This document shows, piece by piece, positions 1 through 64,000 of a DNA stretch of 64,000 nucleotides (position 1 is its first letter; each line of letters begins with the position of its first letter). The position numbers and the translations under genes were made by a program. Below the pieces are notes generated by a model. The model was not told where the DNA came from. It saw only the letters and a program-made list of their open reading frames with translations, and did no database searches. This DNA comes from a virus, in the IMG/VR virus record IMGVR_UViG_3300021085_002380; one strand, given 5' to 3'.

Positions 1-314
1 ACGACATAAAACATATTGACTACTTAAAGATTGATATTGAAGGCGGAGAATACAGTATCTTTACTGAAAAGAATTGGGACTTCCTATCTAATAATGTTCA
101 GCATATTGCAGTCGAATGGCATCTTGATGTATTTGAAGATGCTCCTAAACAATTCATGTGGATCAGAGACAATTTACTTTCTAAATATAATGGTAAGATT
201 AGATATATTGATCCTAAGCATAAGCAAAAGGCGTATGACGATGAATGGTTGACTGGCGAATGGCCAATTGGGTGGGGTTCAGGTTTTATGATGTATCTCA
301 CAAATAATGGTTGA
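1..314 (+). CDS. FkbM-family methyltransferase, 5'-truncated
   Basis: Frame 3 reads ...HIDYLKIDIEGGEY...IAVEWH... to TGA 312-314; D-x-L-K-I-D-I-E-G-x-E is the FkbM motif. Not in the ORF track. Confidence 0.75.
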   Translation, partial: DIKHIDYLKIDIEGGEYSIFTEKNWDFLSNNVQHIAVEWHLDVFEDAPKQFMWIRDNLLSKYNGKIRYIDPKHKQKAYDDEWLTGEWPIGWGSGFMMYLTNNG

Positions 315-339
315 CAAATTGAACATTAAGTGGTATTAT
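311..339 (+). promoter_or_regulatory. sigma70-type early promoter for DNA polymerase
   Basis: TTGACA-17-TATTAT. Confidence 0.75.
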
Positions 340-368
340 GTTAATCAGAGATAACCTAAAGGATAAAC

Positions 369-2906
369 ATGTCTAACTTTTATACATCGGTTGAAAGATT
401 TGGTAATACAATCTTGTGGCGAGGATACGACAACGGCCGTAGATTTGAACGCAAAGTCAAGTACGAGCCAACTCTGTTTTTGACAACGCAGAAACAAGAA
501 TCGCAATACCAATCTTTATTTACCAAAAAACCAATTGCCGCTAAGAAATTTGATAGTATGAAAGATGCTAAAGAATTTACCGAGCAATATAAAGGTGTTC
601 ATGGTATTGAAATATGTGGTAACACAAATTACGTATCGCAATTCATCCAAGAAAAATATCCTAATGAAATCAAATTTGATCCATCGTTGATTAACATTGT
701 GTCTTTTGACATCGAGGTTGATGTTTCGGACGGCTATCCTGATATGGATTTTGCTGATAAAGAAATTACATCAATTGCAATCAAGTCTTCCAAATCTGAT
801 ACTTACCATTTGCTTGGGCGTAAAGATTATGATAAGACAAAGACTCTGACCGATATTCCTCAAGATGATATTCAATTTATGAAGTTTGATACCGAAGAGG
901 CATTGCTTCGCAGGTTCTTGCAGATTTGGGTAAACGACTATCCTGATATTGTTACAGGTTGGAACGTTGAATTCTTTGACATTCAATATATTATAACGCG
1001 TATGAAAAACCTGTTAGGTGAAGAACGTATTAAAGAACTGTCTCCTTGGCGTTCTGTTCGTCCATATTCCCGTGAGTTCTTCGGTAAAGATCAGGGTTCA
1101 TACCGCATCGGTGGCATCGCCGTGATTGACTATATGGACGCGTTTAAAAAGTTTGGCTATAAGTATGGTCCTCAGGAGTCGTGGAAACTTGACCACATTG
1201 CTCACGTTATTCTTGGCGAAAAGAAGATGGACTATTCTGAGTATGGCAACCTTACAAACTTATATGAACAAAATCCACAACTGTATCTTGACTATAACCT
1301 TAAAGATACATGGTTGATCCAAAGATTTGAAGATGAAACAAGTTTGCTTCAGTTAGTTATGACTGTTGCATACGGTGGTGGAGTCAACTACGGCGATGCT
1401 TTCGGTACTGTGGGTATATGGGAAACAACCTTATACCGTAAACTGATTAAAGAAAATCGTATCCCTCCAATCAAAGGTGGCCCAGGACAAAGGGCTGGCG
1501 AATTGGTTGGCGGATATGTTAAAGATCCTAAAGTTGGTATGCATCCTTGGATTGTATCGTTTGACTTGAACTCTCTGTATCCTCACTTGATGTTACAATA
1601 TAATATGTCGCCCGAAACATATCTTGAAGATGAACGTGAAAACGTATCACAAGATATGGTATTGAGCGGTAAGTATCAAAGCCAAAGAACTGACATGTCG
1701 GTTGCAGCCAACGGCGCTTGTTTTACAAATAATCATCTCGGTATTATTCCTGAAATCATTGATGAATATTATGGAAATCGTAAGATCATCAAACAAGAAA
1801 TGCTAAAAGTTGAGCAAGACCTTGAAAATGCAACCGACCCAGCTCAAAAAGAGCAACTAAAACGAAAAGCAAATCAGCTACACAACGCTCAGATGGCTAT
1901 CAAAATTAGTATGAACTCGTTATATGGCGCAATGGCAAATATCTACTTTTTATATTATATTAACGATATGGCTGAAGCAATTACAACGTCAGGTCAATTA
2001 TCAATCCGATATGCTCAAAAGTCTGTTAATGATTATATGAACAAGATCCTCAAGACAGATAACCAAGACTATATTGTATATATTGACACCGACTCAATTT
2101 ATGTTGACATGGCTCCTATTGTTAAGTCTTCGTTTGGTACTGTTGATATTGACCGCAAAAGAGGCGAAGCATTCTTAGATAAAGTTTGCCAAATGAAGAT
2201 TGAGCCAGTTATTGAAGCTGGTTATGAAGATCTGGCGAAAAAGATGGGCTCGTATCGCCAAGCTATGGGTATGAAACGCGAAAAGATTACTGATAAATCT
2301 GTATTCATTGCTAAGAAGCGTTACATTATGAATACGCTAAACTCTGAAGGCGTTCATTACGAAGAGCCTAAGATTTCTGTTACAGGCCTTGAGTCTGTTC
2401 GTTCGTCAACTCCTGAAGTATGTCGTGAAAAGCTAAAGAAATCGTTTAAGGTTATTATGAACGAAGGTGAGTCGGCAATGCAGGACTTTATTGAAAAGTT
2501 CCGTCAAGAGTTCAGAAAGTTACCACCTGAAGATATTGGTCGCAACTCAGGTACTGATAATATCGGTAAGTATATTGTCAAAGGTACCTATAAGAAAGGT
2601 TGTCCAATGCATGTACGTGGATGTATTCTATATAACAATCATCTAAAACAACTCAAGTTAAACAAAAGGTATGAAGTAATTGAAGGTGGCGGAAAGATCA
2701 AGTTTGTCTACCTTAAAGTACCAAATCCGATTAAAGAAAACATTATTTCGTTTCCAGGTGTATTACCCCCTGAATTTGAGTTGACAAATTACATTGACTA
2801 TGATAAACAGTTTGAGAAGGTATTCCTAAACCCAATAGAAGCAATCCTTGAAGCTATCGGATGGTCTGCCGAAAAGATTAACACACTTGAAGATTTCTTT
2901 GCATAG
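369..2906 (+). CDS. 43: Family B DNA polymerase (T4 gp43)
   Basis: ExoI DIEV, DLNSLYP, K..MNSLYG and YIDTDS motifs; C-terminal clamp-binding peptide LEDFFA. Confidence 0.98.
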
Positions 2907-2914
2907 GAGAACAC

Positions 2915-3097
2915 ATGGCACCGAACCATAAATTAGCAACGCTCGAAGCATCATGGCGTTATCAGAACACTGTCGTTGAATGCCTAGAGGCTGAAAATGC
3001 ACCAGACAAATATGTTCAAAAAGCTAAGAAAGAAAGACTACGTATTAAAGATAAGATCGCAATTTTAAAAAGTGAAGGACTAAAAGATAATGACTGA
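2915..3097 (+). CDS. DUF465/YdcH-like small protein
   Basis: KKERLRIKDKI coiled-coil signature; GGAG RBS. Confidence 0.55.
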   Translation: MAPNHKLATLEASWRYQNTVVECLEAENAPDKYVQKAKKERLRIKDKIAILKSEGLKDND

Positions 3098-3500
3098 TAT
3101 GGCAAACGATATGAATACAATGCATGATAAATTTGGAGTACATGATTGGTTTCAAAAGAATCGTGGTGACAAAGATCTGATGAGCAAATATCTGATGTTT
3201 CGGATGCTTATGATTGGCGAAGAATACCAAGAAACATTATCGGCTATTAATAATTCAGACGCCGAAGAAGTTGTCGATGGCTTGATTGATATGTGTGTAT
3301 TCGCATTAGGTACACTTGATGTATTTGGAGTTGATGCTAATAAAGCATGGAATGCTATTTACGAAGCTAATATGGCAAAGGAACCTGGTGTAAAACCTGG
3401 ACGTCCTAATCGTTTTGGTTTGCCTGATTTGTTAAAACCATCAGGTTGGACACCACCTTCACACGAAGGTAATCACGGTGATTTAAATAAAGCTTTGTAA
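3090..3500 (+). CDS. All-alpha NTP pyrophosphohydrolase (MazG-like/PRA-PH)
   Basis: EEYQE...EEVVDGLID...ANMAK motifs. Confidence 0.8.
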   Translation: MTDMANDMNTMHDKFGVHDWFQKNRGDKDLMSKYLMFRMLMIGEEYQETLSAINNSDAEEVVDGLIDMCVFALGTLDVFGVDANKAWNAIYEANMAKEPGVKPGRPNRFGLPDLLKPSGWTPPSHEGNHGDLNKAL

Positions 3501-3521
3501 AATAAATTACAAAAATATTAA

Positions 3522-3537
3522 ATGTTACCGTTAACAT
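3522..3537. promoter_or_regulatory. LacI-family (GntR-box-like) palindromic operator
   Basis: ATGTTA-CCGT-TAACAT. Confidence 0.5.
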
Positions 3538-3600
3538 AGCACATGGTGGGTACCACTAAAACATAAATAATATTACGTTGTTTATAGAGGAGGTCCCACC

Positions 3601-3849
3601 ATGTGCAGTCCATTTGTACGTAAAGAAGCCAACCGTTTGAATTGGATTATCAAAGGTAAACTAATTGATAAATCCTGGTCCGACGAAGAAGTCGAAAAAA
3701 CCTATGACTCGTATTTCAAAAGAGTATGGGGCAATAACGAAATTTACCAACACGAATTAGGTTTTCAACAAGCATGGAAGCAAAGAGAAGCTGAAATGTT
3801 TAACGAAGAAATCAAAAAAGTTGCAGTACTCGGTGGGCATTATGACTAG
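3601..3849 (+). CDS. Hypothetical protein
   Basis: Strong RBS GAGGAGG; 82 aa. Confidence 0.7.
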   Translation: MCSPFVRKEANRLNWIIKGKLIDKSWSDEEVEKTYDSYFKRVWGNNEIYQHELGFQQAWKQREAEMFNEEIKKVAVLGGHYD

Positions 3850-3853
3850 TCTT

Positions 3854-3861
3854 TATAAATA
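3854..3861 (+). promoter_or_regulatory. T4-type late promoter
   Basis: TATAAATA in intergenic position. Confidence 0.7.
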
Positions 3862-3890
3862 GACTAAACAGATTAGCATGAGGCATTATT

Positions 3891-4361
3891 ATGAGCAATA
3901 TTCCGACTCAGAAAAAACTTTGGTATATCCAATATCCAGTTAAAGTTGATGGAGTAACTGACGAGCAAGTACAAGAGTGGAAACAGCACTGTTCTCTTTA
4001 TGCAGCAATAGATACAGAAACAACCGATGAAAACGGATATCCAATATATGAGTTTCAATCTTATGTAGTTCCTACTTTACTTGTATGTATTAATCGTATG
4101 CTGCAACCTGAAGGTTTAACGTACACTAAAGACGACTTGTCTTTTAGGATGGTGGATTTGGAAGGATCTAATCCTGTTATTATCGTACCTGCTAATCTGC
4201 ACGGCGGAGTTACAATGGATCCTGACACTCAAACCGTAACTATAAACTGCACTGGGCAAGTAATTCCTTATGGAACTGATGCTAGAATGAAAACTGGAGT
4301 TCTTTGGGCAAACACGGTATTCGATGAAATGCCTGAAATAGGTAATCCTCCAATTTCTTAA
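3891..4361 (+). CDS. Hypothetical late protein
   Basis: 156-aa ORF after a late promoter; GAGG RBS. Confidence 0.65.
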   Translation: MSNIPTQKKLWYIQYPVKVDGVTDEQVQEWKQHCSLYAAIDTETTDENGYPIYEFQSYVVPTLLVCINRMLQPEGLTYTKDDLSFRMVDLEGSNPVIIVPANLHGGVTMDPDTQTVTINCTGQVIPYGTDARMKTGVLWANTVFDEMPEIGNPPIS

Positions 4362-4375
4362 ATATAAAATGAAAT

Positions 4376-4447
4376 TAACTATTGACATTTGGTTCTAAAT
4401 AGTGTAGATTGATTCTATAAGGTAAACAAAAAGGAATCAATCTTATG
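4376..4447 (+). promoter_or_regulatory. Early promoter + RBS cassette (repeat family, copy 1)
   Basis: TTAACTA-TTGACA-17-TAGATT-GATTCTATAAGGTAAACAAAAAGGAATCAATCTTATG; near-identical to 54195-54267 and 57725-57787. Confidence 0.85.
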
Positions 4448-4825
4448 AAATACGCAATCTACCAAATCCGTCTTACCGAAGCTCAAATTGATCTTATCAA
4501 TGAAACACAAAGCTTTGAGTCAGTTCCTGCTAAGAAAGCAAAAATTGATATGGACATGGATTTTGCAGGTCATAAGATCGGCGGTTTGGCATACGATGCT
4601 TTCGTAGAAAACAACTATTACACTCACGTTGCTAATATTGAAGCTGCTTCAGTAAATGAAGTATTTCATATCGGTAACATGGGACCTGAAGAAAACATTG
4701 AGCGTTTGACTCAAATGCATTCTATTTCAGTTGGCGATGTTCTCGTTGACGAAGAAGGTCAATGTATTGTAGTTGCGCCAATCGGCTTTGTTGCTTTTTC
4801 GCATGACTGGCGTCTTGCAGCCTAA
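4445..4825 (+). CDS. YodL-like domain protein
   Basis: YAIYQI...Y.HV...HSISVGDVLV pattern. Confidence 0.65.
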   Translation: MKYAIYQIRLTEAQIDLINETQSFESVPAKKAKIDMDMDFAGHKIGGLAYDAFVENNYYTHVANIEAASVNEVFHIGNMGPEENIERLTQMHSISVGDVLVDEEGQCIVVAPIGFVAFSHDWRLAA

Positions 4826-4923
4826 TAGGCAAATCCCAAAGCGATTACGCTGCCTAACTATTGCTGAGTCAGACTCGGATAAACAATGGGTGTCACAAAG
4901 GAGAGAAAACTTTCGGGTTTTAG

Positions 4924-4949
4924 AGAGGGACTTAGGTCCCTCTTTTTTT
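4924..4949 (+). terminator. Intrinsic terminator
   Basis: AGAGGGAC-TTAG-GTCCCTCT followed by T run. Confidence 0.85.
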
Positions 4950-4953
4950 GTAA

Positions 4954-4997
4954 CTTTTACAGTACTGTTACAAAACTATCATATTTCTGTAATAAAT
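4954..4997 (+). promoter_or_regulatory. Pho box array (PhoB-type 11-bp direct repeats)
   Basis: CTTTTACAGTA / CTGTTACAAAA / CTATCATATTT / CTGTAATAAAT at 4954, 4965, 4976, 4987 versus consensus CTGTCAT-A/T4. Confidence 0.7.
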
Positions 4998-5076
4998 ATT
5001 TAAGACAAGGTGGTAAAGACTTTGTCTTTTTTAACGCGAGCGACGGGGTAAAGCCGTCAAGCAAAAGGAGAACTAA

Positions 5077-6042
5077 ATGGAACTACTCACAATGTGGAGT
5101 CTTATCGGATTCCTGCTTGCTGCATACGCAGTTATAGCCAATGATTCAGTACAAACTCTCGGTACATGGATGGCGTCAAACAATGAGAGATTTAACTTTA
5201 AAGTATTATGGGCTGCGGCATCCGCGGTTTTGTTATATACACTTTGGTATGGTTGGTATATGAATGGCGGTGATATATCCTATGGCCGTTTGAATAAGAT
5301 CCCATTTCAAGATGTACAATGGTATCATGCGGCAGCACCTGCTATTCTTGTGGCATTAACACGAATGGGTGTACCGGTTTCAACATCATTCTTGGTGTTA
5401 TCGGTATTTGCTAGCACCTTTGTGTTAGAAAAGATGCTAATGAAATCCATTATGGGTTATGGTGTAGCCGCTGCGTTTGCTTATGCAGTATGGTTTGCTA
5501 TTCACAAATACTTTGGACAATGGTACGACGAAACAAAACCAGTATCTGAAAGTAATAAGAAGTTTTGGCGTATTGCCCAATGGGTAGCGACAGGTGGATT
5601 ATGGTTTACTTGGTTATCTCACGATATTGCTAACATTGCGGTATTCCTACCACGCGCCATTCCTGTAGATCTAATGGTCTTTATTAGCCTTGTGTTTGTC
5701 ACCGGTCTATTCTTTATGTTTAGAGAAAAAGGTGGTAAGATCCAAAAGATTGTTTTGGAAAAGCATAACACAAGATATGTAAGATCTGCAACATTGATTG
5801 ACTTATTCTATTGGTTATGTTTGTACTTCTTCAAAGAACTAAACGATATTCCAATGAGTACAACTTGGGTCTTTGTTGGGCTTCTAGCAGGTCGTGAATT
5901 AGCAATGGCTACATACTTTGGTAAAAAGAAAACCAAATCAGTATTCCCATTGGTGGCGAAAGACTTCGGCAAGATGATGGTTGGACTCGGCGCCTCAGTT
6001 GCATTGGTGTTGTTGATCCATTACGTTATCAACCCGGTGTGA
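5077..6042 (+). CDS. PiT/Pho4-like inorganic phosphate (anion) permease
   Basis: Multi-TM protein with duplicated PiT signatures IANDSVQT / SHDIANI and PVSTS / PMSTT. Confidence 0.7.
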   Translation: MELLTMWSLIGFLLAAYAVIANDSVQTLGTWMASNNERFNFKVLWAAASAVLLYTLWYGWYMNGGDISYGRLNKIPFQDVQWYHAAAPAILVALTRMGVPVSTSFLVLSVFASTFVLEKMLMKSIMGYGVAAAFAYAVWFAIHKYFGQWYDETKPVSESNKKFWRIAQWVATGGLWFTWLSHDIANIAVFLPRAIPVDLMVFISLVFVTGLFFMFREKGGKIQKIVLEKHNTRYVRSATLIDLFYWLCLYFFKELNDIPMSTTWVFVGLLAGRELAMATYFGKKKTKSVFPLVAKDFGKMMVGLGASVALVLLIHYVINPV

Positions 6043-6080
6043 CATTTAAGTAACAATTACTAAAATATAAGGCTGGATGG

Positions 6081-6109
6081 TTGACATTTGGCCTTATATG
6101 GTTTATATA
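6081..6109 (+). promoter_or_regulatory. sigma70-type promoter for tmRNA and porin
   Basis: TTGACA-17-TATATA. Confidence 0.7.
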
Positions 6110-6115
6110 TATCTA

Positions 6116-6442
6116 GTAATCGTTGATACAATTCAACATGCGGACAGGACCTGGGGGCGGTACCCAGCGACTCCACCATAGATACACTATTAACAAAACA
6201 GCCGTGGCTGGCTCGCTAGACTACCCCGGGTTCTTAGTTCGTTAGGGGAAAAAGCTATAGTGTATCTTTGATGGGGTCGAAATAGGATCGACTGACGTAG
6301 AGAGATGAGAGTAGATTACCGTGTTGGCCTACGTTATTCAGCCAAAAACTACAAATGCAAACGATAATTTTGCACCATCTGGTTACGCACTAGCTGCATA
6401 ACACAGGGGGTTGGCCACTTACCTAGCAACAGAAAATGTGGT
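6116..6442 (+). ncRNA. ssrA: Two-piece (circularly permuted) tmRNA, alphaproteobacterial type
   Basis: Acceptor piece ends T-arm-CGACTCC-A-CCA at 6178. Coding piece starts GGGGTCG at 6273 and gives a G3:U70 pair. Tag ORF 6357-6401 = ANDNFAPSGYALAA*. Outer ends approximate. Confidence 0.95.
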
Positions 6443-6479
6443 ACTTAACATAACTATTTTTAAAAGGAAAAGAATAATA

Positions 6480-7274
6480 ATGCGCACTTTATTCATCACA
6501 ACAGCAATCACCACAGTATTCGCCAGCGGTGCATTTGCAGAAGACACAGCGGCTCAAGCAGGAGCCATGATTTCAGGAGAGTTTAGTATTAACATTGCTG
6601 AAACTGCTGCTGGCGATTGGGGTGGTACCACCGCTCTTGAACTCGGAGTAGATGCAGGCGGCTTAGCAGAAGTTGACCTAGACTTTGTTTTAGACGCAAA
6701 CGACAATGTTAAACTTGACACATACGGTGTTGGCATGTCGGTAGCAGGAATTGGCTTGTCCTTTGGTAACGACCAAGGCGTATTGCCAGGAGCAGAAGGC
6801 GAGCAAACACTTGCGGCGCCAGTAATGGGAACAGCTTTGGGTGTACAAGCAGCAGGTGCTAAAGTTGCACTTGGTTTTACCGACTTCGGAGCAGACGTTA
6901 CAGATATTAGTAACATCCAAGGCGCATACACAATTGATATGAACCGTCTACAAGTAACTGCTGGCGCTGACTATAATTTCGACACCGAAAATACAGTTCT
7001 TGCAGCAGGCGTTGGTGGTCTTGATCTAGGCGTTGCTGAAATGGGCAGTGCGTTGACATATGACTTAGATGCAGAAGATATTGGTTACGAATTAACTGCA
7101 GACACAATGGGCGTAACAGCATACCTAAACGGCGACTCAGACGAGATGCTACAAAACGTTGGTGCCGAATATGAGTATCAAGTTGGCGGTGGTGCTGAAA
7201 TTACAGTAGGTAGCTCATATAACTTCAATAGCGAAGAGTTTACACCAACTGCTGGCGTAAGCTTTAACTTCTAA
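6480..7274 (+). CDS. Outer-membrane porin-like beta-barrel protein
   Basis: Signal peptide MRTLFITTAITTVFASGAFA, alternating beta strands, C-terminal GVSFNF; start reassigned to ATG 6480. Confidence 0.8.
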   Translation: MRTLFITTAITTVFASGAFAEDTAAQAGAMISGEFSINIAETAAGDWGGTTALELGVDAGGLAEVDLDFVLDANDNVKLDTYGVGMSVAGIGLSFGNDQGVLPGAEGEQTLAAPVMGTALGVQAAGAKVALGFTDFGADVTDISNIQGAYTIDMNRLQVTAGADYNFDTENTVLAAGVGGLDLGVAEMGSALTYDLDAEDIGYELTADTMGVTAYLNGDSDEMLQNVGAEYEYQVGGGAEITVGSSYNFNSEEFTPTAGVSFNF

Positions 7275-7300
7275 AGAATACCTATAGAAAAAACTTGGTA

Positions 7301-7325
7301 GAGGGGCGGCGAAAGCTGCCCCTTT
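7301..7325 (+). terminator. Terminator-like hairpin
   Basis: AGGGGCGGC-GAAA-GCTGCCCCT plus short T run. Confidence 0.7.
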
Positions 7326-7341
7326 GGTCATTGAAAGAATG

Positions 7342-7349
7342 TATAAATA
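7342..7349 (+). promoter_or_regulatory. Late promoter upstream of heme oxygenase
   Basis: TATAAATA. Confidence 0.7.
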
Positions 7350-7384
7350 GATCTGATACACACCCTATACAAAAAGGTTTTATA

Positions 7385-7927
7385 ATGACCAATCGTTTGA
7401 AACAGTTGACATGGGATCACCATCAGTCGGCAGAACGTCGAGCTTTTGCTAGAAAACTATTACGCGGCGAACTTACCCCACACGAGTATTACATATTTCT
7501 TTGGTGCCAATGGCATAATTATACCCCTCTTGAAAACGCAGTTATCATTCCTCCGAATTTGTCTGCAATTTATAGAGCTGACCGTATTATGGCTGACATC
7601 CAAGAATTAGAAAAAGAACACGGCTTTGGTATGCCGTCTGCGTTACCACCTTCCGTTAAAGAGTATCAAGCTCATATTGGCGGTTTAGCAGAATCTGACG
7701 ATAACCAAGGTTTGCTTGCCCATATGTATACAAGGCACTTTGGCGAATTGCACGGTGGTCAAATCATTAAAAGAAAAGCACCTGGCTCTGGAACAATGTA
7801 CGAGTTTGAAGGTGATACAAAGATCCTTATTGAGGAGTTTAGAAAACTCTTAAATGACGATATGGCCCCAGAGGCTAAAAAATGTTTTGAATTTGCATCA
7901 AAACTTTTTGACGAATTGTCTACATAA
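7385..7927 (+). CDS. hemO: Heme oxygenase (biliverdin-producing)
   Basis: LKQLTWDHHQSAE (proximal His) and AHMYTRHFGELHGGQII distal helix; start at ATG 7385. Confidence 0.92.
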   Translation: MTNRLKQLTWDHHQSAERRAFARKLLRGELTPHEYYIFLWCQWHNYTPLENAVIIPPNLSAIYRADRIMADIQELEKEHGFGMPSALPPSVKEYQAHIGGLAESDDNQGLLAHMYTRHFGELHGGQIIKRKAPGSGTMYEFEGDTKILIEEFRKLLNDDMAPEAKKCFEFASKLFDELST

Positions 7928-7930
7928 TTG

Positions 7931-7959
7931 TTGACATTCTTATATTATTAAGTTATAAT
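7931..7959 (+). promoter_or_regulatory. Consensus sigma70 early promoter
   Basis: TTGACA-17-TATAAT. Confidence 0.85.
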
Positions 7960-7997
7960 ATAAACATACGCTATATAAAAACAGGAGGAGACTTGCA

Positions 7998-8177
7998 ATG
8001 CAAGAGCAAATTACTTACGCAACCGAAGAACCTGAGTTTCAAAAGGATATGAGTAGAGTAAACCGAATGTCAAGGTCAGACGCTGCAAGGCGAAGACGAC
8101 GAAGCGCAAAAGAGACCCGTGAGACGAGATTAGCAAATAAATTCGCAAAAGCTCGTCGGGCCAGAAAAAGAAGTTAA
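7998..8177 (+). CDS. Small Arg/Lys-rich protein (59 aa)
   Basis: RBS AGGAGG; MQEQITYATEE...ARRRRRSAK...KARRARKRS; below the ORF-track cutoff. Confidence 0.7.
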   Translation: MQEQITYATEEPEFQKDMSRVNRMSRSDAARRRRRSAKETRETRLANKFAKARRARKRS

Positions 8178-8178
8178 A

Positions 8179-8331
8179 ATGAAAACAATGGAAGTAAAAG
8201 AGGATCCCCAAACCGGGGACCTCTACCTAGACATACCTAAGGAAATGTTAGAAGAGCTCGATTGGAAAGAAGGCGATACGCTTGAATGGTCTGGTAACCA
8301 TGAAACTTGGTATGTTAGGAAGAAAGACTAA
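8179..8331 (+). CDS. AbrB/MazE-type DNA-binding protein (50 aa)
   Basis: GDLYLDIPKEMLEELDWKEGDTLEW. Confidence 0.75.
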   Translation: MKTMEVKEDPQTGDLYLDIPKEMLEELDWKEGDTLEWSGNHETWYVRKKD

Positions 8332-9011
8332 TGCATCCGCTATGGGATAGGCTTAACGATTACGCGGACTATATCGCTAAAAGCTTTGATGAGTATTTTA
8401 TTGAATACGATAACGAAGCTATGAATGGTCTGCAATTTAAAGATTGGACAGATCGCTTTTGGCGTTCTGATAATATCCAAAAGGCTCACCTCAAAACTAT
8501 TGTACCGAACGATGGTAAAGGTTTATGGCTAATGCACGTTAATGTATTTCCTAAAGTTGGAATTGAATTGCCTATTTTAGGATTTGATATTGTTGCGGGT
8601 CCAAAAAAGATTACCGGTTCGTTTATGGATTTTTCTCCATTATACGGGTTTCCGCATCCATATCATGACTATATGGAAAAAAGAGTTGCAAACTTAGAAT
8701 GGAATAAACCACGTGAATTGCCACCGTGGGCAAAGGAAATCTTTTCAAGTGATATGCTAGCGGTTGGTAATATTAATACTGATGAAGAGCTTAACCAATT
8801 TATTGAAGTAACCGCCGATTTAGTAGAGTATTATTTAATGAGTATGGAAACAAATCAATTTGAGTCCCATCGTGACACAAAGCCATTATTAAATAAGTAT
8901 TGCCAAAATCAAAAAATGAATCCACATTTACATCGCTCTATATTAGCTATGGGCATATCTGAAAAAGATAAAGATGAATATATCAACAACGTTTTATTTG
9001 AGGAAATCTAA
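8331..9011 (+). CDS. pcyX: Ferredoxin-dependent bilin reductase (PcyA/PcyX family)
   Basis: LMHVNVFP...LPILGFDIVAG...FMDFSP...RELPPWAKEIFS...YCQNQKMNPH; adjacent to hemO. Confidence 0.85.
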   Translation: MHPLWDRLNDYADYIAKSFDEYFIEYDNEAMNGLQFKDWTDRFWRSDNIQKAHLKTIVPNDGKGLWLMHVNVFPKVGIELPILGFDIVAGPKKITGSFMDFSPLYGFPHPYHDYMEKRVANLEWNKPRELPPWAKEIFSSDMLAVGNINTDEELNQFIEVTADLVEYYLMSMETNQFESHRDTKPLLNKYCQNQKMNPHLHRSILAMGISEKDKDEYINNVLFEEI

Positions 9012-9668
9012 ATGGCATTTTTAGTACACCCATTGCCGCCAGTTGCGGTATATGTTAAAATGGAGTATCTTTATGATTTAGAACCAGGTCATCCAAGCTG
9101 GGGTAATTTGACTCCAGGTATTTGGATCAGCGTTAAATCAACACAATCAAAAGCATTATATTTTGAAACACTACTTACTGATTATGGGGCACTATATGAC
9201 AAACTACCGATTTCCGCGTTTGTTTGGAAGGAAGACATTAACATTGATGAACAACTCCCGCTGGACGTTCTTCAGCTATGGGATTGTTTTGACTATGATA
9301 TTACTGTTATTGAAAAGCCAATCTTGTGTAGGTGTGAGTTCTTCGGAAAAGATAAAAAGATGCACGGCGGCGAGTACGAATTCACTATTGACAACGCCCA
9401 CCGCGACAAGTCTGTCCTTGACACCAATTTCAGTGAGCAAGATCCCGAGCACAAATCATTCAACGTCATCCGACTTGACAATGGACAATTTGCTGCGCAA
9501 CCAAATAACAGAGTTATATGGAGAGACAGCTCATTAACACCCGCTGATTTGAAACGACCTGATTTTAAAGTGTGTACTCAAAACTATGCAGTTGAAGATC
9601 AGCCTAAATGGTCGGTTGGCCATACTGACGAGTGGCAATATAAAACAAAAGAGGAAGCGGAAGAATGA
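9012..9668 (+). CDS. Hypothetical protein
   Basis: 218 aa, directly abutting pcyX; LWDCF and GQFAAQPNNR motifs. Confidence 0.75.
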   Translation: MAFLVHPLPPVAVYVKMEYLYDLEPGHPSWGNLTPGIWISVKSTQSKALYFETLLTDYGALYDKLPISAFVWKEDINIDEQLPLDVLQLWDCFDYDITVIEKPILCRCEFFGKDKKMHGGEYEFTIDNAHRDKSVLDTNFSEQDPEHKSFNVIRLDNGQFAAQPNNRVIWRDSSLTPADLKRPDFKVCTQNYAVEDQPKWSVGHTDEWQYKTKEEAEE

Positions 9669-9949
9669 ACATTACAGTTACAGAAAGGGCTAAAGAGTAT
9701 TTAGCTAAAGCTGGTAAACCTAATGTATCTCTTAACGTAAAAGGCGGAGGTTGTTCAGGGTTTCAGTATGAATGGGGAACAACCGATAAGGAACCTACTA
9801 TAGAAAATCTTTGGCTTGATCCAATGGCAGAAATGTTTATATTTGGATGTACCATAGATTATATAGAGGAATTAGGTGGTTCTTATTTAAAAGTAGTAAA
9901 CCCAAACGCAACTGCATCGTGTGGTTGCGGAGAAAGTTTTGCAATATAA
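9665..9949 (+). CDS. iscA: HesB/IscA-family Fe-S cluster carrier
   Basis: GGGCSGFQY...NPNATASCGCGESF. Confidence 0.93.
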   Translation: MNITVTERAKEYLAKAGKPNVSLNVKGGGCSGFQYEWGTTDKEPTIENLWLDPMAEMFIFGCTIDYIEELGGSYLKVVNPNATASCGCGESFAI

Positions 9950-10119
9950 TGAAAAAACAGTTGACAGTTAACGGTTGTTGTGATACTGTTAATATAACAA
10001 AAGGACAAACTACTGTCACTTTTGAGAATCACCAGTTTACCGTTACGGTATTCTATTGCTCCAACTGTGGTGGTAAAAAAGCCACCTCAAACATAAGGGA
10101 AGGTAAATATGAAGATTAA
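9949..10119 (+). CDS. Small zinc-ribbon-like protein
   Basis: CC...CSNC; coupled start at 9949. Confidence 0.45.
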   Translation: MKKQLTVNGCCDTVNITKGQTTVTFENHQFTVTVFYCSNCGGKKATSNIREGKYED

Positions 10120-10309
10120 CGAGTTCAACGGCGATCGTAGTGGTTCTGCATTACGCGCTGAAATCCATGAATCACCCGATGGATATGAAATTGAGTATTA
10201 TATCAATGACACATTCCAGCAAAAAGAAACGTTTCATACCAAAAGCATCTTTTACGTCGAAGACGCAGCTACTAATTGGATTTCAGGAATCAAGGTGCTG
10301 AATGGATAA
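10109..10309 (+). CDS. Hypothetical protein
   Basis: ORF with RBS in operon context. Confidence 0.6.
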   Translation: MKINEFNGDRSGSALRAEIHESPDGYEIEYYINDTFQQKETFHTKSIFYVEDAATNWISGIKVLNG

Positions 10310-10499
10310 TCATCGTCCTCTTGGCATTAAAGGCAACATGTATGGCGTCATAATTAGTTGTAATGAATCTGACCCACACGTAAAAATAAACGATGAAACA
10401 ATAACCACGAATAGAAAAGAGGTCCTTCTATTCTTACAGGCTTACAGAATGGGAAGGGACCATAAGAAAAATGAAATACGCACCGCATTGGGAATTTAA
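10302..10499 (+). CDS. Hypothetical protein
   Basis: Overlapping operon ORF. Confidence 0.55.
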   Translation: MDNHRPLGIKGNMYGVIISCNESDPHVKINDETITTNRKEVLLFLQAYRMGRDHKKNEIRTALGI

Positions 10500-10506
10500 A
10501 AACATA

Positions 10507-10755
10507 ATGATAACACCACCAAGGTCACCAGAAAAAATTCACCATGAAATTGCTGCAATGTTGGCGAATGGAGTCAACTATATTGACGCACTCGTTGAAT
10601 ATGCTAGAAAGAACGATCTTGAAATCGAGGCAGTAGCAGATATTGTAAAAAAATCGTCTATCCTTAAAGAAAAACTTCGAGGAGAGGCAGTTAAACTCAA
10701 ACTAGTCGAAAAAGAAGAAAGAGATGATCAAGACATCACAGAGCTTTGCAAATGA
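10507..10755 (+). CDS. 33: Late transcription coactivator gp33
   Basis: NYIDALVEY...EIE...LKEKLRGEA; conserved 33-59-32 order. Confidence 0.8.
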   Translation: MITPPRSPEKIHHEIAAMLANGVNYIDALVEYARKNDLEIEAVADIVKKSSILKEKLRGEAVKLKLVEKEERDDQDITELCK

Positions 10756-11326
10756 GGAATCATTTAATCTCTATGTCAAGTATCTTGCACTAAAGAAACA
10801 CTTCACTACCGACGGCTACGATTATCATAAGTACAATGGAAAAATAAGAGCTAAGTTCGAGACATATCGTACTCGGAACGACGTATTCTTTTTCCATAAG
10901 CTTGCACAAAAAGACGATCCAATTAATCTTATGATGGCTAATATGTTAGTCAATCCAAATGTTTGGATCAGGACAATCGTAGAGCAGGAAGGTGAAAGCA
11001 AGTACTTTGACTGGAAGAAAAAGATTGATTCTTTAACGCACACTTTCAAATCAGATCTAAACAAATTAGATGATAACTATCAGTCTAACTTTGTCACGCA
11101 TGACGGTCAGCATCCACATGTTATGACCTTATATGTACAACGACAAATAACTCTCGAGACATTTACTATACTTACGCATTTATCAAATATTTTTCCTTAT
11201 TGGGAGCAAAAAATAGTTGACAAAATCGTCGCGCGTGATATAATTAGATTATCAAGAAAGTACAAACCATTCTTGGAAATTAATGAAAAAAAGTTCAAAG
11301 AAATTATCAGAGACAGGTTTTTCTGA
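10724..11326 (+). CDS. 59: Helicase loader gp59
   Basis: YLALKKHFT..YDYHKYNGK; synteny. Confidence 0.92.
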   Translation: MIKTSQSFANEESFNLYVKYLALKKHFTTDGYDYHKYNGKIRAKFETYRTRNDVFFFHKLAQKDDPINLMMANMLVNPNVWIRTIVEQEGESKYFDWKKKIDSLTHTFKSDLNKLDDNYQSNFVTHDGQHPHVMTLYVQRQITLETFTILTHLSNIFPYWEQKIVDKIVARDIIRLSRKYKPFLEINEKKFKEIIRDRFF

Positions 11327-11334
11327 TATAAATA
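11327..11334 (+). promoter_or_regulatory. Late promoter upstream of gene 32
   Basis: TATAAATA followed by a GTTGAC-TTCG-GTTAAC hairpin. Confidence 0.65.
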
Positions 11335-11403
11335 TATCGTTGACTTCGGTTAACTATATTTCGCAATACAAAAACATACATCGCTATACAAGGAGATACC
11401 ACT

Positions 11404-12330
11404 ATGGCAACATCATTTGATGCACTTAAAAAGAATCGTTCAAGTTCACTAAACAAATTGAACGCACAGCTCGAAAAGATTTCAACTAAGAGCTATTCAG
11501 ATCCCAACGAAGGTAAAATGTGGAAACCACAACGTGACAAAGCTGGCAACGGTTTTGCAATTATTCGTTTCCTACCAGCGGCGCAAGGCGAAGAGATGCC
11601 TTTCGTACGTATTTGGGATCATGGTTTTCAAGGACCGACAGGTCTCTGGTATATTGAAAATTCACTCACAACCCTAAACCAAGACGATCCTGTGTCAGAA
11701 TTCAACGGCAAGTTGTGGAATTCTGGTATTGACTCAGACAAAGAACAGGCTCGTAAACAGAAACGTCGTCTAAAGTATGTAGCAAATATTATGGTGATTA
11801 AAGATAGCGCAAATCCTGAAAACGAAGGCAAAGTCTTTATGTATCAGTTTGGCAAAAAGATCTTTGATAAATTGAACGATATGATGAACCCATCGTTTGA
11901 GGATGAAACACCAGTCAATCCTTTTGACTTTTGGGAAGGCGCAAACTTCCGTTTGAAAATCCGTCAGTTTGAAGGATATCCAAACTACGACAAATCAGAG
12001 TTTGACCAACCGTCTGCAGTTTCAGAAGACGATGCTCAGATTGAAGCAATTTGGAACCAACAACATTCGCTACAAGAATTGGTTGACCCAAAGAACTTCA
12101 AATCATATTCTGAATTGAAAGCTAAACTGTATCGTGTTCTTGCGATTGGTGAAGAACCATCTGAGCCATCCACTGCAATGGATGTTGATGATGATTTGGA
12201 TTTGAGCAACATGGGTAACACTCAAGCTGCTGCTCCTACACCATCCGCTCCTGCTGCGGCTCCTGCAGCAACAATGAGTATGGATGATGACGACGATCTA
12301 TCAATCTTTAAGGAACTAGCGAATGGTTAA
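11404..12330 (+). CDS. 32: ssDNA-binding protein gp32
   Basis: GNGFAIIRFLP, WYIENS, PFDFWEGANF; acidic tail. Confidence 0.97.
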   Translation: MATSFDALKKNRSSSLNKLNAQLEKISTKSYSDPNEGKMWKPQRDKAGNGFAIIRFLPAAQGEEMPFVRIWDHGFQGPTGLWYIENSLTTLNQDDPVSEFNGKLWNSGIDSDKEQARKQKRRLKYVANIMVIKDSANPENEGKVFMYQFGKKIFDKLNDMMNPSFEDETPVNPFDFWEGANFRLKIRQFEGYPNYDKSEFDQPSAVSEDDAQIEAIWNQQHSLQELVDPKNFKSYSELKAKLYRVLAIGEEPSEPSTAMDVDDDLDLSNMGNTQAAAPTPSAPAAAPAATMSMDDDDDLSIFKELANG

Positions 12331-12649
12331 TAAAACCTACGAAGAGGTTTTAGATTTCGACTTTGGCTTCAGCTTCATTGATGAAGAGCTTCAAGAAAAA
12401 GAAGCTGTGGCCGAACAGAAAATTCAAGAAGTCAGTAGCGAAAAGCAATCACTTGAGGACCAACTCACTGATGCTAAAGTAGCTGCTGACGACTTTGAAT
12501 ATCGTTTAGAACTTCTATACAAATCAATCTCCCCATTCTTAGATAATTTGTGTAAGAATGCGGATAAGTCTACAATTTACTGGCCCGACAGAGTTGGTAA
12601 AATTGAGTCTTATAAAGCTAAACTATTGACGATCGTTGAGGGAAAATAA
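12323..12649 (+). CDS. Hypothetical coiled-coil protein
   Basis: FDFGFS...IYWPDR. Confidence 0.7.
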   Translation: MVNKTYEEVLDFDFGFSFIDEELQEKEAVAEQKIQEVSSEKQSLEDQLTDAKVAADDFEYRLELLYKSISPFLDNLCKNADKSTIYWPDRVGKIESYKAKLLTIVEGK

Positions 12650-12650
12650 T

Positions 12651-13727
12651 ATGAGTCTATTAGACAAACTAGTAAAAAATTCTACCATTAAGTTGACAGC
12701 TCAGTTATCTGAGTCAAAGGTTTTTGGTAAAAAAGAAATGGCACCAACACCAGTTCCTATGGTTAATGTTGCACTATCAGGTGATACTGATGGCGGCCTT
12801 AGCCCAGGATTGTTAGTTTTGGCTGGTCCATCTAAACACTTCAAATCTGCGTTTGCACTATTAACCGCAGCCGCATATATGAACAAATATAAAGATGCAA
12901 TTTTGCTCTTTTACGATTCAGAGTTTGGTACGCCTCAGGCATACTTCGAGTCATTTGGTATTGATATGGATCGCGTGGTTCATACTCCTATTACTAATGT
13001 TGAAGAACTCAAGTTTGATATTAGTAACCAACTAGACCAAATTGACAAAAAAGACCATGTTTGTATTATTATCGACTCAGTCGGTAACTTGGCTTCCAAG
13101 AAAGAAGTTGAGGACGCAATGAATGAAAAATCTGTTGCGGATATGTCTCGGGCTAAATCTTTAAAGTCTTTGTTCCGTATTGTAACACCACACCTTAATC
13201 TTAAAGACATTCCTTTGATTGCGGTTAACCATACCTATCAAGAAATCGGATTGTTTCCTAAGGCTATTGTTTCAGGCGGTACAGGCATCTATTATTCAGC
13301 TGATGCTATTTGGATTGTTGGACGCCAGCAAGATAAAGTTGGTACTGAAATCCAAGGCTACCATTTTGTTATTAATATTGAAAAGTCACGCCATGTTAAA
13401 GAAAAATCTAAAATTCCAATCAGTGTAAGTTGGGATGGCGGTATCGTTAAATGGTCTGGTTTGATGGATGTAGCTGAAAAAGGTGGATATCTTCGTAAAC
13501 CAAAAGTTGGTTGGTATGAAGCAGTTGATCCGTCAACCGGTGAAGTTATTTCGCAAAAGTTAATGCGTGCTAAAGAAGTTAACGATAACGGCGAATTTTG
13601 GAATATGATGTTTGAAACTACAGACTTCAAAGATTATGTACGGAATACATTTACAATTGGAGCTTCAGGCAGTATTATGCGTGAAGATGACGATAGCGTA
13701 TTTGAAGAAGAAGTTATTGAAGGCTAA
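12651..13727 (+). CDS. uvsX: RecA-like recombinase UvsX
   Basis: AGPSKHFKS Walker A, YDSEFG, IDSVGNL; start at ATG 12651. Confidence 0.96.
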   Translation: MSLLDKLVKNSTIKLTAQLSESKVFGKKEMAPTPVPMVNVALSGDTDGGLSPGLLVLAGPSKHFKSAFALLTAAAYMNKYKDAILLFYDSEFGTPQAYFESFGIDMDRVVHTPITNVEELKFDISNQLDQIDKKDHVCIIIDSVGNLASKKEVEDAMNEKSVADMSRAKSLKSLFRIVTPHLNLKDIPLIAVNHTYQEIGLFPKAIVSGGTGIYYSADAIWIVGRQQDKVGTEIQGYHFVINIEKSRHVKEKSKIPISVSWDGGIVKWSGLMDVAEKGGYLRKPKVGWYEAVDPSTGEVISQKLMRAKEVNDNGEFWNMMFETTDFKDYVRNTFTIGASGSIMREDDDSVFEEEVIEG

Positions 13728-13827
13728 AATATTTGTTGACATTATACCAAATGTATAATACTATAATATTGAAGATGGCGGCTATTAAGTTAGGCGCCAT
13801 CATTTATCTTTACACACAGGAATTCTT

Positions 13828-15249
13828 ATGATTGAAAAAACAGTATTAGCAAACTTGATATTTAACGAAGACTATTTTCGTAAAGTGTATCCTTATATCA
13901 AACAAGAATACTTTGACGATAATGGTCTTAAAAAAATATTTGATACATATTCTGGATATGTTGATGAATACAAATCTCCGCCTTCAATTGAGGCGTTAAA
14001 GATTTCTTTAGACAAACGTAAAGACCTCAACGAAGATGCCTATAAAGGTATTATGTCTGAGGTTGACAATATGGCAGTTGACCAAAATACAGACTTTGAT
14101 TGGCTCGTAAAAGAAACTGAAAAATTTTGCCAAGATAAAGATCTATATAATTCTATTCGTAAAGCAATTCTTGTAATTGACGGCGAAGACAAAGAAATGG
14201 ATAAAGGTTCATTACCAGAACTATTATCTAACTCTTTATCAATTAGTTTTGACACAAGTATCGGCCACGATTACCTTGAGGATTATGAAAGCCGTTATGA
14301 CTTTTATCATAAGAAAGAAGAACGTATTCCATTCGATATTGAATTACTCAACAAGATTACAAAAGGTGGTCTGCCACGCAAATCTATGACTGTATTACTC
14401 GCAACAACTGGTGGTGGTAAATCATTGGTCAAATGTCACCATGCTGCATCGGCATTAATGATGGGTAAGAACGTTTTATATATTACAATGGAAATGGCTG
14501 AAGAACGTATCTCTGAACGTATTGATGCTAATATGATGGATGTTACTATTGATGAAGTGGCCGAAACACCCCGTGATGTTTTCGCAAAACGAATTGGTAG
14601 ATTTACATCAAAAACAACTGGTAAGTTAGTTGTTAAAGAATACCCAACTGGCTCTGCCCATGTTGGCCACTTTAGGCATTTGCTTAACGAATTGAAAATG
14701 AAACGCAACTTTGCGCCTGATATTATTTTTATTGACTATTTGAATATTTGTGCGTCTGCAAGAGTAAAAGGCGCTGCGGCAGCTAACTCATATACTCTTG
14801 TAAAATCAATCGCTGAGGAGGTACGTGGTCTTGCGATGGAATATAATTGTGCTGTGGTTACTAGTTCTCAGTTTAATCGTGATGGTTACGGCAACTCTGA
14901 CGTGGATCTCACTAATACTTCTGAAAGTATGGGAATTACCCATACTGCTGACTGCATTCTTGGTCTAATCACATCTGAAGATTTGGATCAGCTTGGTCAA
15001 TTAATGATTAAACAATTGAAAAACAGATGGAACGATCTTAGTTATTATCGTAGGTTCGTGGTTGGTGTTGATAGATCAAAAATGAAACTTTATGATTTGG
15101 AAAGTAGTGCTCAGAATGGTATATCAAACGACCAACCTGCGGCAAATACTGCGTTCCAAAAACCGTCCTTAACAGATACGCCAATATTTGACAACACTCA
15201 ATTTGGTAAAAAGAAAAAAGGTTTATTTGACACAGGAGATCTGATGTGA
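13828..15249 (+). CDS. 41: Replicative helicase gp41
   Basis: TTGGGKS, ITMEMAEE, IDYLNI, SESMG, KQLKNR. Confidence 0.96.
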   Translation: MIEKTVLANLIFNEDYFRKVYPYIKQEYFDDNGLKKIFDTYSGYVDEYKSPPSIEALKISLDKRKDLNEDAYKGIMSEVDNMAVDQNTDFDWLVKETEKFCQDKDLYNSIRKAILVIDGEDKEMDKGSLPELLSNSLSISFDTSIGHDYLEDYESRYDFYHKKEERIPFDIELLNKITKGGLPRKSMTVLLATTGGGKSLVKCHHAASALMMGKNVLYITMEMAEERISERIDANMMDVTIDEVAETPRDVFAKRIGRFTSKTTGKLVVKEYPTGSAHVGHFRHLLNELKMKRNFAPDIIFIDYLNICASARVKGAAAANSYTLVKSIAEEVRGLAMEYNCAVVTSSQFNRDGYGNSDVDLTNTSESMGITHTADCILGLITSEDLDQLGQLMIKQLKNRWNDLSYYRRFVVGVDRSKMKLYDLESSAQNGISNDQPAANTAFQKPSLTDTPIFDNTQFGKKKKGLFDTGDLM

Positions 15250-15425
15250 GTTACGTAGTACGCAAAACAGAAGTAAAAGACCAATATATGATTTGGGATA
15301 AGGATGAAAATAAACCAATTGATCTTTGGCTTGATAAACAACGTGCAAACGATATTGCCCGCAAGCTCAATTTAGGATCTGGGTTTGAAGGGCGGATCCC
15401 ATCTTTTATTATGGTCAGGATCTAA
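15246..15425 (+). CDS. Small hypothetical protein (59 aa, GTG start)
   Basis: Overlaps gp41 stop (GTGA); ...LNLGSGFEGRIPSF. Confidence 0.6.
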   Translation: MSYVVRKTEVKDQYMIWDKDENKPIDLWLDKQRANDIARKLNLGSGFEGRIPSFIMVRI

Positions 15426-15431
15426 ATCTTT

Positions 15432-15439
15432 TATAAATA
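15432..15439 (+). promoter_or_regulatory. Late promoter
   Basis: TATAAATA intergenic. Confidence 0.75.
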
Positions 15440-15469
15440 AACCTATAAGTATTCATAAGAGGGAAGATT

Positions 15470-16525
15470 ATGAAAGGGTTTAAGACACACCTTACTGAGG
15501 CCATTAAAGCTGAAGACTTTGAGGCTGCAATTGTAATTGGTTGGCACGAAATTACTGGCCAACAGATTAGCCCTGAAGCAGCAGGTATATCACAAAAGGT
15601 ATATGATAGTATTATGGCTCAACCGCAATATGTTGATGCTGGTAAAAAGATTGCACAATCAATTAAATCTCATTTTAAACTCGGCGACAAAGTAAAAGCT
15701 GAGCAATACGGTCGTGCAAAGTCAAGCCTTACTTCATTTTGGAGTGGACACGGCGCAACCGATACAACACCAAAGACAGATATCTTAATTGGTGATAAAA
15801 GATTATCGCTGAAAATTGGTATGGCCCAACTTATGTCAGGTGGTAAAGCAGAGTCAACTGCAACTTTCTATGCTGCAATGGAAAAAGCAAACGTTTCCAA
15901 ATCCCCACAACTTAAAAAAGTATTAGGTATCTTTGATGACTTTGTGACTGCACAACTTGCGCCGTCGCAACTAAGACCTATTATTAAAGCAGGTAATAAC
16001 CCGGTAGTTAATCGAGGTGAAGCTGCTCATAAACAAATCATGGCTGAACTTGGTAAACTTTTTGAAGAAAACGAAAAATTCAAAATTGAGTTTGCTCGTG
16101 AAGCAATGTCAGGTTTTGTAAAATACGGAGAGACAAGTAATTCCGCTGCTGAGTTTATGGTTGTCTCGGATCATAACGGATCTTCAACTAAAATCACTTC
16201 AGTATATGACGACGCGTATTGTAAAAAGATTGCTGATGCAATGAAACTGCAGGCTCGGTTTAAAACATCGTCTCGTAAACTAAAAGGTGTAAAGACTGGA
16301 GAGTATAACTTTTGGTCTGTTATTTCCCTTATCGTTGATGCAAAACTCAAGGAAGAAGTTGAGCTTGAAGAAGGTATGTTTAGAAATGTTATTAGCAGGT
16401 TAAAAGGTAAAATTGGTCAAGGTATCAAAAAGGCTAGATCGTTTATTTCAGGTAAGGTATCTAATGTAATGTCATTCTTCCAGGCTGACCCAGATATTAA
16501 GGTTAATACTAAAATTAATTTCTGA
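15470..16525 (+). CDS. Late protein with CTS-like N-terminus and possible PD-(D/E)XK fold
   Basis: MKGFKTHLTE; TPKTDI...RLSLK. Confidence 0.6.
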   Translation: MKGFKTHLTEAIKAEDFEAAIVIGWHEITGQQISPEAAGISQKVYDSIMAQPQYVDAGKKIAQSIKSHFKLGDKVKAEQYGRAKSSLTSFWSGHGATDTTPKTDILIGDKRLSLKIGMAQLMSGGKAESTATFYAAMEKANVSKSPQLKKVLGIFDDFVTAQLAPSQLRPIIKAGNNPVVNRGEAAHKQIMAELGKLFEENEKFKIEFAREAMSGFVKYGETSNSAAEFMVVSDHNGSSTKITSVYDDAYCKKIADAMKLQARFKTSSRKLKGVKTGEYNFWSVISLIVDAKLKEEVELEEGMFRNVISRLKGKIGQGIKKARSFISGKVSNVMSFFQADPDIKVNTKINF

Positions 16526-17298
16526 TGGCACAGCTAGGTTTTGTATACGAGCGATATGCATCTGACGCATTAAAGAAATATGATATAGTACCGGCGACAT
16601 TTACACCAGCAGGAGCAGGAGCAGACCAACCGGATTTGATAATTAAAAAGCCAGGACCTCGAGCATTAGGACAGAGTGGTTGTGAATTAAAGATATCGCC
16701 AGCGGCATCAGGTGGATCTTTGGTTTTAAAATATATAAATAGTAAATGGCAATTTGATGAAATACCAGTAAAGGATGTTGAAAAAAGATTTATAAAAGCA
16801 GTTGCAATCCGTGCAAAGGCACTAGACAAAATCAACAAAGCATGGAACGGTATTGAGTCATATAAGTTTGCTACTTCTGCATTATTGACAAACGAAAAGA
16901 AAATATTAACAAAAAGAGAACAATACGCAAAAGAACTGAAAAGGTTTCCTGATGTAAAAGGTGAAATATCAGCTACTGAAATAGAAGGATATTATAACAC
17001 AAAGGACACTTATTATATTAATGTTGGTACACACGGCTTGTATTTGCTAGGACAGAAAAATCCGTTAAATCTAAAAGGACTAAGAACCTTTGGTAAATTA
17101 GCAACAGCAGGTTATAGGGCAAGAGTACAAAACAAAGGTGGCGGAAATTATCAGTTTACATTTGAGTTAACATTTGGTATAATTAAAACGAATCGGTCAG
17201 AATATAATATAGCACCAGTAACAAGTGCAAAAAACGTAACGATAAATTTAGAAGTAATGGAAAAATCTATTGCACGGTTATTTAAGGTAGAAATATGA
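16525..17298 (+). CDS. PD-(D/E)XK-like nuclease
   Basis: YE...QPDL...CELK motif. Confidence 0.5.
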   Translation: MAQLGFVYERYASDALKKYDIVPATFTPAGAGADQPDLIIKKPGPRALGQSGCELKISPAASGGSLVLKYINSKWQFDEIPVKDVEKRFIKAVAIRAKALDKINKAWNGIESYKFATSALLTNEKKILTKREQYAKELKRFPDVKGEISATEIEGYYNTKDTYYINVGTHGLYLLGQKNPLNLKGLRTFGKLATAGYRARVQNKGGGNYQFTFELTFGIIKTNRSEYNIAPVTSAKNVTINLEVMEKSIARLFKVEI

Positions 17299-18536
17299 AA
17301 AGTTTTAAATCGTTTATGACAGAAGATAAAAACCTTCACATGACACATGCTGAAGACGCTGTTATAGATGGCGGTATAAAAGGAACAAGAAATGTTATCA
17401 ACTATCTCCGTGACATTCGTGATATGCTTAGCGGAAGCGCTAAGTCTGCTGTTAACATAAGTGTTAAATGGGATGGCGCACCTGCAGTGTTTGCAGGAAC
17501 GGACCCGAGCGATGGAAAATTCTTTGTAGCTAAAAAAGGTGTATTTAATAAAAACCCTAAAGTTTATAAAACACATGCTGATATTGACGCAGATACTGTT
17601 GGCAAAGGTGATCTTAATTCCAAATTGAAAGTTGCCCTTGACGAGTTTTCAAAGCTCGGTATCAAAGGTGTAGTACAAGGTGATTTTTTATATGAAAGAA
17701 GTGATATTAAAGAAGAAACGATTGATGGTGAATCGCATCTTACTTTCCATCCTAATACGATTGTTTACGCGGTACCTAAAGCATCAGAACTTGGTAAAGC
17801 AATACTCGGATCCAAGGTCGGTGTGGTCTGGCATACAGTCTACCGAGGAGATGCGTTTGAATCAATGTCGGCAAGTTTTGGAGAGGAGATTGCTTCAGGC
17901 CTCAAAAAAGTAAAATCTGTCTGGTCTGTTGATGCTGTCTTTAAAGACCAATCAGGAACAGCCAATTTTACTGCAGATGAAACTGCAGAGCTTACAAGGA
18001 TACTTTCTCAAATTGGAACACTATTCCGCGTAGTTCCTAAAAAGACATTTGATGGTTTACTACCTTCAACCAATAAAGAACTCAATATGAGAGTAAATAC
18101 TTATATTAACGTTAAGGTACGTGAAGGACAACGTGTAGGTAATCCTAAAGTATTCGTAAAAGGTTTAACAAAGTATCTTAACGATTGGTACGATGGAGAA
18201 ATTGCTACAAAGAAATCACCAAAAGGTAAGGCAACTTGGGAAGCTAAAAAAGCCGACGCAATGAAGTTCTTTAAAACAAACAGGCCAAAAGATATTGAAA
18301 ATCTATTCACAATGTATAACCTAATCGTGGATGCAAAACATATGATCGTACGCAAACTTGAAAAAGTTGACGGATTAAAAACATTGCTTAAAACGAATAA
18401 AGGATTTGAAGTTACAGGACAAGAAGGTTTTGTTGCCATTGACCGTTATGGTAAGAATGCGTTAAAACTTGTTGACCGCTTACAATTTTCAGCAGCAAAC
18501 TTTTCAGACAAATACATTAAAGGATGGCAGAAGTAA
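17295..18536 (+). CDS. DUF6267-like, ligase/nucleotidyltransferase-fold protein with CTS-like N-terminus
   Basis: MKSFKSFMTE; KWDG, QGD, EGFV and KLVDR motifs. Confidence 0.65.
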   Translation: MKSFKSFMTEDKNLHMTHAEDAVIDGGIKGTRNVINYLRDIRDMLSGSAKSAVNISVKWDGAPAVFAGTDPSDGKFFVAKKGVFNKNPKVYKTHADIDADTVGKGDLNSKLKVALDEFSKLGIKGVVQGDFLYERSDIKEETIDGESHLTFHPNTIVYAVPKASELGKAILGSKVGVVWHTVYRGDAFESMSASFGEEIASGLKKVKSVWSVDAVFKDQSGTANFTADETAELTRILSQIGTLFRVVPKKTFDGLLPSTNKELNMRVNTYINVKVREGQRVGNPKVFVKGLTKYLNDWYDGEIATKKSPKGKATWEAKKADAMKFFKTNRPKDIENLFTMYNLIVDAKHMIVRKLEKVDGLKTLLKTNKGFEVTGQEGFVAIDRYGKNALKLVDRLQFSAANFSDKYIKGWQK

Positions 18537-19327
18537 TGGCTATTTGGAACAAACTAACACAAGCATATTTACAGGGTAATAAAACTCTATTTGAAGCATT
18601 TATGCTTTCAGATAAAGATGGAAATATTATTAATTCGTTTGGCGCTTCCAGTAACGTCCCTATTTCGGCAGGTCTTGTAGATGGTTACGGTCACATTAAT
18701 AAGTTTGGTGCAACCGATGGTGATGTAACCGCAGGTACTATTTGGGATGGAAACAGTGCCGCAGTTATATATCCATATCCAGCAGATAGTGTTGTTGCTG
18801 TTGCTTCGACGCAAAACTCAGGTGCCGCTGTTTTAGTTCAAGGACTTGATGCTAATTTCGAAAGTGCATCAGAAACAATTAATATTGGCTCAACAGGATC
18901 TACAGTATTTTCTCGTATCTTTAGAGCCAGAATGGTCGATACTAATAATGATGCAGATGTATCATTAACTATGGGTGGAACTGTTGCTGCAAAAATTATT
19001 GAAGATCAGGCCCAAACTTTAATGTGCGTTTATACAATTCCAGCAGGTAAAACTGGCTATCTTATGAATATGCAAATGGGTTCAGACAAAGCATCAACAA
19101 ATGCCTCTACGAAATATAGTCTAAGGGCTAGAGATACAGATGGCGGAAACGTGTTTCAAATCAAAGGTATTAATTATGCTGCCGGTGGTCAAAACGTTGT
19201 CCACGAATATCCAATTCCCTTAAAGTTTTCTGAGAAAACCGATATTAGAATTGATGTTGTAGCTGCTGGTTCTGGCCAGACATTTTCTGCAACGCTTGAT
19301 ATTATATTGGTTGACAACCCGACATAA
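18536..19327 (+). CDS. Putative virion structural protein
   Basis: Beta-rich, G/T/A-rich; INKFG...YTIPAGKTGY. Confidence 0.55.
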   Translation: MAIWNKLTQAYLQGNKTLFEAFMLSDKDGNIINSFGASSNVPISAGLVDGYGHINKFGATDGDVTAGTIWDGNSAAVIYPYPADSVVAVASTQNSGAAVLVQGLDANFESASETINIGSTGSTVFSRIFRARMVDTNNDADVSLTMGGTVAAKIIEDQAQTLMCVYTIPAGKTGYLMNMQMGSDKASTNASTKYSLRARDTDGGNVFQIKGINYAAGGQNVVHEYPIPLKFSEKTDIRIDVVAAGSGQTFSATLDIILVDNPT

Positions 19328-19478
19328 TGTCGCTGTTGCATTAGAAGCAATCCGGCTATATCAAATTGGTAACCATTGTTTACCCATTTCTCTAATAAAT
19401 ATATTTGTAAAAAGGATTAAACCTAGGCGTGGGGTCTAGGATCGGATCATACATACACATATATTAGAGGAAACGGAA

Positions 19479-19733
19479 ATGACACAAGCTATCCTTACGG
19501 CGCACAGCCACTTAACAGGCGCAATCGAAGGCCTACTAGATTTTTTAAAATCAGTAAACGAAAAAAGAATTCAGCATAAAGCAATCCGCGAAACAGAAAA
19601 AGCGCTACAATCATTAACAACTGCAGAGTTGGATGATATTGGAATTACTCGTGGAGATATTTACACAATTGCTCGTTCAAAAAATACTATTGAAAATGTA
19701 AGAACAAACAACAACTTGCGGGGATGGGTTTAA
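19479..19733 (+). CDS. DUF1127 (YjiS-like) small protein
   Basis: RETEKALQSLTTAELDDIGITRGDI. Confidence 0.88.
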   Translation: MTQAILTAHSHLTGAIEGLLDFLKSVNEKRIQHKAIRETEKALQSLTTAELDDIGITRGDIYTIARSKNTIENVRTNNNLRGWV

Positions 19734-19912
19734 TGACAGCATTAGTAAGCAATTATGTATTTTCGCCATTGTCGGGCTTGTGGTCTTCAATAGATCGTTG
19801 GTCCCAGGTGGTTGGTTACTCGAGAGCGGCAGCGGAGCTCGCAAGAATGGGTATGCACGAGGAATCGAAACGTTGTATGATGGAAATCAAAGATTTATAC
19901 GATAACCAGTGA
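19733..19912 (+). CDS. Small hypothetical protein coupled to DUF1127
   Basis: TAATG overlap; GYSRAAAELARMG. Confidence 0.65.
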   Translation: MTALVSNYVFSPLSGLWSSIDRWSQVVGYSRAAAELARMGMHEESKRCMMEIKDLYDNQ

Positions 19913-19929
19913 TATTGACTACAAAGTCT

Positions 19930-19964
19930 TATAAATAACAGGGCAGCTTAGGTTGCCCTTTTTT
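19930..19964 (+). terminator. Late promoter (19930-19937) overlapping an intrinsic terminator
   Basis: TATAAATA-AC-AGGGCAGC-TTAG-GTTGCCCT-TTTTT. Confidence 0.75.
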
Positions 19965-19981
19965 GTTTATTGGAGTATATT

Positions 19982-20635
19982 ATGCCAATCTTTTGTGCAA
20001 ATATAAATGATATAGTTGTTAGTTTTACTCATGTACCAAAATGCGGTGGTACATCAGTAAAAACAATGATGCTTGATGCCGAAGGTTTAGATTGGCGAAA
20101 CGAAGTTTCAGTAGATTGGGGTATACCCGAAAATCAACGAACCTATAAAGACTCCTACCGCCAACAAGAAACGCTCTTTCATAAATTCCACAATGAAAAT
20201 TTTTATGATGAAGTACACTATAGAATTTGCATGGTACGCGATCCTATAGAACGATTAAAATCAGCATACACAAATAGAGTTTTATACCACGGCAAGGGAT
20301 CTGTTCCTGGCGGTTGGGAAGAGTTTATATTACGCCTTGGTAAATACAACAACGGCGATCTTACTCATCATACTTTACCTATGGTTAGAGAATTAGGATT
20401 TGAGACTGAAAGATTTGATAAAGTATTTGCAATCAACGAAATGGATAAAGTCGCAAAATTTCTTTCTAAAATAAGCGGAAGAAACGTGCAACCAGTTAAA
20501 CGTCAAACTGGTGGATCTGAATATAAAGACCAAATAAAGCTTTCTGAAAATGATATAAATATAATCAAATACTATTACCGAAAAGATTACAGATATTGGT
20601 GGAATAAAGACGTAGTTCCTCAGGCTTTTATATAA
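19982..20635 (+). CDS. Sulfotransferase family 2 protein
   Basis: HVPKCGGTS (5'-PSB) and VRDPIERLKSAY (3'-PB). Confidence 0.85.
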   Translation: MPIFCANINDIVVSFTHVPKCGGTSVKTMMLDAEGLDWRNEVSVDWGIPENQRTYKDSYRQQETLFHKFHNENFYDEVHYRICMVRDPIERLKSAYTNRVLYHGKGSVPGGWEEFILRLGKYNNGDLTHHTLPMVRELGFETERFDKVFAINEMDKVAKFLSKISGRNVQPVKRQTGGSEYKDQIKLSENDINIIKYYYRKDYRYWWNKDVVPQAFI

Positions 20636-21297
20636 TGTACATACCAGAAATCAACACATATTTTATTCACATCCCAAAGTGCGGTGGGACCTCGGTTGAA
20701 ATGTTTTTCTTCCGAAACGTATGCGGCTTTCCAAACATGGCAGACAACGGCAAAATGTTTGAACAACTTGGGCGAGAAGTTGGTGCCAAATACCACTTTG
20801 GGCAAAAGACTCCTGAGCCATTACCGACTGGAGAAACTCAACATCTTTCAGCGTGGCAATTAAAAGAATGGAACGATCCTTCTTTCTGTAATTCAAACTA
20901 TACATTTGCGTTTGTTCGTAATCCTTGGCACAGATTTGTATCTGAAACTATATGGAAACAACAACACCTAGGAATGCGCACTCATAACTTAGAAGCTCAA
21001 ATAAGAATGCAGTCGATGGAAAGTACCTATCAAATGAAGTTAAACAGACCTCACAACGCTCCTCAGTATAAGTTTGTTTACGACCAGCATTTTAACTTAC
21101 TTGTTGACGACGTATTTAAGTTAGAAGAAAAAGATAAAGCTGAAAAGGTTATATCAGAAAAGCTTAATATGAAAGTTGAGTTTGGCCACCATAATAAATC
21201 TAAAAGAAAAGATTATGACGATTACCTAACCCCTAAAATCAAAAAAGATTTATATCCATACATTCATAAAGATTTGGAACTGTTTGGCTATGAATAA
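20635..21297 (+). CDS. Sulfotransferase family 2 protein
   Basis: FIHIPKCGGTS and FVRNPWHRFVS. Confidence 0.88.
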   Translation: MYIPEINTYFIHIPKCGGTSVEMFFFRNVCGFPNMADNGKMFEQLGREVGAKYHFGQKTPEPLPTGETQHLSAWQLKEWNDPSFCNSNYTFAFVRNPWHRFVSETIWKQQHLGMRTHNLEAQIRMQSMESTYQMKLNRPHNAPQYKFVYDQHFNLLVDDVFKLEEKDKAEKVISEKLNMKVEFGHHNKSKRKDYDDYLTPKIKKDLYPYIHKDLELFGYE

Positions 21298-22000
21298 AAA
21301 CATATGGATATATTGGTCTCAAGGATTTGACAACGCACCACCTTTAGTCAAAGAATGTTTGAAAAGCGCTAAACATTATAATCCTGATTGGAATATTATT
21401 GAACTTACTGATGTTAACTTAAAAGAATACATTAGTGATATTCATCATCCTGGACCCTTAGCTGCGTATTCAGATATACTCCGTATTTCTCTTCTTAATA
21501 AGTACGGTGGTATATGGATTGATGCAACGGTGTTGTTTAATAAACCACTTGATGAATGGTTGCCTGAATATACAACCGAAGGTATGTTTGCCTTTTCAAA
21601 CCCAACTAAAAGCCATAACGTTTGTAGTTGGTTTTTATATGGTGAAAAAGGTAATTTTTTAGTTGACAAATGGAAAGAAACAGTAGATAATTATTGGGAT
21701 ACGAGACAAAAATTCCACGATTACTTGTGGTTTCATTTTTGCTTTGACACATGTTATAGTCAGTTGCCAGAGTTTAAAAATAAATGGGATAAAGTAAAAA
21801 AGTATAATGCAACATGGAACCCAGCGTCATATGATGGAAATAATCCACATGTATTTGCTCCTTATGATCCAAGACATCTTTCTATCGTTGCCAAAACAGT
21901 TCAAAACTTTACAGCGCCAGTTTACAAGTTAGCGCATCACAATAAAAATTTACCATTAAATTCTCAAATCATTTCACTATTTACTAAGGATATTATATAA
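21290..22000 (+). CDS. GT32-like capsular polysaccharide synthesis glycosyltransferase
   Basis: IWIYWSQG, SDILRISLLNKYGGIWIDAT. Confidence 0.88.
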   Translation: MNKNIWIYWSQGFDNAPPLVKECLKSAKHYNPDWNIIELTDVNLKEYISDIHHPGPLAAYSDILRISLLNKYGGIWIDATVLFNKPLDEWLPEYTTEGMFAFSNPTKSHNVCSWFLYGEKGNFLVDKWKETVDNYWDTRQKFHDYLWFHFCFDTCYSQLPEFKNKWDKVKKYNATWNPASYDGNNPHVFAPYDPRHLSIVAKTVQNFTAPVYKLAHHNKNLPLNSQIISLFTKDII

Positions 22001-22716
22001 TGAAAGTAAGTAAAGCTTATATAATGTATCATGAAGACTCAGTGTCTGTTGAATATGCAAAAGTCTCAGCGGCGTCCTGCGATAAAGTTGGTTTGCCGTG
22101 GGAATATTATAAAGGCTATAAGCCAACCAATCAAAAAGATCTTTGGAAAAACTTTAAAAATACTGCAGGTGTTAATGTTCCTAAATTTAAAGTTATGGCC
22201 GAAGGTGCCGCGGGTTGTACTGCAAGTCATGCTCATTTATGGAAACGTATTTCTGAAAACAAAGAGTGCGTTATTATATTAGAACATGACGGTATTATGC
22301 TGCATCCGCTTAATTTGGATATTCCTGACGATAGAATTGTTGCGCTAGGATATAAGTATTATAATTGGGATAAGTATGACTATCAAACTGCAGGGCCACC
22401 AAAGAGATTGGTTGATGTCCAATTCCACCCAGGATCTCACGCGTATGCTCTTACTCATGTTATGGCTCAAACTTTAGTTGATGAAATAGAAAAAGACGGA
22501 GTATCTGAAGCTATTGATAATAGACACTTTATGCATACGCGAGTAGGATATACAAAAACAAAAATGTGTATTACTGATCCTATTGCTGGTATGGGAGCGT
22601 TAAGGAAATCTACAATATGGGGAGCATCAGCAACCCACAATAATACTAAAGAATTGCTACCTTCGTTTAAGGAGCATTTTACAGGTGAATACACGGAGGC
22701 AGCCAAAAAATGTTAG
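22000..22716 (+). CDS. GT25-like glycosyltransferase
   Basis: GCTASHAHLW...IILEHD...HAYALT. Confidence 0.75.
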   Translation: MKVSKAYIMYHEDSVSVEYAKVSAASCDKVGLPWEYYKGYKPTNQKDLWKNFKNTAGVNVPKFKVMAEGAAGCTASHAHLWKRISENKECVIILEHDGIMLHPLNLDIPDDRIVALGYKYYNWDKYDYQTAGPPKRLVDVQFHPGSHAYALTHVMAQTLVDEIEKDGVSEAIDNRHFMHTRVGYTKTKMCITDPIAGMGALRKSTIWGASATHNNTKELLPSFKEHFTGEYTEAAKKC

Positions 22717-23474
22717 ACCACGAAATTGAAATTGAAAAAGACGGCGCAAAATATATTATGAAAGATCATAAGTATTATGCGTATTATCAGTTTGGATTGC
22801 AAAGGACAGGGACAACTATTATTGATAGAATGATCCGTGATAACTTTAAATTCAATAAAGCAAATGATCTTACACCGCATACAGTTAAACCACCTAACGC
22901 AGATGTATTAACGTGGAAACATGAGCTTAACGTGCCAAAACTTTTACGCCCGGGTTTACCTGTAGTTTTAAACCACAAAAACCCATATACTTGGCTTGAG
23001 TCCATGTTGTATAGAAGAGGCGCATCAAACGGCGGGTGGCAACAAACATACGGAAAAGTATACGAAACACAAAACCAATGGGAAAGAAACAAAACTAGAA
23101 TTGATGTTGATGACAACGGTACTTGCTTTCCTGACCAAATGCTAAGATGCTATAAACATTGGTTTAATACTTGGCTAAAGTATCATGACGAAAATCCTGA
23201 AACAACAATGCTTATTAAGTGGGAACATTTATTATATAAAGATTTACGTGAAGATATTTTTGACGAAATGTGGAAAAAGTTTAATTGGCCTGAATATCAA
23301 TACCCAGAATATGTTTGGGCAATGCACTCAGGCTCTTCACTACCTATGACTAAAGATCGCATAGCTTATTACGTTAAAAGCGTTCCTACACAATTGGAAC
23401 AAAGGTTTATAGATATGGTTCCTAAAATTATGGGCGAAGATCTTATGAAACGGTTGGGTTACTCAATCTTATAA
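22710..23474 (+). CDS. Sulfotransferase-fold protein
   Basis: GLQRTGT, WKH, KNPYTWLES. Confidence 0.65.
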   Translation: MLDHEIEIEKDGAKYIMKDHKYYAYYQFGLQRTGTTIIDRMIRDNFKFNKANDLTPHTVKPPNADVLTWKHELNVPKLLRPGLPVVLNHKNPYTWLESMLYRRGASNGGWQQTYGKVYETQNQWERNKTRIDVDDNGTCFPDQMLRCYKHWFNTWLKYHDENPETTMLIKWEHLLYKDLREDIFDEMWKKFNWPEYQYPEYVWAMHSGSSLPMTKDRIAYYVKSVPTQLEQRFIDMVPKIMGEDLMKRLGYSIL

Positions 23475-23477
23475 ATA
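23470..23477 (+). promoter_or_regulatory. Late promoter
   Basis: TATAAATA. Confidence 0.75.
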
Positions 23478-23506
23478 TTGGGAATAGTTTTTATCTTGAG
23501 GGCAAA

Positions 23507-26401
23507 ATGGCTGATAAAGAAAAAAAGAAAGACAAAAAAATAGTAGGTTATAAAGAGTTCGACTCTACTAAATACATTGATATTGAACCTACTATTGATG
23601 AAGCTAAAAAGAATGGCGGAACTGTAGTTATTGCATGGGGTCGTATGAATCCTATGTCTGCAGGTCACGAAATGCTCGTTAAGAAAGTTATTGATGTGGC
23701 TAAGACCGAAAAAGGTACTCCGCAAATTTACTTATCACATACCCAAGGAGCAAAAACTAAAACCGGCAAAGGGGCGGTTAATAAAGATCCATTATCATAT
23801 GATGATAAAATCAAATTTGCTCAAAAAGCTTTTGGTCCAATTGTTAAGAAATCTCCAGCAAAAACTATCATACAATTACTTAAACTCCTTGATAAGCAGT
23901 TTGATAGAGTTGTATTGGTAGCTGGATCTGATAGAGTCAAAGAGTTTAACAATACACTAAATAAGTACAATGGAAAAGAATATAAATTCAGTGAACTTAA
24001 AATCGTATCAGCTGGCCAAAGAGATGCGGATGCCGATGATGTATCAGGAATCTCAGGTACTAAAATGCGTGGATACGCTAAGACAGACATGAAAAAATTT
24101 ACTGCAAACTTACCGAAAAAATTAAAAGGTGACGCCAAGGAAATTGCAGCGTTAGTAAATAAGGGCACTCAAATGACAGAAGAAAACGATGTAGAAATGG
24201 ATGAAGCTCTGAATAGAGTTCAACGATTTAAAAAGGCCCGCGCTATGAGAAAGGCTCGTGCTAAAATCAAACGTGGCCAAGAACGCGCTAAGCGTAAAAA
24301 GGCTGATATGAAAAAGATTAAACAAAGAGCGCAAAAGTCTGCAAGGAATATGATTAAAGATAGACTTGCAAAACCTAAAAAGTATGCAAGCTTATCATAT
24401 GCCGAAAAAGAACGTATTGATAAACGTATGGAAAAAATTCCACCAGCAAGGATTGATAGACTTGCCCGTAAAATGATACCGATGGTTAAAAAGAAAGAAC
24501 AGGAAAGACTTAAGTCTGCGCGGTCAAAATCAGAAGAAGTTGATCTCGACGAACAGTTTACAATGTTCATGGAAAAAATGACAAAGCCACAAGATAGTGA
24601 CGTGGCAGATCGCCCAGGTTCTCAACCAAAAGGTTATTATAAAGGTGTAGATAAAGATAAGAAAGATGCTCGCGCTGCTCATTTTGAAAAAGGTGCAAAG
24701 ATGTCTGACGATAACCCTGCGGCATACAAACCAGCTCCTGGTGATAAAGAAGCAAAGACTAAAGAGTCGAAGTTTACTAAAAAAGCAAGAGCTATGGGAT
24801 TTACAGAAGATTTAGTTTGGGAAGAATTAGTTGAAGGTCTCGACGAAGGTTTGTGGGGACAGCGAATTTCAAAAAGACCGCATATGCTATATGCTGCAAA
24901 CGGAAAAGTAAAATTTGATAAACGCTTTAAAATGTATAGACCAAAAGATGTTAAAGAGTCAAACGAGTTTGTCATTGAAGACATTGCAGAACTATACGAA
25001 GCGACCGAAGGTTATATGTCTGAAGATAAAGCTGGAAAATCTTTAAAAGATAAAGCAGCGAAATCAGGTATGCCTGCCGGTATTTTACGTAAGGTTTATA
25101 ACCGTGGCGTGGCGGCATGGCGTACAGGTCACCGCCCAGGTACAACTCCTGAGCAATGGGGACATGCTCGAGTAAATTCATTTATTACAAAATCATCAGG
25201 TACATGGGGTAAGGCAGATAAAGACCTTGCTGATAAAGTTCGCAAAGAAGGAATAGAAGAAATGAATGAAGCACCTCGTCGTAAAGGCGCGCCAAAAATG
25301 AAAGGTGACTCTGTTGCAATTCAACGTGCAAAAGACGCAGAACATGCAAAGGCAATGGGGCGTTCAGTAAAAACTGGCCGCAAGTTACCTAAGAAAACAA
25401 TGACTTCAACTCAAAGATCATTAGCTTCATTACGTGGAGAAGATGTTCAAGAAGCTGCTACTCCTCAAATGAAACAGGCCGCGGCAAGTATTGAAGCATA
25501 TGCAAAAAAACATGGTGGTATTGATAAAGCAGACTTTATGAAAGCAGCAAAGATGCTATCATCTGGTAATGCTGGTACAAAATTCATTAAGTTCGTAGAC
25601 GATCTTGATACAGATCCACGTGAATGGTTAATTACTAATCTTGCTAAAACTATGGGTAAACAAACAGTTGAAAAAATGTTTAAAGTTAAAATCCGTGAAG
25701 AAGTAGAACAGCTTGATGAATTAACCGCGGCAGAAAAGAAACTTGTTAATCAAATGTATGATAAGAAAGGTAACCTTACTCCATTAGGCAAAAAGGTTAT
25801 GAACCACGGTAAAAAGCCTGGTGATAAAGGTTACGTAGAATCAAATCTTGATGAGCAAGCTATAGAGTTTTTAGAAAAGTATAAACCAGCAACACCTGAA
25901 GAAATCAAAAAGGATAAAGAACGTGAGCGTAAAGCAAGCGGCAAACAACGTCCTTCAATGAACGCTAAATCTGCCACAAAGAAAACATATGGTGGTATGA
26001 TGGGTGGTCTTAAAGCTGGTTACGGTTATGGAGAAAGCTCAAAAAAATCTGTTGATACTAAACCAACTATTGACGAAGATGAAAAAGAAAACCTAGCTAA
26101 ATATGCAGCAGCGGCAATTGCGCGTAAAAAAGAAGCGGGTGAAATGGATGATAAGCCAAAACCAAAATATAAAGACAAAGTCAAACGCAAAGAGGTTGAT
26201 GAAGCGTGTGGAGCTGGTGAGCAAGGTACTAATGAGCTTACTAAAAAATACAAAAAAGATACACCAATGGAAAGTATTCCACCTGAAGTTGTAGGGGCAG
26301 CATTAGCCGCTCCTATGGTCGCCCAAGGAGCAAAGGCTGCAGCTAAAGGCGCGTATAAAATGGCTAAAAAAATTGTGGCAAAAAAGAAAGCTAAAAAGTG
26401 A
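23507..26401 (+). CDS. 964-aa modular protein: cytidylyltransferase-like N-domain, basic modules, DUF5824-like domain
   Basis: WGRMNPMSAGH, AGSDR, ISGTKMR; ILRKVYNRGVAAWRTGHRPG..QWGHARVNSF. Confidence 0.75.
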   Translation: MADKEKKKDKKIVGYKEFDSTKYIDIEPTIDEAKKNGGTVVIAWGRMNPMSAGHEMLVKKVIDVAKTEKGTPQIYLSHTQGAKTKTGKGAVNKDPLSYDDKIKFAQKAFGPIVKKSPAKTIIQLLKLLDKQFDRVVLVAGSDRVKEFNNTLNKYNGKEYKFSELKIVSAGQRDADADDVSGISGTKMRGYAKTDMKKFTANLPKKLKGDAKEIAALVNKGTQMTEENDVEMDEALNRVQRFKKARAMRKARAKIKRGQERAKRKKADMKKIKQRAQKSARNMIKDRLAKPKKYASLSYAEKERIDKRMEKIPPARIDRLARKMIPMVKKKEQERLKSARSKSEEVDLDEQFTMFMEKMTKPQDSDVADRPGSQPKGYYKGVDKDKKDARAAHFEKGAKMSDDNPAAYKPAPGDKEAKTKESKFTKKARAMGFTEDLVWEELVEGLDEGLWGQRISKRPHMLYAANGKVKFDKRFKMYRPKDVKESNEFVIEDIAELYEATEGYMSEDKAGKSLKDKAAKSGMPAGILRKVYNRGVAAWRTGHRPGTTPEQWGHARVNSFITKSSGTWGKADKDLADKVRKEGIEEMNEAPRRKGAPKMKGDSVAIQRAKDAEHAKAMGRSVKTGRKLPKKTMTSTQRSLASLRGEDVQEAATPQMKQAAASIEAYAKKHGGIDKADFMKAAKMLSSGNAGTKFIKFVDDLDTDPREWLITNLAKTMGKQTVEKMFKVKIREEVEQLDELTAAEKKLVNQMYDKKGNLTPLGKKVMNHGKKPGDKGYVESNLDEQAIEFLEKYKPATPEEIKKDKERERKASGKQRPSMNAKSATKKTYGGMMGGLKAGYGYGESSKKSVDTKPTIDEDEKENLAKYAAAAIARKKEAGEMDDKPKPKYKDKVKRKEVDEACGAGEQGTNELTKKYKKDTPMESIPPEVVGAALAAPMVAQGAKAAAKGAYKMAKKIVAKKKAKK

Positions 26402-26967
26402 TATCTTTTAAACAATATATTTCAGAAGACTTTTCGTCTGATTTAAATGAAAGCGCATTGACCGCACTTAGAGTTGCAACTAAAGCCCATTCAGGGCAAA
26501 CTCGCAAAAGTGGTGGTAAATACATTGAGCATCCAAAAGAAGTTGCTCGGTTCGTAAAGCAATTTAAAAAGTCAAATAATCTTTCGGCGTTAGTACAGGC
26601 AGCTTATTTGCATGATACTATTGAAGATACTGATACAACTTATGCTGATTTGGTTAAACAGTTTGGTGCTCTTGTAGCTGATATGGTTCAAGAATTAACA
26701 ACAGATAAAGCTGCATCTGATGCTATTGGTAAAGGTGAATACATTGCTGGTAAGATGGCTAAAATGTCAAGTTGGTCATTAGTTATTAAACTTGCGGATA
26801 GATTAGCAAACGTACAAGACATTGATACCCGGCCTGCAGATTTTCAAAAGAAATATGCTGCACAGACTGCGCTTGCTATTAAACGTCTTCGTAGTGATAG
26901 ATATTTGAGTAAAACACATAATAAGATTATATCGGCAATTGAGAAAAAGATTAAAGAGTATGTATAG
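26398..26967 (+). CDS. HD-domain (p)ppGpp hydrolase-like protein (Mesh1/SpoT-HD, small alarmone hydrolase)
   Basis: AH.GQTRK...YIEHP...AAYLHDTIEDT...IKLADRLAN; N-terminus MISFKQYISE. Confidence 0.88.
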   Translation: MISFKQYISEDFSSDLNESALTALRVATKAHSGQTRKSGGKYIEHPKEVARFVKQFKKSNNLSALVQAAYLHDTIEDTDTTYADLVKQFGALVADMVQELTTDKAASDAIGKGEYIAGKMAKMSSWSLVIKLADRLANVQDIDTRPADFQKKYAAQTALAIKRLRSDRYLSKTHNKIISAIEKKIKEYV

Positions 26968-27253
26968 TTTTAAACAATATATATCAGAAGGTCTTAAGAT
27001 CAAACTCATTAGAGGTAAGACCGAAGACGTATTAAAGATACAAGATTCTAAGGAAAAGTCTTGGGTTGAAGTGCGTGGCAAATCTAACTTTGAAACTAAG
27101 TTTGACCCAAAAGATCCTTTACACAAAGCAATTGCATCTTTACGTAAATCGGTTAATGTATCTGAACTCGTGAATGGAGAGCCTGTAGGCATTAATCCAA
27201 ACCACCCACACGGCAAAAAAGCCCTGGCAGCAATAAAGAAGTTAATGAAATGA
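26960..27253 (+). CDS. Hypothetical protein, CTS-like N-terminus
   Basis: MYSFKQYISE. Confidence 0.65.
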   Translation: MYSFKQYISEGLKIKLIRGKTEDVLKIQDSKEKSWVEVRGKSNFETKFDPKDPLHKAIASLRKSVNVSELVNGEPVGINPNHPHGKKALAAIKKLMK

Positions 27254-27570
27254 AAAACTTTAAATCTTTTTTAGAATCAAAAGACGAATACGATAATGAA
27301 GGTAGTATGGCAAAAGGCCAATTAAAAACCATGATTGATGCAGCGCAACAATTGCATGATATGTTATCTGATGACGAAAACATGCCAGAGTGGGTACAAA
27401 GTAAAATCACTAAAGCTACAGATTATATTGACACTGCAAGAGATTATATGAAGTCTCAAGACGGTGATGAAGCTAGCCAACAAGAAGCGTGTTGGGATAC
27501 TCATAAGCAAGTTGGTATGAAAAAGAAGGGCAATAAGATGGTCCCTAATTGCGTTCCAAAGGAAACATAA
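27250..27570 (+). CDS. Hypothetical protein, CTS-like N-terminus
   Basis: MKNFKSFLE; EGSMAK...PEWVQSKI; CWD...VPNCVP. Confidence 0.7.
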   Translation: MKNFKSFLESKDEYDNEGSMAKGQLKTMIDAAQQLHDMLSDDENMPEWVQSKITKATDYIDTARDYMKSQDGDEASQQEACWDTHKQVGMKKKGNKMVPNCVPKET

Positions 27571-27572
27571 CA

Positions 27573-27800
27573 ATGAAAAGTTTTAAACAGTTTTGCGAAG
27601 GTTCAGAAACATGGGAAGCTGGTTATAAGCGCCGTGTTGTCAAAACTACTAAACCTGAGCATAAAGACGACGGAAAAAATTGGAGAATTAAAGGTAAAGA
27701 TAGACCTGAGATTTCAATTAAACTATATAAAGAAAAGCCATCACAGGCAGAATTTAATAAACAAATGCGCAGAGTCGCAGGTCACGAGTTTGGAGGATAA
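27573..27800 (+). CDS. Hypothetical protein, CTS-like N-terminus
   Basis: MKSFKQFCE. Confidence 0.65.
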   Translation: MKSFKQFCEGSETWEAGYKRRVVKTTKPEHKDDGKNWRIKGKDRPEISIKLYKEKPSQAEFNKQMRRVAGHEFGG

Positions 27801-27803
27801 CTG

Positions 27804-28061
27804 ATGAATAAGGGACCAAAGACAGAACAACATTTAGCAGTTATTGCCGAATGGATGAAATCTGAAAATCGAGAACAAGTTACAATACATAGCAGCAGAA
27901 AACATGGTGCTATTAAATGGTTAGAATATCATCTTGAAGATTACAGATGGAAATTTCAAAAATGGACTGATTTTCATGAACATTCCATATATTTCCAAAC
28001 AGCTCGAGATGCAGCATTATTTAGAACAAGATTTTTAGATAGTAAGGAAGACAGAGTATGA
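27804..28061 (+). CDS. Hypothetical protein
   Basis: GGAGG RBS. Confidence 0.55.
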   Translation: MNKGPKTEQHLAVIAEWMKSENREQVTIHSSRKHGAIKWLEYHLEDYRWKFQKWTDFHEHSIYFQTARDAALFRTRFLDSKEDRV

Positions 28062-28588
28062 AAACCTTTGCAAAGCATAACTTACACGAAGGTATTGCGT
28101 ATCATTTAGAAAACGACATTCCGTTAGCAGAGTGTGTATATAGACCACACAGCAAATCGTTTTACGAATTTTTTATTGAAGCGCGTAAGTTATTCAAAGA
28201 AGGAATCATAAACCCATCTAATTATTTCGATAGAGACCTATTAGAAACAGATATAGGTGAACACGATATTTACGAAGAACGGCGAGTTCCACTTGACATT
28301 CCCATGATGGAGGATGAAAAGGACGTTGAGCTCAACAAGCCACAAAGAGGTGGTCCCAAAAAGTTCTATGTGTATGTGAAAGATGGGGATAAAGTCAAAA
28401 AAGTAACCTTCGGGGATACGTCCGGTTTGGCCGTAAACTTTGATGATAAAGAGGCACGCAAGTCTTTCGCAGCTCGCCACCAATGTCATTTAAAAAACGA
28501 TAAGACTAAAGCTGGGTATTGGTCTTGCCGTTTACCTCGATATGCAAATGAATTAGGATTAAAAAATGGAGGTTCGTTCTTTTGGTAA
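28058..28588 (+). CDS. Hypothetical protein, CTS-like N-terminus
   Basis: MKTFAKHNLHE; KKFYVYV...KVTFGD...RKSFAARHQC...AGYWSC. Confidence 0.7.
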   Translation: MKTFAKHNLHEGIAYHLENDIPLAECVYRPHSKSFYEFFIEARKLFKEGIINPSNYFDRDLLETDIGEHDIYEERRVPLDIPMMEDEKDVELNKPQRGGPKKFYVYVKDGDKVKKVTFGDTSGLAVNFDDKEARKSFAARHQCHLKNDKTKAGYWSCRLPRYANELGLKNGGSFFW

Positions 28589-28857
28589 AACCATATTATG
28601 ATGAACATTTGACAGATAACCAATGGATACGAATATTTAACCCTTATAACACAACCGCTGATGATTATGTTTGGCATAGGGATAAAAACGATAGAGTATT
28701 TACAGTATTAGATGGCGATGGTTGGAAAATACAATTTGATGATGAACTGCCTACTGTTATAAATAAACGTGATACGATAGAAATACCTAAAATGGTTTAT
28801 CACAGGATAATACCTGGAAAAAGCAAATTAAGGATAATAATAAATGAAGACGTTTAA
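28582..28857 (+). CDS. Cupin-like protein
   Basis: WHRD...IPKMVYHRI. Confidence 0.65.
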   Translation: MVKPYYDEHLTDNQWIRIFNPYNTTADDYVWHRDKNDRVFTVLDGDGWKIQFDDELPTVINKRDTIEIPKMVYHRIIPGKSKLRIIINEDV

Positions 28858-29221
28858 ATCACATATGACTGAGCATGAAATGCAGCTTGCGCTCGTGTGG
28901 GAACACATGCATGAAGAAAATATCAACCCCGATGATTTAACCGAAGAAGAGTTAAATGAAATCATTGGTAAGGTGATTGGTGGAGCAGCAAAGCTCGCAG
29001 CCAAAGGTATACGCCGAGGTCTTGTTAATAAACAAGGTAATCTTAGAGTTTCTCGTGCTGGACGTAACGACGCAAGACAAGCAAAAATTGATAATATTGA
29101 AAGAAAGAAAAAAGAATTGAAACGAGCCACAGATACTCGTAAAAAGCTTCAGACTGCTAGAGCCGGTTTAAGAACTGCTCGCAAAGATTTTAGAAAAGCT
29201 AGACAACAAACTAACCCTTAA
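28844..29221 (+). CDS. Basic protein with CTS-like N-terminus
   Basis: MKTFKSHMTE...ELNE followed by an Arg/Lys-rich domain. Confidence 0.65.
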   Translation: MKTFKSHMTEHEMQLALVWEHMHEENINPDDLTEEELNEIIGKVIGGAAKLAAKGIRRGLVNKQGNLRVSRAGRNDARQAKIDNIERKKKELKRATDTRKKLQTARAGLRTARKDFRKARQQTNP

Positions 29222-29242
29222 TTAATAATAGAGGAATAAAAA

Positions 29243-29452
29243 ATGGATTTTGCATCATCATTTAAATCAAAGATCTTAGAAACTTTAGAAGATCTCGAAG
29301 AAAAGAAAATGGATCCGGTTGGACAAGCCGACGATGATATTGATAACGACGGAGACGTTGACGATTCAGACGAGTATCTTCACAAACGCCGCAAAGCTAT
29401 CAAAAAGGCTATGAAAGAAGAACAAGAAGCTCGCTTATCAGAAGATAAATAA
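29243..29452 (+). CDS. Small acidic/basic late protein
   Basis: SFKSKILE; DIDNDGDVDDSDEYLHKRRKAI. Confidence 0.65.
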   Translation: MDFASSFKSKILETLEDLEEKKMDPVGQADDDIDNDGDVDDSDEYLHKRRKAIKKAMKEEQEARLSEDK

Positions 29453-29484
29453 ATCAAGAAACCCAAATAAGGAGATATAAAAAA

Positions 29485-29787
29485 ATGGCACTTTGGGGAA
29501 AAACAGATGCATTGGCTTCCGTACCAAAATGGTTGGAAGATGCTGCGTCAAACACAAACAAATCAAACGATAGAGATAACGCAATCTTTGTTGACCTTAC
29601 AGAGGCTGGAATTGCATCTAACCGTGCAAAAGGCATTACTGGTCCAGGCTGGTGGTTATACCATACAGATGGCGGACGTCACCACGCTGAATGTCTAGTA
29701 CCAATGAAAGTAACCGCGGTTGCTGCTGGTGACTTGGGTGTAACAGGCGACACCGCTGTTGAAGATGCTATCGTAGCTGACTCATAA
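29485..29787 (+). CDS. Putative virion protein
   Basis: MALWGKTD...PGWW; AGGAG RBS. Confidence 0.6.
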   Translation: MALWGKTDALASVPKWLEDAASNTNKSNDRDNAIFVDLTEAGIASNRAKGITGPGWWLYHTDGGRHHAECLVPMKVTAVAAGDLGVTGDTAVEDAIVADS

Positions 29788-29805
29788 AAGTAAAGAAAAT
29801 ATAAT

Positions 29806-30180
29806 ATGAAATTGACAGAATCAACCTTTCTGTTATTTGCATCTAAATATTACGACAATCCTCAATGTTCCGACGTATCAGAATTTGAGGAAGACCTGAA
29901 AAGGTTTCAATATTTACGCAAATTATTTGGAAGATACAGACAAGATAATGAATTAAAAGAAAGGTTGATTCTGAACCACTTGATAATTATCTATAATATG
30001 TTTGGGCCAGAAGCGACACATATGTTATTCATGAAACTTGAAGAATACCATGAATACATTAAGCCGTTTGTTGAATACTTAAACTATATGCCTATAGAAA
30101 TAATGTATGAAGATCGTATAATAGGTAAAGAAAATATTATAGCTGATCCAGTTATAGAAGAAAAACTTAAAGGAATATGA
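29806..30180 (+). CDS. Conserved T4-like hypothetical protein
   Basis: YYDNPQC...EFEEDLKRF...ERLILNH. Confidence 0.75.
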   Translation: MKLTESTFLLFASKYYDNPQCSDVSEFEEDLKRFQYLRKLFGRYRQDNELKERLILNHLIIIYNMFGPEATHMLFMKLEEYHEYIKPFVEYLNYMPIEIMYEDRIIGKENIIADPVIEEKLKGI

Positions 30181-30184
30181 TCTT

Positions 30185-31114
30185 ATGATCGTTGATCTAT
30201 TTTTAGTATACCAATTTATCCGCAGGCTCGCAACTCCTTTTAATAAATGGGAAGCGTTTAAGCTTGGTGTTATTGATAAAGACGGTAAAGTACTAATCAA
30301 ATCAAAAGATTTTACTAAAGCTGCTCAGCGTAAATCATGGGGAGTTTTTGATAGAATGGTAGCCAACCTTAAAAAGTTGTTAGCTAAAGTTCCTGGCGGT
30401 AGTTCTCGATTTGCATCATACGCTGCTGCGTTATTTCTCATTAAAGAATATAAACATTTTACTGATGAAACTACTCTTACAGAAGAATTAACTGATAAAC
30501 AATTAGATGAATCAATACAATTATTTTATAGTAGATATACTCATTATACCACACTTGCAGAAGATGTCAATAGTTTAAACGAAAAGGCTGAACTTTTTTT
30601 AGAAAAGCTAAAAGCATCTGATGATATGGGCGATTGGATTGACGACTTTTACAAATCAGACGCACCACAGTTTAAAGGCAAGTCAAAAGAAAAACGCCGT
30701 AAAATGGCAATTGCTGCTAAGCTTGCAGTTGACGAGTCATTAGAAGAAGCCGCTGTTCCACGTTGGAAACGAGCAGGTACTGATGGCGAAATAGAAGCTA
30801 CTATCGGTGGTAAAAAATACAAAATAGAAAAAGCTTTAGATAGTAACGAACGCCATAAAGGCGAATGGAAAGTTATGGTTTGGGATAAACGTGACTGGGA
30901 GTGGGAGACAACCGAATATGGCAAAGCAAACGCTAAAGCTTGGATCATGGATAGGTTAAAAGAAGATACACCGGTTAATAACGTTGGTGATGGAAATATT
31001 GCAGGAATGGATGGAACTGCAATGTCAAAAGCAGCTCAAAAGAAATGGACATCCAAGAATAAAACTAAAAAGCGTAAAACACTGAGAAATATTATTAATG
31101 GAGAAACCTTATGA
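30185..31114 (+). CDS. Modular T4-like hypothetical protein
   Basis: PFNKWEAFKLGVIDKDG N-domain plus short modules separated by L-x-E. Confidence 0.7.
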   Translation: MIVDLFLVYQFIRRLATPFNKWEAFKLGVIDKDGKVLIKSKDFTKAAQRKSWGVFDRMVANLKKLLAKVPGGSSRFASYAAALFLIKEYKHFTDETTLTEELTDKQLDESIQLFYSRYTHYTTLAEDVNSLNEKAELFLEKLKASDDMGDWIDDFYKSDAPQFKGKSKEKRRKMAIAAKLAVDESLEEAAVPRWKRAGTDGEIEATIGGKKYKIEKALDSNERHKGEWKVMVWDKRDWEWETTEYGKANAKAWIMDRLKEDTPVNNVGDGNIAGMDGTAMSKAAQKKWTSKNKTKKRKTLRNIINGETL

Positions 31115-31968
31115 TTACATTAGAACAATTTAGCGCAATGATCCCAAAAAATAAGGACGCTGAGTCTTGGTACGATGCCGCGGTTCCTATGTTTGAAAAA
31201 TACGAAATTAATACAACAAACCGGTTAGCCGGTTTCATGGCTCAATGCGCGCATGAGTCTTTAGACTTTACAAGACTTGAAGAAAACCTTAACTATTCAG
31301 AAAAAGCGTTAAACGGAGTGTTTGGTCGTTATTTCGGAAAGGGTAAAAGAAATGCTAAAGAATACGCTCGCAAACCTGAAAAAATTGCAAACTATGTTTA
31401 TCAAGATGAATACCGCAGCAAACGAGGCGCTATGGGCAACACCACTGCCGGTGATGGGTGGAGATTTAGGGGCCGTGGCATTAAGCAACTTACAGGTAGA
31501 AACAATTATACAGCGTTTGGAAAGTCAGTCGGAATGTCAGCGGAAGAAGCAGCAGACTACGTTGCAACCGAACGAGGAGCTTTAGAGTCAGCCTGCTGGT
31601 TCTGGGCAACAAATAAACTTGACAAGTGGGCTGATAAAGGCGACATTAAAGGATTGACAAAAAAGATAAATGGTGGTACAATTGGTTTAGAAGATCGTAC
31701 ACGTCGTTGGGAAGAAGCATTAGCTATTCTTGGTGGTAAAGTACCCGCGCCAAAAGCAGCAAAGAAATCTGCACCAGCAAAATCTCGTACTTTACGCAAA
31801 GGTATGAAAGGTGACGATGTCGCTAAAATGCAAAAAGCTTTAGGTATTACAGCGGACGGAGACTTTGGTTTCGGAACGCAAACATCAGTTAAAAAATGGC
31901 AAAAACTTAACGGTTTAGTGGCAGACGGCATTGTAGGCCCAGCAACACAAGCCAAAATGTTTAAATAA
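31111..31968 (+). CDS. Endolysin: GH19 plus C-terminal peptidoglycan-binding domain
   Basis: AQCAHES, FRGRGIKQLTGRNNY, INGG; DGDFG and DGIVGPAT. Confidence 0.93.
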   Translation: MITLEQFSAMIPKNKDAESWYDAAVPMFEKYEINTTNRLAGFMAQCAHESLDFTRLEENLNYSEKALNGVFGRYFGKGKRNAKEYARKPEKIANYVYQDEYRSKRGAMGNTTAGDGWRFRGRGIKQLTGRNNYTAFGKSVGMSAEEAADYVATERGALESACWFWATNKLDKWADKGDIKGLTKKINGGTIGLEDRTRRWEEALAILGGKVPAPKAAKKSAPAKSRTLRKGMKGDDVAKMQKALGITADGDFGFGTQTSVKKWQKLNGLVADGIVGPATQAKMFK

Positions 31969-32004
31969 TAAATAATACACAGTTAACATAACAAGGAGAA
32001 CAAC

Positions 32005-32229
32005 ATGTCTTTAGAAAAGATTGTCCAGGAAGCCGTCGAGGCACGTCCACTTGGTTTGAAAGAAGCGTTTGAAGCAGAAATGGAAAAACGTATTTTAGCA
32101 GCCCTCGAAGAAAAAGCAACAGCTAGCATGATGGAAGCAGCTGCTGATGAAGACGAGGACGAAGATGACGAAGATCAAGACGACGACGAAGATGACGAAG
32201 ATGAAGATGAGGACAAAGAAGAGGACTAA
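32005..32229 (+). CDS. Small protein with long Asp/Glu tail (prohead core-like)
   Basis: C-terminal ~28 residues almost all D/E. Confidence 0.55.
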   Translation: MSLEKIVQEAVEARPLGLKEAFEAEMEKRILAALEEKATASMMEAAADEDEDEDDEDQDDDEDDEDEDEDKEED

Positions 32230-32231
32230 GA

Positions 32232-32681
32232 TTGGCTAGACTCTATCTTATAATCATTATACTAAGTATTTTAGGTGGTGGTGGTTTCGCGGCAAAATCG
32301 TACTTTGATTGGTCGCAGGAAACTATCACCACTTTACGTACTAATAATGTGAAACTTCAGGACGCTGCGGAAACTCTGCAAAACACTGTTGACCAAATGG
32401 TTGCGGATGCAGCACGAAACGAAGAATTGAATAATAACCTAACTAAGCAATTACAACAATCTCAAGCACATCTTGACAAATTGCGCGGCGTATTTGCTAG
32501 AATAGATTTGACTATGGAAGCGCTCACTGACGCGCAAAATTTGGAGGAAAGGGTAAACAATGCAGTTGCAGAACTTATTGGAAAAATTGCCGATGAAACT
32601 GATCCTAATCCTAGTACCGCTGACGATGCTGACAGCGTGCCTGGGCAGGACGCCGGAACCGACGGTAGTAACGCAGACTGA
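32232..32681 (+). CDS. Inner-membrane spanin (Rz-like)
   Basis: N-terminal TM plus coiled coil; overlaps a lipoprotein gene. Confidence 0.75.
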   Translation: MARLYLIIIILSILGGGGFAAKSYFDWSQETITTLRTNNVKLQDAAETLQNTVDQMVADAARNEELNNNLTKQLQQSQAHLDKLRGVFARIDLTMEALTDAQNLEERVNNAVAELIGKIADETDPNPSTADDADSVPGQDAGTDGSNAD

Positions 32682-32937
32682 ATATGTAAGTCAAAATATT
32701 CCAACACAGGAACGGCCTAAAAAGGTGGAGATGCCACCAGTTGAATGGTACGTTGTGACTGAGGAAAATCTTGACCAAAAAATTGAAGAATTAAAAACAT
32801 CAACTGGCAATGTTGTGTTCTTTGCTATTTCTGCAAAAGGATATGAAAATCTTGCAATTGGAATTGGCGATCTTAGACGATACATAAAAGAGCAAAACGC
32901 TATAATTGGCTACTATGAGGGTGCACTTTCTGAATAA
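32593..32937 (+). CDS. Outer-membrane lipoprotein spanin (Rz1-like)
   Basis: MKLILILVPLTMLTAC lipobox, Pro-rich. Confidence 0.75.
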   Translation: MKLILILVPLTMLTACLGRTPEPTVVTQTEYVSQNIPTQERPKKVEMPPVEWYVVTEENLDQKIEELKTSTGNVVFFAISAKGYENLAIGIGDLRRYIKEQNAIIGYYEGALSE

Positions 32938-33067
32938 ATAGTATTGACATAATTAGTTATCAGTGATATATTGAGGGGTACATAGTAATGATGCCCCTTT
33001 TTTACTCTTAATACCGGAGTTCGCCACCCAGCCTCCGTAATCAAAAGGCATAAAAGGAAAAAAGAAA

Positions 33068-33568
33068 TTGGCAAATACAAAGTCAAATTGGGAAACAGAT
33101 ATCGCCCTAATTAAGTCAGATATCAAACAGATACAAAAATTCTTCAACAAAGTTGAGGACTCAATGGACATGATGGTTGACTTGTCCAAAAACGTTGCTG
33201 TGCAAAATGAAGTCTTAGAGTTTACTAAAGAAAAGCTTGACGACGTAGAAAAGCTATGCGAAGAAACAAAACGTACTGACGAATTACGTATGAATGTTTT
33301 AAGTGATAGACTTGAAGAATATAGAAGATCTTCTAGGGCTGACCACGAAAAGCTAGCTAATCACAATGCCGAAAAGCGAGCTACGAGTAATAAAGAAGTA
33401 CTTGAAAAGTTAGAAGCGGTAGAACAATCATTACATATGAGACTGAATGAACAGACTAAAAAAGTAAACGTACTTGAAAATTGGCGTTGGTATTTTATGG
33501 GCATGGGCCTAGTGTTAGCAATAGTTGTTGCGGAAATTAATTGGCCTACATTATTTGGTGGAAATTAA
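33068..33568 (+). CDS. Coiled-coil protein with C-terminal TM (possible holin or lysis accessory)
   Basis: TTG start; LENWRW followed by a hydrophobic helix. Confidence 0.5.
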   Translation: MANTKSNWETDIALIKSDIKQIQKFFNKVEDSMDMMVDLSKNVAVQNEVLEFTKEKLDDVEKLCEETKRTDELRMNVLSDRLEEYRRSSRADHEKLANHNAEKRATSNKEVLEKLEAVEQSLHMRLNEQTKKVNVLENWRWYFMGMGLVLAIVVAEINWPTLFGGN

Positions 33569-33587
33569 TTGGACTACATTATTTGGT
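33532..33587 (+). repeat. 28-bp tandem duplication
   Basis: GGAAATTAATTGG(C/A)CTACATTATTTGGT x2, one mismatch. Confidence 0.9.
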
Positions 33588-33615
33588 TGACATTTGGGCC
33601 TGATCCAATTATAAT
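33587..33615 (+). promoter_or_regulatory. Consensus sigma70 early promoter for primase
   Basis: TTGACA-17-TATAAT. Confidence 0.85.
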
Positions 33616-33649
33616 CTAATATATACAGAATCAGATTGAGCTTTTTATT

Positions 33650-34654
33650 ATGGTAGATTTTACAGAACTAAAGTATGCACAAATGCTATCCGGGCGTTTG
33701 GAAAACTTTAGAATACGTAACACAAATCCTTACAAAATTAACTTTCGGTGCCCAGTTTGTGGGGACTCCCAAAAGTCACGGTCTAAAAGCCGTGGTTGGC
33801 TCCTAGAGTCAAAGAACGTGTTCCATTATTACTGCCACAACTGTGGAGCTAGCCAAGGCTTCTCGTTCTTTTTAAAGAGCATAGACCAATTATTGTATAA
33901 TGATTATGTGGCGGAAAAGTTTATGGCTAATACTGCTGTAAAAGACTCGGAACCTGATGAGAATCAATTTAAGACAAAAGCTCCAGTCTTTAATAAGAAG
34001 AACCCGCTATTAAAAATTAAGAAGATAAGTCAACTTAAATCTGACCATCCTATTAAAAGATATATTGAAAAACGTAAAATACCAACTAAGCATCATTATC
34101 GTTTATACTTTGCAAAAAAGTTTAAGACTTGGATTAATGAAATTATTCCTAATAAATTTGAAAACATAGGTAAAGATGAACCGCGGTTGGTAATACCTTT
34201 CTTAGATCAAAACGGCAATTGCTTTGGTGTATCTGCTCGTGGGTTTGATCCTAAAGGAATTAGATATATAACTATAATGTTTGAAGAAAGACCAAAAATA
34301 TTTGGCCTTGATAAAGTTGACTTTTCACAACCATATTATATTGTCGAAGGCGCTATTGATAGTTTCTTTATTGAAAACGCTATTGCAATGAATGGTGCTG
34401 AAGGCAACGGCAACGCTGCAGGAGACAACGCAATATATGTCTTTGATGCCGAGCCAAGAAACAAAGAAATACACAAAAGAATGGAAAAGGTTATTAAAGC
34501 AGGCTACAAGGTTTGTATATGGCCATCCGACGTCCCAGGTAAAGATATTAACGAAATCTATTTAGCAGGACTTGATCCTGAAAAGTTAATTGAAGATAAT
34601 ACTTATCAAGGATTACAAGCAGAATTGAAACTCAGCGCATGGCGCAAATCATAA
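33650..34654 (+). CDS. 61: DNA primase gp61
   Basis: CPVCGDS...CHNC zinc finger; EGAIDS, FDAE, KDINE. Confidence 0.96.
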   Translation: MVDFTELKYAQMLSGRLENFRIRNTNPYKINFRCPVCGDSQKSRSKSRGWLLESKNVFHYYCHNCGASQGFSFFLKSIDQLLYNDYVAEKFMANTAVKDSEPDENQFKTKAPVFNKKNPLLKIKKISQLKSDHPIKRYIEKRKIPTKHHYRLYFAKKFKTWINEIIPNKFENIGKDEPRLVIPFLDQNGNCFGVSARGFDPKGIRYITIMFEERPKIFGLDKVDFSQPYYIVEGAIDSFFIENAIAMNGAEGNGNAAGDNAIYVFDAEPRNKEIHKRMEKVIKAGYKVCIWPSDVPGKDINEIYLAGLDPEKLIEDNTYQGLQAELKLSAWRKS

Positions 34655-34663
34655 GGATACAAA

Positions 34664-35332
34664 ATGCAAGTTAGATTAATTGGTTATACTCAACCAGCTG
34701 AAGGAGAAATTATTGGGCTCGACGATGTGCAAGATATGATTGCATATTGCGCAAGAGTGTCAAATCCTACTAATCAATTGAACCAAGAAACAGCGCCGAA
34801 GCTATTAAGTTACTTAGCAAAACATGCTCATTGGTCACCATTTGAAATGGCTAATGCAACAATGGAAATTGAAACTACTCGTGATATTGCTCGCCAAATG
34901 TTACGACATCGCTCCTTTGCTTTTCAGGAGTTTAGTCAACGATATGCTGACCCTGCGCTTATGGGTAATCAGTTTGTAACGCGTGAAGCACGTTTACAAG
35001 ATACTAAAAACCGTCAAAATAGTATTGCTAACTCTGACGAACGTTTGCAGATGATGTGGGACTCAAAACAGGGTGAAGTTATTCGTGCGGCGGAAGATGC
35101 ATACAAGTGGGCTATTGAAAATGGTATTGCTAAAGAGCAGGCTCGTGCGGTTTTGCCTGAAGGTAATACTATTAGCCGTTTGTATATGCAAGGCTCTATC
35201 CGATCTTGGATCCATTATATTGAGCTGCGTGCTTCAAATGGAACACAACAAGAACACATGGATATTGCAGCTGAATGTGCAAAAGCCATATCCAAAATAT
35301 TTCCGTTAATTGATACTTATGTTCAAAAATAA
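34664..35332 (+). CDS. thyX: Flavin-dependent thymidylate synthase
   Basis: RHRSFAFQEFSQRY; HWSPFE. Confidence 0.97.
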   Translation: MQVRLIGYTQPAEGEIIGLDDVQDMIAYCARVSNPTNQLNQETAPKLLSYLAKHAHWSPFEMANATMEIETTRDIARQMLRHRSFAFQEFSQRYADPALMGNQFVTREARLQDTKNRQNSIANSDERLQMMWDSKQGEVIRAAEDAYKWAIENGIAKEQARAVLPEGNTISRLYMQGSIRSWIHYIELRASNGTQQEHMDIAAECAKAISKIFPLIDTYVQK

Positions 35333-35394
35333 AAATAAAAAAGTTCAAATATCGCCCAAAAACGGAAACCTAAATGAATAAATATCCCTACAAT

Positions 35395-35441
35395 TTGACA
35401 TCTATAGTTAAAGAATATCCCTTAGCCACAATATATTGATC
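35395..35441 (+). promoter_or_regulatory. NrdR box (35426-35441) plus weaker box on the -35 element
   Basis: CCACAATATATTGATC versus acaCwAtATaTwGtgt; degenerate copy 31 bp upstream. Confidence 0.55.
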
Positions 35442-35499
35442 CGATTAAGTCGGGAGGTATATCTTTGGCTTTATCACAAACACATAAGAAAGAGGACCG

Positions 35500-36783
35500 A
35501 TGATGCTACAATCAACTCCACCAGAAATTCTAAGACGAGTTAATTACGTTACTAAACGCGATGGTACTACTGAATCTTATGATGAGAATAAAATTAGTAC
35601 TGCCGTATCTAAAGCTATGAAAACCGTTGGTATGCGAAGTAGAATGCTTCCTGGTGAAGTTGCGTTAGAAGTTACAGATTTGTTGAACCGAGATGATGAA
35701 GCAGACATTCAAGTTGATGTTGATGCCGTGCACCAAAAGGTAGAAAATGTAATTATGGATATGGGATTACACGATCTTGCTCGTGAATATATTTTATTCC
35801 GTTATAATAACCAACCAAACATTTTTCGTAAAAGAACAAGTTTAAAACCATACGAGTATCCACAGGTAGTTGAATTTACTGACGCTATTCGCCATTCGTA
35901 TTGGGTACATACTGAGTTTAATTATTCCTCAGATATTCAAGATATGAAAGTACGTATGACACCCGAGGAAGTTGATATTGTAAAGAAAGCAATGTTGGCT
36001 ATTTCTCAAATTGAAGTTGCGGTTAAAACGTTTTGGTCAAAAATCGGTGATAAGTTTCCAAAGCCAGAAGTACAGGCAGTTGGTGTAACCTTTGGCGAGT
36101 CTGAAGTACGTCACGCCGACGCTTATTCAAATCTTATTGAGATTATGGGACTTAACGAAGAGTTTGCAAAGATTGTAGAAGTACCTGCCATGAAAAAGCG
36201 TATTGCTTATCTTGAGCAGTCAATTGCTGCACCGGTTGATGATAAAGATTATTTCCATAAAATTATTCTATTCTCTATGTTTGTTGAAAACGTATCACTG
36301 TTTAGTCAGTTCCTAATTATGATGGCATTTAATAAACACAAGAATGTATTAAAAGGTATTTCCAACGCCGTAGAGGCAACATCAAAAGAAGAAGATATCC
36401 ATGCTCGTTTCGGATTTGAGCTTGTAAACATTATCCGTGAAGAAAACCCAGAGTGGTTTGATAAAGAAAGTATTAACGAAGTGAATAGACTTTGCCGCGA
36501 TGCCTTCAAGGCTGAGTCTGCTATCGTCGATTGGATCTATGGTGAATCTGACCTAGACTTTTTGCCGAAAGCAACTGTTAAAGAATTCCTAAAACATCGT
36601 TTCAATCAATCATTAACAGCTATAGATATGAAGCCTTTATATGAGGTAGATCAAGAGGCGGTAAAAAGTACCGACTGGTTCGTTGAAGAAATTTTGAGTA
36701 CAAAGAATGTTGACTTCTTTGTTAAACGTAGTACAGCATATTCTAAAAAGACCAAAGCATTCACCGAAGACGATCTATTTTAA
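35500..36783 (+). CDS. nrdB: Ribonucleotide reductase beta subunit with N-terminal ATP-cone
   Basis: VTKRDG...KI..AV.KAM ATP-cone; ESEVRH, EEDIH, DFF. Confidence 0.92.
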   Translation: MMLQSTPPEILRRVNYVTKRDGTTESYDENKISTAVSKAMKTVGMRSRMLPGEVALEVTDLLNRDDEADIQVDVDAVHQKVENVIMDMGLHDLAREYILFRYNNQPNIFRKRTSLKPYEYPQVVEFTDAIRHSYWVHTEFNYSSDIQDMKVRMTPEEVDIVKKAMLAISQIEVAVKTFWSKIGDKFPKPEVQAVGVTFGESEVRHADAYSNLIEIMGLNEEFAKIVEVPAMKKRIAYLEQSIAAPVDDKDYFHKIILFSMFVENVSLFSQFLIMMAFNKHKNVLKGISNAVEATSKEEDIHARFGFELVNIIREENPEWFDKESINEVNRLCRDAFKAESAIVDWIYGESDLDFLPKATVKEFLKHRFNQSLTAIDMKPLYEVDQEAVKSTDWFVEEILSTKNVDFFVKRSTAYSKKTKAFTEDDLF

Positions 36784-36795
36784 TAAGGAAAAAAC

Positions 36796-38454
36796 ATGAA
36801 AGATTTTTATTGGTTAAACGAGGACTCTCGTACATTTTTGTCGCGCGGCTATCTTAGCGAAGGTGAAACCCCTGAAAGCCGTATCCGTGATATTGCAAAC
36901 AAAGCAGAAGAATATTTAAACGAGCCAGGATTTGCGGACAAGTTTTATGAGTATATGGCTCGTGGCTTTTATTCGTTAGCATCTCCTGTTTGGGCTAATT
37001 ACGGTAAAGAACGAGGTTTACCTGTATCTTGCTTTGGTTCATACATTGATGATAGCATGCAAGCTATCTTGTTTGGTCATGCTGAAAACGGTATGCTAAT
37101 GAAAAACGGTGGTGGTACGTCAGGTTACTTTGGTAATATCCGTCATCGTGGCGCTCCTATTCGAGACTCAGGCGAGTCCTCAGGCTCAGTACACTTTATG
37201 CAAATGTATGATACACTTGCGTCTGTTGTATCACAAGGTTCTGTTCGCCGCGGTTTCTTTGCTGCATATCAAGACATTGAACATCCTGATGCTGATGAGT
37301 TTTTGGACATTGGTACAGAAGGCAATCCTATTCAAGGTCTAACAACTGGTATTACTGTTAGTGATAAATTCATTGAAGAAATGAAAGCAGGGGATCCTGA
37401 AAAGCGCCGCTTGTGGGCAAAGGTTCTACAACGTCGTTCTGAAGTTGGGTTTCCTTATATCCTATATTCCGATAATGTAAATAACGGAAGACCGCAAGTC
37501 TATAAAGACAAAGATATGAGAGTTTATGCTTCAAACATGTGTGCTGAAATTGCGTTACCATCCAGCCACGAAGAAACATTTACATGTGTACTTTCTTCTA
37601 TTAACGTATTGCATTGGGATCAAATTAAAGATACTGACGCGATTGAAACAATGACAAAATTCCTTGATACTGTTTGTGAAGAATTTATTATTAAAACAGA
37701 AGGCCAAATCTATTTAAAACGAGCGCGTGACTTTGCTATGAACCACCGCGCCCTTGGTGTTGGTATTCTTGGATGGCATTCGTTACTTCAATCAAAAATG
37801 ATGGCCTTTGAAGGTTCAGCTGCGTCAAAATTGAATTTAGAAATTGCACAAACATTACGTGAAAGATCCCACGCGGCGTCTGCTGAGTTAGCAAAAACTT
37901 TAGGCGAGCCACCTTTACTAAAAGGTTATGGAATGCGTAATACTACAACGATGGCAATTGCTCCTACTAAATCATCGAGCTTTATTCTTGGGCAAGTATC
38001 ACAATCAATTGAGCCTGAGTTCAGCAACTGTTATGTTAAAGATCTGGCCAAAATGAAAGTTACAATCAAAAATCCATATCTACAAAAACTCCTTGAAGAT
38101 AAAGGTGCAGATACCGTAGAAACGTGGGATAGTATTAAAGCAAGAGATGGATCTGTGCAACACCTTGTAGAATTGCTGGATGAAAATGAACGAGCCGTAT
38201 TCAAAACGTTTTCAGAAATTAATCCAAACGCAATTATTGACCAAGCCGCAATTCGTCAAGAATACATTGACCAATCGCAAAGTCTAAACCTAATGTTAGA
38301 TCCTGATATGTCAGTTAAAGAAATCAATCAAATGTATCTATATGCGTGGGAAATGGGTGTAAAGAGTTTGTACTACAGTTATTCAATGTCTGCAGCGCAA
38401 TCACTTACTCGAAAGCGTGTAATGTTAGAAGGTTGTGCAGCCTGCGAAGCTTAA
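36796..38454 (+). CDS. nrdA: Ribonucleotide reductase alpha subunit (no ATP-cone)
   Basis: [23 protein letters not shown]-terminal CAAC. Confidence 0.95.
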
Positions 38455-38455
38455 T

Positions 38456-39649
38456 ATGAAACATTTGCACTATTTTAAAAATACAGTCGATAGTTATAGA
38501 GAAGATGGTCGTTATAGAGTTTTTAATGATATCATAAGAGAACGTGGTAACTTTCCAAAAGCAATTTGGTATGGCAAATACGCTCCTAAGAATATTGTTA
38601 ATTGGTGCTCAAACGACTATCTTGGTATGGGTCAAAACGAATATGTTATTGACGCTATGCACACGGCTTTAGACCAAACAGGATCAGGATCCGGCGGTAC
38701 ACGCAATATTGGCGGAACCTCGCAATACCATGTTACATTAGAAAGAGAACTTGCGTCGCTTCATAAAAAGGAGTCAGCACTTCTTTTCTCGTCCGCATAT
38801 GTTGCAAACGAATGGGCTATTATTTCTTTAAGTAGAATTATACCAAACATATGTTTTATTTCTGACAACAAAAATCATGCGTCTATTATTATGGGCGTTA
38901 AGCACAGCCGTGCTGATAAAATGATTTTTCATCATAACGATATGGCAGATCTCGAGGAAGCATTAACTATTGCAACAGAAAGTGGACAAGTACCTTGTAT
39001 ACTATTTGAGTCTGTGTATTCTATGGATGGCGATGTTGCTCTTATTGAACAGATATTGGACTTAGCGGATAAATATAACGCAATTACGTATATTGACGAA
39101 GTACATGCCGTTGGTTTATACGGCGAACAAGGTGGAGGTTATTGCGAGCACCTTGGTTTAGAAGACAGGGTAGATATTATTAATGGTACACTTGGAAAAG
39201 CATTCGGAGTTCAAGGCGGGTATATTAGTGGGAATCGTACTGTCATTGACGCTATTAGGTCCGTGGCTTCTGGGTTCATCTTTACAACAAGTATATCGCC
39301 CGCCGTGTGCGCCGGAGCAATTGCCTCAATCAAATTTCTCAAAGATCATACAGGCTTGCGATCCAAACATCAACAACGAGCAACAAAACTGAAACAATTG
39401 TTGAGCGAAGCTAATATACCAGTTCATGACTCGTGTTGCACGCATATCGTTCCTGTAATGGTTAATGATGCGTTTAAGTGCAAAGACGCCAGTGATCGTT
39501 TGTTGAATGAGTATGGAATTTATATTCAAGCAATTAATTCGCCAACCGTTAATGCTGGTACTGAAAGATTACGAATTGCGCCAACGCCGTATCACAATGA
39601 CGTGATGATGGTAGAGTTGGTAGAAGCATTGAAAGAAGTGCTTAAATGA
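38456..39649 (+). CDS. hemA: 5-aminolevulinate synthase
   Basis: [43 protein letters not shown]. Confidence 0.95.
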
Positions 39650-39744
39650 ACAATAATATGTTAACAGTCAAACTGATGTTATTTCTATGCGTGTTTTTAC
39701 ACGTTGTAGTAATACCAGTATGGATGTGGAGTTTAGGATTATGA
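39646..39744 (+). CDS. Small single-TM peptide (32 aa)
   Basis: ATGA overlap with hemA; [19 protein letters not shown]. Confidence 0.4.
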
Positions 39745-39794
39745 ATCAACTTGAGTCTGCATTCTTTGGAAAACGACTGTGGAAGGAAAATAAA

Positions 39795-40214
39795 ATGAGT
39801 AAGATTAAAAAAGCCTTTTGGTTTTGTCTAGGAATTATTTTAGTAGGAGTAGCGTATCTCGGCGTATTACTACCTGGTCTACCTTGGTCAACACCAATTC
39901 TTGGCGCAACGTTTTGTTTCGCTAAATCAAGTGATAGATTGCATGCATGGATTATGAACCACCCAAGGTTTGGTCCATTTGTTAAAAACTGGTCAAAGTA
40001 CCGTGTATATCCAACCGCCGCTAAATGGCTGATGGTTGCAGTTATGTCCACGTCTTTGGCATTTATGTATTTTGGTACAGGTAATGAAAAAGCAACGCTT
40101 TACTTGTTTATTACATTCGCATTAATTGTTACATGGGCATGGCGTTATCCTGGCTCACAGGCTATTGCTGAAGATCGCATTGCTAAAGGCAAAAAGATCG
40201 GTTGGCTAAAGTAA
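39795..40214 (+). CDS. YbaN/DUF454 membrane protein
   Basis: LGVLLPGLP...CFAKSSDRLHAWIMNHPRFGP; start at 39795. Confidence 0.85.
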   Translation: MSKIKKAFWFCLGIILVGVAYLGVLLPGLPWSTPILGATFCFAKSSDRLHAWIMNHPRFGPFVKNWSKYRVYPTAAKWLMVAVMSTSLAFMYFGTGNEKATLYLFITFALIVTWAWRYPGSQAIAEDRIAKGKKIGWLK

Positions 40215-40256
40215 ATAAATAAACTTATATAATATGAATATGATGAAAGGTATATT

Positions 40257-41282
40257 ATGGCAAAACGTATTCTAATTACTGGTGGCGGTGGTTTTATTGC
40301 TCACCATTTAATTAATCAGGTACTCCTCCGAACAGACTGGGAAATTGTAACGCTTGATCGTTTAGATTATAGCGGTAATCTCAATCGCCTCCATGATTTA
40401 CTTCAGGAACGAACTCCTGCTGAGCGTAAACGTGTACGAACAATCTTCCACGACTTAAAGGCAGAAATCAACCCAATGCTCGAAGCAGACATTGGTCCTG
40501 TTGATATTATTGCTCACCTGGCAGCTGGTTCCCACGTAGATCGTTCTATTGAGCGTCCTATGGAATTTGTTATGGATAACGTAGTGGGTACGGCTAATCT
40601 TTTAGATTATGGTCGTCGGCAAGACAATCTTGAAAGGTTCTTATACTTTTCAACAGACGAAGTATTTGGACCTGCTCCGGATGGAATTAAGTATGACGAA
40701 TATGATCGTTATAATTGTACTAATCCATATTCAGCATCTAAGGCTGGAGCTGAGGAATTGGCTGTTGCATATCAAAATACTTATAATATGCCAATTTATA
40801 TTACTCACACTATGAATGTGTTTGGCCAACGTCAACATCCTGAAAAGTTTATTCCTATGACTATTCGGAATGTAAGAGATGGCGGTACTGTTACAATTCA
40901 TAGCGATGCAAGCAAAACAATACCAGGATCTCGTCATTACATTCACGCTGAAGATGTAGCTGACGCAACAATGTTTTTGCTAGAACACAATCGTACTTTA
41001 GATATGTCAAATAATAGTGGTATTAAATGTCCTAAGTTTAACATCTGCGGAGCAACCGAGCTTAACAATTTAGAACTCGCAAATCTTATTGCTGACGCAC
41101 AAGGAAAGGAACTTAAATATGAGTTTATGGATTTCCATTCTAGCCGTCCTGGCCATGATCTTCGTTATGCTCTTAGTGGTGATCGTATGGCGAATATGGG
41201 TTGGCGTCCGCAACCTGTTAGAGAAAGAATTGCTGAAGTGGTCCAGTGGACTTTAGATAACAGAAGGTGGCTTGACATATGA
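40257..41282 (+). CDS. NDP-sugar 4,6-dehydratase (RmlB-like)
   Basis: TGGGGFI, AAGSHVDRSI, STDEVFG, YSASK, RPGHDLRY. Confidence 0.9.
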   Translation: MAKRILITGGGGFIAHHLINQVLLRTDWEIVTLDRLDYSGNLNRLHDLLQERTPAERKRVRTIFHDLKAEINPMLEADIGPVDIIAHLAAGSHVDRSIERPMEFVMDNVVGTANLLDYGRRQDNLERFLYFSTDEVFGPAPDGIKYDEYDRYNCTNPYSASKAGAEELAVAYQNTYNMPIYITHTMNVFGQRQHPEKFIPMTIRNVRDGGTVTIHSDASKTIPGSRHYIHAEDVADATMFLLEHNRTLDMSNNSGIKCPKFNICGATELNNLELANLIADAQGKELKYEFMDFHSSRPGHDLRYALSGDRMANMGWRPQPVRERIAEVVQWTLDNRRWLDI

Positions 41283-41854
41283 ACTTTCAAACAATTATAA
41301 ACCAAACATACAATGAGTGGTCCGCTAAGCCCACTGATATTAATGAGCATCTTCCGATTTTAAAAGACTATGCTGAACACTGTAAACACGTAACTGAAAT
41401 GGGAGTTCGCCGTGGCGCGAGCTCTCGAGCATTCCTAACTTGCGATGTAGTGTTGCGGTCATATGACATTTACGAAGAACCAAGTGTTACTGAATTATTT
41501 GAAATGGCTCGTAAAGCAGGTAAGGATGTTGACTATATTATCAAAGATGTACTGCAAGTTAAAATTGAACCGACTGATATGCTGTTTATTGATACGTGGC
41601 ATTCACAGGCTCAACTAAGACAAGAACTTGCTATGCATGGTAATGTACCAACAAGATTCTTAGCATTTCATGATACTCATACATATGGTACTGTTGACGA
41701 AAGTATGGAGTGGGCGTCAAATCCAAACCGTAAAGCAATCAAAGGTCAAGGATTGCTTCCAGCCATTATTGAATTTATTATGGCAAATCCTCATTGGAAA
41801 TTTAGAGACCATAGAACAAACAATAACGGACTGACAGTATTAGAAAGATCATAA
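41279..41854 (+). CDS. Class I SAM-dependent methyltransferase
   Basis: EMGVRRGAS, DMLFIDTWH, FHDT. Confidence 0.75.
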   Translation: MNFQTIINQTYNEWSAKPTDINEHLPILKDYAEHCKHVTEMGVRRGASSRAFLTCDVVLRSYDIYEEPSVTELFEMARKAGKDVDYIIKDVLQVKIEPTDMLFIDTWHSQAQLRQELAMHGNVPTRFLAFHDTHTYGTVDESMEWASNPNRKAIKGQGLLPAIIEFIMANPHWKFRDHRTNNNGLTVLERS

Positions 41855-43423
41855 ATGAAAATTGTAGATTGCTTTCCATTTTTTGCTCCGACTAACGAAG
41901 AAATTCTGCAGCTTCGGGTTAATATGCTAAAAGATGTGGTTGATAACTTTATCATCGTTGAGTCTAATAAGACACACAGCGGTGCGCCTGTTGAAAGAAA
42001 GTTTCTTGAAATTGCAAGGAACCTTGGACTTCCTATGGAAAAAATCATTTACATTGAGCATGATATTCCTGACGATAATGATTTGGTTGTAATGCCAATT
42101 GACCAGCAAAATGCCGGTAAAAATAGTAGCATAGAATCTATACTGTGCCGTGTACGTGAGCGTCTGCAAAAAGATGCTGTTATGGAAGGTATGAAAGATT
42201 TTGACTCGGATGATGTTTTTATATATGGCGATGCAGACGAAATCGTAGATCCTAAAAACGTAAAGTGGTTAGCTGAACTCGTTCAACAAAATAGTAATCA
42301 CTCCATTCTTAAAATACCTTTAGTTTATTTACAAGGCAGAGCTGATTTAAGAGTATATCATAAATCGACAGGTGCCTTTAGAATTTGGCAACGAGCTATG
42401 TTTATGGCAACTAAACACCAGGTTAACAGGTCAGGTGGTATGTTAAACATTCGCTGTGGCAATATGCCATTTAAGCTACAGTTTGCAATGCACGGCGGAC
42501 AAATGATACAAGATCTTGGTTGGCATTTTGCATGGATGGGAACAAACTCTCAGCGTGAAACGAAAGCCAAATCTTTTGCACATGCTTTTGATAAACTTCA
42601 ATGGATGAAAACGCTAGATGGTTATAACGATGGAGCATATAAGAAATTTGTAAAGGATACACAACCAGTTGAAGGTGGACCTGCTCCTGACGGATTTGCA
42701 GACCACGTGTTGAAAAGATATCCACTTGCCAAACTTCCATCTATGCTTTTGCAAAATCAAAAGTTAAGAGATTTCTTTTTACCTGAAACAGACTTGTTTA
42801 AAGAATTCAAGTTTTCACCTTGCGAATGTTTTTGGTGCAATAAACTTTCATGGCCTTTATTATATGATCTTGACGGAAAACAAACTTGGTTTGAAGTGCC
42901 AAGAAGTTGTTCGGTTACAATTAAGGAAACGCATCCTGACCGAAAGCAAATCTTTAGAGATACAAAAGAATATAAAGCAGTCATAAAAAACAAAAAGGAT
43001 AAAGGTACACCTATAGTCGTATTCACAGATCCCGTTGAAAGGTTCGTTTCTTTAATCAATGTATACTTAACTGAAGGTCAAAGATATTACGATTACGGAA
43101 AGGATATTTTCAATTCATTTGGTAAAAACCTTGCTGAGTGTACTAAGCAAGAAAAGATAGACTTGTTCTTTAAAAATCTCCATAAAATATCAGGTGCGCA
43201 TCAAGTACATCATTTCCATCCTCAATGTATGTTTGTTGATACTAAAAACTTTAAAGAGTTTCAAGTTATTAATAAACACGAAGTCAATAACTTTTTTAAA
43301 ATAAACAAAGTACTAAACTTTACAGTAAAAGAAATCACCGCAGACGATTTCAGTAAAGACCAAATTGACTTTATTAAATGGATTTACATTTCAGATTACA
43401 ATTTCTTTGAAAAGCACGGCTGA
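41855..43423 (+). CDS. GT17-like glycosyltransferase fused to a degenerate sulfotransferase domain
   Basis: IVDCF..E...VES..THSG, GDADEI, GWHF; C-terminal EVPRSCSVT and TDPVERFVS. Confidence 0.75.
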   Translation: MKIVDCFPFFAPTNEEILQLRVNMLKDVVDNFIIVESNKTHSGAPVERKFLEIARNLGLPMEKIIYIEHDIPDDNDLVVMPIDQQNAGKNSSIESILCRVRERLQKDAVMEGMKDFDSDDVFIYGDADEIVDPKNVKWLAELVQQNSNHSILKIPLVYLQGRADLRVYHKSTGAFRIWQRAMFMATKHQVNRSGGMLNIRCGNMPFKLQFAMHGGQMIQDLGWHFAWMGTNSQRETKAKSFAHAFDKLQWMKTLDGYNDGAYKKFVKDTQPVEGGPAPDGFADHVLKRYPLAKLPSMLLQNQKLRDFFLPETDLFKEFKFSPCECFWCNKLSWPLLYDLDGKQTWFEVPRSCSVTIKETHPDRKQIFRDTKEYKAVIKNKKDKGTPIVVFTDPVERFVSLINVYLTEGQRYYDYGKDIFNSFGKNLAECTKQEKIDLFFKNLHKISGAHQVHHFHPQCMFVDTKNFKEFQVINKHEVNNFFKINKVLNFTVKEITADDFSKDQIDFIKWIYISDYNFFEKHG

Positions 43424-43665
43424 TGCGAGTCAAACCAAACGAAGCTGGAGTACATTACTTACAGCAAGAAATCAAACAACACAAAGTTGAAAAGGCAATG
43501 TTACGTAGCGATATTGACGGTTTGCGTGGACAAAACATGATGCTTATGGATACTCTTGATGCTTTGACTGAAGATGAAAGTTATTGGTCCAAAGAAGCAT
43601 TGCAAACCGGAATTGTGTTTAAACTTAAAAATGTTTTGAACCAAATAAGGCAAGATAGAAAATAA
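43423..43665 (+). CDS. Hypothetical coiled-coil protein
   Basis: Coupled ORF. Confidence 0.55.
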   Translation: MRVKPNEAGVHYLQQEIKQHKVEKAMLRSDIDGLRGQNMMLMDTLDALTEDESYWSKEALQTGIVFKLKNVLNQIRQDRK

Positions 43666-43668
43666 CCA

Positions 43669-43697
43669 TTGACATACTCAATAGAATCAGTTATATT
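43669..43697 (+). promoter_or_regulatory. Early promoter with GAATC in the spacer
   Basis: TTGACA-17-TATATT; AGAATCAG. Confidence 0.75.
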
Positions 43698-43727
43698 AGT
43701 AACTATAAATATAAATTGAGGCACACA

Positions 43728-44255
43728 ATGAAACTGAAACAAATTATCGCAGCAACAGTATCCGCAGCTTTGACAGGAACAGTAGTTATAGGATCTCTTA
43801 CACTACCTGTAATTGCGGCCGAACAAGAAAGACTATGGTCAGAACAAGAAGCTAACTGCTTGGCTTTAAACATATACTATGAATCACGTGGCAGCAACCT
43901 TGCGGATAAAGCTGGAGTTGCAGATGTAGTTTTAAATAGAAAGTACGATACACGTTATCCTAACACAATATGCGAAGTTGTCCAGCAAGGCATTAAAAAT
44001 GCAGACGGTTCAATGAAGCGTAATATGTGCCAGTTTAGCTGGTACTGCGACGGAAAATCTGATAACCCACAAGATCAGGATCGTTGGAATGAAGCTCAAA
44101 TGATTGCGTCACAATTACTTGAGTGGGGAAAATACCGTGGCATTACCGAAGGAGCCACTCATTATCATGCAACTTATGTAAGTCCGCGTTGGGCTAAAGA
44201 CCTTCAGCAGGTTGGCCGTCTTGGTGCTCATATCTTTTATCGTTGGGATCAGTAA
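43728..44255 (+). CDS. SleB-like cell wall hydrolase (Hydrolase_2)
   Basis: CLALNIYYESRG, VVLNR, CQFSWYCDG, HYHA, HIFY. Confidence 0.92.
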   Translation: MKLKQIIAATVSAALTGTVVIGSLTLPVIAAEQERLWSEQEANCLALNIYYESRGSNLADKAGVADVVLNRKYDTRYPNTICEVVQQGIKNADGSMKRNMCQFSWYCDGKSDNPQDQDRWNEAQMIASQLLEWGKYRGITEGATHYHATYVSPRWAKDLQQVGRLGAHIFYRWDQ

Positions 44256-44558
44256 ATGTTGTTAGATACTAAAGCACAAGGTTTTTTTGATAAAAATATT
44301 AATCTTATGGTTCCTTGGTATCTTATGGCTGCGTATGCATACTATAAAGAAGATGATCCAATATTGTCAGATCAGTTCTTTGATAATATGGCAAAAGTAA
44401 TGTATGACAAATGGAATGAAATAGAACATTTTCATAAACATTTAATCGGTCCTATGGATCTAATAGCGGGTACTTATCTCGGTGAATACCCTAATCGTGT
44501 GATAGACGGTTTGCACCACTTGCGACCGATAAATAAAAGAAGGAAACGTAAAAGATGA
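44256..44558 (+). CDS. Stand-alone LigA N-terminal (Ia)-like domain
   Basis: AYAYYKEDDPILSDQFFD. Confidence 0.6.
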   Translation: MLLDTKAQGFFDKNINLMVPWYLMAAYAYYKEDDPILSDQFFDNMAKVMYDKWNEIEHFHKHLIGPMDLIAGTYLGEYPNRVIDGLHHLRPINKRRKRKR

Positions 44559-44887
44559 GTGATGAACGATTTGCAATGGTAACCGTGGTTTCAACACACC
44601 GCATGAGATATGCAGTACCGATTTCTGACTTGCAAAAATTAAACCCAAATACAAAACTCGAAGGAAACGATAAAGAAGCTTTAACGTGGGTTGAAGAGTT
44701 GGTGATGGAAGAACGCGTTAAAGAATTCTCTCAAAAATGGTTGGGAGAACAAACCGTTGACAAAGTCGTGTTAACTCAAGAAGAAGTACTAAAGCTGTTT
44801 GATTCAGATAACGAATATTTAGCGGATTGGACAGTGGAACAAAAACTCAAGTCCCTCAATCGTTGGGAAGATGAAAGCGTAATGTAA
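44555..44887 (+). CDS. Hypothetical protein
   Basis: Coupled ORF. Confidence 0.6.
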   Translation: MSDERFAMVTVVSTHRMRYAVPISDLQKLNPNTKLEGNDKEALTWVEELVMEERVKEFSQKWLGEQTVDKVVLTQEEVLKLFDSDNEYLADWTVEQKLKSLNRWEDESVM

Positions 44888-45126
44888 TGCAACATACTAT
44901 TGAAGATTTAATTAGACGTATAGAAGTTATGAAAGACAAAGCTGTTATGGTTCACCGTCTTAGAAATCAATATAGTGACTTGGCAGAGCAAACATATGAT
45001 GCGCATACGTGCCGAGTTTTGATTGAAGACATACAATCACTTGCTCTGGGAATTGCCTACGATAAAGAAGGGACAGAAATAAAAACAGAAATGGAATACA
45101 AAAATGTTAAAGCAATGGAACCCTAG
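44887..45126 (+). CDS. Hypothetical protein
   Basis: Coupled ORF. Confidence 0.6.
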   Translation: MQHTIEDLIRRIEVMKDKAVMVHRLRNQYSDLAEQTYDAHTCRVLIEDIQSLALGIAYDKEGTEIKTEMEYKNVKAMEP

Positions 45127-45451
45127 CAGCTGGGTAATATTTAAAGTAAAAAACCACGAAACACCACACTATCGGTTATTATGTGGTTGGAACGAAGGTT
45201 ATGAGGCCGCAAAGGCAAAGACTGAATGGAAAATATCTGGAGGAATTTTGGAGTGTAGGGAATCAGAAGATGGATTGTCTTGGATATTTATGACAGCTAA
45301 ATCTGAATATGTGTGCGACAAATCATCTTATCAAGTTGAAAACCACGTTTACCATGTATGGCAAACAATGATAGACGATCCGGATAAAGATGTAGAACAA
45401 ATTGCTTATCGTGATTTGCAGGTTGAAAAAATGGAATGGCTTAAATTATGA
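45104..45451 (+). CDS. Hypothetical protein
   Basis: P..WV...GW..GY...W..S.GI pattern. Confidence 0.6.
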   Translation: MLKQWNPSSWVIFKVKNHETPHYRLLCGWNEGYEAAKAKTEWKISGGILECRESEDGLSWIFMTAKSEYVCDKSSYQVENHVYHVWQTMIDDPDKDVEQIAYRDLQVEKMEWLKL

Positions 45452-46227
45452 AAATTCAAATAGCAGGATACGGGTTTGTTGGAAAGGCTCACGCGTTTGC
45501 TCTTGCAGGTAAAAACGATAATGTAACTGTTTACGATCCTGCATTAGGATATACAAATTGGGATGAAAATACTGACTGCGTTATTATTGCAGTCAGTACA
45601 CCACAGCATGAAGATGATGGATCTTGTGATATGCGTAATGTGTATGGAGTTCTTGAAACATGCCCTGATGTTCCAATTTTAATTAAATCAACTATTAGTC
45701 TAGAAGGATGGGTCTCAATTGAAAATAATTTCCCTGATAAACAAATTACGTTTTCGCCAGAATACCTCAGAGCTAAGTATGCTGTTGAAGATTTTAAAAA
45801 GCAACAAGTAATACAGCTCGGCGGTGGTGACGTTGCATTCTGGGTAGATATATTAGGAAAAAGATTAGGCTGCAAATTAGAAGTAGCAGATCCTAAAGAA
45901 TTAATTTTAGCTAAATACTTTATCAATTCATTCCTGGCGACCAAGGTTTCGTTCTTTAATCAGATTTATGATTTGTGCGAAGCCGCAGGAGTTGATTATG
46001 CATTAGTATCTCACTTTGTAACGCAAGACCGCAGAATAGGAAAAAGCCATACGACTATTACGCGTGAACGTGGATTTGGTGGACATTGCTTTCCAAAAGA
46101 TACGAGCGCTATATGTAGGACAGGTGAGCGTTACGGAGAAAATATGTCTATTATTGAAGCTGCAAGAAAATACAATGAAAACCTAAAAGTGGATACATCA
46201 AACGTGATTAGTATTGTTAGGTCATAA
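45448..46227 (+). CDS. UDP-glucose/GDP-mannose dehydrogenase family protein (short form)
   Basis: GYGFVG, AVSTP, IKST, SPEYLR, GFGGHCFPKD. Confidence 0.9.
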   Translation: MKIQIAGYGFVGKAHAFALAGKNDNVTVYDPALGYTNWDENTDCVIIAVSTPQHEDDGSCDMRNVYGVLETCPDVPILIKSTISLEGWVSIENNFPDKQITFSPEYLRAKYAVEDFKKQQVIQLGGGDVAFWVDILGKRLGCKLEVADPKELILAKYFINSFLATKVSFFNQIYDLCEAAGVDYALVSHFVTQDRRIGKSHTTITRERGFGGHCFPKDTSAICRTGERYGENMSIIEAARKYNENLKVDTSNVISIVRS

Positions 46228-46228
46228 A

Positions 46229-46636
46229 ATGAAGGTTGGGTTTACAGCATCAGCGTTTGATTTACTGCATGCAGGACATGTACAAATGTTAAGAGACGCA
46301 AAAGAACAGTGCGATTATTTAATTTGTGGTTTACAAATCAATCCAACTTTAGATCGCCCTGATAAGAACGCTCCCGTGCAAACTGTGGTTGAGCGCTATA
46401 CGCAATTAAAAGCTATAAGTTACGTTGATGAGATCATTCCGTATTTGACAGAAGGTGATCTTTGTGATATATTATCAATGTACCATATAGATATTCGTAT
46501 CCTCGGAGTTGAGTATAAGGAAAAAGATTTTACAGGTAAAGACATTTGCCGTAAACGTGGTATAGATTTATATTTTAATAAACGGGATCACCGTTTTAGT
46601 ACAAGTGATTTAAGAAAGAGAGTTTGTAATGACTGA
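46229..46636 (+). CDS. Glycerol-3-phosphate cytidylyltransferase-like (TagD)
   Basis: FDLLHAGH, RDHRFSTS. Confidence 0.88.
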   Translation: MKVGFTASAFDLLHAGHVQMLRDAKEQCDYLICGLQINPTLDRPDKNAPVQTVVERYTQLKAISYVDEIIPYLTEGDLCDILSMYHIDIRILGVEYKEKDFTGKDICRKRGIDLYFNKRDHRFSTSDLRKRVCND

Positions 46637-46808
46637 TGGACCATTTAAGAACGCGTTTGATGCTGATACTGACGGCGTAATCAGACGTGAAATTATTACA
46701 TATCGTATGCGTAACGGCAGTATGATTAAAGAAGAAGCAAGCCGAGACTATTATACGTCAGGCGACTATCATGATAACCAAAACGTTAAACCGTTGGTGC
46801 AACGATGA
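46629..46808 (+). CDS. Hypothetical protein (59 aa)
   Basis: MTDGPFKNAF...; overlaps both neighbours. Confidence 0.55.
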   Translation: MTDGPFKNAFDADTDGVIRREIITYRMRNGSMIKEEASRDYYTSGDYHDNQNVKPLVQR

Positions 46809-46987
46809 GTGACGAGCAATGGGAAATGGATTCAGAAATGCTGAACCAACTACATAACACTGCGCGTATTATGGAACAACATGATAATAACGCTGGTCCT
46901 GAAGTTAGACGAATTGCAGACCGCTTTAGTGAACTAATTAAAAACGCTCATAATAGGAGACATTGGTGTAATGGAAACGAAAGATAG
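46805..46987 (+). CDS. Hypothetical protein
   Basis: Coupled ORF. Confidence 0.55.
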   Translation: MSDEQWEMDSEMLNQLHNTARIMEQHDNNAGPEVRRIADRFSELIKNAHNRRHWCNGNER

Positions 46988-47087
46988 TAAACATCTAATT
47001 TTTGAACGCGTAGGTAATATTGTTTACGCTCGCTATTTTGGCGACCCTCCCCTAAGTCGTTGGGTCTATAAGGAGTTGGAAGAATAA
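46971..47087 (+). CDS. Small hypothetical protein (38 aa)
   Basis: AGGAG RBS; LIFERVGNIVYAR. Confidence 0.45.
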   Translation: METKDSKHLIFERVGNIVYARYFGDPPLSRWVYKELEE

Positions 47088-47248
47088 TGTGGATATTATT
47101 TGTCATATCGTTTATTCCAGAATATAATGATTATAAAGTTGTAGAGTTTAACCGTTATAATACACGGCAGCAGTGTGATATTAACCAAGCAGTGTTACGG
47201 GCAACTTTTGAGGATAATGAATTAACGGCGTGCGCATGGCAAAACTAA
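47087..47248 (+). CDS. Small hypothetical protein (53 aa)
   Basis: MWILFVI...C...C. Confidence 0.45.
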   Translation: MWILFVISFIPEYNDYKVVEFNRYNTRQQCDINQAVLRATFEDNELTACAWQN

Positions 47249-47958
47249 GAAAATTTATATTTGACGTTGACGGAACTCTTACTCCTAGTCGTGCAAAAAT
47301 AGACTTCCATTTTGAAAAATGGTTTTGGGGTTTTATCCAAACAAACAAAACATGGCTTGTTACTGGCAGTGATTATCCAAAAACATTAGAACAGCTCGGC
47401 AAAAACATTTGCGAAGAAGTTGTTACTGTTTATAATTGCAGCGGAAACGAAACAAGATTTAAAGGCAAGATTGCCAACGCATCAAGTTGGACATTGCCAG
47501 ACACCGCTCGTCATTGGTTAGAAATGGAACTCATTCGTTCACCATTCCAACCACAAACTGGTAATCATATTGAAGAACGCCGCGGTTGTGTTAACTTTAG
47601 CATTGTAGGACGTAACGCAACGCCAGAACAAAGAGAGCAATATGTTAAGTATGACAAAATAAACAATGAACGCCTGCATATTTCTAGAACTTTCAATTAT
47701 GTGTTTGGTTCTGAAAGTACTTGTCTTACCGCTCAAATTGGTGGCGAAACTGGTTTAGACATTTATCCTATTGGTAGAGATAAAGCTCAAATCGTTCAGG
47801 ATTTCAGTATGGATGATGAAATTTATTTCTTTGGAGATAAGATGGAAATTGGTGGAAATGATTGGCCTCTCGCCAACACTCTTAAAGACTATCCTAATGC
47901 TAAATGCTTTCAAGTTAAGGATTGGCAAGATACGTGGGAAATTTTGAAAGGACTTTAA
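47236..47958 (+). CDS. HAD-IIB phosphomannomutase (eukaryote PMM-like)
   Basis: FDVDGTLT, VTGSD, NFSIVGR, IGG..GLD, FFGDK...GGND. Confidence 0.88.
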   Translation: MAKLRKFIFDVDGTLTPSRAKIDFHFEKWFWGFIQTNKTWLVTGSDYPKTLEQLGKNICEEVVTVYNCSGNETRFKGKIANASSWTLPDTARHWLEMELIRSPFQPQTGNHIEERRGCVNFSIVGRNATPEQREQYVKYDKINNERLHISRTFNYVFGSESTCLTAQIGGETGLDIYPIGRDKAQIVQDFSMDDEIYFFGDKMEIGGNDWPLANTLKDYPNAKCFQVKDWQDTWEILKGL

Positions 47959-47959
47959 T

Positions 47960-48133
47960 ATGTGGTTTAAAAAGAAAAATGATGTGTACGAAATTGACTT
48001 TGATAAAGATGTAGCTCCGGTTAACTTACCTAAACCTGATATGACGATGGAACAGATGGTGGCGGAAGTACTCAAAAAAATAGACAGTATTGAAAAAAAG
48101 ATTGACAAAATTCTCGCTAAATCTCCTAAATAA
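47960..48133 (+). CDS. Hypothetical protein (57 aa)
   Basis: RBS AAGGA. Confidence 0.5.
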   Translation: MWFKKKNDVYEIDFDKDVAPVNLPKPDMTMEQMVAEVLKKIDSIEKKIDKILAKSPK

Positions 48134-48153
48134 CAAATAAAGGAGGTGGCCGC

Positions 48154-48399
48154 ATGTTTACAATAGAAATGGACATGGAAGAAACGTTAATCACTCTACT
48201 TGATCCTGAAGGAAAAGAAGAAGACGTTCAATTTATTTTATACGAAGACATTACATATATTCGACAATGGTGTGAAGAGACGCAAAGGTTTTCCGTGATA
48301 GCATTAACTGCAACTCAGTTTAACCAGCTTATGCATTCTTTTGACTTACCTGAAGGCACATACATGTTACAAAAGAAAGGATGGAACTCAGAATGGTAA
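48154..48399 (+). CDS. Hypothetical protein
   Basis: AGGAGG RBS. Confidence 0.65.
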   Translation: MFTIEMDMEETLITLLDPEGKEEDVQFILYEDITYIRQWCEETQRFSVIALTATQFNQLMHSFDLPEGTYMLQKKGWNSEW

Positions 48400-48641
48400 T
48401 AATATACGGTAAAAGCGCTTGCGGCTTCTGTTTACGTGCTAAGAAGCTCGCCGAACGGCATGGCCTAGAATATGAATATAAGAGTGTTGACTTCGACCAA
48501 TACAGAACAGAAATGTATGATTTAAAACCTGATGCTGAAACAGTTCCACAAATTTGGTGGAATGATAAGTATCTTGGTGGATACAACGAGTTTGCGATGG
48601 AAATTGAAAACACTCGTAATTTTGGTCAAGACGCATTTTAA
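48393..48641 (+). CDS. nrdC: Glutaredoxin
   Basis: CGFC, TVPQI, GGY. Confidence 0.88.
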   Translation: MVIIYGKSACGFCLRAKKLAERHGLEYEYKSVDFDQYRTEMYDLKPDAETVPQIWWNDKYLGGYNEFAMEIENTRNFGQDAF

Positions 48642-48704
48642 CTATTGACATTTTCTTTCAACTATGGTAGATTGATTCTATCAAATGAAAAGGAATACAT
48701 TATG
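48638..48704 (+). promoter_or_regulatory. Early promoter cassette (repeat family)
   Basis: TTAACTA-TTGACA-17-TAGATT-GATTCTA...AAAAGGAAT. Confidence 0.8.
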
Positions 48705-48944
48705 ACATACACAGTTGAACTTGATATCTCCCACGAAGCAACACATGAAGAAGTTGTTCAATTTGCAACTGAACATGGTTGCCGCGTAATGATGAGGATT
48801 GAAGAAGGTCCTGCAGGAGGAAATCCTCTTTACACATTTGCATCTGAAACTTTTGATATGCTCCAAGAATTGACCGAACAAGTACTTGGCTCAGGCCGCG
48901 GGCTTGATGAGGAACAAATTAAAACTATGATCGTGGAGGTATAA
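48702..48944 (+). CDS. Hypothetical early protein
   Basis: GPAGGNP motif; start at 48702. Confidence 0.65.
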   Translation: MTYTVELDISHEATHEEVVQFATEHGCRVMMRIEEGPAGGNPLYTFASETFDMLQELTEQVLGSGRGLDEEQIKTMIVEV

Positions 48945-48946
48945 GA

Positions 48947-49291
48947 TTGTCTATGCATATGATACGTGGTGTTCAAATCCACGGAAATACTAAAAAACGT
49001 AAAAACAAAAGCAAACGGTTGCTAGCCGCAGAGGCTGAACACGAGGCTTTTTTAGCACGCGTAGGGTACACTGGTAAGAAAGCTGATTACCGTTATGAGC
49101 TACCCAATTATAATACTGGACCTCGCGTAACCTCTGATAAGGTTGCTGGCAACGGTTCTAAAAAAGAAACTGTAAAATATACTGGCAACGAAATCGCAGG
49201 TATTGTAACAACTCACAAATCTAATCTGATGCCAGTACGTAAAGATAACAAGCAGTCAATTATAGATGCTGCTCAAATGAGGAGAAGTTAA
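48947..49291 (+). CDS. Basic hypothetical protein
   Basis: YTG..IAGI.T.HKSN..PV...MRR. Confidence 0.65.
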   Translation: MSMHMIRGVQIHGNTKKRKNKSKRLLAAEAEHEAFLARVGYTGKKADYRYELPNYNTGPRVTSDKVAGNGSKKETVKYTGNEIAGIVTTHKSNLMPVRKDNKQSIIDAAQMRRS

Positions 49292-49447
49292 TTGTGGGCA
49301 ATAATTCAGAAACTTATTTGGGGTCATATTTGCAGTTACAAAATTCTCTGCACTGATATCATCAAAGGACCTAATAAAAAATTGCTACGTAAGTATACTT
49401 TGCAATGCAAAGAGTGCGGTAACATTAAAACAAAGGTCGCAAAGTAA
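49292..49447 (+). CDS. Small Cys/His zinc-ribbon-like protein (TTG start)
   Basis: GHIC...CKECG; GGAG RBS. Confidence 0.4.
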   Translation: MWAIIQKLIWGHICSYKILCTDIIKGPNKKLLRKYTLQCKECGNIKTKVAK

Positions 49448-49481
49448 CATATAAATAATCCTATTACTATGGGGTTATTCT

Positions 49482-49916
49482 ATGTGGCATTACAAAGGTG
49501 AGGAGTTTACCTCAGAGATGATTGGTGATTATATTGGCTTTGTTTATATAATCACAGATAACTCTAACGATAAAAAATATATCGGTAAAAAGATTTTCAA
49601 ATCAAAAAGAAGACTTAAACCTTTGAAGGGCAAGACCCGCCGAAGAACTAAGATAGTAGAGTCTGATTGGCAAAAGTACTATGGCTCGTCAGAAGAAGTC
49701 AAACTTATGGTAGAAGAAAAAGGCCCTGATAACTTTTACCGAGAAATTATACACCTTTGCGATAAGAAAGGTGAAATGGGCTATCTCGAACTTTACGAAC
49801 AAATTACTCGTCACGCATTGCTAGACGATTCATACTACAACGGCATATGCCAAGCTAAAATCCATAGAAGTCATGTTAAAGGATTAAAATGGCTCATGGA
49901 CGATAGTAATGGTTGA
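49482..49916 (+). CDS. GIY-YIG nuclease
   Basis: GFVY...KKYIG...E...YYN; late promoter at 49450. Confidence 0.8.
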   Translation: MWHYKGEEFTSEMIGDYIGFVYIITDNSNDKKYIGKKIFKSKRRLKPLKGKTRRRTKIVESDWQKYYGSSEEVKLMVEEKGPDNFYREIIHLCDKKGEMGYLELYEQITRHALLDDSYYNGICQAKIHRSHVKGLKWLMDDSNG

Positions 49917-49969
49917 CATTTCTATTAAAATAGATTATATTAATCTAGAATCAGTTAATGGAGAATGTT

Positions 49970-50200
49970 ATGATTATCAAAAGAAAAAGCGCCTTTTCAG
50001 GAATCGTTCGCTCAAAGGATATCCCTGTTGATCCTAAAGACTTCGCTCAGTTTGAAGCTGGGTATGGAAGTATGGAAGACTTACTCCCTTATTTGTCAGA
50101 CGAAGATCGTGAATTCATTCTTTCAGGTATGACTCCTCAAGAATGGAAAAACGCGTTCTCTGAAGAAATTATGAATATCGTTGAGGACCAATTTGCATGA
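49970..50200 (+). CDS. Hypothetical protein
   Basis: PYLSDEDREFILSG; early promoter 49913-49941. Confidence 0.65.
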   Translation: MIIKRKSAFSGIVRSKDIPVDPKDFAQFEAGYGSMEDLLPYLSDEDREFILSGMTPQEWKNAFSEEIMNIVEDQFA

Positions 50201-50871
50201 TCATGTTATTTAATGGTCCTCCTCGGTCAGGCAAAGATGTTGCAGCTGATTATTTCAAAAAGCAAAAAGGTTGGAAACACCTTTCATTTAAATACCAACT
50301 CTATAAAGAAACTGCAAAATACTTTGGCATTAATTATGATTGGTTTATGGAACGCTATGATGATCGCTCTGTAAAAGAGGTTCCTCATATGGATCTAGGC
50401 CATATGTCTTGCCGTGAGGCAATGATTTATGTTTCAGAAAAAGTAATTAAACCTAAACGTGGTTTGGATTACTTTGGCTTGCAAGTTGCAAACGAAATAG
50501 ATGTTACTAAGGATTATGCAATTTCTGATGGTGGTTTTATTGATGAACTCATTCCTGTTATAAATAGAGTTGGATCCAACAATTTCGTATTAGTGCAGCT
50601 TACACGTGAAGGCTGCGATTATTCAACGGACTCTAGGCGTTATTTTGACGGTAACGTTATTCAAGAGTTCACTAACGAAAAACAGACCGCAATCAATAAA
50701 AAATATGTATTGCCTTATAAGTTTGAAGTTGACACTTACAGAATCCATAACAATGGAAATCTTGAAGACCTTCATAATGTTTTAGAAGCAATATATAAAA
50801 AGGAAGGACAACGTGGACAAATCAGCAAACAGAACAGAGACTCAGCGTTATCTGAAGAGTGTTTTCAATGA
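50197..50871 (+). CDS. Deoxynucleoside monophosphate kinase-like P-loop protein
   Basis: NGPPRSGKD, ISDGGF..E, I.NNG. Confidence 0.75.
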   Translation: MIMLFNGPPRSGKDVAADYFKKQKGWKHLSFKYQLYKETAKYFGINYDWFMERYDDRSVKEVPHMDLGHMSCREAMIYVSEKVIKPKRGLDYFGLQVANEIDVTKDYAISDGGFIDELIPVINRVGSNNFVLVQLTREGCDYSTDSRRYFDGNVIQEFTNEKQTAINKKYVLPYKFEVDTYRIHNNGNLEDLHNVLEAIYKKEGQRGQISKQNRDSALSEECFQ

Positions 50872-51052
50872 AAATCCTTATGATATTGAAACCTTTTTTG
50901 AAGGCCTTGAAATCATGGCAGATAATGGAAAAGAACTATTCTTTGTAGACAGGGTTTTATCAAGAATAAGAAAAGACCCTACTATTGATTTAGCTACGGC
51001 CACCTTTGAAGTATTAAGAGATTACGAAACGGTAAAGTTGGTATTTAAATAA
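50813..51052 (+). CDS. Hypothetical protein
   Basis: GTG start with RBS. Confidence 0.55.
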   Translation: MDKSANRTETQRYLKSVFNENPYDIETFFEGLEIMADNGKELFFVDRVLSRIRKDPTIDLATATFEVLRDYETVKLVFK

Positions 51053-51074
51053 CATATATAAAGTGAGATAGATT

Positions 51075-51332
51075 ATGACAAATGATGAAATGAAAGATAG
51101 CCTGCACCAAGGCATGTGTAAAGTTGTTTTTACAAAAAAGAATGGTGACGAACGCATTATGCATTGTACCCTTCAAGAATCAATGTTACCAGAGCAAATG
51201 GACATTGAAGAAGAAATTCAAAAAAAGAAACCAAACCCTGATGTCCTAGCAGTATGGGATGTTGAAGCCAAAGGTTGGCGTTCATTCCGTTGGGACTCAA
51301 TTAAAGATTTTAGTACGGAGTTTAATCTATGA
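51075..51332 (+). CDS. WYL_2/SH3-like beta-barrel protein
   Basis: FTKKNGDER...TL...WDVEAKGWRSF. Confidence 0.8.
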   Translation: MTNDEMKDSLHQGMCKVVFTKKNGDERIMHCTLQESMLPEQMDIEEEIQKKKPNPDVLAVWDVEAKGWRSFRWDSIKDFSTEFNL

Positions 51333-52291
51333 GCTGTATTTACCAAGGTAAAATTATTGAAACAGAACAGTCCAAAAATTCATTAGGTGGAACTGAAATG
51401 ATGCGTCAGCGCGTTATTGATAATGTGCAAAGTGATATCTTGCAGGATTTTGCTATTCACTTCTCACGCCCTCGTGAAATGTACACTAACGTAAAAAACA
51501 TTATGTACTGCCACGACTTGGCTGAAGATCCTGAAAACAAAGTTCTTACAAATAACGGATGGAAAGAATTTGACCATTTTGTTTTCGTAACAGCGTGGCA
51601 ACGAGACATGTACATTGCTTATTATAACATTCCGTACTCAATGTGTTCAGTAATTCCTAATGCTGTTGAAAAGCCTTATAATCCAAAACTTGATAAAGAT
51701 GCAAATGAAATCCGTTTGATTTATCATACCACTCCGCATCGTGGTCTTGAGCTCTTATATCCAATCGTAGACGCATTGTCTAAAGATTATCCAAACATTC
51801 ATCTTGATGTATATTCTTCCTTTGCAATTTATGGGTGGGTTGAACGCGATGATCCGTATGTTGAATTGTTTACGAAAATCCATGCTCACCCTAATATGAC
51901 ATATCACGGCTCAGTTTCTAACGAAAAAGTACTCTCCGCATTGGATAAATCTCATATCTTCCTATACCCAAACATTTGGAAAGAAACATCTTGCATTGCG
52001 TTGATTGAAGCAATTAAGAGTGGCTTGCTTTGTATCCATCCAAATTATGGTGGACTAACTGAAACCGCAGCTAACGCAACAATTACATATGATTGGCATG
52101 AGGATCCTAACGTCCATGCTAATCGAGCTTTTTCAGTTGTAAAGCAGGTATTGGATATTCAAAAGCAAGATCCAAACTTCATTCCAAAGTTTACAACGTC
52201 AGACCGCTTTAATTTAGCACGGAACAGTATAAATAGTTTTGCGAATAGTTGGAACAGACTGCTCCAAGATTTAAATAACGATGGAAAATAA
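51329..52291 (+). CDS. GT-B (family 4-like) glycosyltransferase
   Basis: GGTE, HRGL, ETSCIALIEA. Confidence 0.85.
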   Translation: MSCIYQGKIIETEQSKNSLGGTEMMRQRVIDNVQSDILQDFAIHFSRPREMYTNVKNIMYCHDLAEDPENKVLTNNGWKEFDHFVFVTAWQRDMYIAYYNIPYSMCSVIPNAVEKPYNPKLDKDANEIRLIYHTTPHRGLELLYPIVDALSKDYPNIHLDVYSSFAIYGWVERDDPYVELFTKIHAHPNMTYHGSVSNEKVLSALDKSHIFLYPNIWKETSCIALIEAIKSGLLCIHPNYGGLTETAANATITYDWHEDPNVHANRAFSVVKQVLDIQKQDPNFIPKFTTSDRFNLARNSINSFANSWNRLLQDLNNDGK

Positions 52292-52294
52292 GTT

Positions 52295-52657
52295 ATGTCT
52301 AATGTTATAGAATTTCCTATAAAGGATAAAGTTAACGCGTCTGCAAAAACACGCGAAGAACTTCAGCAAACTATTGTTGACTATAAAGAAGAAATAGCTG
52401 AAGAAGCGTCTGAATATTTGTGGAGAAATCTCCTTGGTGAAATGTCACGGATGGGATGTGATTTTGATAAAGAAATCAAAGTGCATTTTCCATCCATGGT
52501 ATTAGTACTTGAATCAATTAGGTCCTTACACCTACAAGCTCATGGTGTCCACCATCCACTGCAAGATTTTGCAACAGAATTTGTTGATGTTGAAGAAATA
52601 GAAAATTTTGAGGCAGAAGCTAAAAAAATGGTTGACATTGACGAAGAGTTAGATTAG
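52295..52657 (+). CDS. Hypothetical protein
   Basis: MSNVIEFP. Confidence 0.65.
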   Translation: MSNVIEFPIKDKVNASAKTREELQQTIVDYKEEIAEEASEYLWRNLLGEMSRMGCDFDKEIKVHFPSMVLVLESIRSLHLQAHGVHHPLQDFATEFVDVEEIENFEAEAKKMVDIDEELD

Positions 52658-52697
52658 AATAGTAAGTATTAGATAAAATTGAAACAGAGAAAATAAA

Positions 52698-53558
52698 ATG
52701 GCAATTCTAGTAGATTACAACCAAGTTATCCTTGCTTCGCTATTCGCAAGCATCGGTAACCATCATAATGTGGACATTGACGAAAATCTTATCCGTCATA
52801 TGTTCCTAAATTCAATCCGGTCTAACCGTAAAAAGTTTACCGAACAATATGGAGAAATCGTAATATGTGCTGATGGCAAAAATACATGGCGTCGTGAGCT
52901 ATATCCTTATTACAAAGCTAATCGTAAAAAGTCTCGTGATGAGTCTGAACTTGATTGGACTCAGCTATTTGGTATTATGAATACCATCCGAGATGAGCTT
53001 AAGGAATTCTTTCCATACAAAGTTATTCATATGGACCATCTTGAGGCTGATGATATCATTGGTACCATCATCCATGAAAACGGTGCTATCTTAAACGGCG
53101 GTGCAGAACCTTTCTTGGTTCTATCCGGTGATAAAGATTACATCCAATTACATACGTATGCTAATGTGGATCAGTTTGACCCAGTTCGTAAACGTTGGAT
53201 CCGTAATGACAATCCTGACCAATATTTGGTTGAGCACGTCTTAAAAGGTGACACTGGTGATGGTGTTCCGAATATTCTTTCACCAGACAATTGTTTAGCT
53301 GTTGGCCAACGCCAAAAACCTATGACCAAAAAACGCCTTGAGCAATTCCGCAATGGCACGGATGGTATGGATGAAGAAACATTACGACGCTATCACCGTA
53401 ATAAAACCATGATTGATTTGTCTCAAATTCCGGCAAATTACCAAACAGCAATTCTTGAAGAGTACAGCATTGACAAAGAAGTTGGTCGTTCAGAACTCTT
53501 TAACTTTTTTGTTAATCGCAAACTCAAAAACCTAATTTCAGACATACAGGATTTTTAA
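52698..53558 (+). CDS. rnh: T4-type RNase H / 5'-3' exonuclease
   Basis: YKANR, EADD, SGDKD, GDTGDGVPN. Confidence 0.95.
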   Translation: MAILVDYNQVILASLFASIGNHHNVDIDENLIRHMFLNSIRSNRKKFTEQYGEIVICADGKNTWRRELYPYYKANRKKSRDESELDWTQLFGIMNTIRDELKEFFPYKVIHMDHLEADDIIGTIIHENGAILNGGAEPFLVLSGDKDYIQLHTYANVDQFDPVRKRWIRNDNPDQYLVEHVLKGDTGDGVPNILSPDNCLAVGQRQKPMTKKRLEQFRNGTDGMDEETLRRYHRNKTMIDLSQIPANYQTAILEEYSIDKEVGRSELFNFFVNRKLKNLISDIQDF

Positions 53559-53999
53559 ATGGCAGTTAGAAGATCAATTTCAGAAATCATAAATAAAGCA
53601 ATAGAAATACCAGTTAAAAAAGATAAAGCAGCGTGGCTTCAGGAAAACGAATCCGCTCCGCTAAAAACTATCCTCAAATATTGGTTTGACGAATCTATTG
53701 AGTTTTTGATTCCTGATACACCACCACCTTGGAAAAAGAACGAATACGAAGACGAAGCTAAAAGTTTGTTATACCATGAAGCACGTCGACTTAAGATCTT
53801 TGTCAAAGGTGGAGGGTATGATAATCTTAACCAAATCAAGCGTGAAAGTTTATTCATTAGCTTGTTAGAAGATGTTGATAATGATGACGCTGAAATGCTA
53901 TGCAAAATGATTACTAGAAAATCGCCAAAAGGATTGTCCTTAAAGACAGTCATGACGGCATTTCCTGACTTAATTGAAATTAAAGAAACAGTATCATAG
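53559..53999 (+). CDS. Conserved T4-like hypothetical protein
   Basis: KRESLFISLLE...A motif; follows rnh. Confidence 0.7.
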   Translation: MAVRRSISEIINKAIEIPVKKDKAAWLQENESAPLKTILKYWFDESIEFLIPDTPPPWKKNEYEDEAKSLLYHEARRLKIFVKGGGYDNLNQIKRESLFISLLEDVDNDDAEMLCKMITRKSPKGLSLKTVMTAFPDLIEIKETVS

Positions 54000-54008
54000 G
54001 AAAGACTA

Positions 54009-54182
54009 ATGGCTAAAAGTTTTAAAGAGTTCCGCGAAGATTGGGAACACGACGAATGGGGTCACAACGAAGAACGGAGCGTACGCAGTAAGGAAAAGCG
54101 TATGAAAAACCGTCGTGATAAAAAGAAACTGAAACGGCAAGAAAGAAATTCCCATCTTGATACTGAAGAACAAAAAAGGTAA
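54009..54182 (+). CDS. Small charged protein (57 aa), CTS-like start
   Basis: MAKSFKEFRE; AGGA RBS. Confidence 0.6.
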   Translation: MAKSFKEFREDWEHDEWGHNEERSVRSKEKRMKNRRDKKKLKRQERNSHLDTEEQKR

Positions 54183-54194
54183 TTCTTTTTCATA

Positions 54195-54267
54195 TTAACT
54201 ATTGACATTTGAGTACAAATAGGTTATATTGATTCTATAAGGTAAAACAAAAGGAATCAATCTTATG
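54195..54267 (+). promoter_or_regulatory. Early promoter + RBS cassette (repeat family)
   Basis: Near-identical to 4376-4447. Confidence 0.85.
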
Positions 54268-54657
54268 GGTACTTCATCAATGATCGCAAACTACAACGAA
54301 GACGGCACAGTTACAGCAACATATTGCCATTACGATGGTTATCTTGCTTACAACGGCCGTCTTCTTTTTGAAGCCTATAACACACCTGAGAAGGCTAAAG
54401 CAGTAGCAAATGCTGGTTATATCTCAGGTCTGAAAGAAGACCTACAAACATCTTTAGATGAGTCGGTCCATTCAAACCAATCCCCTGTTACATACAATTC
54501 AGTTGAAGACTTCCTGGCAAACGGCCGTGAGTTTGCTTGTGCTGATTATCTTTACCTGTTTGACGGAGACGCATGGTTCTATGCTTCAACGCCTGCCCAG
54601 GAAGGTACATGGTTAATGGAAGAAGTTGAAATGAATTTAAATGAGGTAGCTGCATAA
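54265..54657 (+). CDS. Hypothetical early protein
   Basis: YCHYDGY...G..L...Y.YLF. Confidence 0.7.
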   Translation: MGTSSMIANYNEDGTVTATYCHYDGYLAYNGRLLFEAYNTPEKAKAVANAGYISGLKEDLQTSLDESVHSNQSPVTYNSVEDFLANGREFACADYLYLFDGDAWFYASTPAQEGTWLMEEVEMNLNEVAA

Positions 54658-54718
54658 TAACTATTGACATTTGCTCGCGAATCAGATAGATTGTATATAT
54701 CAACAAAGGAAAATGAAA

Positions 54719-54991
54719 ATGAAAAAGTTAAACCAAACAACACTGAAAACAATCCGCAACGCTGACAAGGATACACTTGACGCAATTATCGCGGAAGTCA
54801 AAAACCGTCAACGCCAAATGCAGCGTGAAATCGGAAATGCGTTCAACGTCGGAGATAAAGTTTGGTTTGACGCAAATCGTCGTGGTCGCATTGAAGGTAT
54901 GATTTCAAAAATCAACCAAAAGACTATCGTCGTTAAAACACCTACCGTAACTTGGAAAGTTACACCATCACTATTAAAGAAAGTAGCCTAA
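54719..54991 (+). CDS. Hypothetical SH3-like early protein
   Basis: Behind promoter 54664-54692; VGDKV.F...G...KINQK. Confidence 0.65.
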   Translation: MKKLNQTTLKTIRNADKDTLDAIIAEVKNRQRQMQREIGNAFNVGDKVWFDANRRGRIEGMISKINQKTIVVKTPTVTWKVTPSLLKKVA

Positions 54992-54992
54992 T

Positions 54993-55604
54993 ATGTATAA
55001 CCGTTCTAATGAAACAATTGCTGATAAAGTCATCCTAGTTGACGTTGACGGTGTACTCCTTGACTGGGAGTATGCCTTCACAGGTTGGATGCAAAAGCAT
55101 AACTATGAAATCCAAGAAGGTATGGAAGATCAATATGATATGACCCTTCGTTATGGACTCAAAGTTGAAGATAAAGAACGGATTGTTCGTATGTTCAACG
55201 AGTCTGCTTGGATCCGTAAACTTCCACCTTTGCGTGATGCAATCAAATATGTTCGGAAACTCCATGAAGAACATGGATATGTGTTCCGAGTAATCAGTTC
55301 ATTGAGTGACTGCTATTACTCTCAACATCTTCGGACTAAAAACTTGATTGAAATGTTTGGTCCTAGTGTCTTTGAAAACTTTGTCTATCTTGACACAGGT
55401 GCCGATAAAGATGATGCTCTTGAGCAGTATCGTGGAACCGGTTGCTTTTGGGTTGAAGATAAACCACAGAATGCCGACCTTGGCTCTGAGCTTGGTTTGG
55501 AAGCAATCCTAGTTAATCACCATCATAATGAAAATGTTGAGATTAACCCTGCAACCACTCGTGTAAATAATTGGAAAGAAATTTATGAATTAATCGCTGG
55601 ATAA
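54993..55604 (+). CDS. HAD 5'(3')-nucleotidase-like protein (T4 30.2-like)
   Basis: DVDGVLLDW, WVEDK. Confidence 0.8.
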   Translation: MYNRSNETIADKVILVDVDGVLLDWEYAFTGWMQKHNYEIQEGMEDQYDMTLRYGLKVEDKERIVRMFNESAWIRKLPPLRDAIKYVRKLHEEHGYVFRVISSLSDCYYSQHLRTKNLIEMFGPSVFENFVYLDTGADKDDALEQYRGTGCFWVEDKPQNADLGSELGLEAILVNHHHNENVEINPATTRVNNWKEIYELIAG

Positions 55605-55673
55605 CTATTTTGAATTATAAATAGTTTTAACAATGAAATAGATTATGAAATAATTTGAAATAGAGGAGACTTC

Positions 55674-55910
55674 ATGCCGACTTATACGTTTGAAGATACA
55701 AACACTGGTGAAATATTTGACAAAGTTATGAAGATTTCAGATAGAGATCTTTTCCTCGAAGAAAACCCTAATATAACTCAAAGAATTGGACGGCCACCGT
55801 CAATAGGTGATGCCGTGCGTCTCGGGCGATTGAAGCCTGACGACGGTTTTCGTGATGTGCTTCGTAATGTTCAACATCATCATAAAAAGGATAACATAAA
55901 CACTTGGTAA
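55674..55910 (+). CDS. FmdB-like small protein
   Basis: MPTYTF...TGE; late promoter at 55616. Confidence 0.65.
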   Translation: MPTYTFEDTNTGEIFDKVMKISDRDLFLEENPNITQRIGRPPSIGDAVRLGRLKPDDGFRDVLRNVQHHHKKDNINTW

Positions 55911-55945
55911 ACCGTTGTGTTATTCGGATATAACAAGGAGGTTTC

Positions 55946-56695
55946 ATGGCTAGACAGCGAAGACTATCCAGGAAAGAACGACGTAGACAAGAACGAGAAG
56001 AGGAAAACATGATGCGTGTTTTAAACACCAAGTTTTCAATGCGGGCAGTTAAACCGCTAACACCATCTCAATCTGATTTATTTAATTCTTACGAAAGAGG
56101 GTATAATCTCGCAGCCATAGGAACAGCAGGTACAGGAAAAACAATGTGTGCTACATACTTGGCACTCAATGATGTACTACAGAAAGGAGAGTATGAAAAG
56201 GTCGTCATAATTAGATCTGCAGTTCAAACACGCGAGCAAGGCTTTATGCCTGGGTCAAAGGCCCAAAAGGAGGCGGTATTCGAAGGTCCGTATACCGACA
56301 TCGTTAACGATCTATTTAGCAGAGGAGATGCTTATCAAGTTTTAAAACAAAAAGGTATGATTGAATTTATGAGTTCATCGTTTGTAAGAGGACTCACGTT
56401 TGATAATTCAGTCATTATAGTAGACGAATGTCAATCTATGACGTACCATGAACTTGATACTATTATCACACGTGTAGGAGAGTCCTCAAAGATTATCTTC
56501 TGCGGTGATACAAAGCAAGACGATCTTCAACAATCTCGAAACAGAGCAGATATCTCAGGTCTTTACGATTTTGTAAAGGTTCTAAATGCTATCCCATCTT
56601 TTGGTGTGGTAAGATTTGGAGTTGAAGATATTGTTCGTTCAGGATTAGTTAAAGAATATATAATTGCAAAAGAAAAACTTTTAGAGGCTGCATAA
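55946..56695 (+). CDS. phoH: PhoH-family ATPase
   Basis: GTAGTGKT, GFMPG, RGLTF, DECQ, GD..Q.D, DIVRS. Confidence 0.95.
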   Translation: MARQRRLSRKERRRQEREEENMMRVLNTKFSMRAVKPLTPSQSDLFNSYERGYNLAAIGTAGTGKTMCATYLALNDVLQKGEYEKVVIIRSAVQTREQGFMPGSKAQKEAVFEGPYTDIVNDLFSRGDAYQVLKQKGMIEFMSSSFVRGLTFDNSVIIVDECQSMTYHELDTIITRVGESSKIIFCGDTKQDDLQQSRNRADISGLYDFVKVLNAIPSFGVVRFGVEDIVRSGLVKEYIIAKEKLLEAA

Positions 56696-57048
56696 TGGCG
56701 TTAGCTGCACGCGGAGACACAATAGAAACAGTAGATACAGTTCATCCAGCATCAGGAGATGCGGTGGCAAACGATGGATCTAATTGTGACGTAAATTCAA
56801 TAAACACTTCAACAGACGCGTGTAGCGGAAAAGTTTTTGCACAAGGTATCGGCGTTGTCAGATTTGGCGATGCCGTTACCAATCATATACAAGGCGGTGT
56901 TTGTACTAATCATGCAATCGCGCCTACTCTTAACACAGGTTCATCTAAGGTGAAAATTGAAGGAAAGAAAGCAGGGCGCAAAGGTGATACATATTCTTGC
57001 TCTGCTGAAATCAAAACAGGAGCGCCTAAAGTAGATATAGGCGGCTAA
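56695..57048 (+). CDS. PAAR-like spike tip protein
   Basis: AARGD, GSSKVKIEGKKAGRKGD, C/H ligands. Confidence 0.75.
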   Translation: MALAARGDTIETVDTVHPASGDAVANDGSNCDVNSINTSTDACSGKVFAQGIGVVRFGDAVTNHIQGGVCTNHAIAPTLNTGSSKVKIEGKKAGRKGDTYSCSAEIKTGAPKVDIGG

Positions 57049-57056
57049 TTTATATT

Positions 57057-57728
57057 ATGTTTAATCATGTAGAGCACGGCGTGGTGCTTCCCAAATTAAC
57101 ACGTGAAACAACTACAACTGGTAGAAAATACTTTACACCAGAAGGAAACGCATATCCGTCAATCACAACGGTTCTTGGCGTATTAAATAAAGAAGGAATT
57201 CTTGCGTGGCGTCAAAGAGTTGGCGAAGCGGAAGCAAATAGAATATCACAGCAAGCCGCCACTCGTGGTACGGCGGTACACAAACTTGCAGAAGATTATT
57301 TAGATAATAAAGAGGATTGGAACAAAGGTGCAATGCCTTCAAATCTCCAATCCTTTAATGATTTAAAATCTATACTTGACCAACGTTTAAACAATGTTTG
57401 GTTTCAAGAAGAGTTCTTATACTCTGATAGACTAAAATGCGCAGGACAGGTTGACTGCATCGCTGAGTTTGACGGTCAACTTTCTATTGTTGATTTTAAA
57501 ACATCAAGGAAACCAAAGAAAGAGGAATGGATTACTAATTACTTTATTCAAGCATCTTTTTACGCCGCTGCATTTTATGAAAGAACCTCCATACCAATTA
57601 AACAAGGCGTGATCTTGATAACCGTAGACGGTTCAGAACCACAAGTCTTTAAAGTTAACACTTACGATTATTTAGAACATTTTATTGCAGTACGAAAAAA
57701 GTACAAAGAAATGAAAGAACGCCATTGA
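57057..57728 (+). CDS. PD-(D/E)XK exonuclease
   Basis: YPSITTVL, RGTAVH, AGQVD, VDFKTS, Q...Y. Confidence 0.88.
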   Translation: MFNHVEHGVVLPKLTRETTTTGRKYFTPEGNAYPSITTVLGVLNKEGILAWRQRVGEAEANRISQQAATRGTAVHKLAEDYLDNKEDWNKGAMPSNLQSFNDLKSILDQRLNNVWFQEEFLYSDRLKCAGQVDCIAEFDGQLSIVDFKTSRKPKKEEWITNYFIQASFYAAAFYERTSIPIKQGVILITVDGSEPQVFKVNTYDYLEHFIAVRKKYKEMKERH

Positions 57729-57787
57729 CATTCATTATGAAATGGTTTATATTGATTCTATAAGGTAAAACAAAAGGAATCAAAATG
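57725..57787 (+). promoter_or_regulatory. Early promoter + RBS cassette (repeat family)
   Basis: TTGACA-17-TATATT-GATTCTATAAGGTAAAACAAAAGGAATCAA. Confidence 0.85.
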
Positions 57788-58084
57788 ACAAAGTTCAACA
57801 AAACAGACTTCAGCTACCACGGTGGATATCTTATGTACACAGGTTCGTATGAAGGCCAACCAGTATATGAAGACAGTGAAAGAGTTCACCCTTCAAATGT
57901 TGGTCGTGGCATTGACCTTTTCATTGCTCGGTTCAAGTACCGTGGAAGTCCTATCAAAATGGGAGCTTTCAAAAAGTTCCTTATCAACAACTTCACCGTT
58001 GAAGAATATGCTGCAGCTCGTAAGGTTGAAGGAATTGAAAGTTCACCTCTTAAAATCTTAGAATCGAAAGGATTTGCTGTATGA
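57785..58084 (+). CDS. Hypothetical early protein
   Basis: Behind cassette promoter. Confidence 0.65.
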   Translation: MTKFNKTDFSYHGGYLMYTGSYEGQPVYEDSERVHPSNVGRGIDLFIARFKYRGSPIKMGAFKKFLINNFTVEEYAAARKVEGIESSPLKILESKGFAV

Positions 58085-58650
58085 ATATATTTGTATTATC
58101 AGAAGAGCCGCGAGAAGCGGCTCAGATGGTCTGCGACAAACACTGTAGTAAAATGATTATTGAGTCTGGACAAATGCTGTCCACTGCACATCGTATGCTT
58201 GACGGATATATGGAAAAGCGTCCTTCAAAGTCAGGTAAGGTCATGGTTAAGTACTTTGTCCATCCTAATAATAATCTTGAAGAAACGCTTTACAAAGCAG
58301 TACATCACGGACATCCATGCACAGTATGGTCTATGAAATCAAAGGCCAATTATCTATGGCATTATGAGCACTTTCTCGGGCTTATAGATGAGTTTCTGGT
58401 ACGCTACAAAAAGCTTCATATGACTGCAAACAAGTTGACTGAAGTTCTTGCTAATCCGCCGGAAAATATACCAGACATAGGTCTAACCGAATTTCCACAA
58501 GCAATGAATAACTTTCCGTTATGCAAGGTTGAAGGCAATCCAGTTGCAGCATATCGTAAATATTATCATATGACTAAAGACTTTGCTGTATGGAATAAAG
58601 GGCGTTCTGCTCCTGATTGGTGGCAAGGTTTTCAAGGATATCCAGCTTGA
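58081..58650 (+). CDS. Pyrimidine-dimer DNA glycosylase (DenV-like)
   Basis: MNIF, DKH..KMIIES.QMLSTAH, HPCT.W. Confidence 0.8.
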   Translation: MNIFVLSEEPREAAQMVCDKHCSKMIIESGQMLSTAHRMLDGYMEKRPSKSGKVMVKYFVHPNNNLEETLYKAVHHGHPCTVWSMKSKANYLWHYEHFLGLIDEFLVRYKKLHMTANKLTEVLANPPENIPDIGLTEFPQAMNNFPLCKVEGNPVAAYRKYYHMTKDFAVWNKGRSAPDWWQGFQGYPA

Positions 58651-58979
58651 GATACATAATAATTGACCAAGAGATGGGTGTGTTTCTCGGCACTCATCGA
58701 ATGCCACTTCAAGGAGCTGGCGGTCCTATAAACATTATGAGAATATTTTCAAAAAACGATATGTTTGGTATCAGCAGAGCATATTCTTTTGATACTAAAA
58801 AAGATGCGTTTAAATATATGCAAGCATTCTTAATAGAGGACTATCCTCTTTGTAAAATTGTGGAAGTAGAATCAAGTGGTCAATATGTTGATGTTATAGA
58901 TTTAATTAAGTCAGGATACACTCAATACACACATGACATGGTTGACGCGTTGCCGATGGACAACGAAACTATCCACTAA
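58647..58979 (+). CDS. Hypothetical protein
   Basis: Probable TTG start overlapping the upstream stop. Confidence 0.55.
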   Translation: MRYIIIDQEMGVFLGTHRMPLQGAGGPINIMRIFSKNDMFGISRAYSFDTKKDAFKYMQAFLIEDYPLCKIVEVESSGQYVDVIDLIKSGYTQYTHDMVDALPMDNETIH

Positions 58980-59066
58980 TTTTTTTCAATTTAATTTCAT
59001 TTTATTGTTGACATTTCGTTTAGAATCAGTTATATTATTAATATAACAAATGAAAAGGAATCAGTC

Positions 59067-59414
59067 ATGACAAGTCAAACTCAACTTTTTTGGAAAGAAA
59101 CACCACTTGCAAACGTAGCTGCGTTAGTTGCGAAATTTCGTGGTTATGCACAAGATGAAGAAGCAATTGAAAACGACATGGCTGATATGTATAACGAAGA
59201 CGCTGACGATTTTCACAAAGCAATCGTTTTGTTTCGTCAGTCAGATTGCGAAGGTTTAGCTGAACATATTAATCGTATGGATACATCTCCTCGTGAAGAC
59301 TTGGTTGAAGCTTTTTGGTTTGACTGCGGCAATGAATTCGTTGAAAAAAACCTTGGGTTTGAAATGAGTCAATCTTGGATTGATTTTCAAAATGAATTAA
59401 AAGTTGCAGTTTAA
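59067..59414 (+). CDS. Hypothetical early protein
   Basis: Behind promoter 59008-59036. Confidence 0.65.
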   Translation: MTSQTQLFWKETPLANVAALVAKFRGYAQDEEAIENDMADMYNEDADDFHKAIVLFRQSDCEGLAEHINRMDTSPREDLVEAFWFDCGNEFVEKNLGFEMSQSWIDFQNELKVAV

Positions 59415-59477
59415 CTATTGACATTATGATGGAATCAGTATATACTAGTTATATACAAAATGAAAAGGAAATAACAA

Positions 59478-60434
59478 ATGGCACATGAATTGGAAATGAT
59501 TAACGGCGAAGCTCAAATGGCATACCGTGAAAGCAAAGGCCTCCCTTGGCATGGTCTAGGAGTTCCTGTTGGCGACGACATGTCACCGCAGCAAATGATG
59601 GAAGCAGCAGGCCTTGATTGGTCAGTTGAAAAAGTCAACACATTCATCAATTATAACGGTGAACAAAAAGAAACTGGCCAACAAGCATTGGTTCGTTCAT
59701 CAGACGGAAAAATCCTTACGCAAGTTGGCACTGGTTGGAACCCAGTACAAAACTCTGAAGCATTTGAGTTTTTCAACGACTTCGTTTCAAATGGCGATAT
59801 GGCTATGGATACAGCCGGTTCGTTGAAAGATGGCCGTTTGGTTTGGGCTTTGGCGGATGTCCGCGATGGCTTTGAGCTTTTTGGTGGTGATGCTGTTAAA
59901 GGTTACCTTTTGTTTTCTAACCCACACGTTTATGGCAAAAGCATTGACATCAAGTTCGTAATGGAACGTGTTGTATGCAATAACACATTGGCTGTAGCTC
60001 TTAACGAAAAGAACCAACCATCTGTACGTGTAAATCACCGCTCAGTATTTGACCCTGAAAGCGTTAAAGAAATCCTTGGCTTGTCGCACAATAAAGTTGA
60101 AAAGTTCAAAGAAGCTGCGGAGTTTCTTGGTTCTAAAAACTATGACAAAGAAGTACTTAACCGCTTTATGGCAAAGATCTTTGGAGAGTCAACTCGTGAA
60201 GATCGTGTTTTGTCACGCACAGCTGAACGCGCTGTTGAAGTTGTTGAAAACCAACCAGGAGATAACTTCCGTCCTGGAACTTGGTGGAACGCATACAACG
60301 CAGTTACCTATATGGCTGACCACGAATTAGGTCGTTCTGCAGATACTCGTATGGCATCCGCTTGGTTTGGAACAAATGCAAAGCGCAAAGTTGACGCGTT
60401 GGATCTTGCATTGGAGATGGCTAATGCGTCGTAA
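59478..60434 (+). CDS. DUF932-domain protein
   Basis: PWHGLG, AGLDW.V, PVQN.EAF, RVVCNNTL; promoter 59418-59446. Confidence 0.88.
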   Translation: MAHELEMINGEAQMAYRESKGLPWHGLGVPVGDDMSPQQMMEAAGLDWSVEKVNTFINYNGEQKETGQQALVRSSDGKILTQVGTGWNPVQNSEAFEFFNDFVSNGDMAMDTAGSLKDGRLVWALADVRDGFELFGGDAVKGYLLFSNPHVYGKSIDIKFVMERVVCNNTLAVALNEKNQPSVRVNHRSVFDPESVKEILGLSHNKVEKFKEAAEFLGSKNYDKEVLNRFMAKIFGESTREDRVLSRTAERAVEVVENQPGDNFRPGTWWNAYNAVTYMADHELGRSADTRMASAWFGTNAKRKVDALDLALEMANAS

Positions 60435-60537
60435 ATTAAAAAACCTAAAACCAATTGAAGTAGTCCTTTATGGACTATTTCTAGGTTTAATTTGCATATG
60501 GGTTGACATGAATTTTATTCCAGGAGGTATGTATTAA
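60424..60537 (+). CDS. Small single-TM protein (37 aa)
   Basis: Basic N-terminus plus hydrophobic helix. Confidence 0.4.
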   Translation: MRRKLKNLKPIEVVLYGLFLGLICIWVDMNFIPGGMY

Positions 60538-60903
60538 ATGCTTACTATTTACGGAATTGTTTTAACTCATATCGTAGGTGGAGCTAGTTATCATTACACA
60601 GGTGGTAACGAATACTTTTTAATTCCAGGAGTATTGCTAATTCTTTATAACATGTATAATTATACAAAAGTTTCCGTGCTAGTACTAAGTCCGCATTGGA
60701 ACATTGAGTTGGAATATGATGAAGATTCAACGTGGAAAGAAAAGTTCCTGGTTCAAAGCTCATCTATAATTACTCTTGCGTATATCTACCAATCAGGCTA
60801 TATGTTTGCTGCAGGGTTAATGTCTTTTTATGCAATTGTTGTTCTACTTTCGTTAATTATTACTGTGGCAAATATTGACATGTCTGAAGGAGGAGATGAA
60901 TGA
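60538..60903 (+). CDS. Membrane protein
   Basis: Several hydrophobic segments; AGGAGG RBS. Confidence 0.65.
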   Translation: MLTIYGIVLTHIVGGASYHYTGGNEYFLIPGVLLILYNMYNYTKVSVLVLSPHWNIELEYDEDSTWKEKFLVQSSSIITLAYIYQSGYMFAAGLMSFYAIVVLLSLIITVANIDMSEGGDE

Positions 60904-61328
60904 AAATACTAATCTTTGGTCTGCCAGGATCAGGTAAAACTTGGCTCGCTGAACGGCTACAACAACGCTTAAATTGCGCTTGGTTTAATGCTGATAAAAT
61001 CCGTGAAATGGCAAACGACTGGGAATTCAGTGAAGCTGCTCGTTTACGTCAAGCTTATCGTATGAAAGGTATTGCTGATTACGAAAAAGAAATGAGACGA
61101 ATGGTTATCTGCGATTTCGTTTGTCCGCTTGAGGAAACACGAGAAATTTTTAATGCTGATTACACTGTATGGATGGATACTATCCAAGAAGGTCGTTTTG
61201 GCGATACTAATAAAATGTTCCAAAAACCTTCAAAAGTTAATTACCATGTAACTGAATGGTTTGATAATACAGATGAAACTTTAGCCGATGCAGTTGAAAG
61301 ACATATAAGGATTTACGAAAATGTTTGA
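60900..61328 (+). CDS. cysC: Adenylyl-sulfate kinase-like P-loop kinase
   Basis: GLPGSGKT, ADKIR...FS...R, FVCP, FQKP. Confidence 0.7.
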   Translation: MKILIFGLPGSGKTWLAERLQQRLNCAWFNADKIREMANDWEFSEAARLRQAYRMKGIADYEKEMRRMVICDFVCPLEETREIFNADYTVWMDTIQEGRFGDTNKMFQKPSKVNYHVTEWFDNTDETLADAVERHIRIYENV

Positions 61329-61728
61329 CTATAAGAAACCGACAGTACAAATGCTAGGCCGATGGCAACCTTGGCACGATGGTCATACTGAGTTATTTAA
61401 ACGTGCACATGCAGTTACAGGTCAGGTTGTTATTATGATCCGTGATGTATATAACTTTGACGGCGATGCAGGTGCTGGTCGTACTGTGGCACAAGACGAT
61501 AATCCTTTTGGTATTATTGATGTAATCGCAAATATTGAAAAAGGATTGGCTGAACATGGTTTTCAAAATGGATATGAATATCTAATTCTAGAAGTACCTA
61601 ATATTGTTGATATTAGTTATGGGCGCGGAGTAGGTTATACCTTTACAGAACACGATCTAGGTAAAGATATCCATGATATCAGCGCAACTAAAATTCGCAA
61701 ACAAATGCGTGAAGAAGGTAAACTATAA
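61321..61728 (+). CDS. HxGH nucleotidyltransferase (cytidylyltransferase/ATP-sulfurylase-like)
   Basis: GRWQPWHDGH, ISATKIR. Confidence 0.8.
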   Translation: MFDYKKPTVQMLGRWQPWHDGHTELFKRAHAVTGQVVIMIRDVYNFDGDAGAGRTVAQDDNPFGIIDVIANIEKGLAEHGFQNGYEYLILEVPNIVDISYGRGVGYTFTEHDLGKDIHDISATKIRKQMREEGKL

Positions 61729-61820
61729 TGGAAGCACCAGTTTATGAAAAAGGCTACCCAAGCTATGAAGCCGTTAACGGCATGGGAGATTTGAAATTTA
61801 CAACAGCAGGAGATTATTTA

Positions 61821-62066
61821 ATGGCACAAGATACAGCAACAGTAACCGCAGACGAACTACGTGCATTCATTGAACGCATTGAGCGTTTGGAACAAGAGAA
61901 AAAAGATATCATGGACTCTATTAAGGAAGTTTATGCCGAAGCAAAAGGCGGAGGATATGACGCAAAGGTAATGCGTAAAATTGTTTCAATTCGTAAACGT
62001 AATCGTGATGATATTGATAATGAAAACGCGATGACTGAAATGTATATGGACGCCTTAGGAATGTAA
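61821..62066 (+). CDS. gapR: GapR (DUF2312) nucleoid-associated protein
   Basis: ADELRAFIERIERLEQEKKDI...KEVYAEAK..GYD.K; AGGAG RBS before 61821; frame open from 61728. Confidence 0.9.
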   Translation: MAQDTATVTADELRAFIERIERLEQEKKDIMDSIKEVYAEAKGGGYDAKVMRKIVSIRKRNRDDIDNENAMTEMYMDALGM

Positions 62067-62098
62067 ATTCTGTCTCAATTAACATTACATATTTAAAC

Positions 62099-62126
62099 AA
62101 AAAAAGGGGAGCAATTAAGCTCCCCT
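62099..62126 (-). terminator. Intrinsic terminator after gene 23
   Basis: AGGGGAGC-AATTAA-GCTCCCCT with upstream A run (U tail on the minus strand). Confidence 0.85.
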
Positions 62127-62155
62127 AGTTTGTATCGTTAACCGATATCTTGTTA

Positions 62156-63463
62156 TTAGAACAAGTTAGATACAGTCACACGACGGTAGTAAACGTTAGA
62201 GTCTACAGTCAATGCGCCGTTTCCTTGTGAAGCACCAGCTGAGAACGGGTTAGAGACCATGCCGTAGCGAGTCTTAAATCCGATTTTTGGCTGGAAGCTG
62301 TTTTCACCAACTGCGCGAACCATCTGCAATGGTACGTATGGGCAATAGAAGATACCAGCATCAAAAGATGAAGAACCTTTATAACCTACAACCATGTAGT
62401 TAGCTCCGGCATATGGATCGATGTATACTCTGTAACGACCGTTCAGAACACCGGCGAATGTATTGCCTGTATCGTCTACGTCGAGGGCGTTGCTGTTCAA
62501 CGCTGGAGTATAATCAAGAACACCTGCCATTTGCAATGCGGATGCAACATCGGAGGAACAGATAACCATGTTACCTTTACCACGACGTGTACCTTTTGCA
62601 ATTGCGTTTGCTTCTTGTTCGATTTGGAACATCAGGCCTTTGAATTTCTCAACTGACCAACGACCATTTGCATCAACGTCCAGATCAAAAGTACCTGGTG
62701 TTGCTGTACCGGCTGCGCCGAGTACCGCGTTTGTGTAAATGGTACGAACCAATTCGCGGTTGATTTCAACCAAGATTTCTGATTGCAGAATGTTTGCCAA
62801 TTCTGTTTCAGCATCCAAACCGTGTACGGCTTTAAGATCCTGAGCAAGCTCAGCAGTGTATTCGGCTTTCAGCTGACGAGATTTCGCTGTTACGGAAACT
62901 TTCTCGATTGAGAATGCCATCTCAGCAAAGTTAGCATCTGATTCAGCATCGGCTGTTGCCATGCCTGTACCAGTTGTAGTAACTGTTGAGTTAGCAGAAC
63001 CCAATGCTTGTGCATGAGTACCTGTACCAGAGAAGTCTGTATCGGCTTCGTTATAGAATACTTCGTTAGCCGCAGCTTGCGTAGTATGTGTTGAACGCAT
63101 TGCGAAGATCAAGCCTGTTGGGCCAGTCATCGGCTGAACACCAGCGATGTCATATGCGATCAAGTTTGGCATTGCACGACGTACCAATGAAATTAGGATT
63201 GGGTCGTAACCTGCAGTTGGACCGGTTGCAGTTGAGTCTGCGCCGAAGCCACCTGTGCCTGCGTCGTTTACATGAGTTGCTTCAGACAAAAGCGATGTCA
63301 TGTTTGCACTAAGATCACCTTCAGATACTAGAGCTTTTTGAGTATTCTCTAGAACAGTTGCAGTGACCGATTTACGGTGCTGATCTTTAATGTTTGTAAA
63401 AGAGTCGTGCTCCAGAACTGGGCCCCACTTTTCTACAAGCGCTTGATAGTTTGACTGAGTCAT
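62156..63463 (-). CDS. 23: Major capsid protein gp23
   Basis: LISLVRRAMP, GVQPMTGPTGLIFAMR, FYCPYVPL, GFKTRYG. Confidence 0.98.
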   Translation of the reverse strand: MTQSNYQALVEKWGPVLEHDSFTNIKDQHRKSVTATVLENTQKALVSEGDLSANMTSLLSEATHVNDAGTGGFGADSTATGPTAGYDPILISLVRRAMPNLIAYDIAGVQPMTGPTGLIFAMRSTHTTQAAANEVFYNEADTDFSGTGTHAQALGSANSTVTTTGTGMATADAESDANFAEMAFSIEKVSVTAKSRQLKAEYTAELAQDLKAVHGLDAETELANILQSEILVEINRELVRTIYTNAVLGAAGTATPGTFDLDVDANGRWSVEKFKGLMFQIEQEANAIAKGTRRGKGNMVICSSDVASALQMAGVLDYTPALNSNALDVDDTGNTFAGVLNGRYRVYIDPYAGANYMVVGYKGSSSFDAGIFYCPYVPLQMVRAVGENSFQPKIGFKTRYGMVSNPFSAGASQGNGALTVDSNVYYRRVTVSNLF

Positions 63464-63503
63464 ATCTTTCTATCTCCTTGTTTATTGTTTGTTCGTCTAG
63501 GAT

Positions 63504-63511
63504 TATTTATA
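63504..63511 (-). promoter_or_regulatory. Late promoter for gene 23
   Basis: TATTTATA on + = TATAAATA on -. Confidence 0.8.
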
Positions 63512-63528
63512 AAGTTAAGGTTTTCAAA

Positions 63529-64000
63529 TTATTTCTTCGCAAAAGCTGCGAGAAGAGCATTGATTGACGGATCTTCAGAAGCTGGTTTAGCAACAACTGT
63601 TTCCTCAGTCAAGATTTCTTCTTCGTCGTCTTGAGCTTCCTCTGCAACAACCGGTTTGGTATCTGCAAAGAATGATTCTTTAAGAGTATTTAGATTAGCT
63701 GTATACTCATCAACGTTTTCGAAGTCAAGCTTTTCGGAAAGTACTTTCAGACGCTCGGCTTGAGTCAGCGTAAGTCCTTCAGTCATTTCGTTAAAAACTT
63801 TCTCTGCCTTAAGGCCCGAGATTTCTTTTGCAAGCGCGAGATTTTCATCGATGCGTTTGTTTGCGTCGTCGGTCATTACTTCAACTTTCTCTTCAAGTCC
63901 TGCAACCACATCAACAACTTCGTCGTCTACTGTAATGTTGTGCTCAGTGAAAAGATCCTTAAGGCCGTCCATTAACGATTCTGCCATATCAACCTTGATA
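63529..64000 (-). CDS. 22: Prohead core scaffold gp22 (runs off the window end)
   Basis: Acidic coiled coil, AESLM.GLKDLF.EH, LKESFF; immediately upstream of gene 23. Confidence 0.9.
   Translation of the reverse strand, partial: IKVDMAESLMDGLKDLFTEHNITVDDEVVDVVAGLEEKVEVMTDDANKRIDENLALAKEISGLKAEKVFNEMTEGLTLTQAERLKVLSEKLDFENVDEYTANLNTLKESFFADTKPVVAEEAQDDEEEILTEETVVAKPASEDPSINALLAAFAKK

Follow-up and report, generated by a model that had tools for sequence, protein, structure and literature searches.

Ten of the 16 early promoters in the window, the whole stretch of 64,000 nucleotides analysed here, which belongs to a T4-like marine myovirus with a genome of about 220 kb, carry a GANTC site (P 7e-6), and the site sequence, TGATTCT/AGAATCA, is compatible with the YGAKTCK preference of GcrA. 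The CcrM methylase of alphaproteobacteria methylates GANTC, and GcrA, a cofactor of sigma70, prefers methylated YGAKTCK. The docking of host GcrA at the early promoters of this phage is in our view the best explanation of the pattern, a tentative one drawn from sequence comparison.

GANTC sites in the early promoters of the window

The promoter set comprises the 16 intergenic near-consensus sigma70 promoters of the window (TTGACA-N17-TAnnnT), scored for GANTC from -35 to +40 (Table 1). They are T4-type early promoters, distinct from the late TATAAATA promoters, and their core hexamers resemble the E. coli consensus. The 16 regions contain 14 GANTC sites against 3.07 expected, and GANTC ranks fifth among 136 XYNZW patterns, the four patterns above it being pieces of the -35 and -10 hexamers. 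When duplicated cassettes were collapsed, 6 of 11 promoter families carried the site (P 0.0015). Both results rule out chance as the source of the sites, and the statement of an earlier sequence-only reading that many sigma70 promoters have GANTC at fixed positions thus survives the removal of duplicates. The coordinates on which that reading was based also hold, except for the first TTAACTA, which starts at 4375 and had been written as 4376.

All promoter sites except one have the form GAWTC, rather than GANTC at large, and a YGAKTCK-fitting site is present in 9 of the 10 site-bearing promoters, as had been noted for most sites. Counted from a start that is assumed, not mapped, to lie 7 nt past the -10 box, the site centres are at -18/-19, -4/-3, +2 and +8, with fixed centres at -18 in the spacer and at -4/-3 adjoining the -10 box. 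The conserved word is longer than GANTC requires (8-10 bp, TAGAATCAGT). By contrast with these sites, the GAATC sites close to the ribosome-binding site (AAGGAATC) look incidental: they consist of AAGGAAT followed by C and do not match YGAKTCK. Of the six site-free promoters, three lie ahead of genes with a recognisable replication function, namely those for DNA polymerase, gp41 helicase and RNase H.

Table 1. Early promoters of the window, their GANTC sites and the GapR-like gene
Feature	Coordinates	Strand	GANTC site (centre)	Other elements and driven gene
Family A cassette, copy 1	4375..4444	+	TGATTCT 4410-4416 (-4); RBS GAATC 4434	TTAACTA 4375; -35 4382-4387; -10 4405-4410; ORF 4445-4825
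Early promoter, TTGACA-N17-TATAAT	33587..33649	+	AGAATCA 33627-33633 (about +8); GAATCAG 33628	ORF 33650-34654
Early promoter	43669..43715	+	TAGAATCAGT in spacer, GAATC 43684-43688 (-18); GAATCAG 43684	late TATAAATA box at 43704; cell-wall hydrolase gene 43716-44255
Family A cassette, copy 2	48638..48710	+	TGATTCT 48673-48679 (-4)	TTAACTA 48638; RBS GGAATAC, hence no second GAATC
Early promoter	49913..49957	+	AGAATCA 49947-49953 (about +2); GAATCAG 49948	at end of SegE-like GIY-YIG gene; ORF 49958-50200
Family A cassette, copy 3	54195..54264	+	TGATTCT 54230-54236; RBS GAATC 54254	TTAACTA 54195; ORF 54265-54657
Early promoter	54657..54720	+	CGAATCAGA in spacer, GAATC 54679-54683 (-18); GAATCAG 54679	opposite strand TGATTCG, best Caulobacter GcrA word
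Family A cassette, copy 4	57725..57784	+	TGATTCT 57753-57759; RBS GAATC 57777	ORF 57785-58084
Early promoter	59008..59066	+	TAGAATCAGT in spacer, GAATC 59023-59027 (-18); GAATCAG 59023; RBS GAATC 59058	ORF 59067-59414
Early promoter, TTAACTA cassette	59411..59477	+	GGAATCAGT in spacer, GAATC 59432-59436 (-19), flank misfits YGAKTCK; GAATCAG 59432	TTAACTA 59411; DUF932 gene 59478-60434
Sigma70 promoter without GANTC	311..339	+		upstream of DNA polymerase gene
Other promoters without GANTC	6081, 7931, 13736, 32944, 52632
GapR-like nucleoid protein gene	61728..62066	+

Many of these promoters follow a cassette pattern, TTAACTA-TTGACATT ... TATATT, repeated ahead of accessory early genes; four of them have a 74-nt cassette in common and others share 34-52 nt, and the cassette consensus reaches well past the GANTC site. 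Such homogeneity is what would be seen if the GANTC sites had no function and were passengers in promoter cassettes spread by recombination, similar to the PeSL repeats of near-consensus promoters known in the hyperplastic regions of T4-like genomes, and the RBS sites, with their poor fit to YGAKTCK, agree with this. We nevertheless consider it unlikely: enrichment persists after the collapse into families, and no terminator-like hairpin was found ahead of the promoters in the region from 42.5 to 62.4 kb. Canonical PeSL membership was rejected for want of such stem-loops.

The cassettes also account for the TTAAC that precedes the -35 box in four promoters and that had been read as a CtrA half-site. 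The full box, TTAA-N7-TTAAC, is absent from the window (0 observed, 2.1 expected), any second TTAA upstream is at a distance of 10 or 13 nt, and TTAAC belongs to the fixed cassette TTAACTATTGACA, at the location of a proximal UP element. A tie of these promoters to CtrA is accordingly extremely improbable, and this part of the earlier interpretation fell.

Conservation of the element in related phages

The same promoter element is present in >100 IMG/VR contigs of one phage group, and 167 of 183 motif promoters belong to loci that share at least two proteins with a complete relative (G002), whose DNA polymerase is 89% identical to that of the window phage. In this relative, 19 of 26 promoters contain GANTC. 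Among 146 promoters of related IMG/VR loci, fetched with an anchor that does not include the motif, 69 have the site, against 11% of random windows, and the sites peak at -18 (26 sites) and at -4/-3 (33 sites), compared with 1.7 per position if they were evenly distributed. Enrichment and fixed positions were thus found in three independent sets. The flanks are conserved as well, 65 of 96 promoter sites in relatives fitting YGAKTCK against 36% of all GANTC in G002, and variants such as CGAATCAGT yield TGATTCG, the top Caulobacter word.

The word recurs at several positions, in both orientations and in differing cassette contexts, in genomes that share no more than 71-89% DNA polymerase identity, which also argues against passengers in spreading cassettes. 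Part of the word may nonetheless be cassette or spacer sequence itself, because AAT at -19 to -17 (kept in 70-94% of the sample fetched without the motif) and G at -14 (66%) are conserved also where a promoter has no GANTC. Spacer and -10-proximal sites show no negative association of the kind that mutual substitutes would give. Two stretches of the window had no megablast match among cultured phages, and BLAST with a 51-nt promoter returned chance matches only. G001, the nearest record, is a fragment of 23 kb that is identical and yields no further information.

Avoidance of GAWTC outside promoters and the probable host

GANTC is depleted in the window as a whole (149 sites against about 182-217 expected), so that a global enrichment was rejected. 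Away from promoters, no 5-mer is as strongly depleted as GAWTC (O/E 0.59-0.64) in either the window or G002, and codon shuffling gives 51 observed against 114 expected in the phage, while GAGTC/GACTC show no depletion. GAWTC is likewise the most depleted 5-mer (0.55) in the low-GC Rhodobacterales genome HTCC2255 and is not depleted in cyanophage S-RIM8 (1.02). In phage and candidate hosts alike, GANTC has a higher density between genes than within coding DNA, as has been reported for Alphaproteobacteria that bear CcrM; YGAKTCK contexts make up 13% in host coding DNA versus 36% in the phage. Since the genome avoids GAWTC about twofold elsewhere, its neutral retention in promoters would be unexpected, a further point against functionless sites. 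The depletion may also stem from escape from a restriction enzyme specific for GAWTC, but this leaves the retention of GAWTC in promoters unexplained, and relative to S-RIM8, Melnitz and HTVC008M the phage avoids 4-mer palindromes only mildly.

The host is probably alphaproteobacterial, as the earlier reading had supposed, because the phage has a GapR-like gene, the chief clue, and its GAWTC avoidance matches that of candidate hosts. The phage GapR is up to 74% identical to GapR of Rhodobacterales, and a low-GC member of this order is the probable host. All five Rhodobacterales genomes with the closest GapR encode GcrA and one PF01555 methylase of CcrM size. The layout TTG-N12-GAATC-N3-TANNNT was sought in five candidate host genomes and was not found.

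Candidate readers of the element

The 7-bp element AGAATCA/TGATTCT corresponds to GANTC in the flanking context preferred by GcrA and, placed in the spacer (centre -18/-19) or beside the -10 box (-4/-3) in either orientation, it may be the place where host GcrA docks through its DNA-binding domain. As GcrA rides on sigma70-RNA polymerase, phage early promoters would preferentially capture the loaded holoenzyme; the host's CcrM would provide any adenine methylation that is required. GcrA boxes have been published at -20 +/- 1 or -30 +/- 2 within the spacer, or past the start, GcrA acts as a monomer on a flexible tether, and a cryo-EM scaffold has GAATC from -22 to -18, oriented like the phage sites (PMC9976885). 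One word used at several positions and in both orientations fits such a tethered reader better than a core-promoter contact. The view that early transcription is keyed to GcrA and CcrM therefore keeps its early promoters, its probable alphaproteobacterial host, its YGAKTCK fit and a spacer position near the published one (PMC9976885), and loses the CtrA half-site and the phage-encoded GcrA or CcrM.

Several observations fit less well with GcrA. The central base of the promoter sites is almost always A/T, the spacer centre at -18 (with the start 7 nt after the -10 box) lies 1 bp outside -20 +/- 1, and a box at -4/-3 is absent among the reported GcrA positions. CcrM is restricted in the cell cycle of Caulobacter, and in complete relatives that encode neither GcrA nor an adenine methylase, methylation would depend on this cell-cycle-restricted host enzyme. 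The excess length of the word, the AAT and G kept in GANTC-less promoters, the failure to find the promoter layout in candidate hosts, the low share of YGAKTCK contexts in host but not phage DNA and the undepleted GAGTC/GACTC also count against GcrA. The relatives have a divergent ThyA-like gene, and the phage DNA is possibly cytosine-hypermodified, which could hinder CcrM or GcrA.

The element may instead be read by a factor other than GcrA, a possibility that we take seriously but doubt: an early protein of the phage (for instance an activator, or a repressor that silences early promoters), a different host factor, or RNA polymerase itself by contacting the spacer and discriminator. The length of the word and its fixed A/T centre would suit such a reader, as would the departure of -18 and -4/-3 from the published GcrA positions, the persistence of AAT and G in GANTC-less promoters, the confinement of the motif to one phage group and the extended -10 TG that site-free promoters often have instead. 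Against it, neither a core-promoter contact nor a dimeric repressor would usually employ one word at three places and in both orientations, no candidate for such a reader emerged, and the exact fit to the GcrA 7-mer together with the host-like avoidance would be a coincidence.

A GcrA or CcrM homologue encoded by the phage outside the window, as the sequence-only reading had also proposed, is very improbable as the reader or writer of the sites. Other alphaproteobacterial phages, such as phiCbK, do encode GcrA, but a six-frame search of the complete relatives G002, G003 and G006 gave no match to PF07750, PF01555 or PF02086, and for close relatives we reject a GcrA or CcrM carried by the phage. 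PF05063 (MT-A70) had no match in the relatives and none in control genomes either, hence this profile is uninformative. Among the strong Pfam matches of window ORFs of at least 100 aa, there is no GcrA or CcrM.

Comparison with known promoter systems and implications

The phage promoters resemble the GcrA/CcrM promoters of Caulobacter crescentus in their sigma70 type and their single or double GANTC box with YGAKTCK flanks (PMC4647560; PMC9976885), in having the box within the -35/-10 spacer, not far from -20, or else close to the presumed start site, and in the scarcity of GANTC in coding DNA relative to the DNA between genes. They differ in that they form the early regulon of a lytic phage, whereas the Caulobacter set serves cell-cycle genes; their box centres are at -18/-19 and -4/-3, against -20/-30 or +5 to +30 in Caulobacter; all sites but one are A/T-centred, the core hexamers are E. 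coli-like, and the DNA may carry hypermodified cytosine. With the PeSL cassettes of T4-type phages they have in common repeated near-perfect TTGACA-N17-TATAAT early promoters (PMC2839356; PMC4122927), located before small, variable genes where a T4-like genome is hyperplastic, to which the phage promoters add the extra conserved GANTC word. A link between phage elements and the alphaproteobacterial GcrA circuit has precedents in the GcrA homologue of phiCbK and in the GcrA-dependent operon of a Brevundimonas subvibrioides prophage (PMC7987155); unlike phiCbK, the phage studied here would supply cis sites only, complete relatives being devoid of a gcrA gene.

The placement of GcrA-type boxes in early promoters, together with avoidance of the word elsewhere, suggests a possible borrowing of a host cell-cycle factor linked to methylation for the onset of infection. 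Full-text searches of a limited collection of papers found no account of such phage promoters. Should GcrA prove to be the reader, the phage would be the first lytic one to wire its early regulon to CcrM/GcrA purely through cis sites, it would provide a mechanism for cell-cycle-dependent infection in abundant marine bacteria, and the GcrA box combined with GANTC avoidance could serve as a marker to assign uncultured phages to alphaproteobacterial hosts. One may further speculate, with more doubt than confidence, that the GcrA word gates infection throughout this clade of T4-like phages, which are abundant in the sea and infect roseobacter-type hosts, being present in the immediate-early promoters of the whole clade. 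Infection would then start efficiently only in GcrA-carrying, replicating S-phase cells, with a timing switch set by how far phage DNA is methylated on entry or just after its replication, and a lytic phage would be reading the epigenetic cell-cycle signal of its host. Even without GcrA, a conserved extra promoter element in >100 contigs of marine phages offers transcription studies a defined target.

Early promoters of the window and their GANTC sites

The window (G+C 38%, almost all genes on the + strand) encodes a set of T4-type proteins, listed with its other features in the table. Cultured relatives are remote: the DNA polymerase is 44% identical to that of cyanophage S-RIM8, and gp32 is 55-57% identical to those of S-H38, Melnitz and HTVC008M, its best cultured relatives. 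The nearest complete record is the 221-kb IMG/VR contig G002 (DNA polymerase 89% identical), followed by the complete relatives G003 and G006 (about 71-79%). The DNA polymerase gene of G003 (G003:C1:170402-173930) is matched in two pieces, the first with stops; a split gene, an interruption or the entry of a mobile element may account for this.

Sixteen strong promoters, all intergenic, match TTGACA(t)-N17-TAtAtT. Separate T4-type late promoters (TATAAATA) are present upstream of gp23 and further late genes, indicating that the sigma70-type promoters correspond to the early class. At least one GANTC lies between -35 and +40 in 10 of the 16 promoters (positions relative to an assumed start 7 nt 3' of the -10 box). 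The 16 promoter regions contain 14 such sites vs 3.07 expected, and GANTC is their most enriched XYNZW pattern outside the core hexamers. A 74-nt cassette is present in four copies, and two other promoters share 34 nt; once these duplicated families are merged, the site is still found in 6 of 11 families (P 0.0015), so that the enrichment proposed in the sequence-only reading outlasts the collapse of the cassettes.

The fixed positions claimed in that reading, whose coordinates were all correct except for a one-base slip at the first TTAAC, were also borne out. Sites occur at few places only: in the spacer (centre -18/-19, four promoters), at -4 immediately 3' of the -10 box (four), at +2 and +8 (two) and at +17/+19 inside the ribosome-binding site (four). 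The second GAATC near the ribosome-binding site thus exists as reported, but its relevance is doubtful: these copies read GGAATCA, i.e., AAGGAAT followed by C, do not fit YGAKTCK, the context preferred by the sigma70 cofactor GcrA, and are therefore regarded as incidental. The TTAAC upstream of -35, previously likened to a CtrA half-site, is part of the cassette TTAACTATTGACA; no full CtrA box is present in the whole window, and a link to CtrA is essentially excluded.

Three of the six site-free promoters lie upstream of recognisable replication genes (DNA polymerase, gp41 and RNase H), and the genes behind site-bearing promoters are small accessory genes, a cell-wall hydrolase and a DUF932 gene. 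The PeSL cassettes of T4-type phages are likewise repeated near-consensus early promoters placed before small accessory genes, but they have stem-loops; no terminator-like hairpin was found upstream of the window promoters between 42.5 and 62.4 kb. The stacked early and late promoters upstream of the cell-wall hydrolase gene suggest that it may be expressed both early and late.

Features of the window
Feature	Coordinates	Strand	Remark
Site-free promoters	311, 6081, 7931, 13736, 32944, 52632		no GANTC
74-nt cassette promoters	4382, 48645, 54202, 57725		
Perfect 7-bp inverted repeat TTGATTC-N18/19-GAATCAA	4409-4440, 54229-54260, 57752-57783		made by the two GANTC sites of the 74-nt cassettes; from -10 end to ribosome-binding site; disrupted in copy 48645
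gp43 DNA polymerase	369-2906		T4-type replication protein
Heme oxygenase	7295-7927	+	PcyX/PcyA-like pair with next; promoter 7931 (consensus early) between them
Ferredoxin-dependent bilin reductase	8331-9011	+	
gp59	10724-11326		T4-type protein
gp32	11404-12330		T4-type protein
UvsX	12636-13727		T4-type protein
gp41	13828-15249		T4-type protein
9-nt repeats in series	32146-32226	+	code for acidic Asp/Glu-rich tract
28-nt repeat	33532-33587	+	two tandem copies, 96% identical; stops exactly at -35 box of promoter 33587
Ribonucleotide reductase	35500-38454		
Stacked promoters	43669-43715	+	early sigma70 promoter and late TATAAATA box (43704)
Cell-wall hydrolase	43716-44255		
SegE-like GIY-YIG homing endonuclease	49482-49916	+	downstream of late TATAAATA box (49450); 3' end overlaps early promoter 49913
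RNase H	52698-53558		
PAAR-motif protein	56695-57048		early accessory gene
DUF932 protein	59478-60434		early accessory gene
GapR-family protein	61728-62066	+	PF10073, E 1e-31; end of early block
gp23 and scaffold protein	3' end of window	minus	T4-type virion proteins

Recurrence of the promoter sites in related phages

An exact-pattern scan of IMG/VR (TTGACA-N9-GAATCAG-N-TANNNT) detected at least 118 stretches, many with two to four copies among the matches listed. A second scan, anchored on TTAACTATTGACATT and the -10 box only and hence blind to the motif, likewise recovered it: the spacer of many promoters contains TAGAATCAGT, and AGAATCA (TATATT AGAATCAAC...) or the reverse GATTCTA was also seen immediately 3' of the -10 box. 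At least two proteins are common with G002 in 165 of 209 fetched loci, which carry 167 of the 183 motif promoters. The site is found in 19 of 26 promoters of G002 and in 69 of 146 promoters of loci first retrieved by the motif-free anchor (11% in random windows). In the relatives, the distribution has one peak of 26 sites at -18 and another of 33 sites at -4/-3. Of 96 promoter sites, 94 have A or T at their centre and 65 fit YGAKTCK, a context found for 36% of GANTC in G002 as a whole. The promoter sites are therefore a property of the phage group and not of a single genome. The spacer and -10-proximal sites do not statistically substitute for each other, which counts against a GcrA box.

Among promoters retrieved by the motif-free anchor, conservation of AAT at -19 to -17 (70-94%) and of G at -14 (66%) does not depend on the full GAATC, and no more than 30% have C at -16. 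Part of the word thus belongs to a more general spacer or cassette consensus, which counts against a GcrA box and favours a different reader of the word or a direct contact with the polymerase; we rank this explanation second and consider it rather unlikely.

Avoidance of the word outside promoters

GAWTC is avoided in the coding DNA of the window (51 observed vs 114 expected from synonymous-codon shuffles); GAATC (z -5.7) and GATTC (z -6.0) rank 8th and 9th in depletion among 1024 pentamers. GAGTC is enriched there, as expected if GAG-TCn replaces GAA-TCn codon pairs. Judged by a Markov model, no pentamer of G002 is more depleted than GAWTC (O/E 0.64), which is within the top three in the window (O/E 0.59). 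In HTCC2255, a low-GC member of the Rhodobacterales of which 200 kb were sampled, GAWTC again ranks first in depletion (O/E 0.55), and in an Amylibacter genome it ranks close to first (O/E 0.34). Among control phages, O/E is 1.02 in cyanophage S-RIM8 and 0.80 in OM43 phage Melnitz; in the SAR11 phage HTVC008M it is 0.20 for all four GANTC words. GANTC density is about twofold higher in intergenic than in genic DNA of the phage, and 1.5-1.9-fold in two candidate host genomes, a pattern matching that reported for Alphaproteobacteria bearing the GANTC methylase CcrM (Gonzalez et al., 2014).

The promoter word is thus a real feature: it keeps to set positions, is conserved across the phage group and goes along with its avoidance throughout the genome, which exceeds what cassette duplication can explain. 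Hitch-hiking of the sites in recombining cassettes ranks third and appears improbable.

Other words are also avoided in window coding DNA: TCGA (61 vs 155 expected by codon shuffling, z -10), ATCGAT (0 vs 18 expected), and CATG and CCGG, which are also low. Overall avoidance of 4-mer palindromes is much milder in the window than in S-RIM8, Melnitz and HTVC008M, which fits modified DNA. The first 50 kb of HTVC008M present a much stronger restriction-type signature (fivefold avoidance of all GANTC, O/E 0.2; CACTG/CAGTG 0.03, GATGC 0.15, TCGA 0.0) than the window phage.

Host signals

The GapR-family protein of the window, also present in G002 and G006, is the phage's version of a nucleoid-associated protein with which hosts structure their chromosome. 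In 14 control genomes, the PF10073 profile matched only Caulobacter, and the 72 relatives of this protein in species-representative genomes are nearly all alphaproteobacterial, the best being from Rhodobacterales (Cognatishimia, 74%; Amylibacter and HTCC2255, about 60%). GcrA and one CcrM-sized PF01555 methylase were found in all five Rhodobacterales genomes tested. HTCC2255 has a G+C content of 36.6%, near that of the phage, and its pentamer bias correlates best, if weakly, with that of G002 (r 0.25 vs 0.01-0.15 for the others). The GapR, pentamer-bias and GAWTC signals point to a host that is probably alphaproteobacterial and Rhodobacterales-like. The heme oxygenase/bilin reductase pair is carried by a phage that probably does not infect cyanobacteria.

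Comparison with GcrA-dependent promoters

The best single explanation, which we put forward tentatively from sequence comparison, is that the word would be a GcrA box. The preferred methylated GcrA site is TGATTCG, more broadly YGAKTCK (Haakonsen et al., 2015, PMC4647560); compared with the Caulobacter system, the phage AGAATCA is TGATTCT on the opposite strand, and its variant CGAATCA is TGATTCG. GcrA acts as a monomer whose DNA-binding domain is tethered by a flexible linker, its boxes lie mostly in the spacer at -20 +/- 1 or -30 +/- 2, or downstream at +5 to +30, and the upstream cryo-EM complex used GAATC at -22 to -18 (Wu et al., 2023, PMC9976885). The phage spacer sites have the same orientation as in this scaffold, but 3 bp (4 bp in G006) separate them from the -10 box, vs 5 bp in the scaffold, which places their centre at -18/-19 if the start lies 7 nt after the -10 box. 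None of the published positions corresponds to the phage -4/-3 site.

Further observations weigh against a GcrA box. The layout TTG-N12-GAATC-N3-TANNNT was not found in five candidate host genomes, and YGAKTCK contexts are scarce in host coding DNA but not in phage DNA. The relatives encode a divergent ThyA-like gene, and the phage cytosines may be modified; such cytosines would fall inside GANTC on both strands. Profile searches of the complete relatives detected no GcrA, PF01555 or PF02086, essentially excluding the phage-borne GcrA or CcrM that the sequence-only reading had offered as an alternative, outside the window; the MT-A70 profile had no match there either, but as it matched nothing in control genomes this result is uninformative. 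With no adenine methylase found in the relatives, methylation would have to come from the host CcrM.

A full-text literature search found no published account of such phage promoters; the nearest precedents are the gcrA gene of phage phiCbK and a GcrA-dependent prophage operon of Brevundimonas subvibrioides (PMC7987155).
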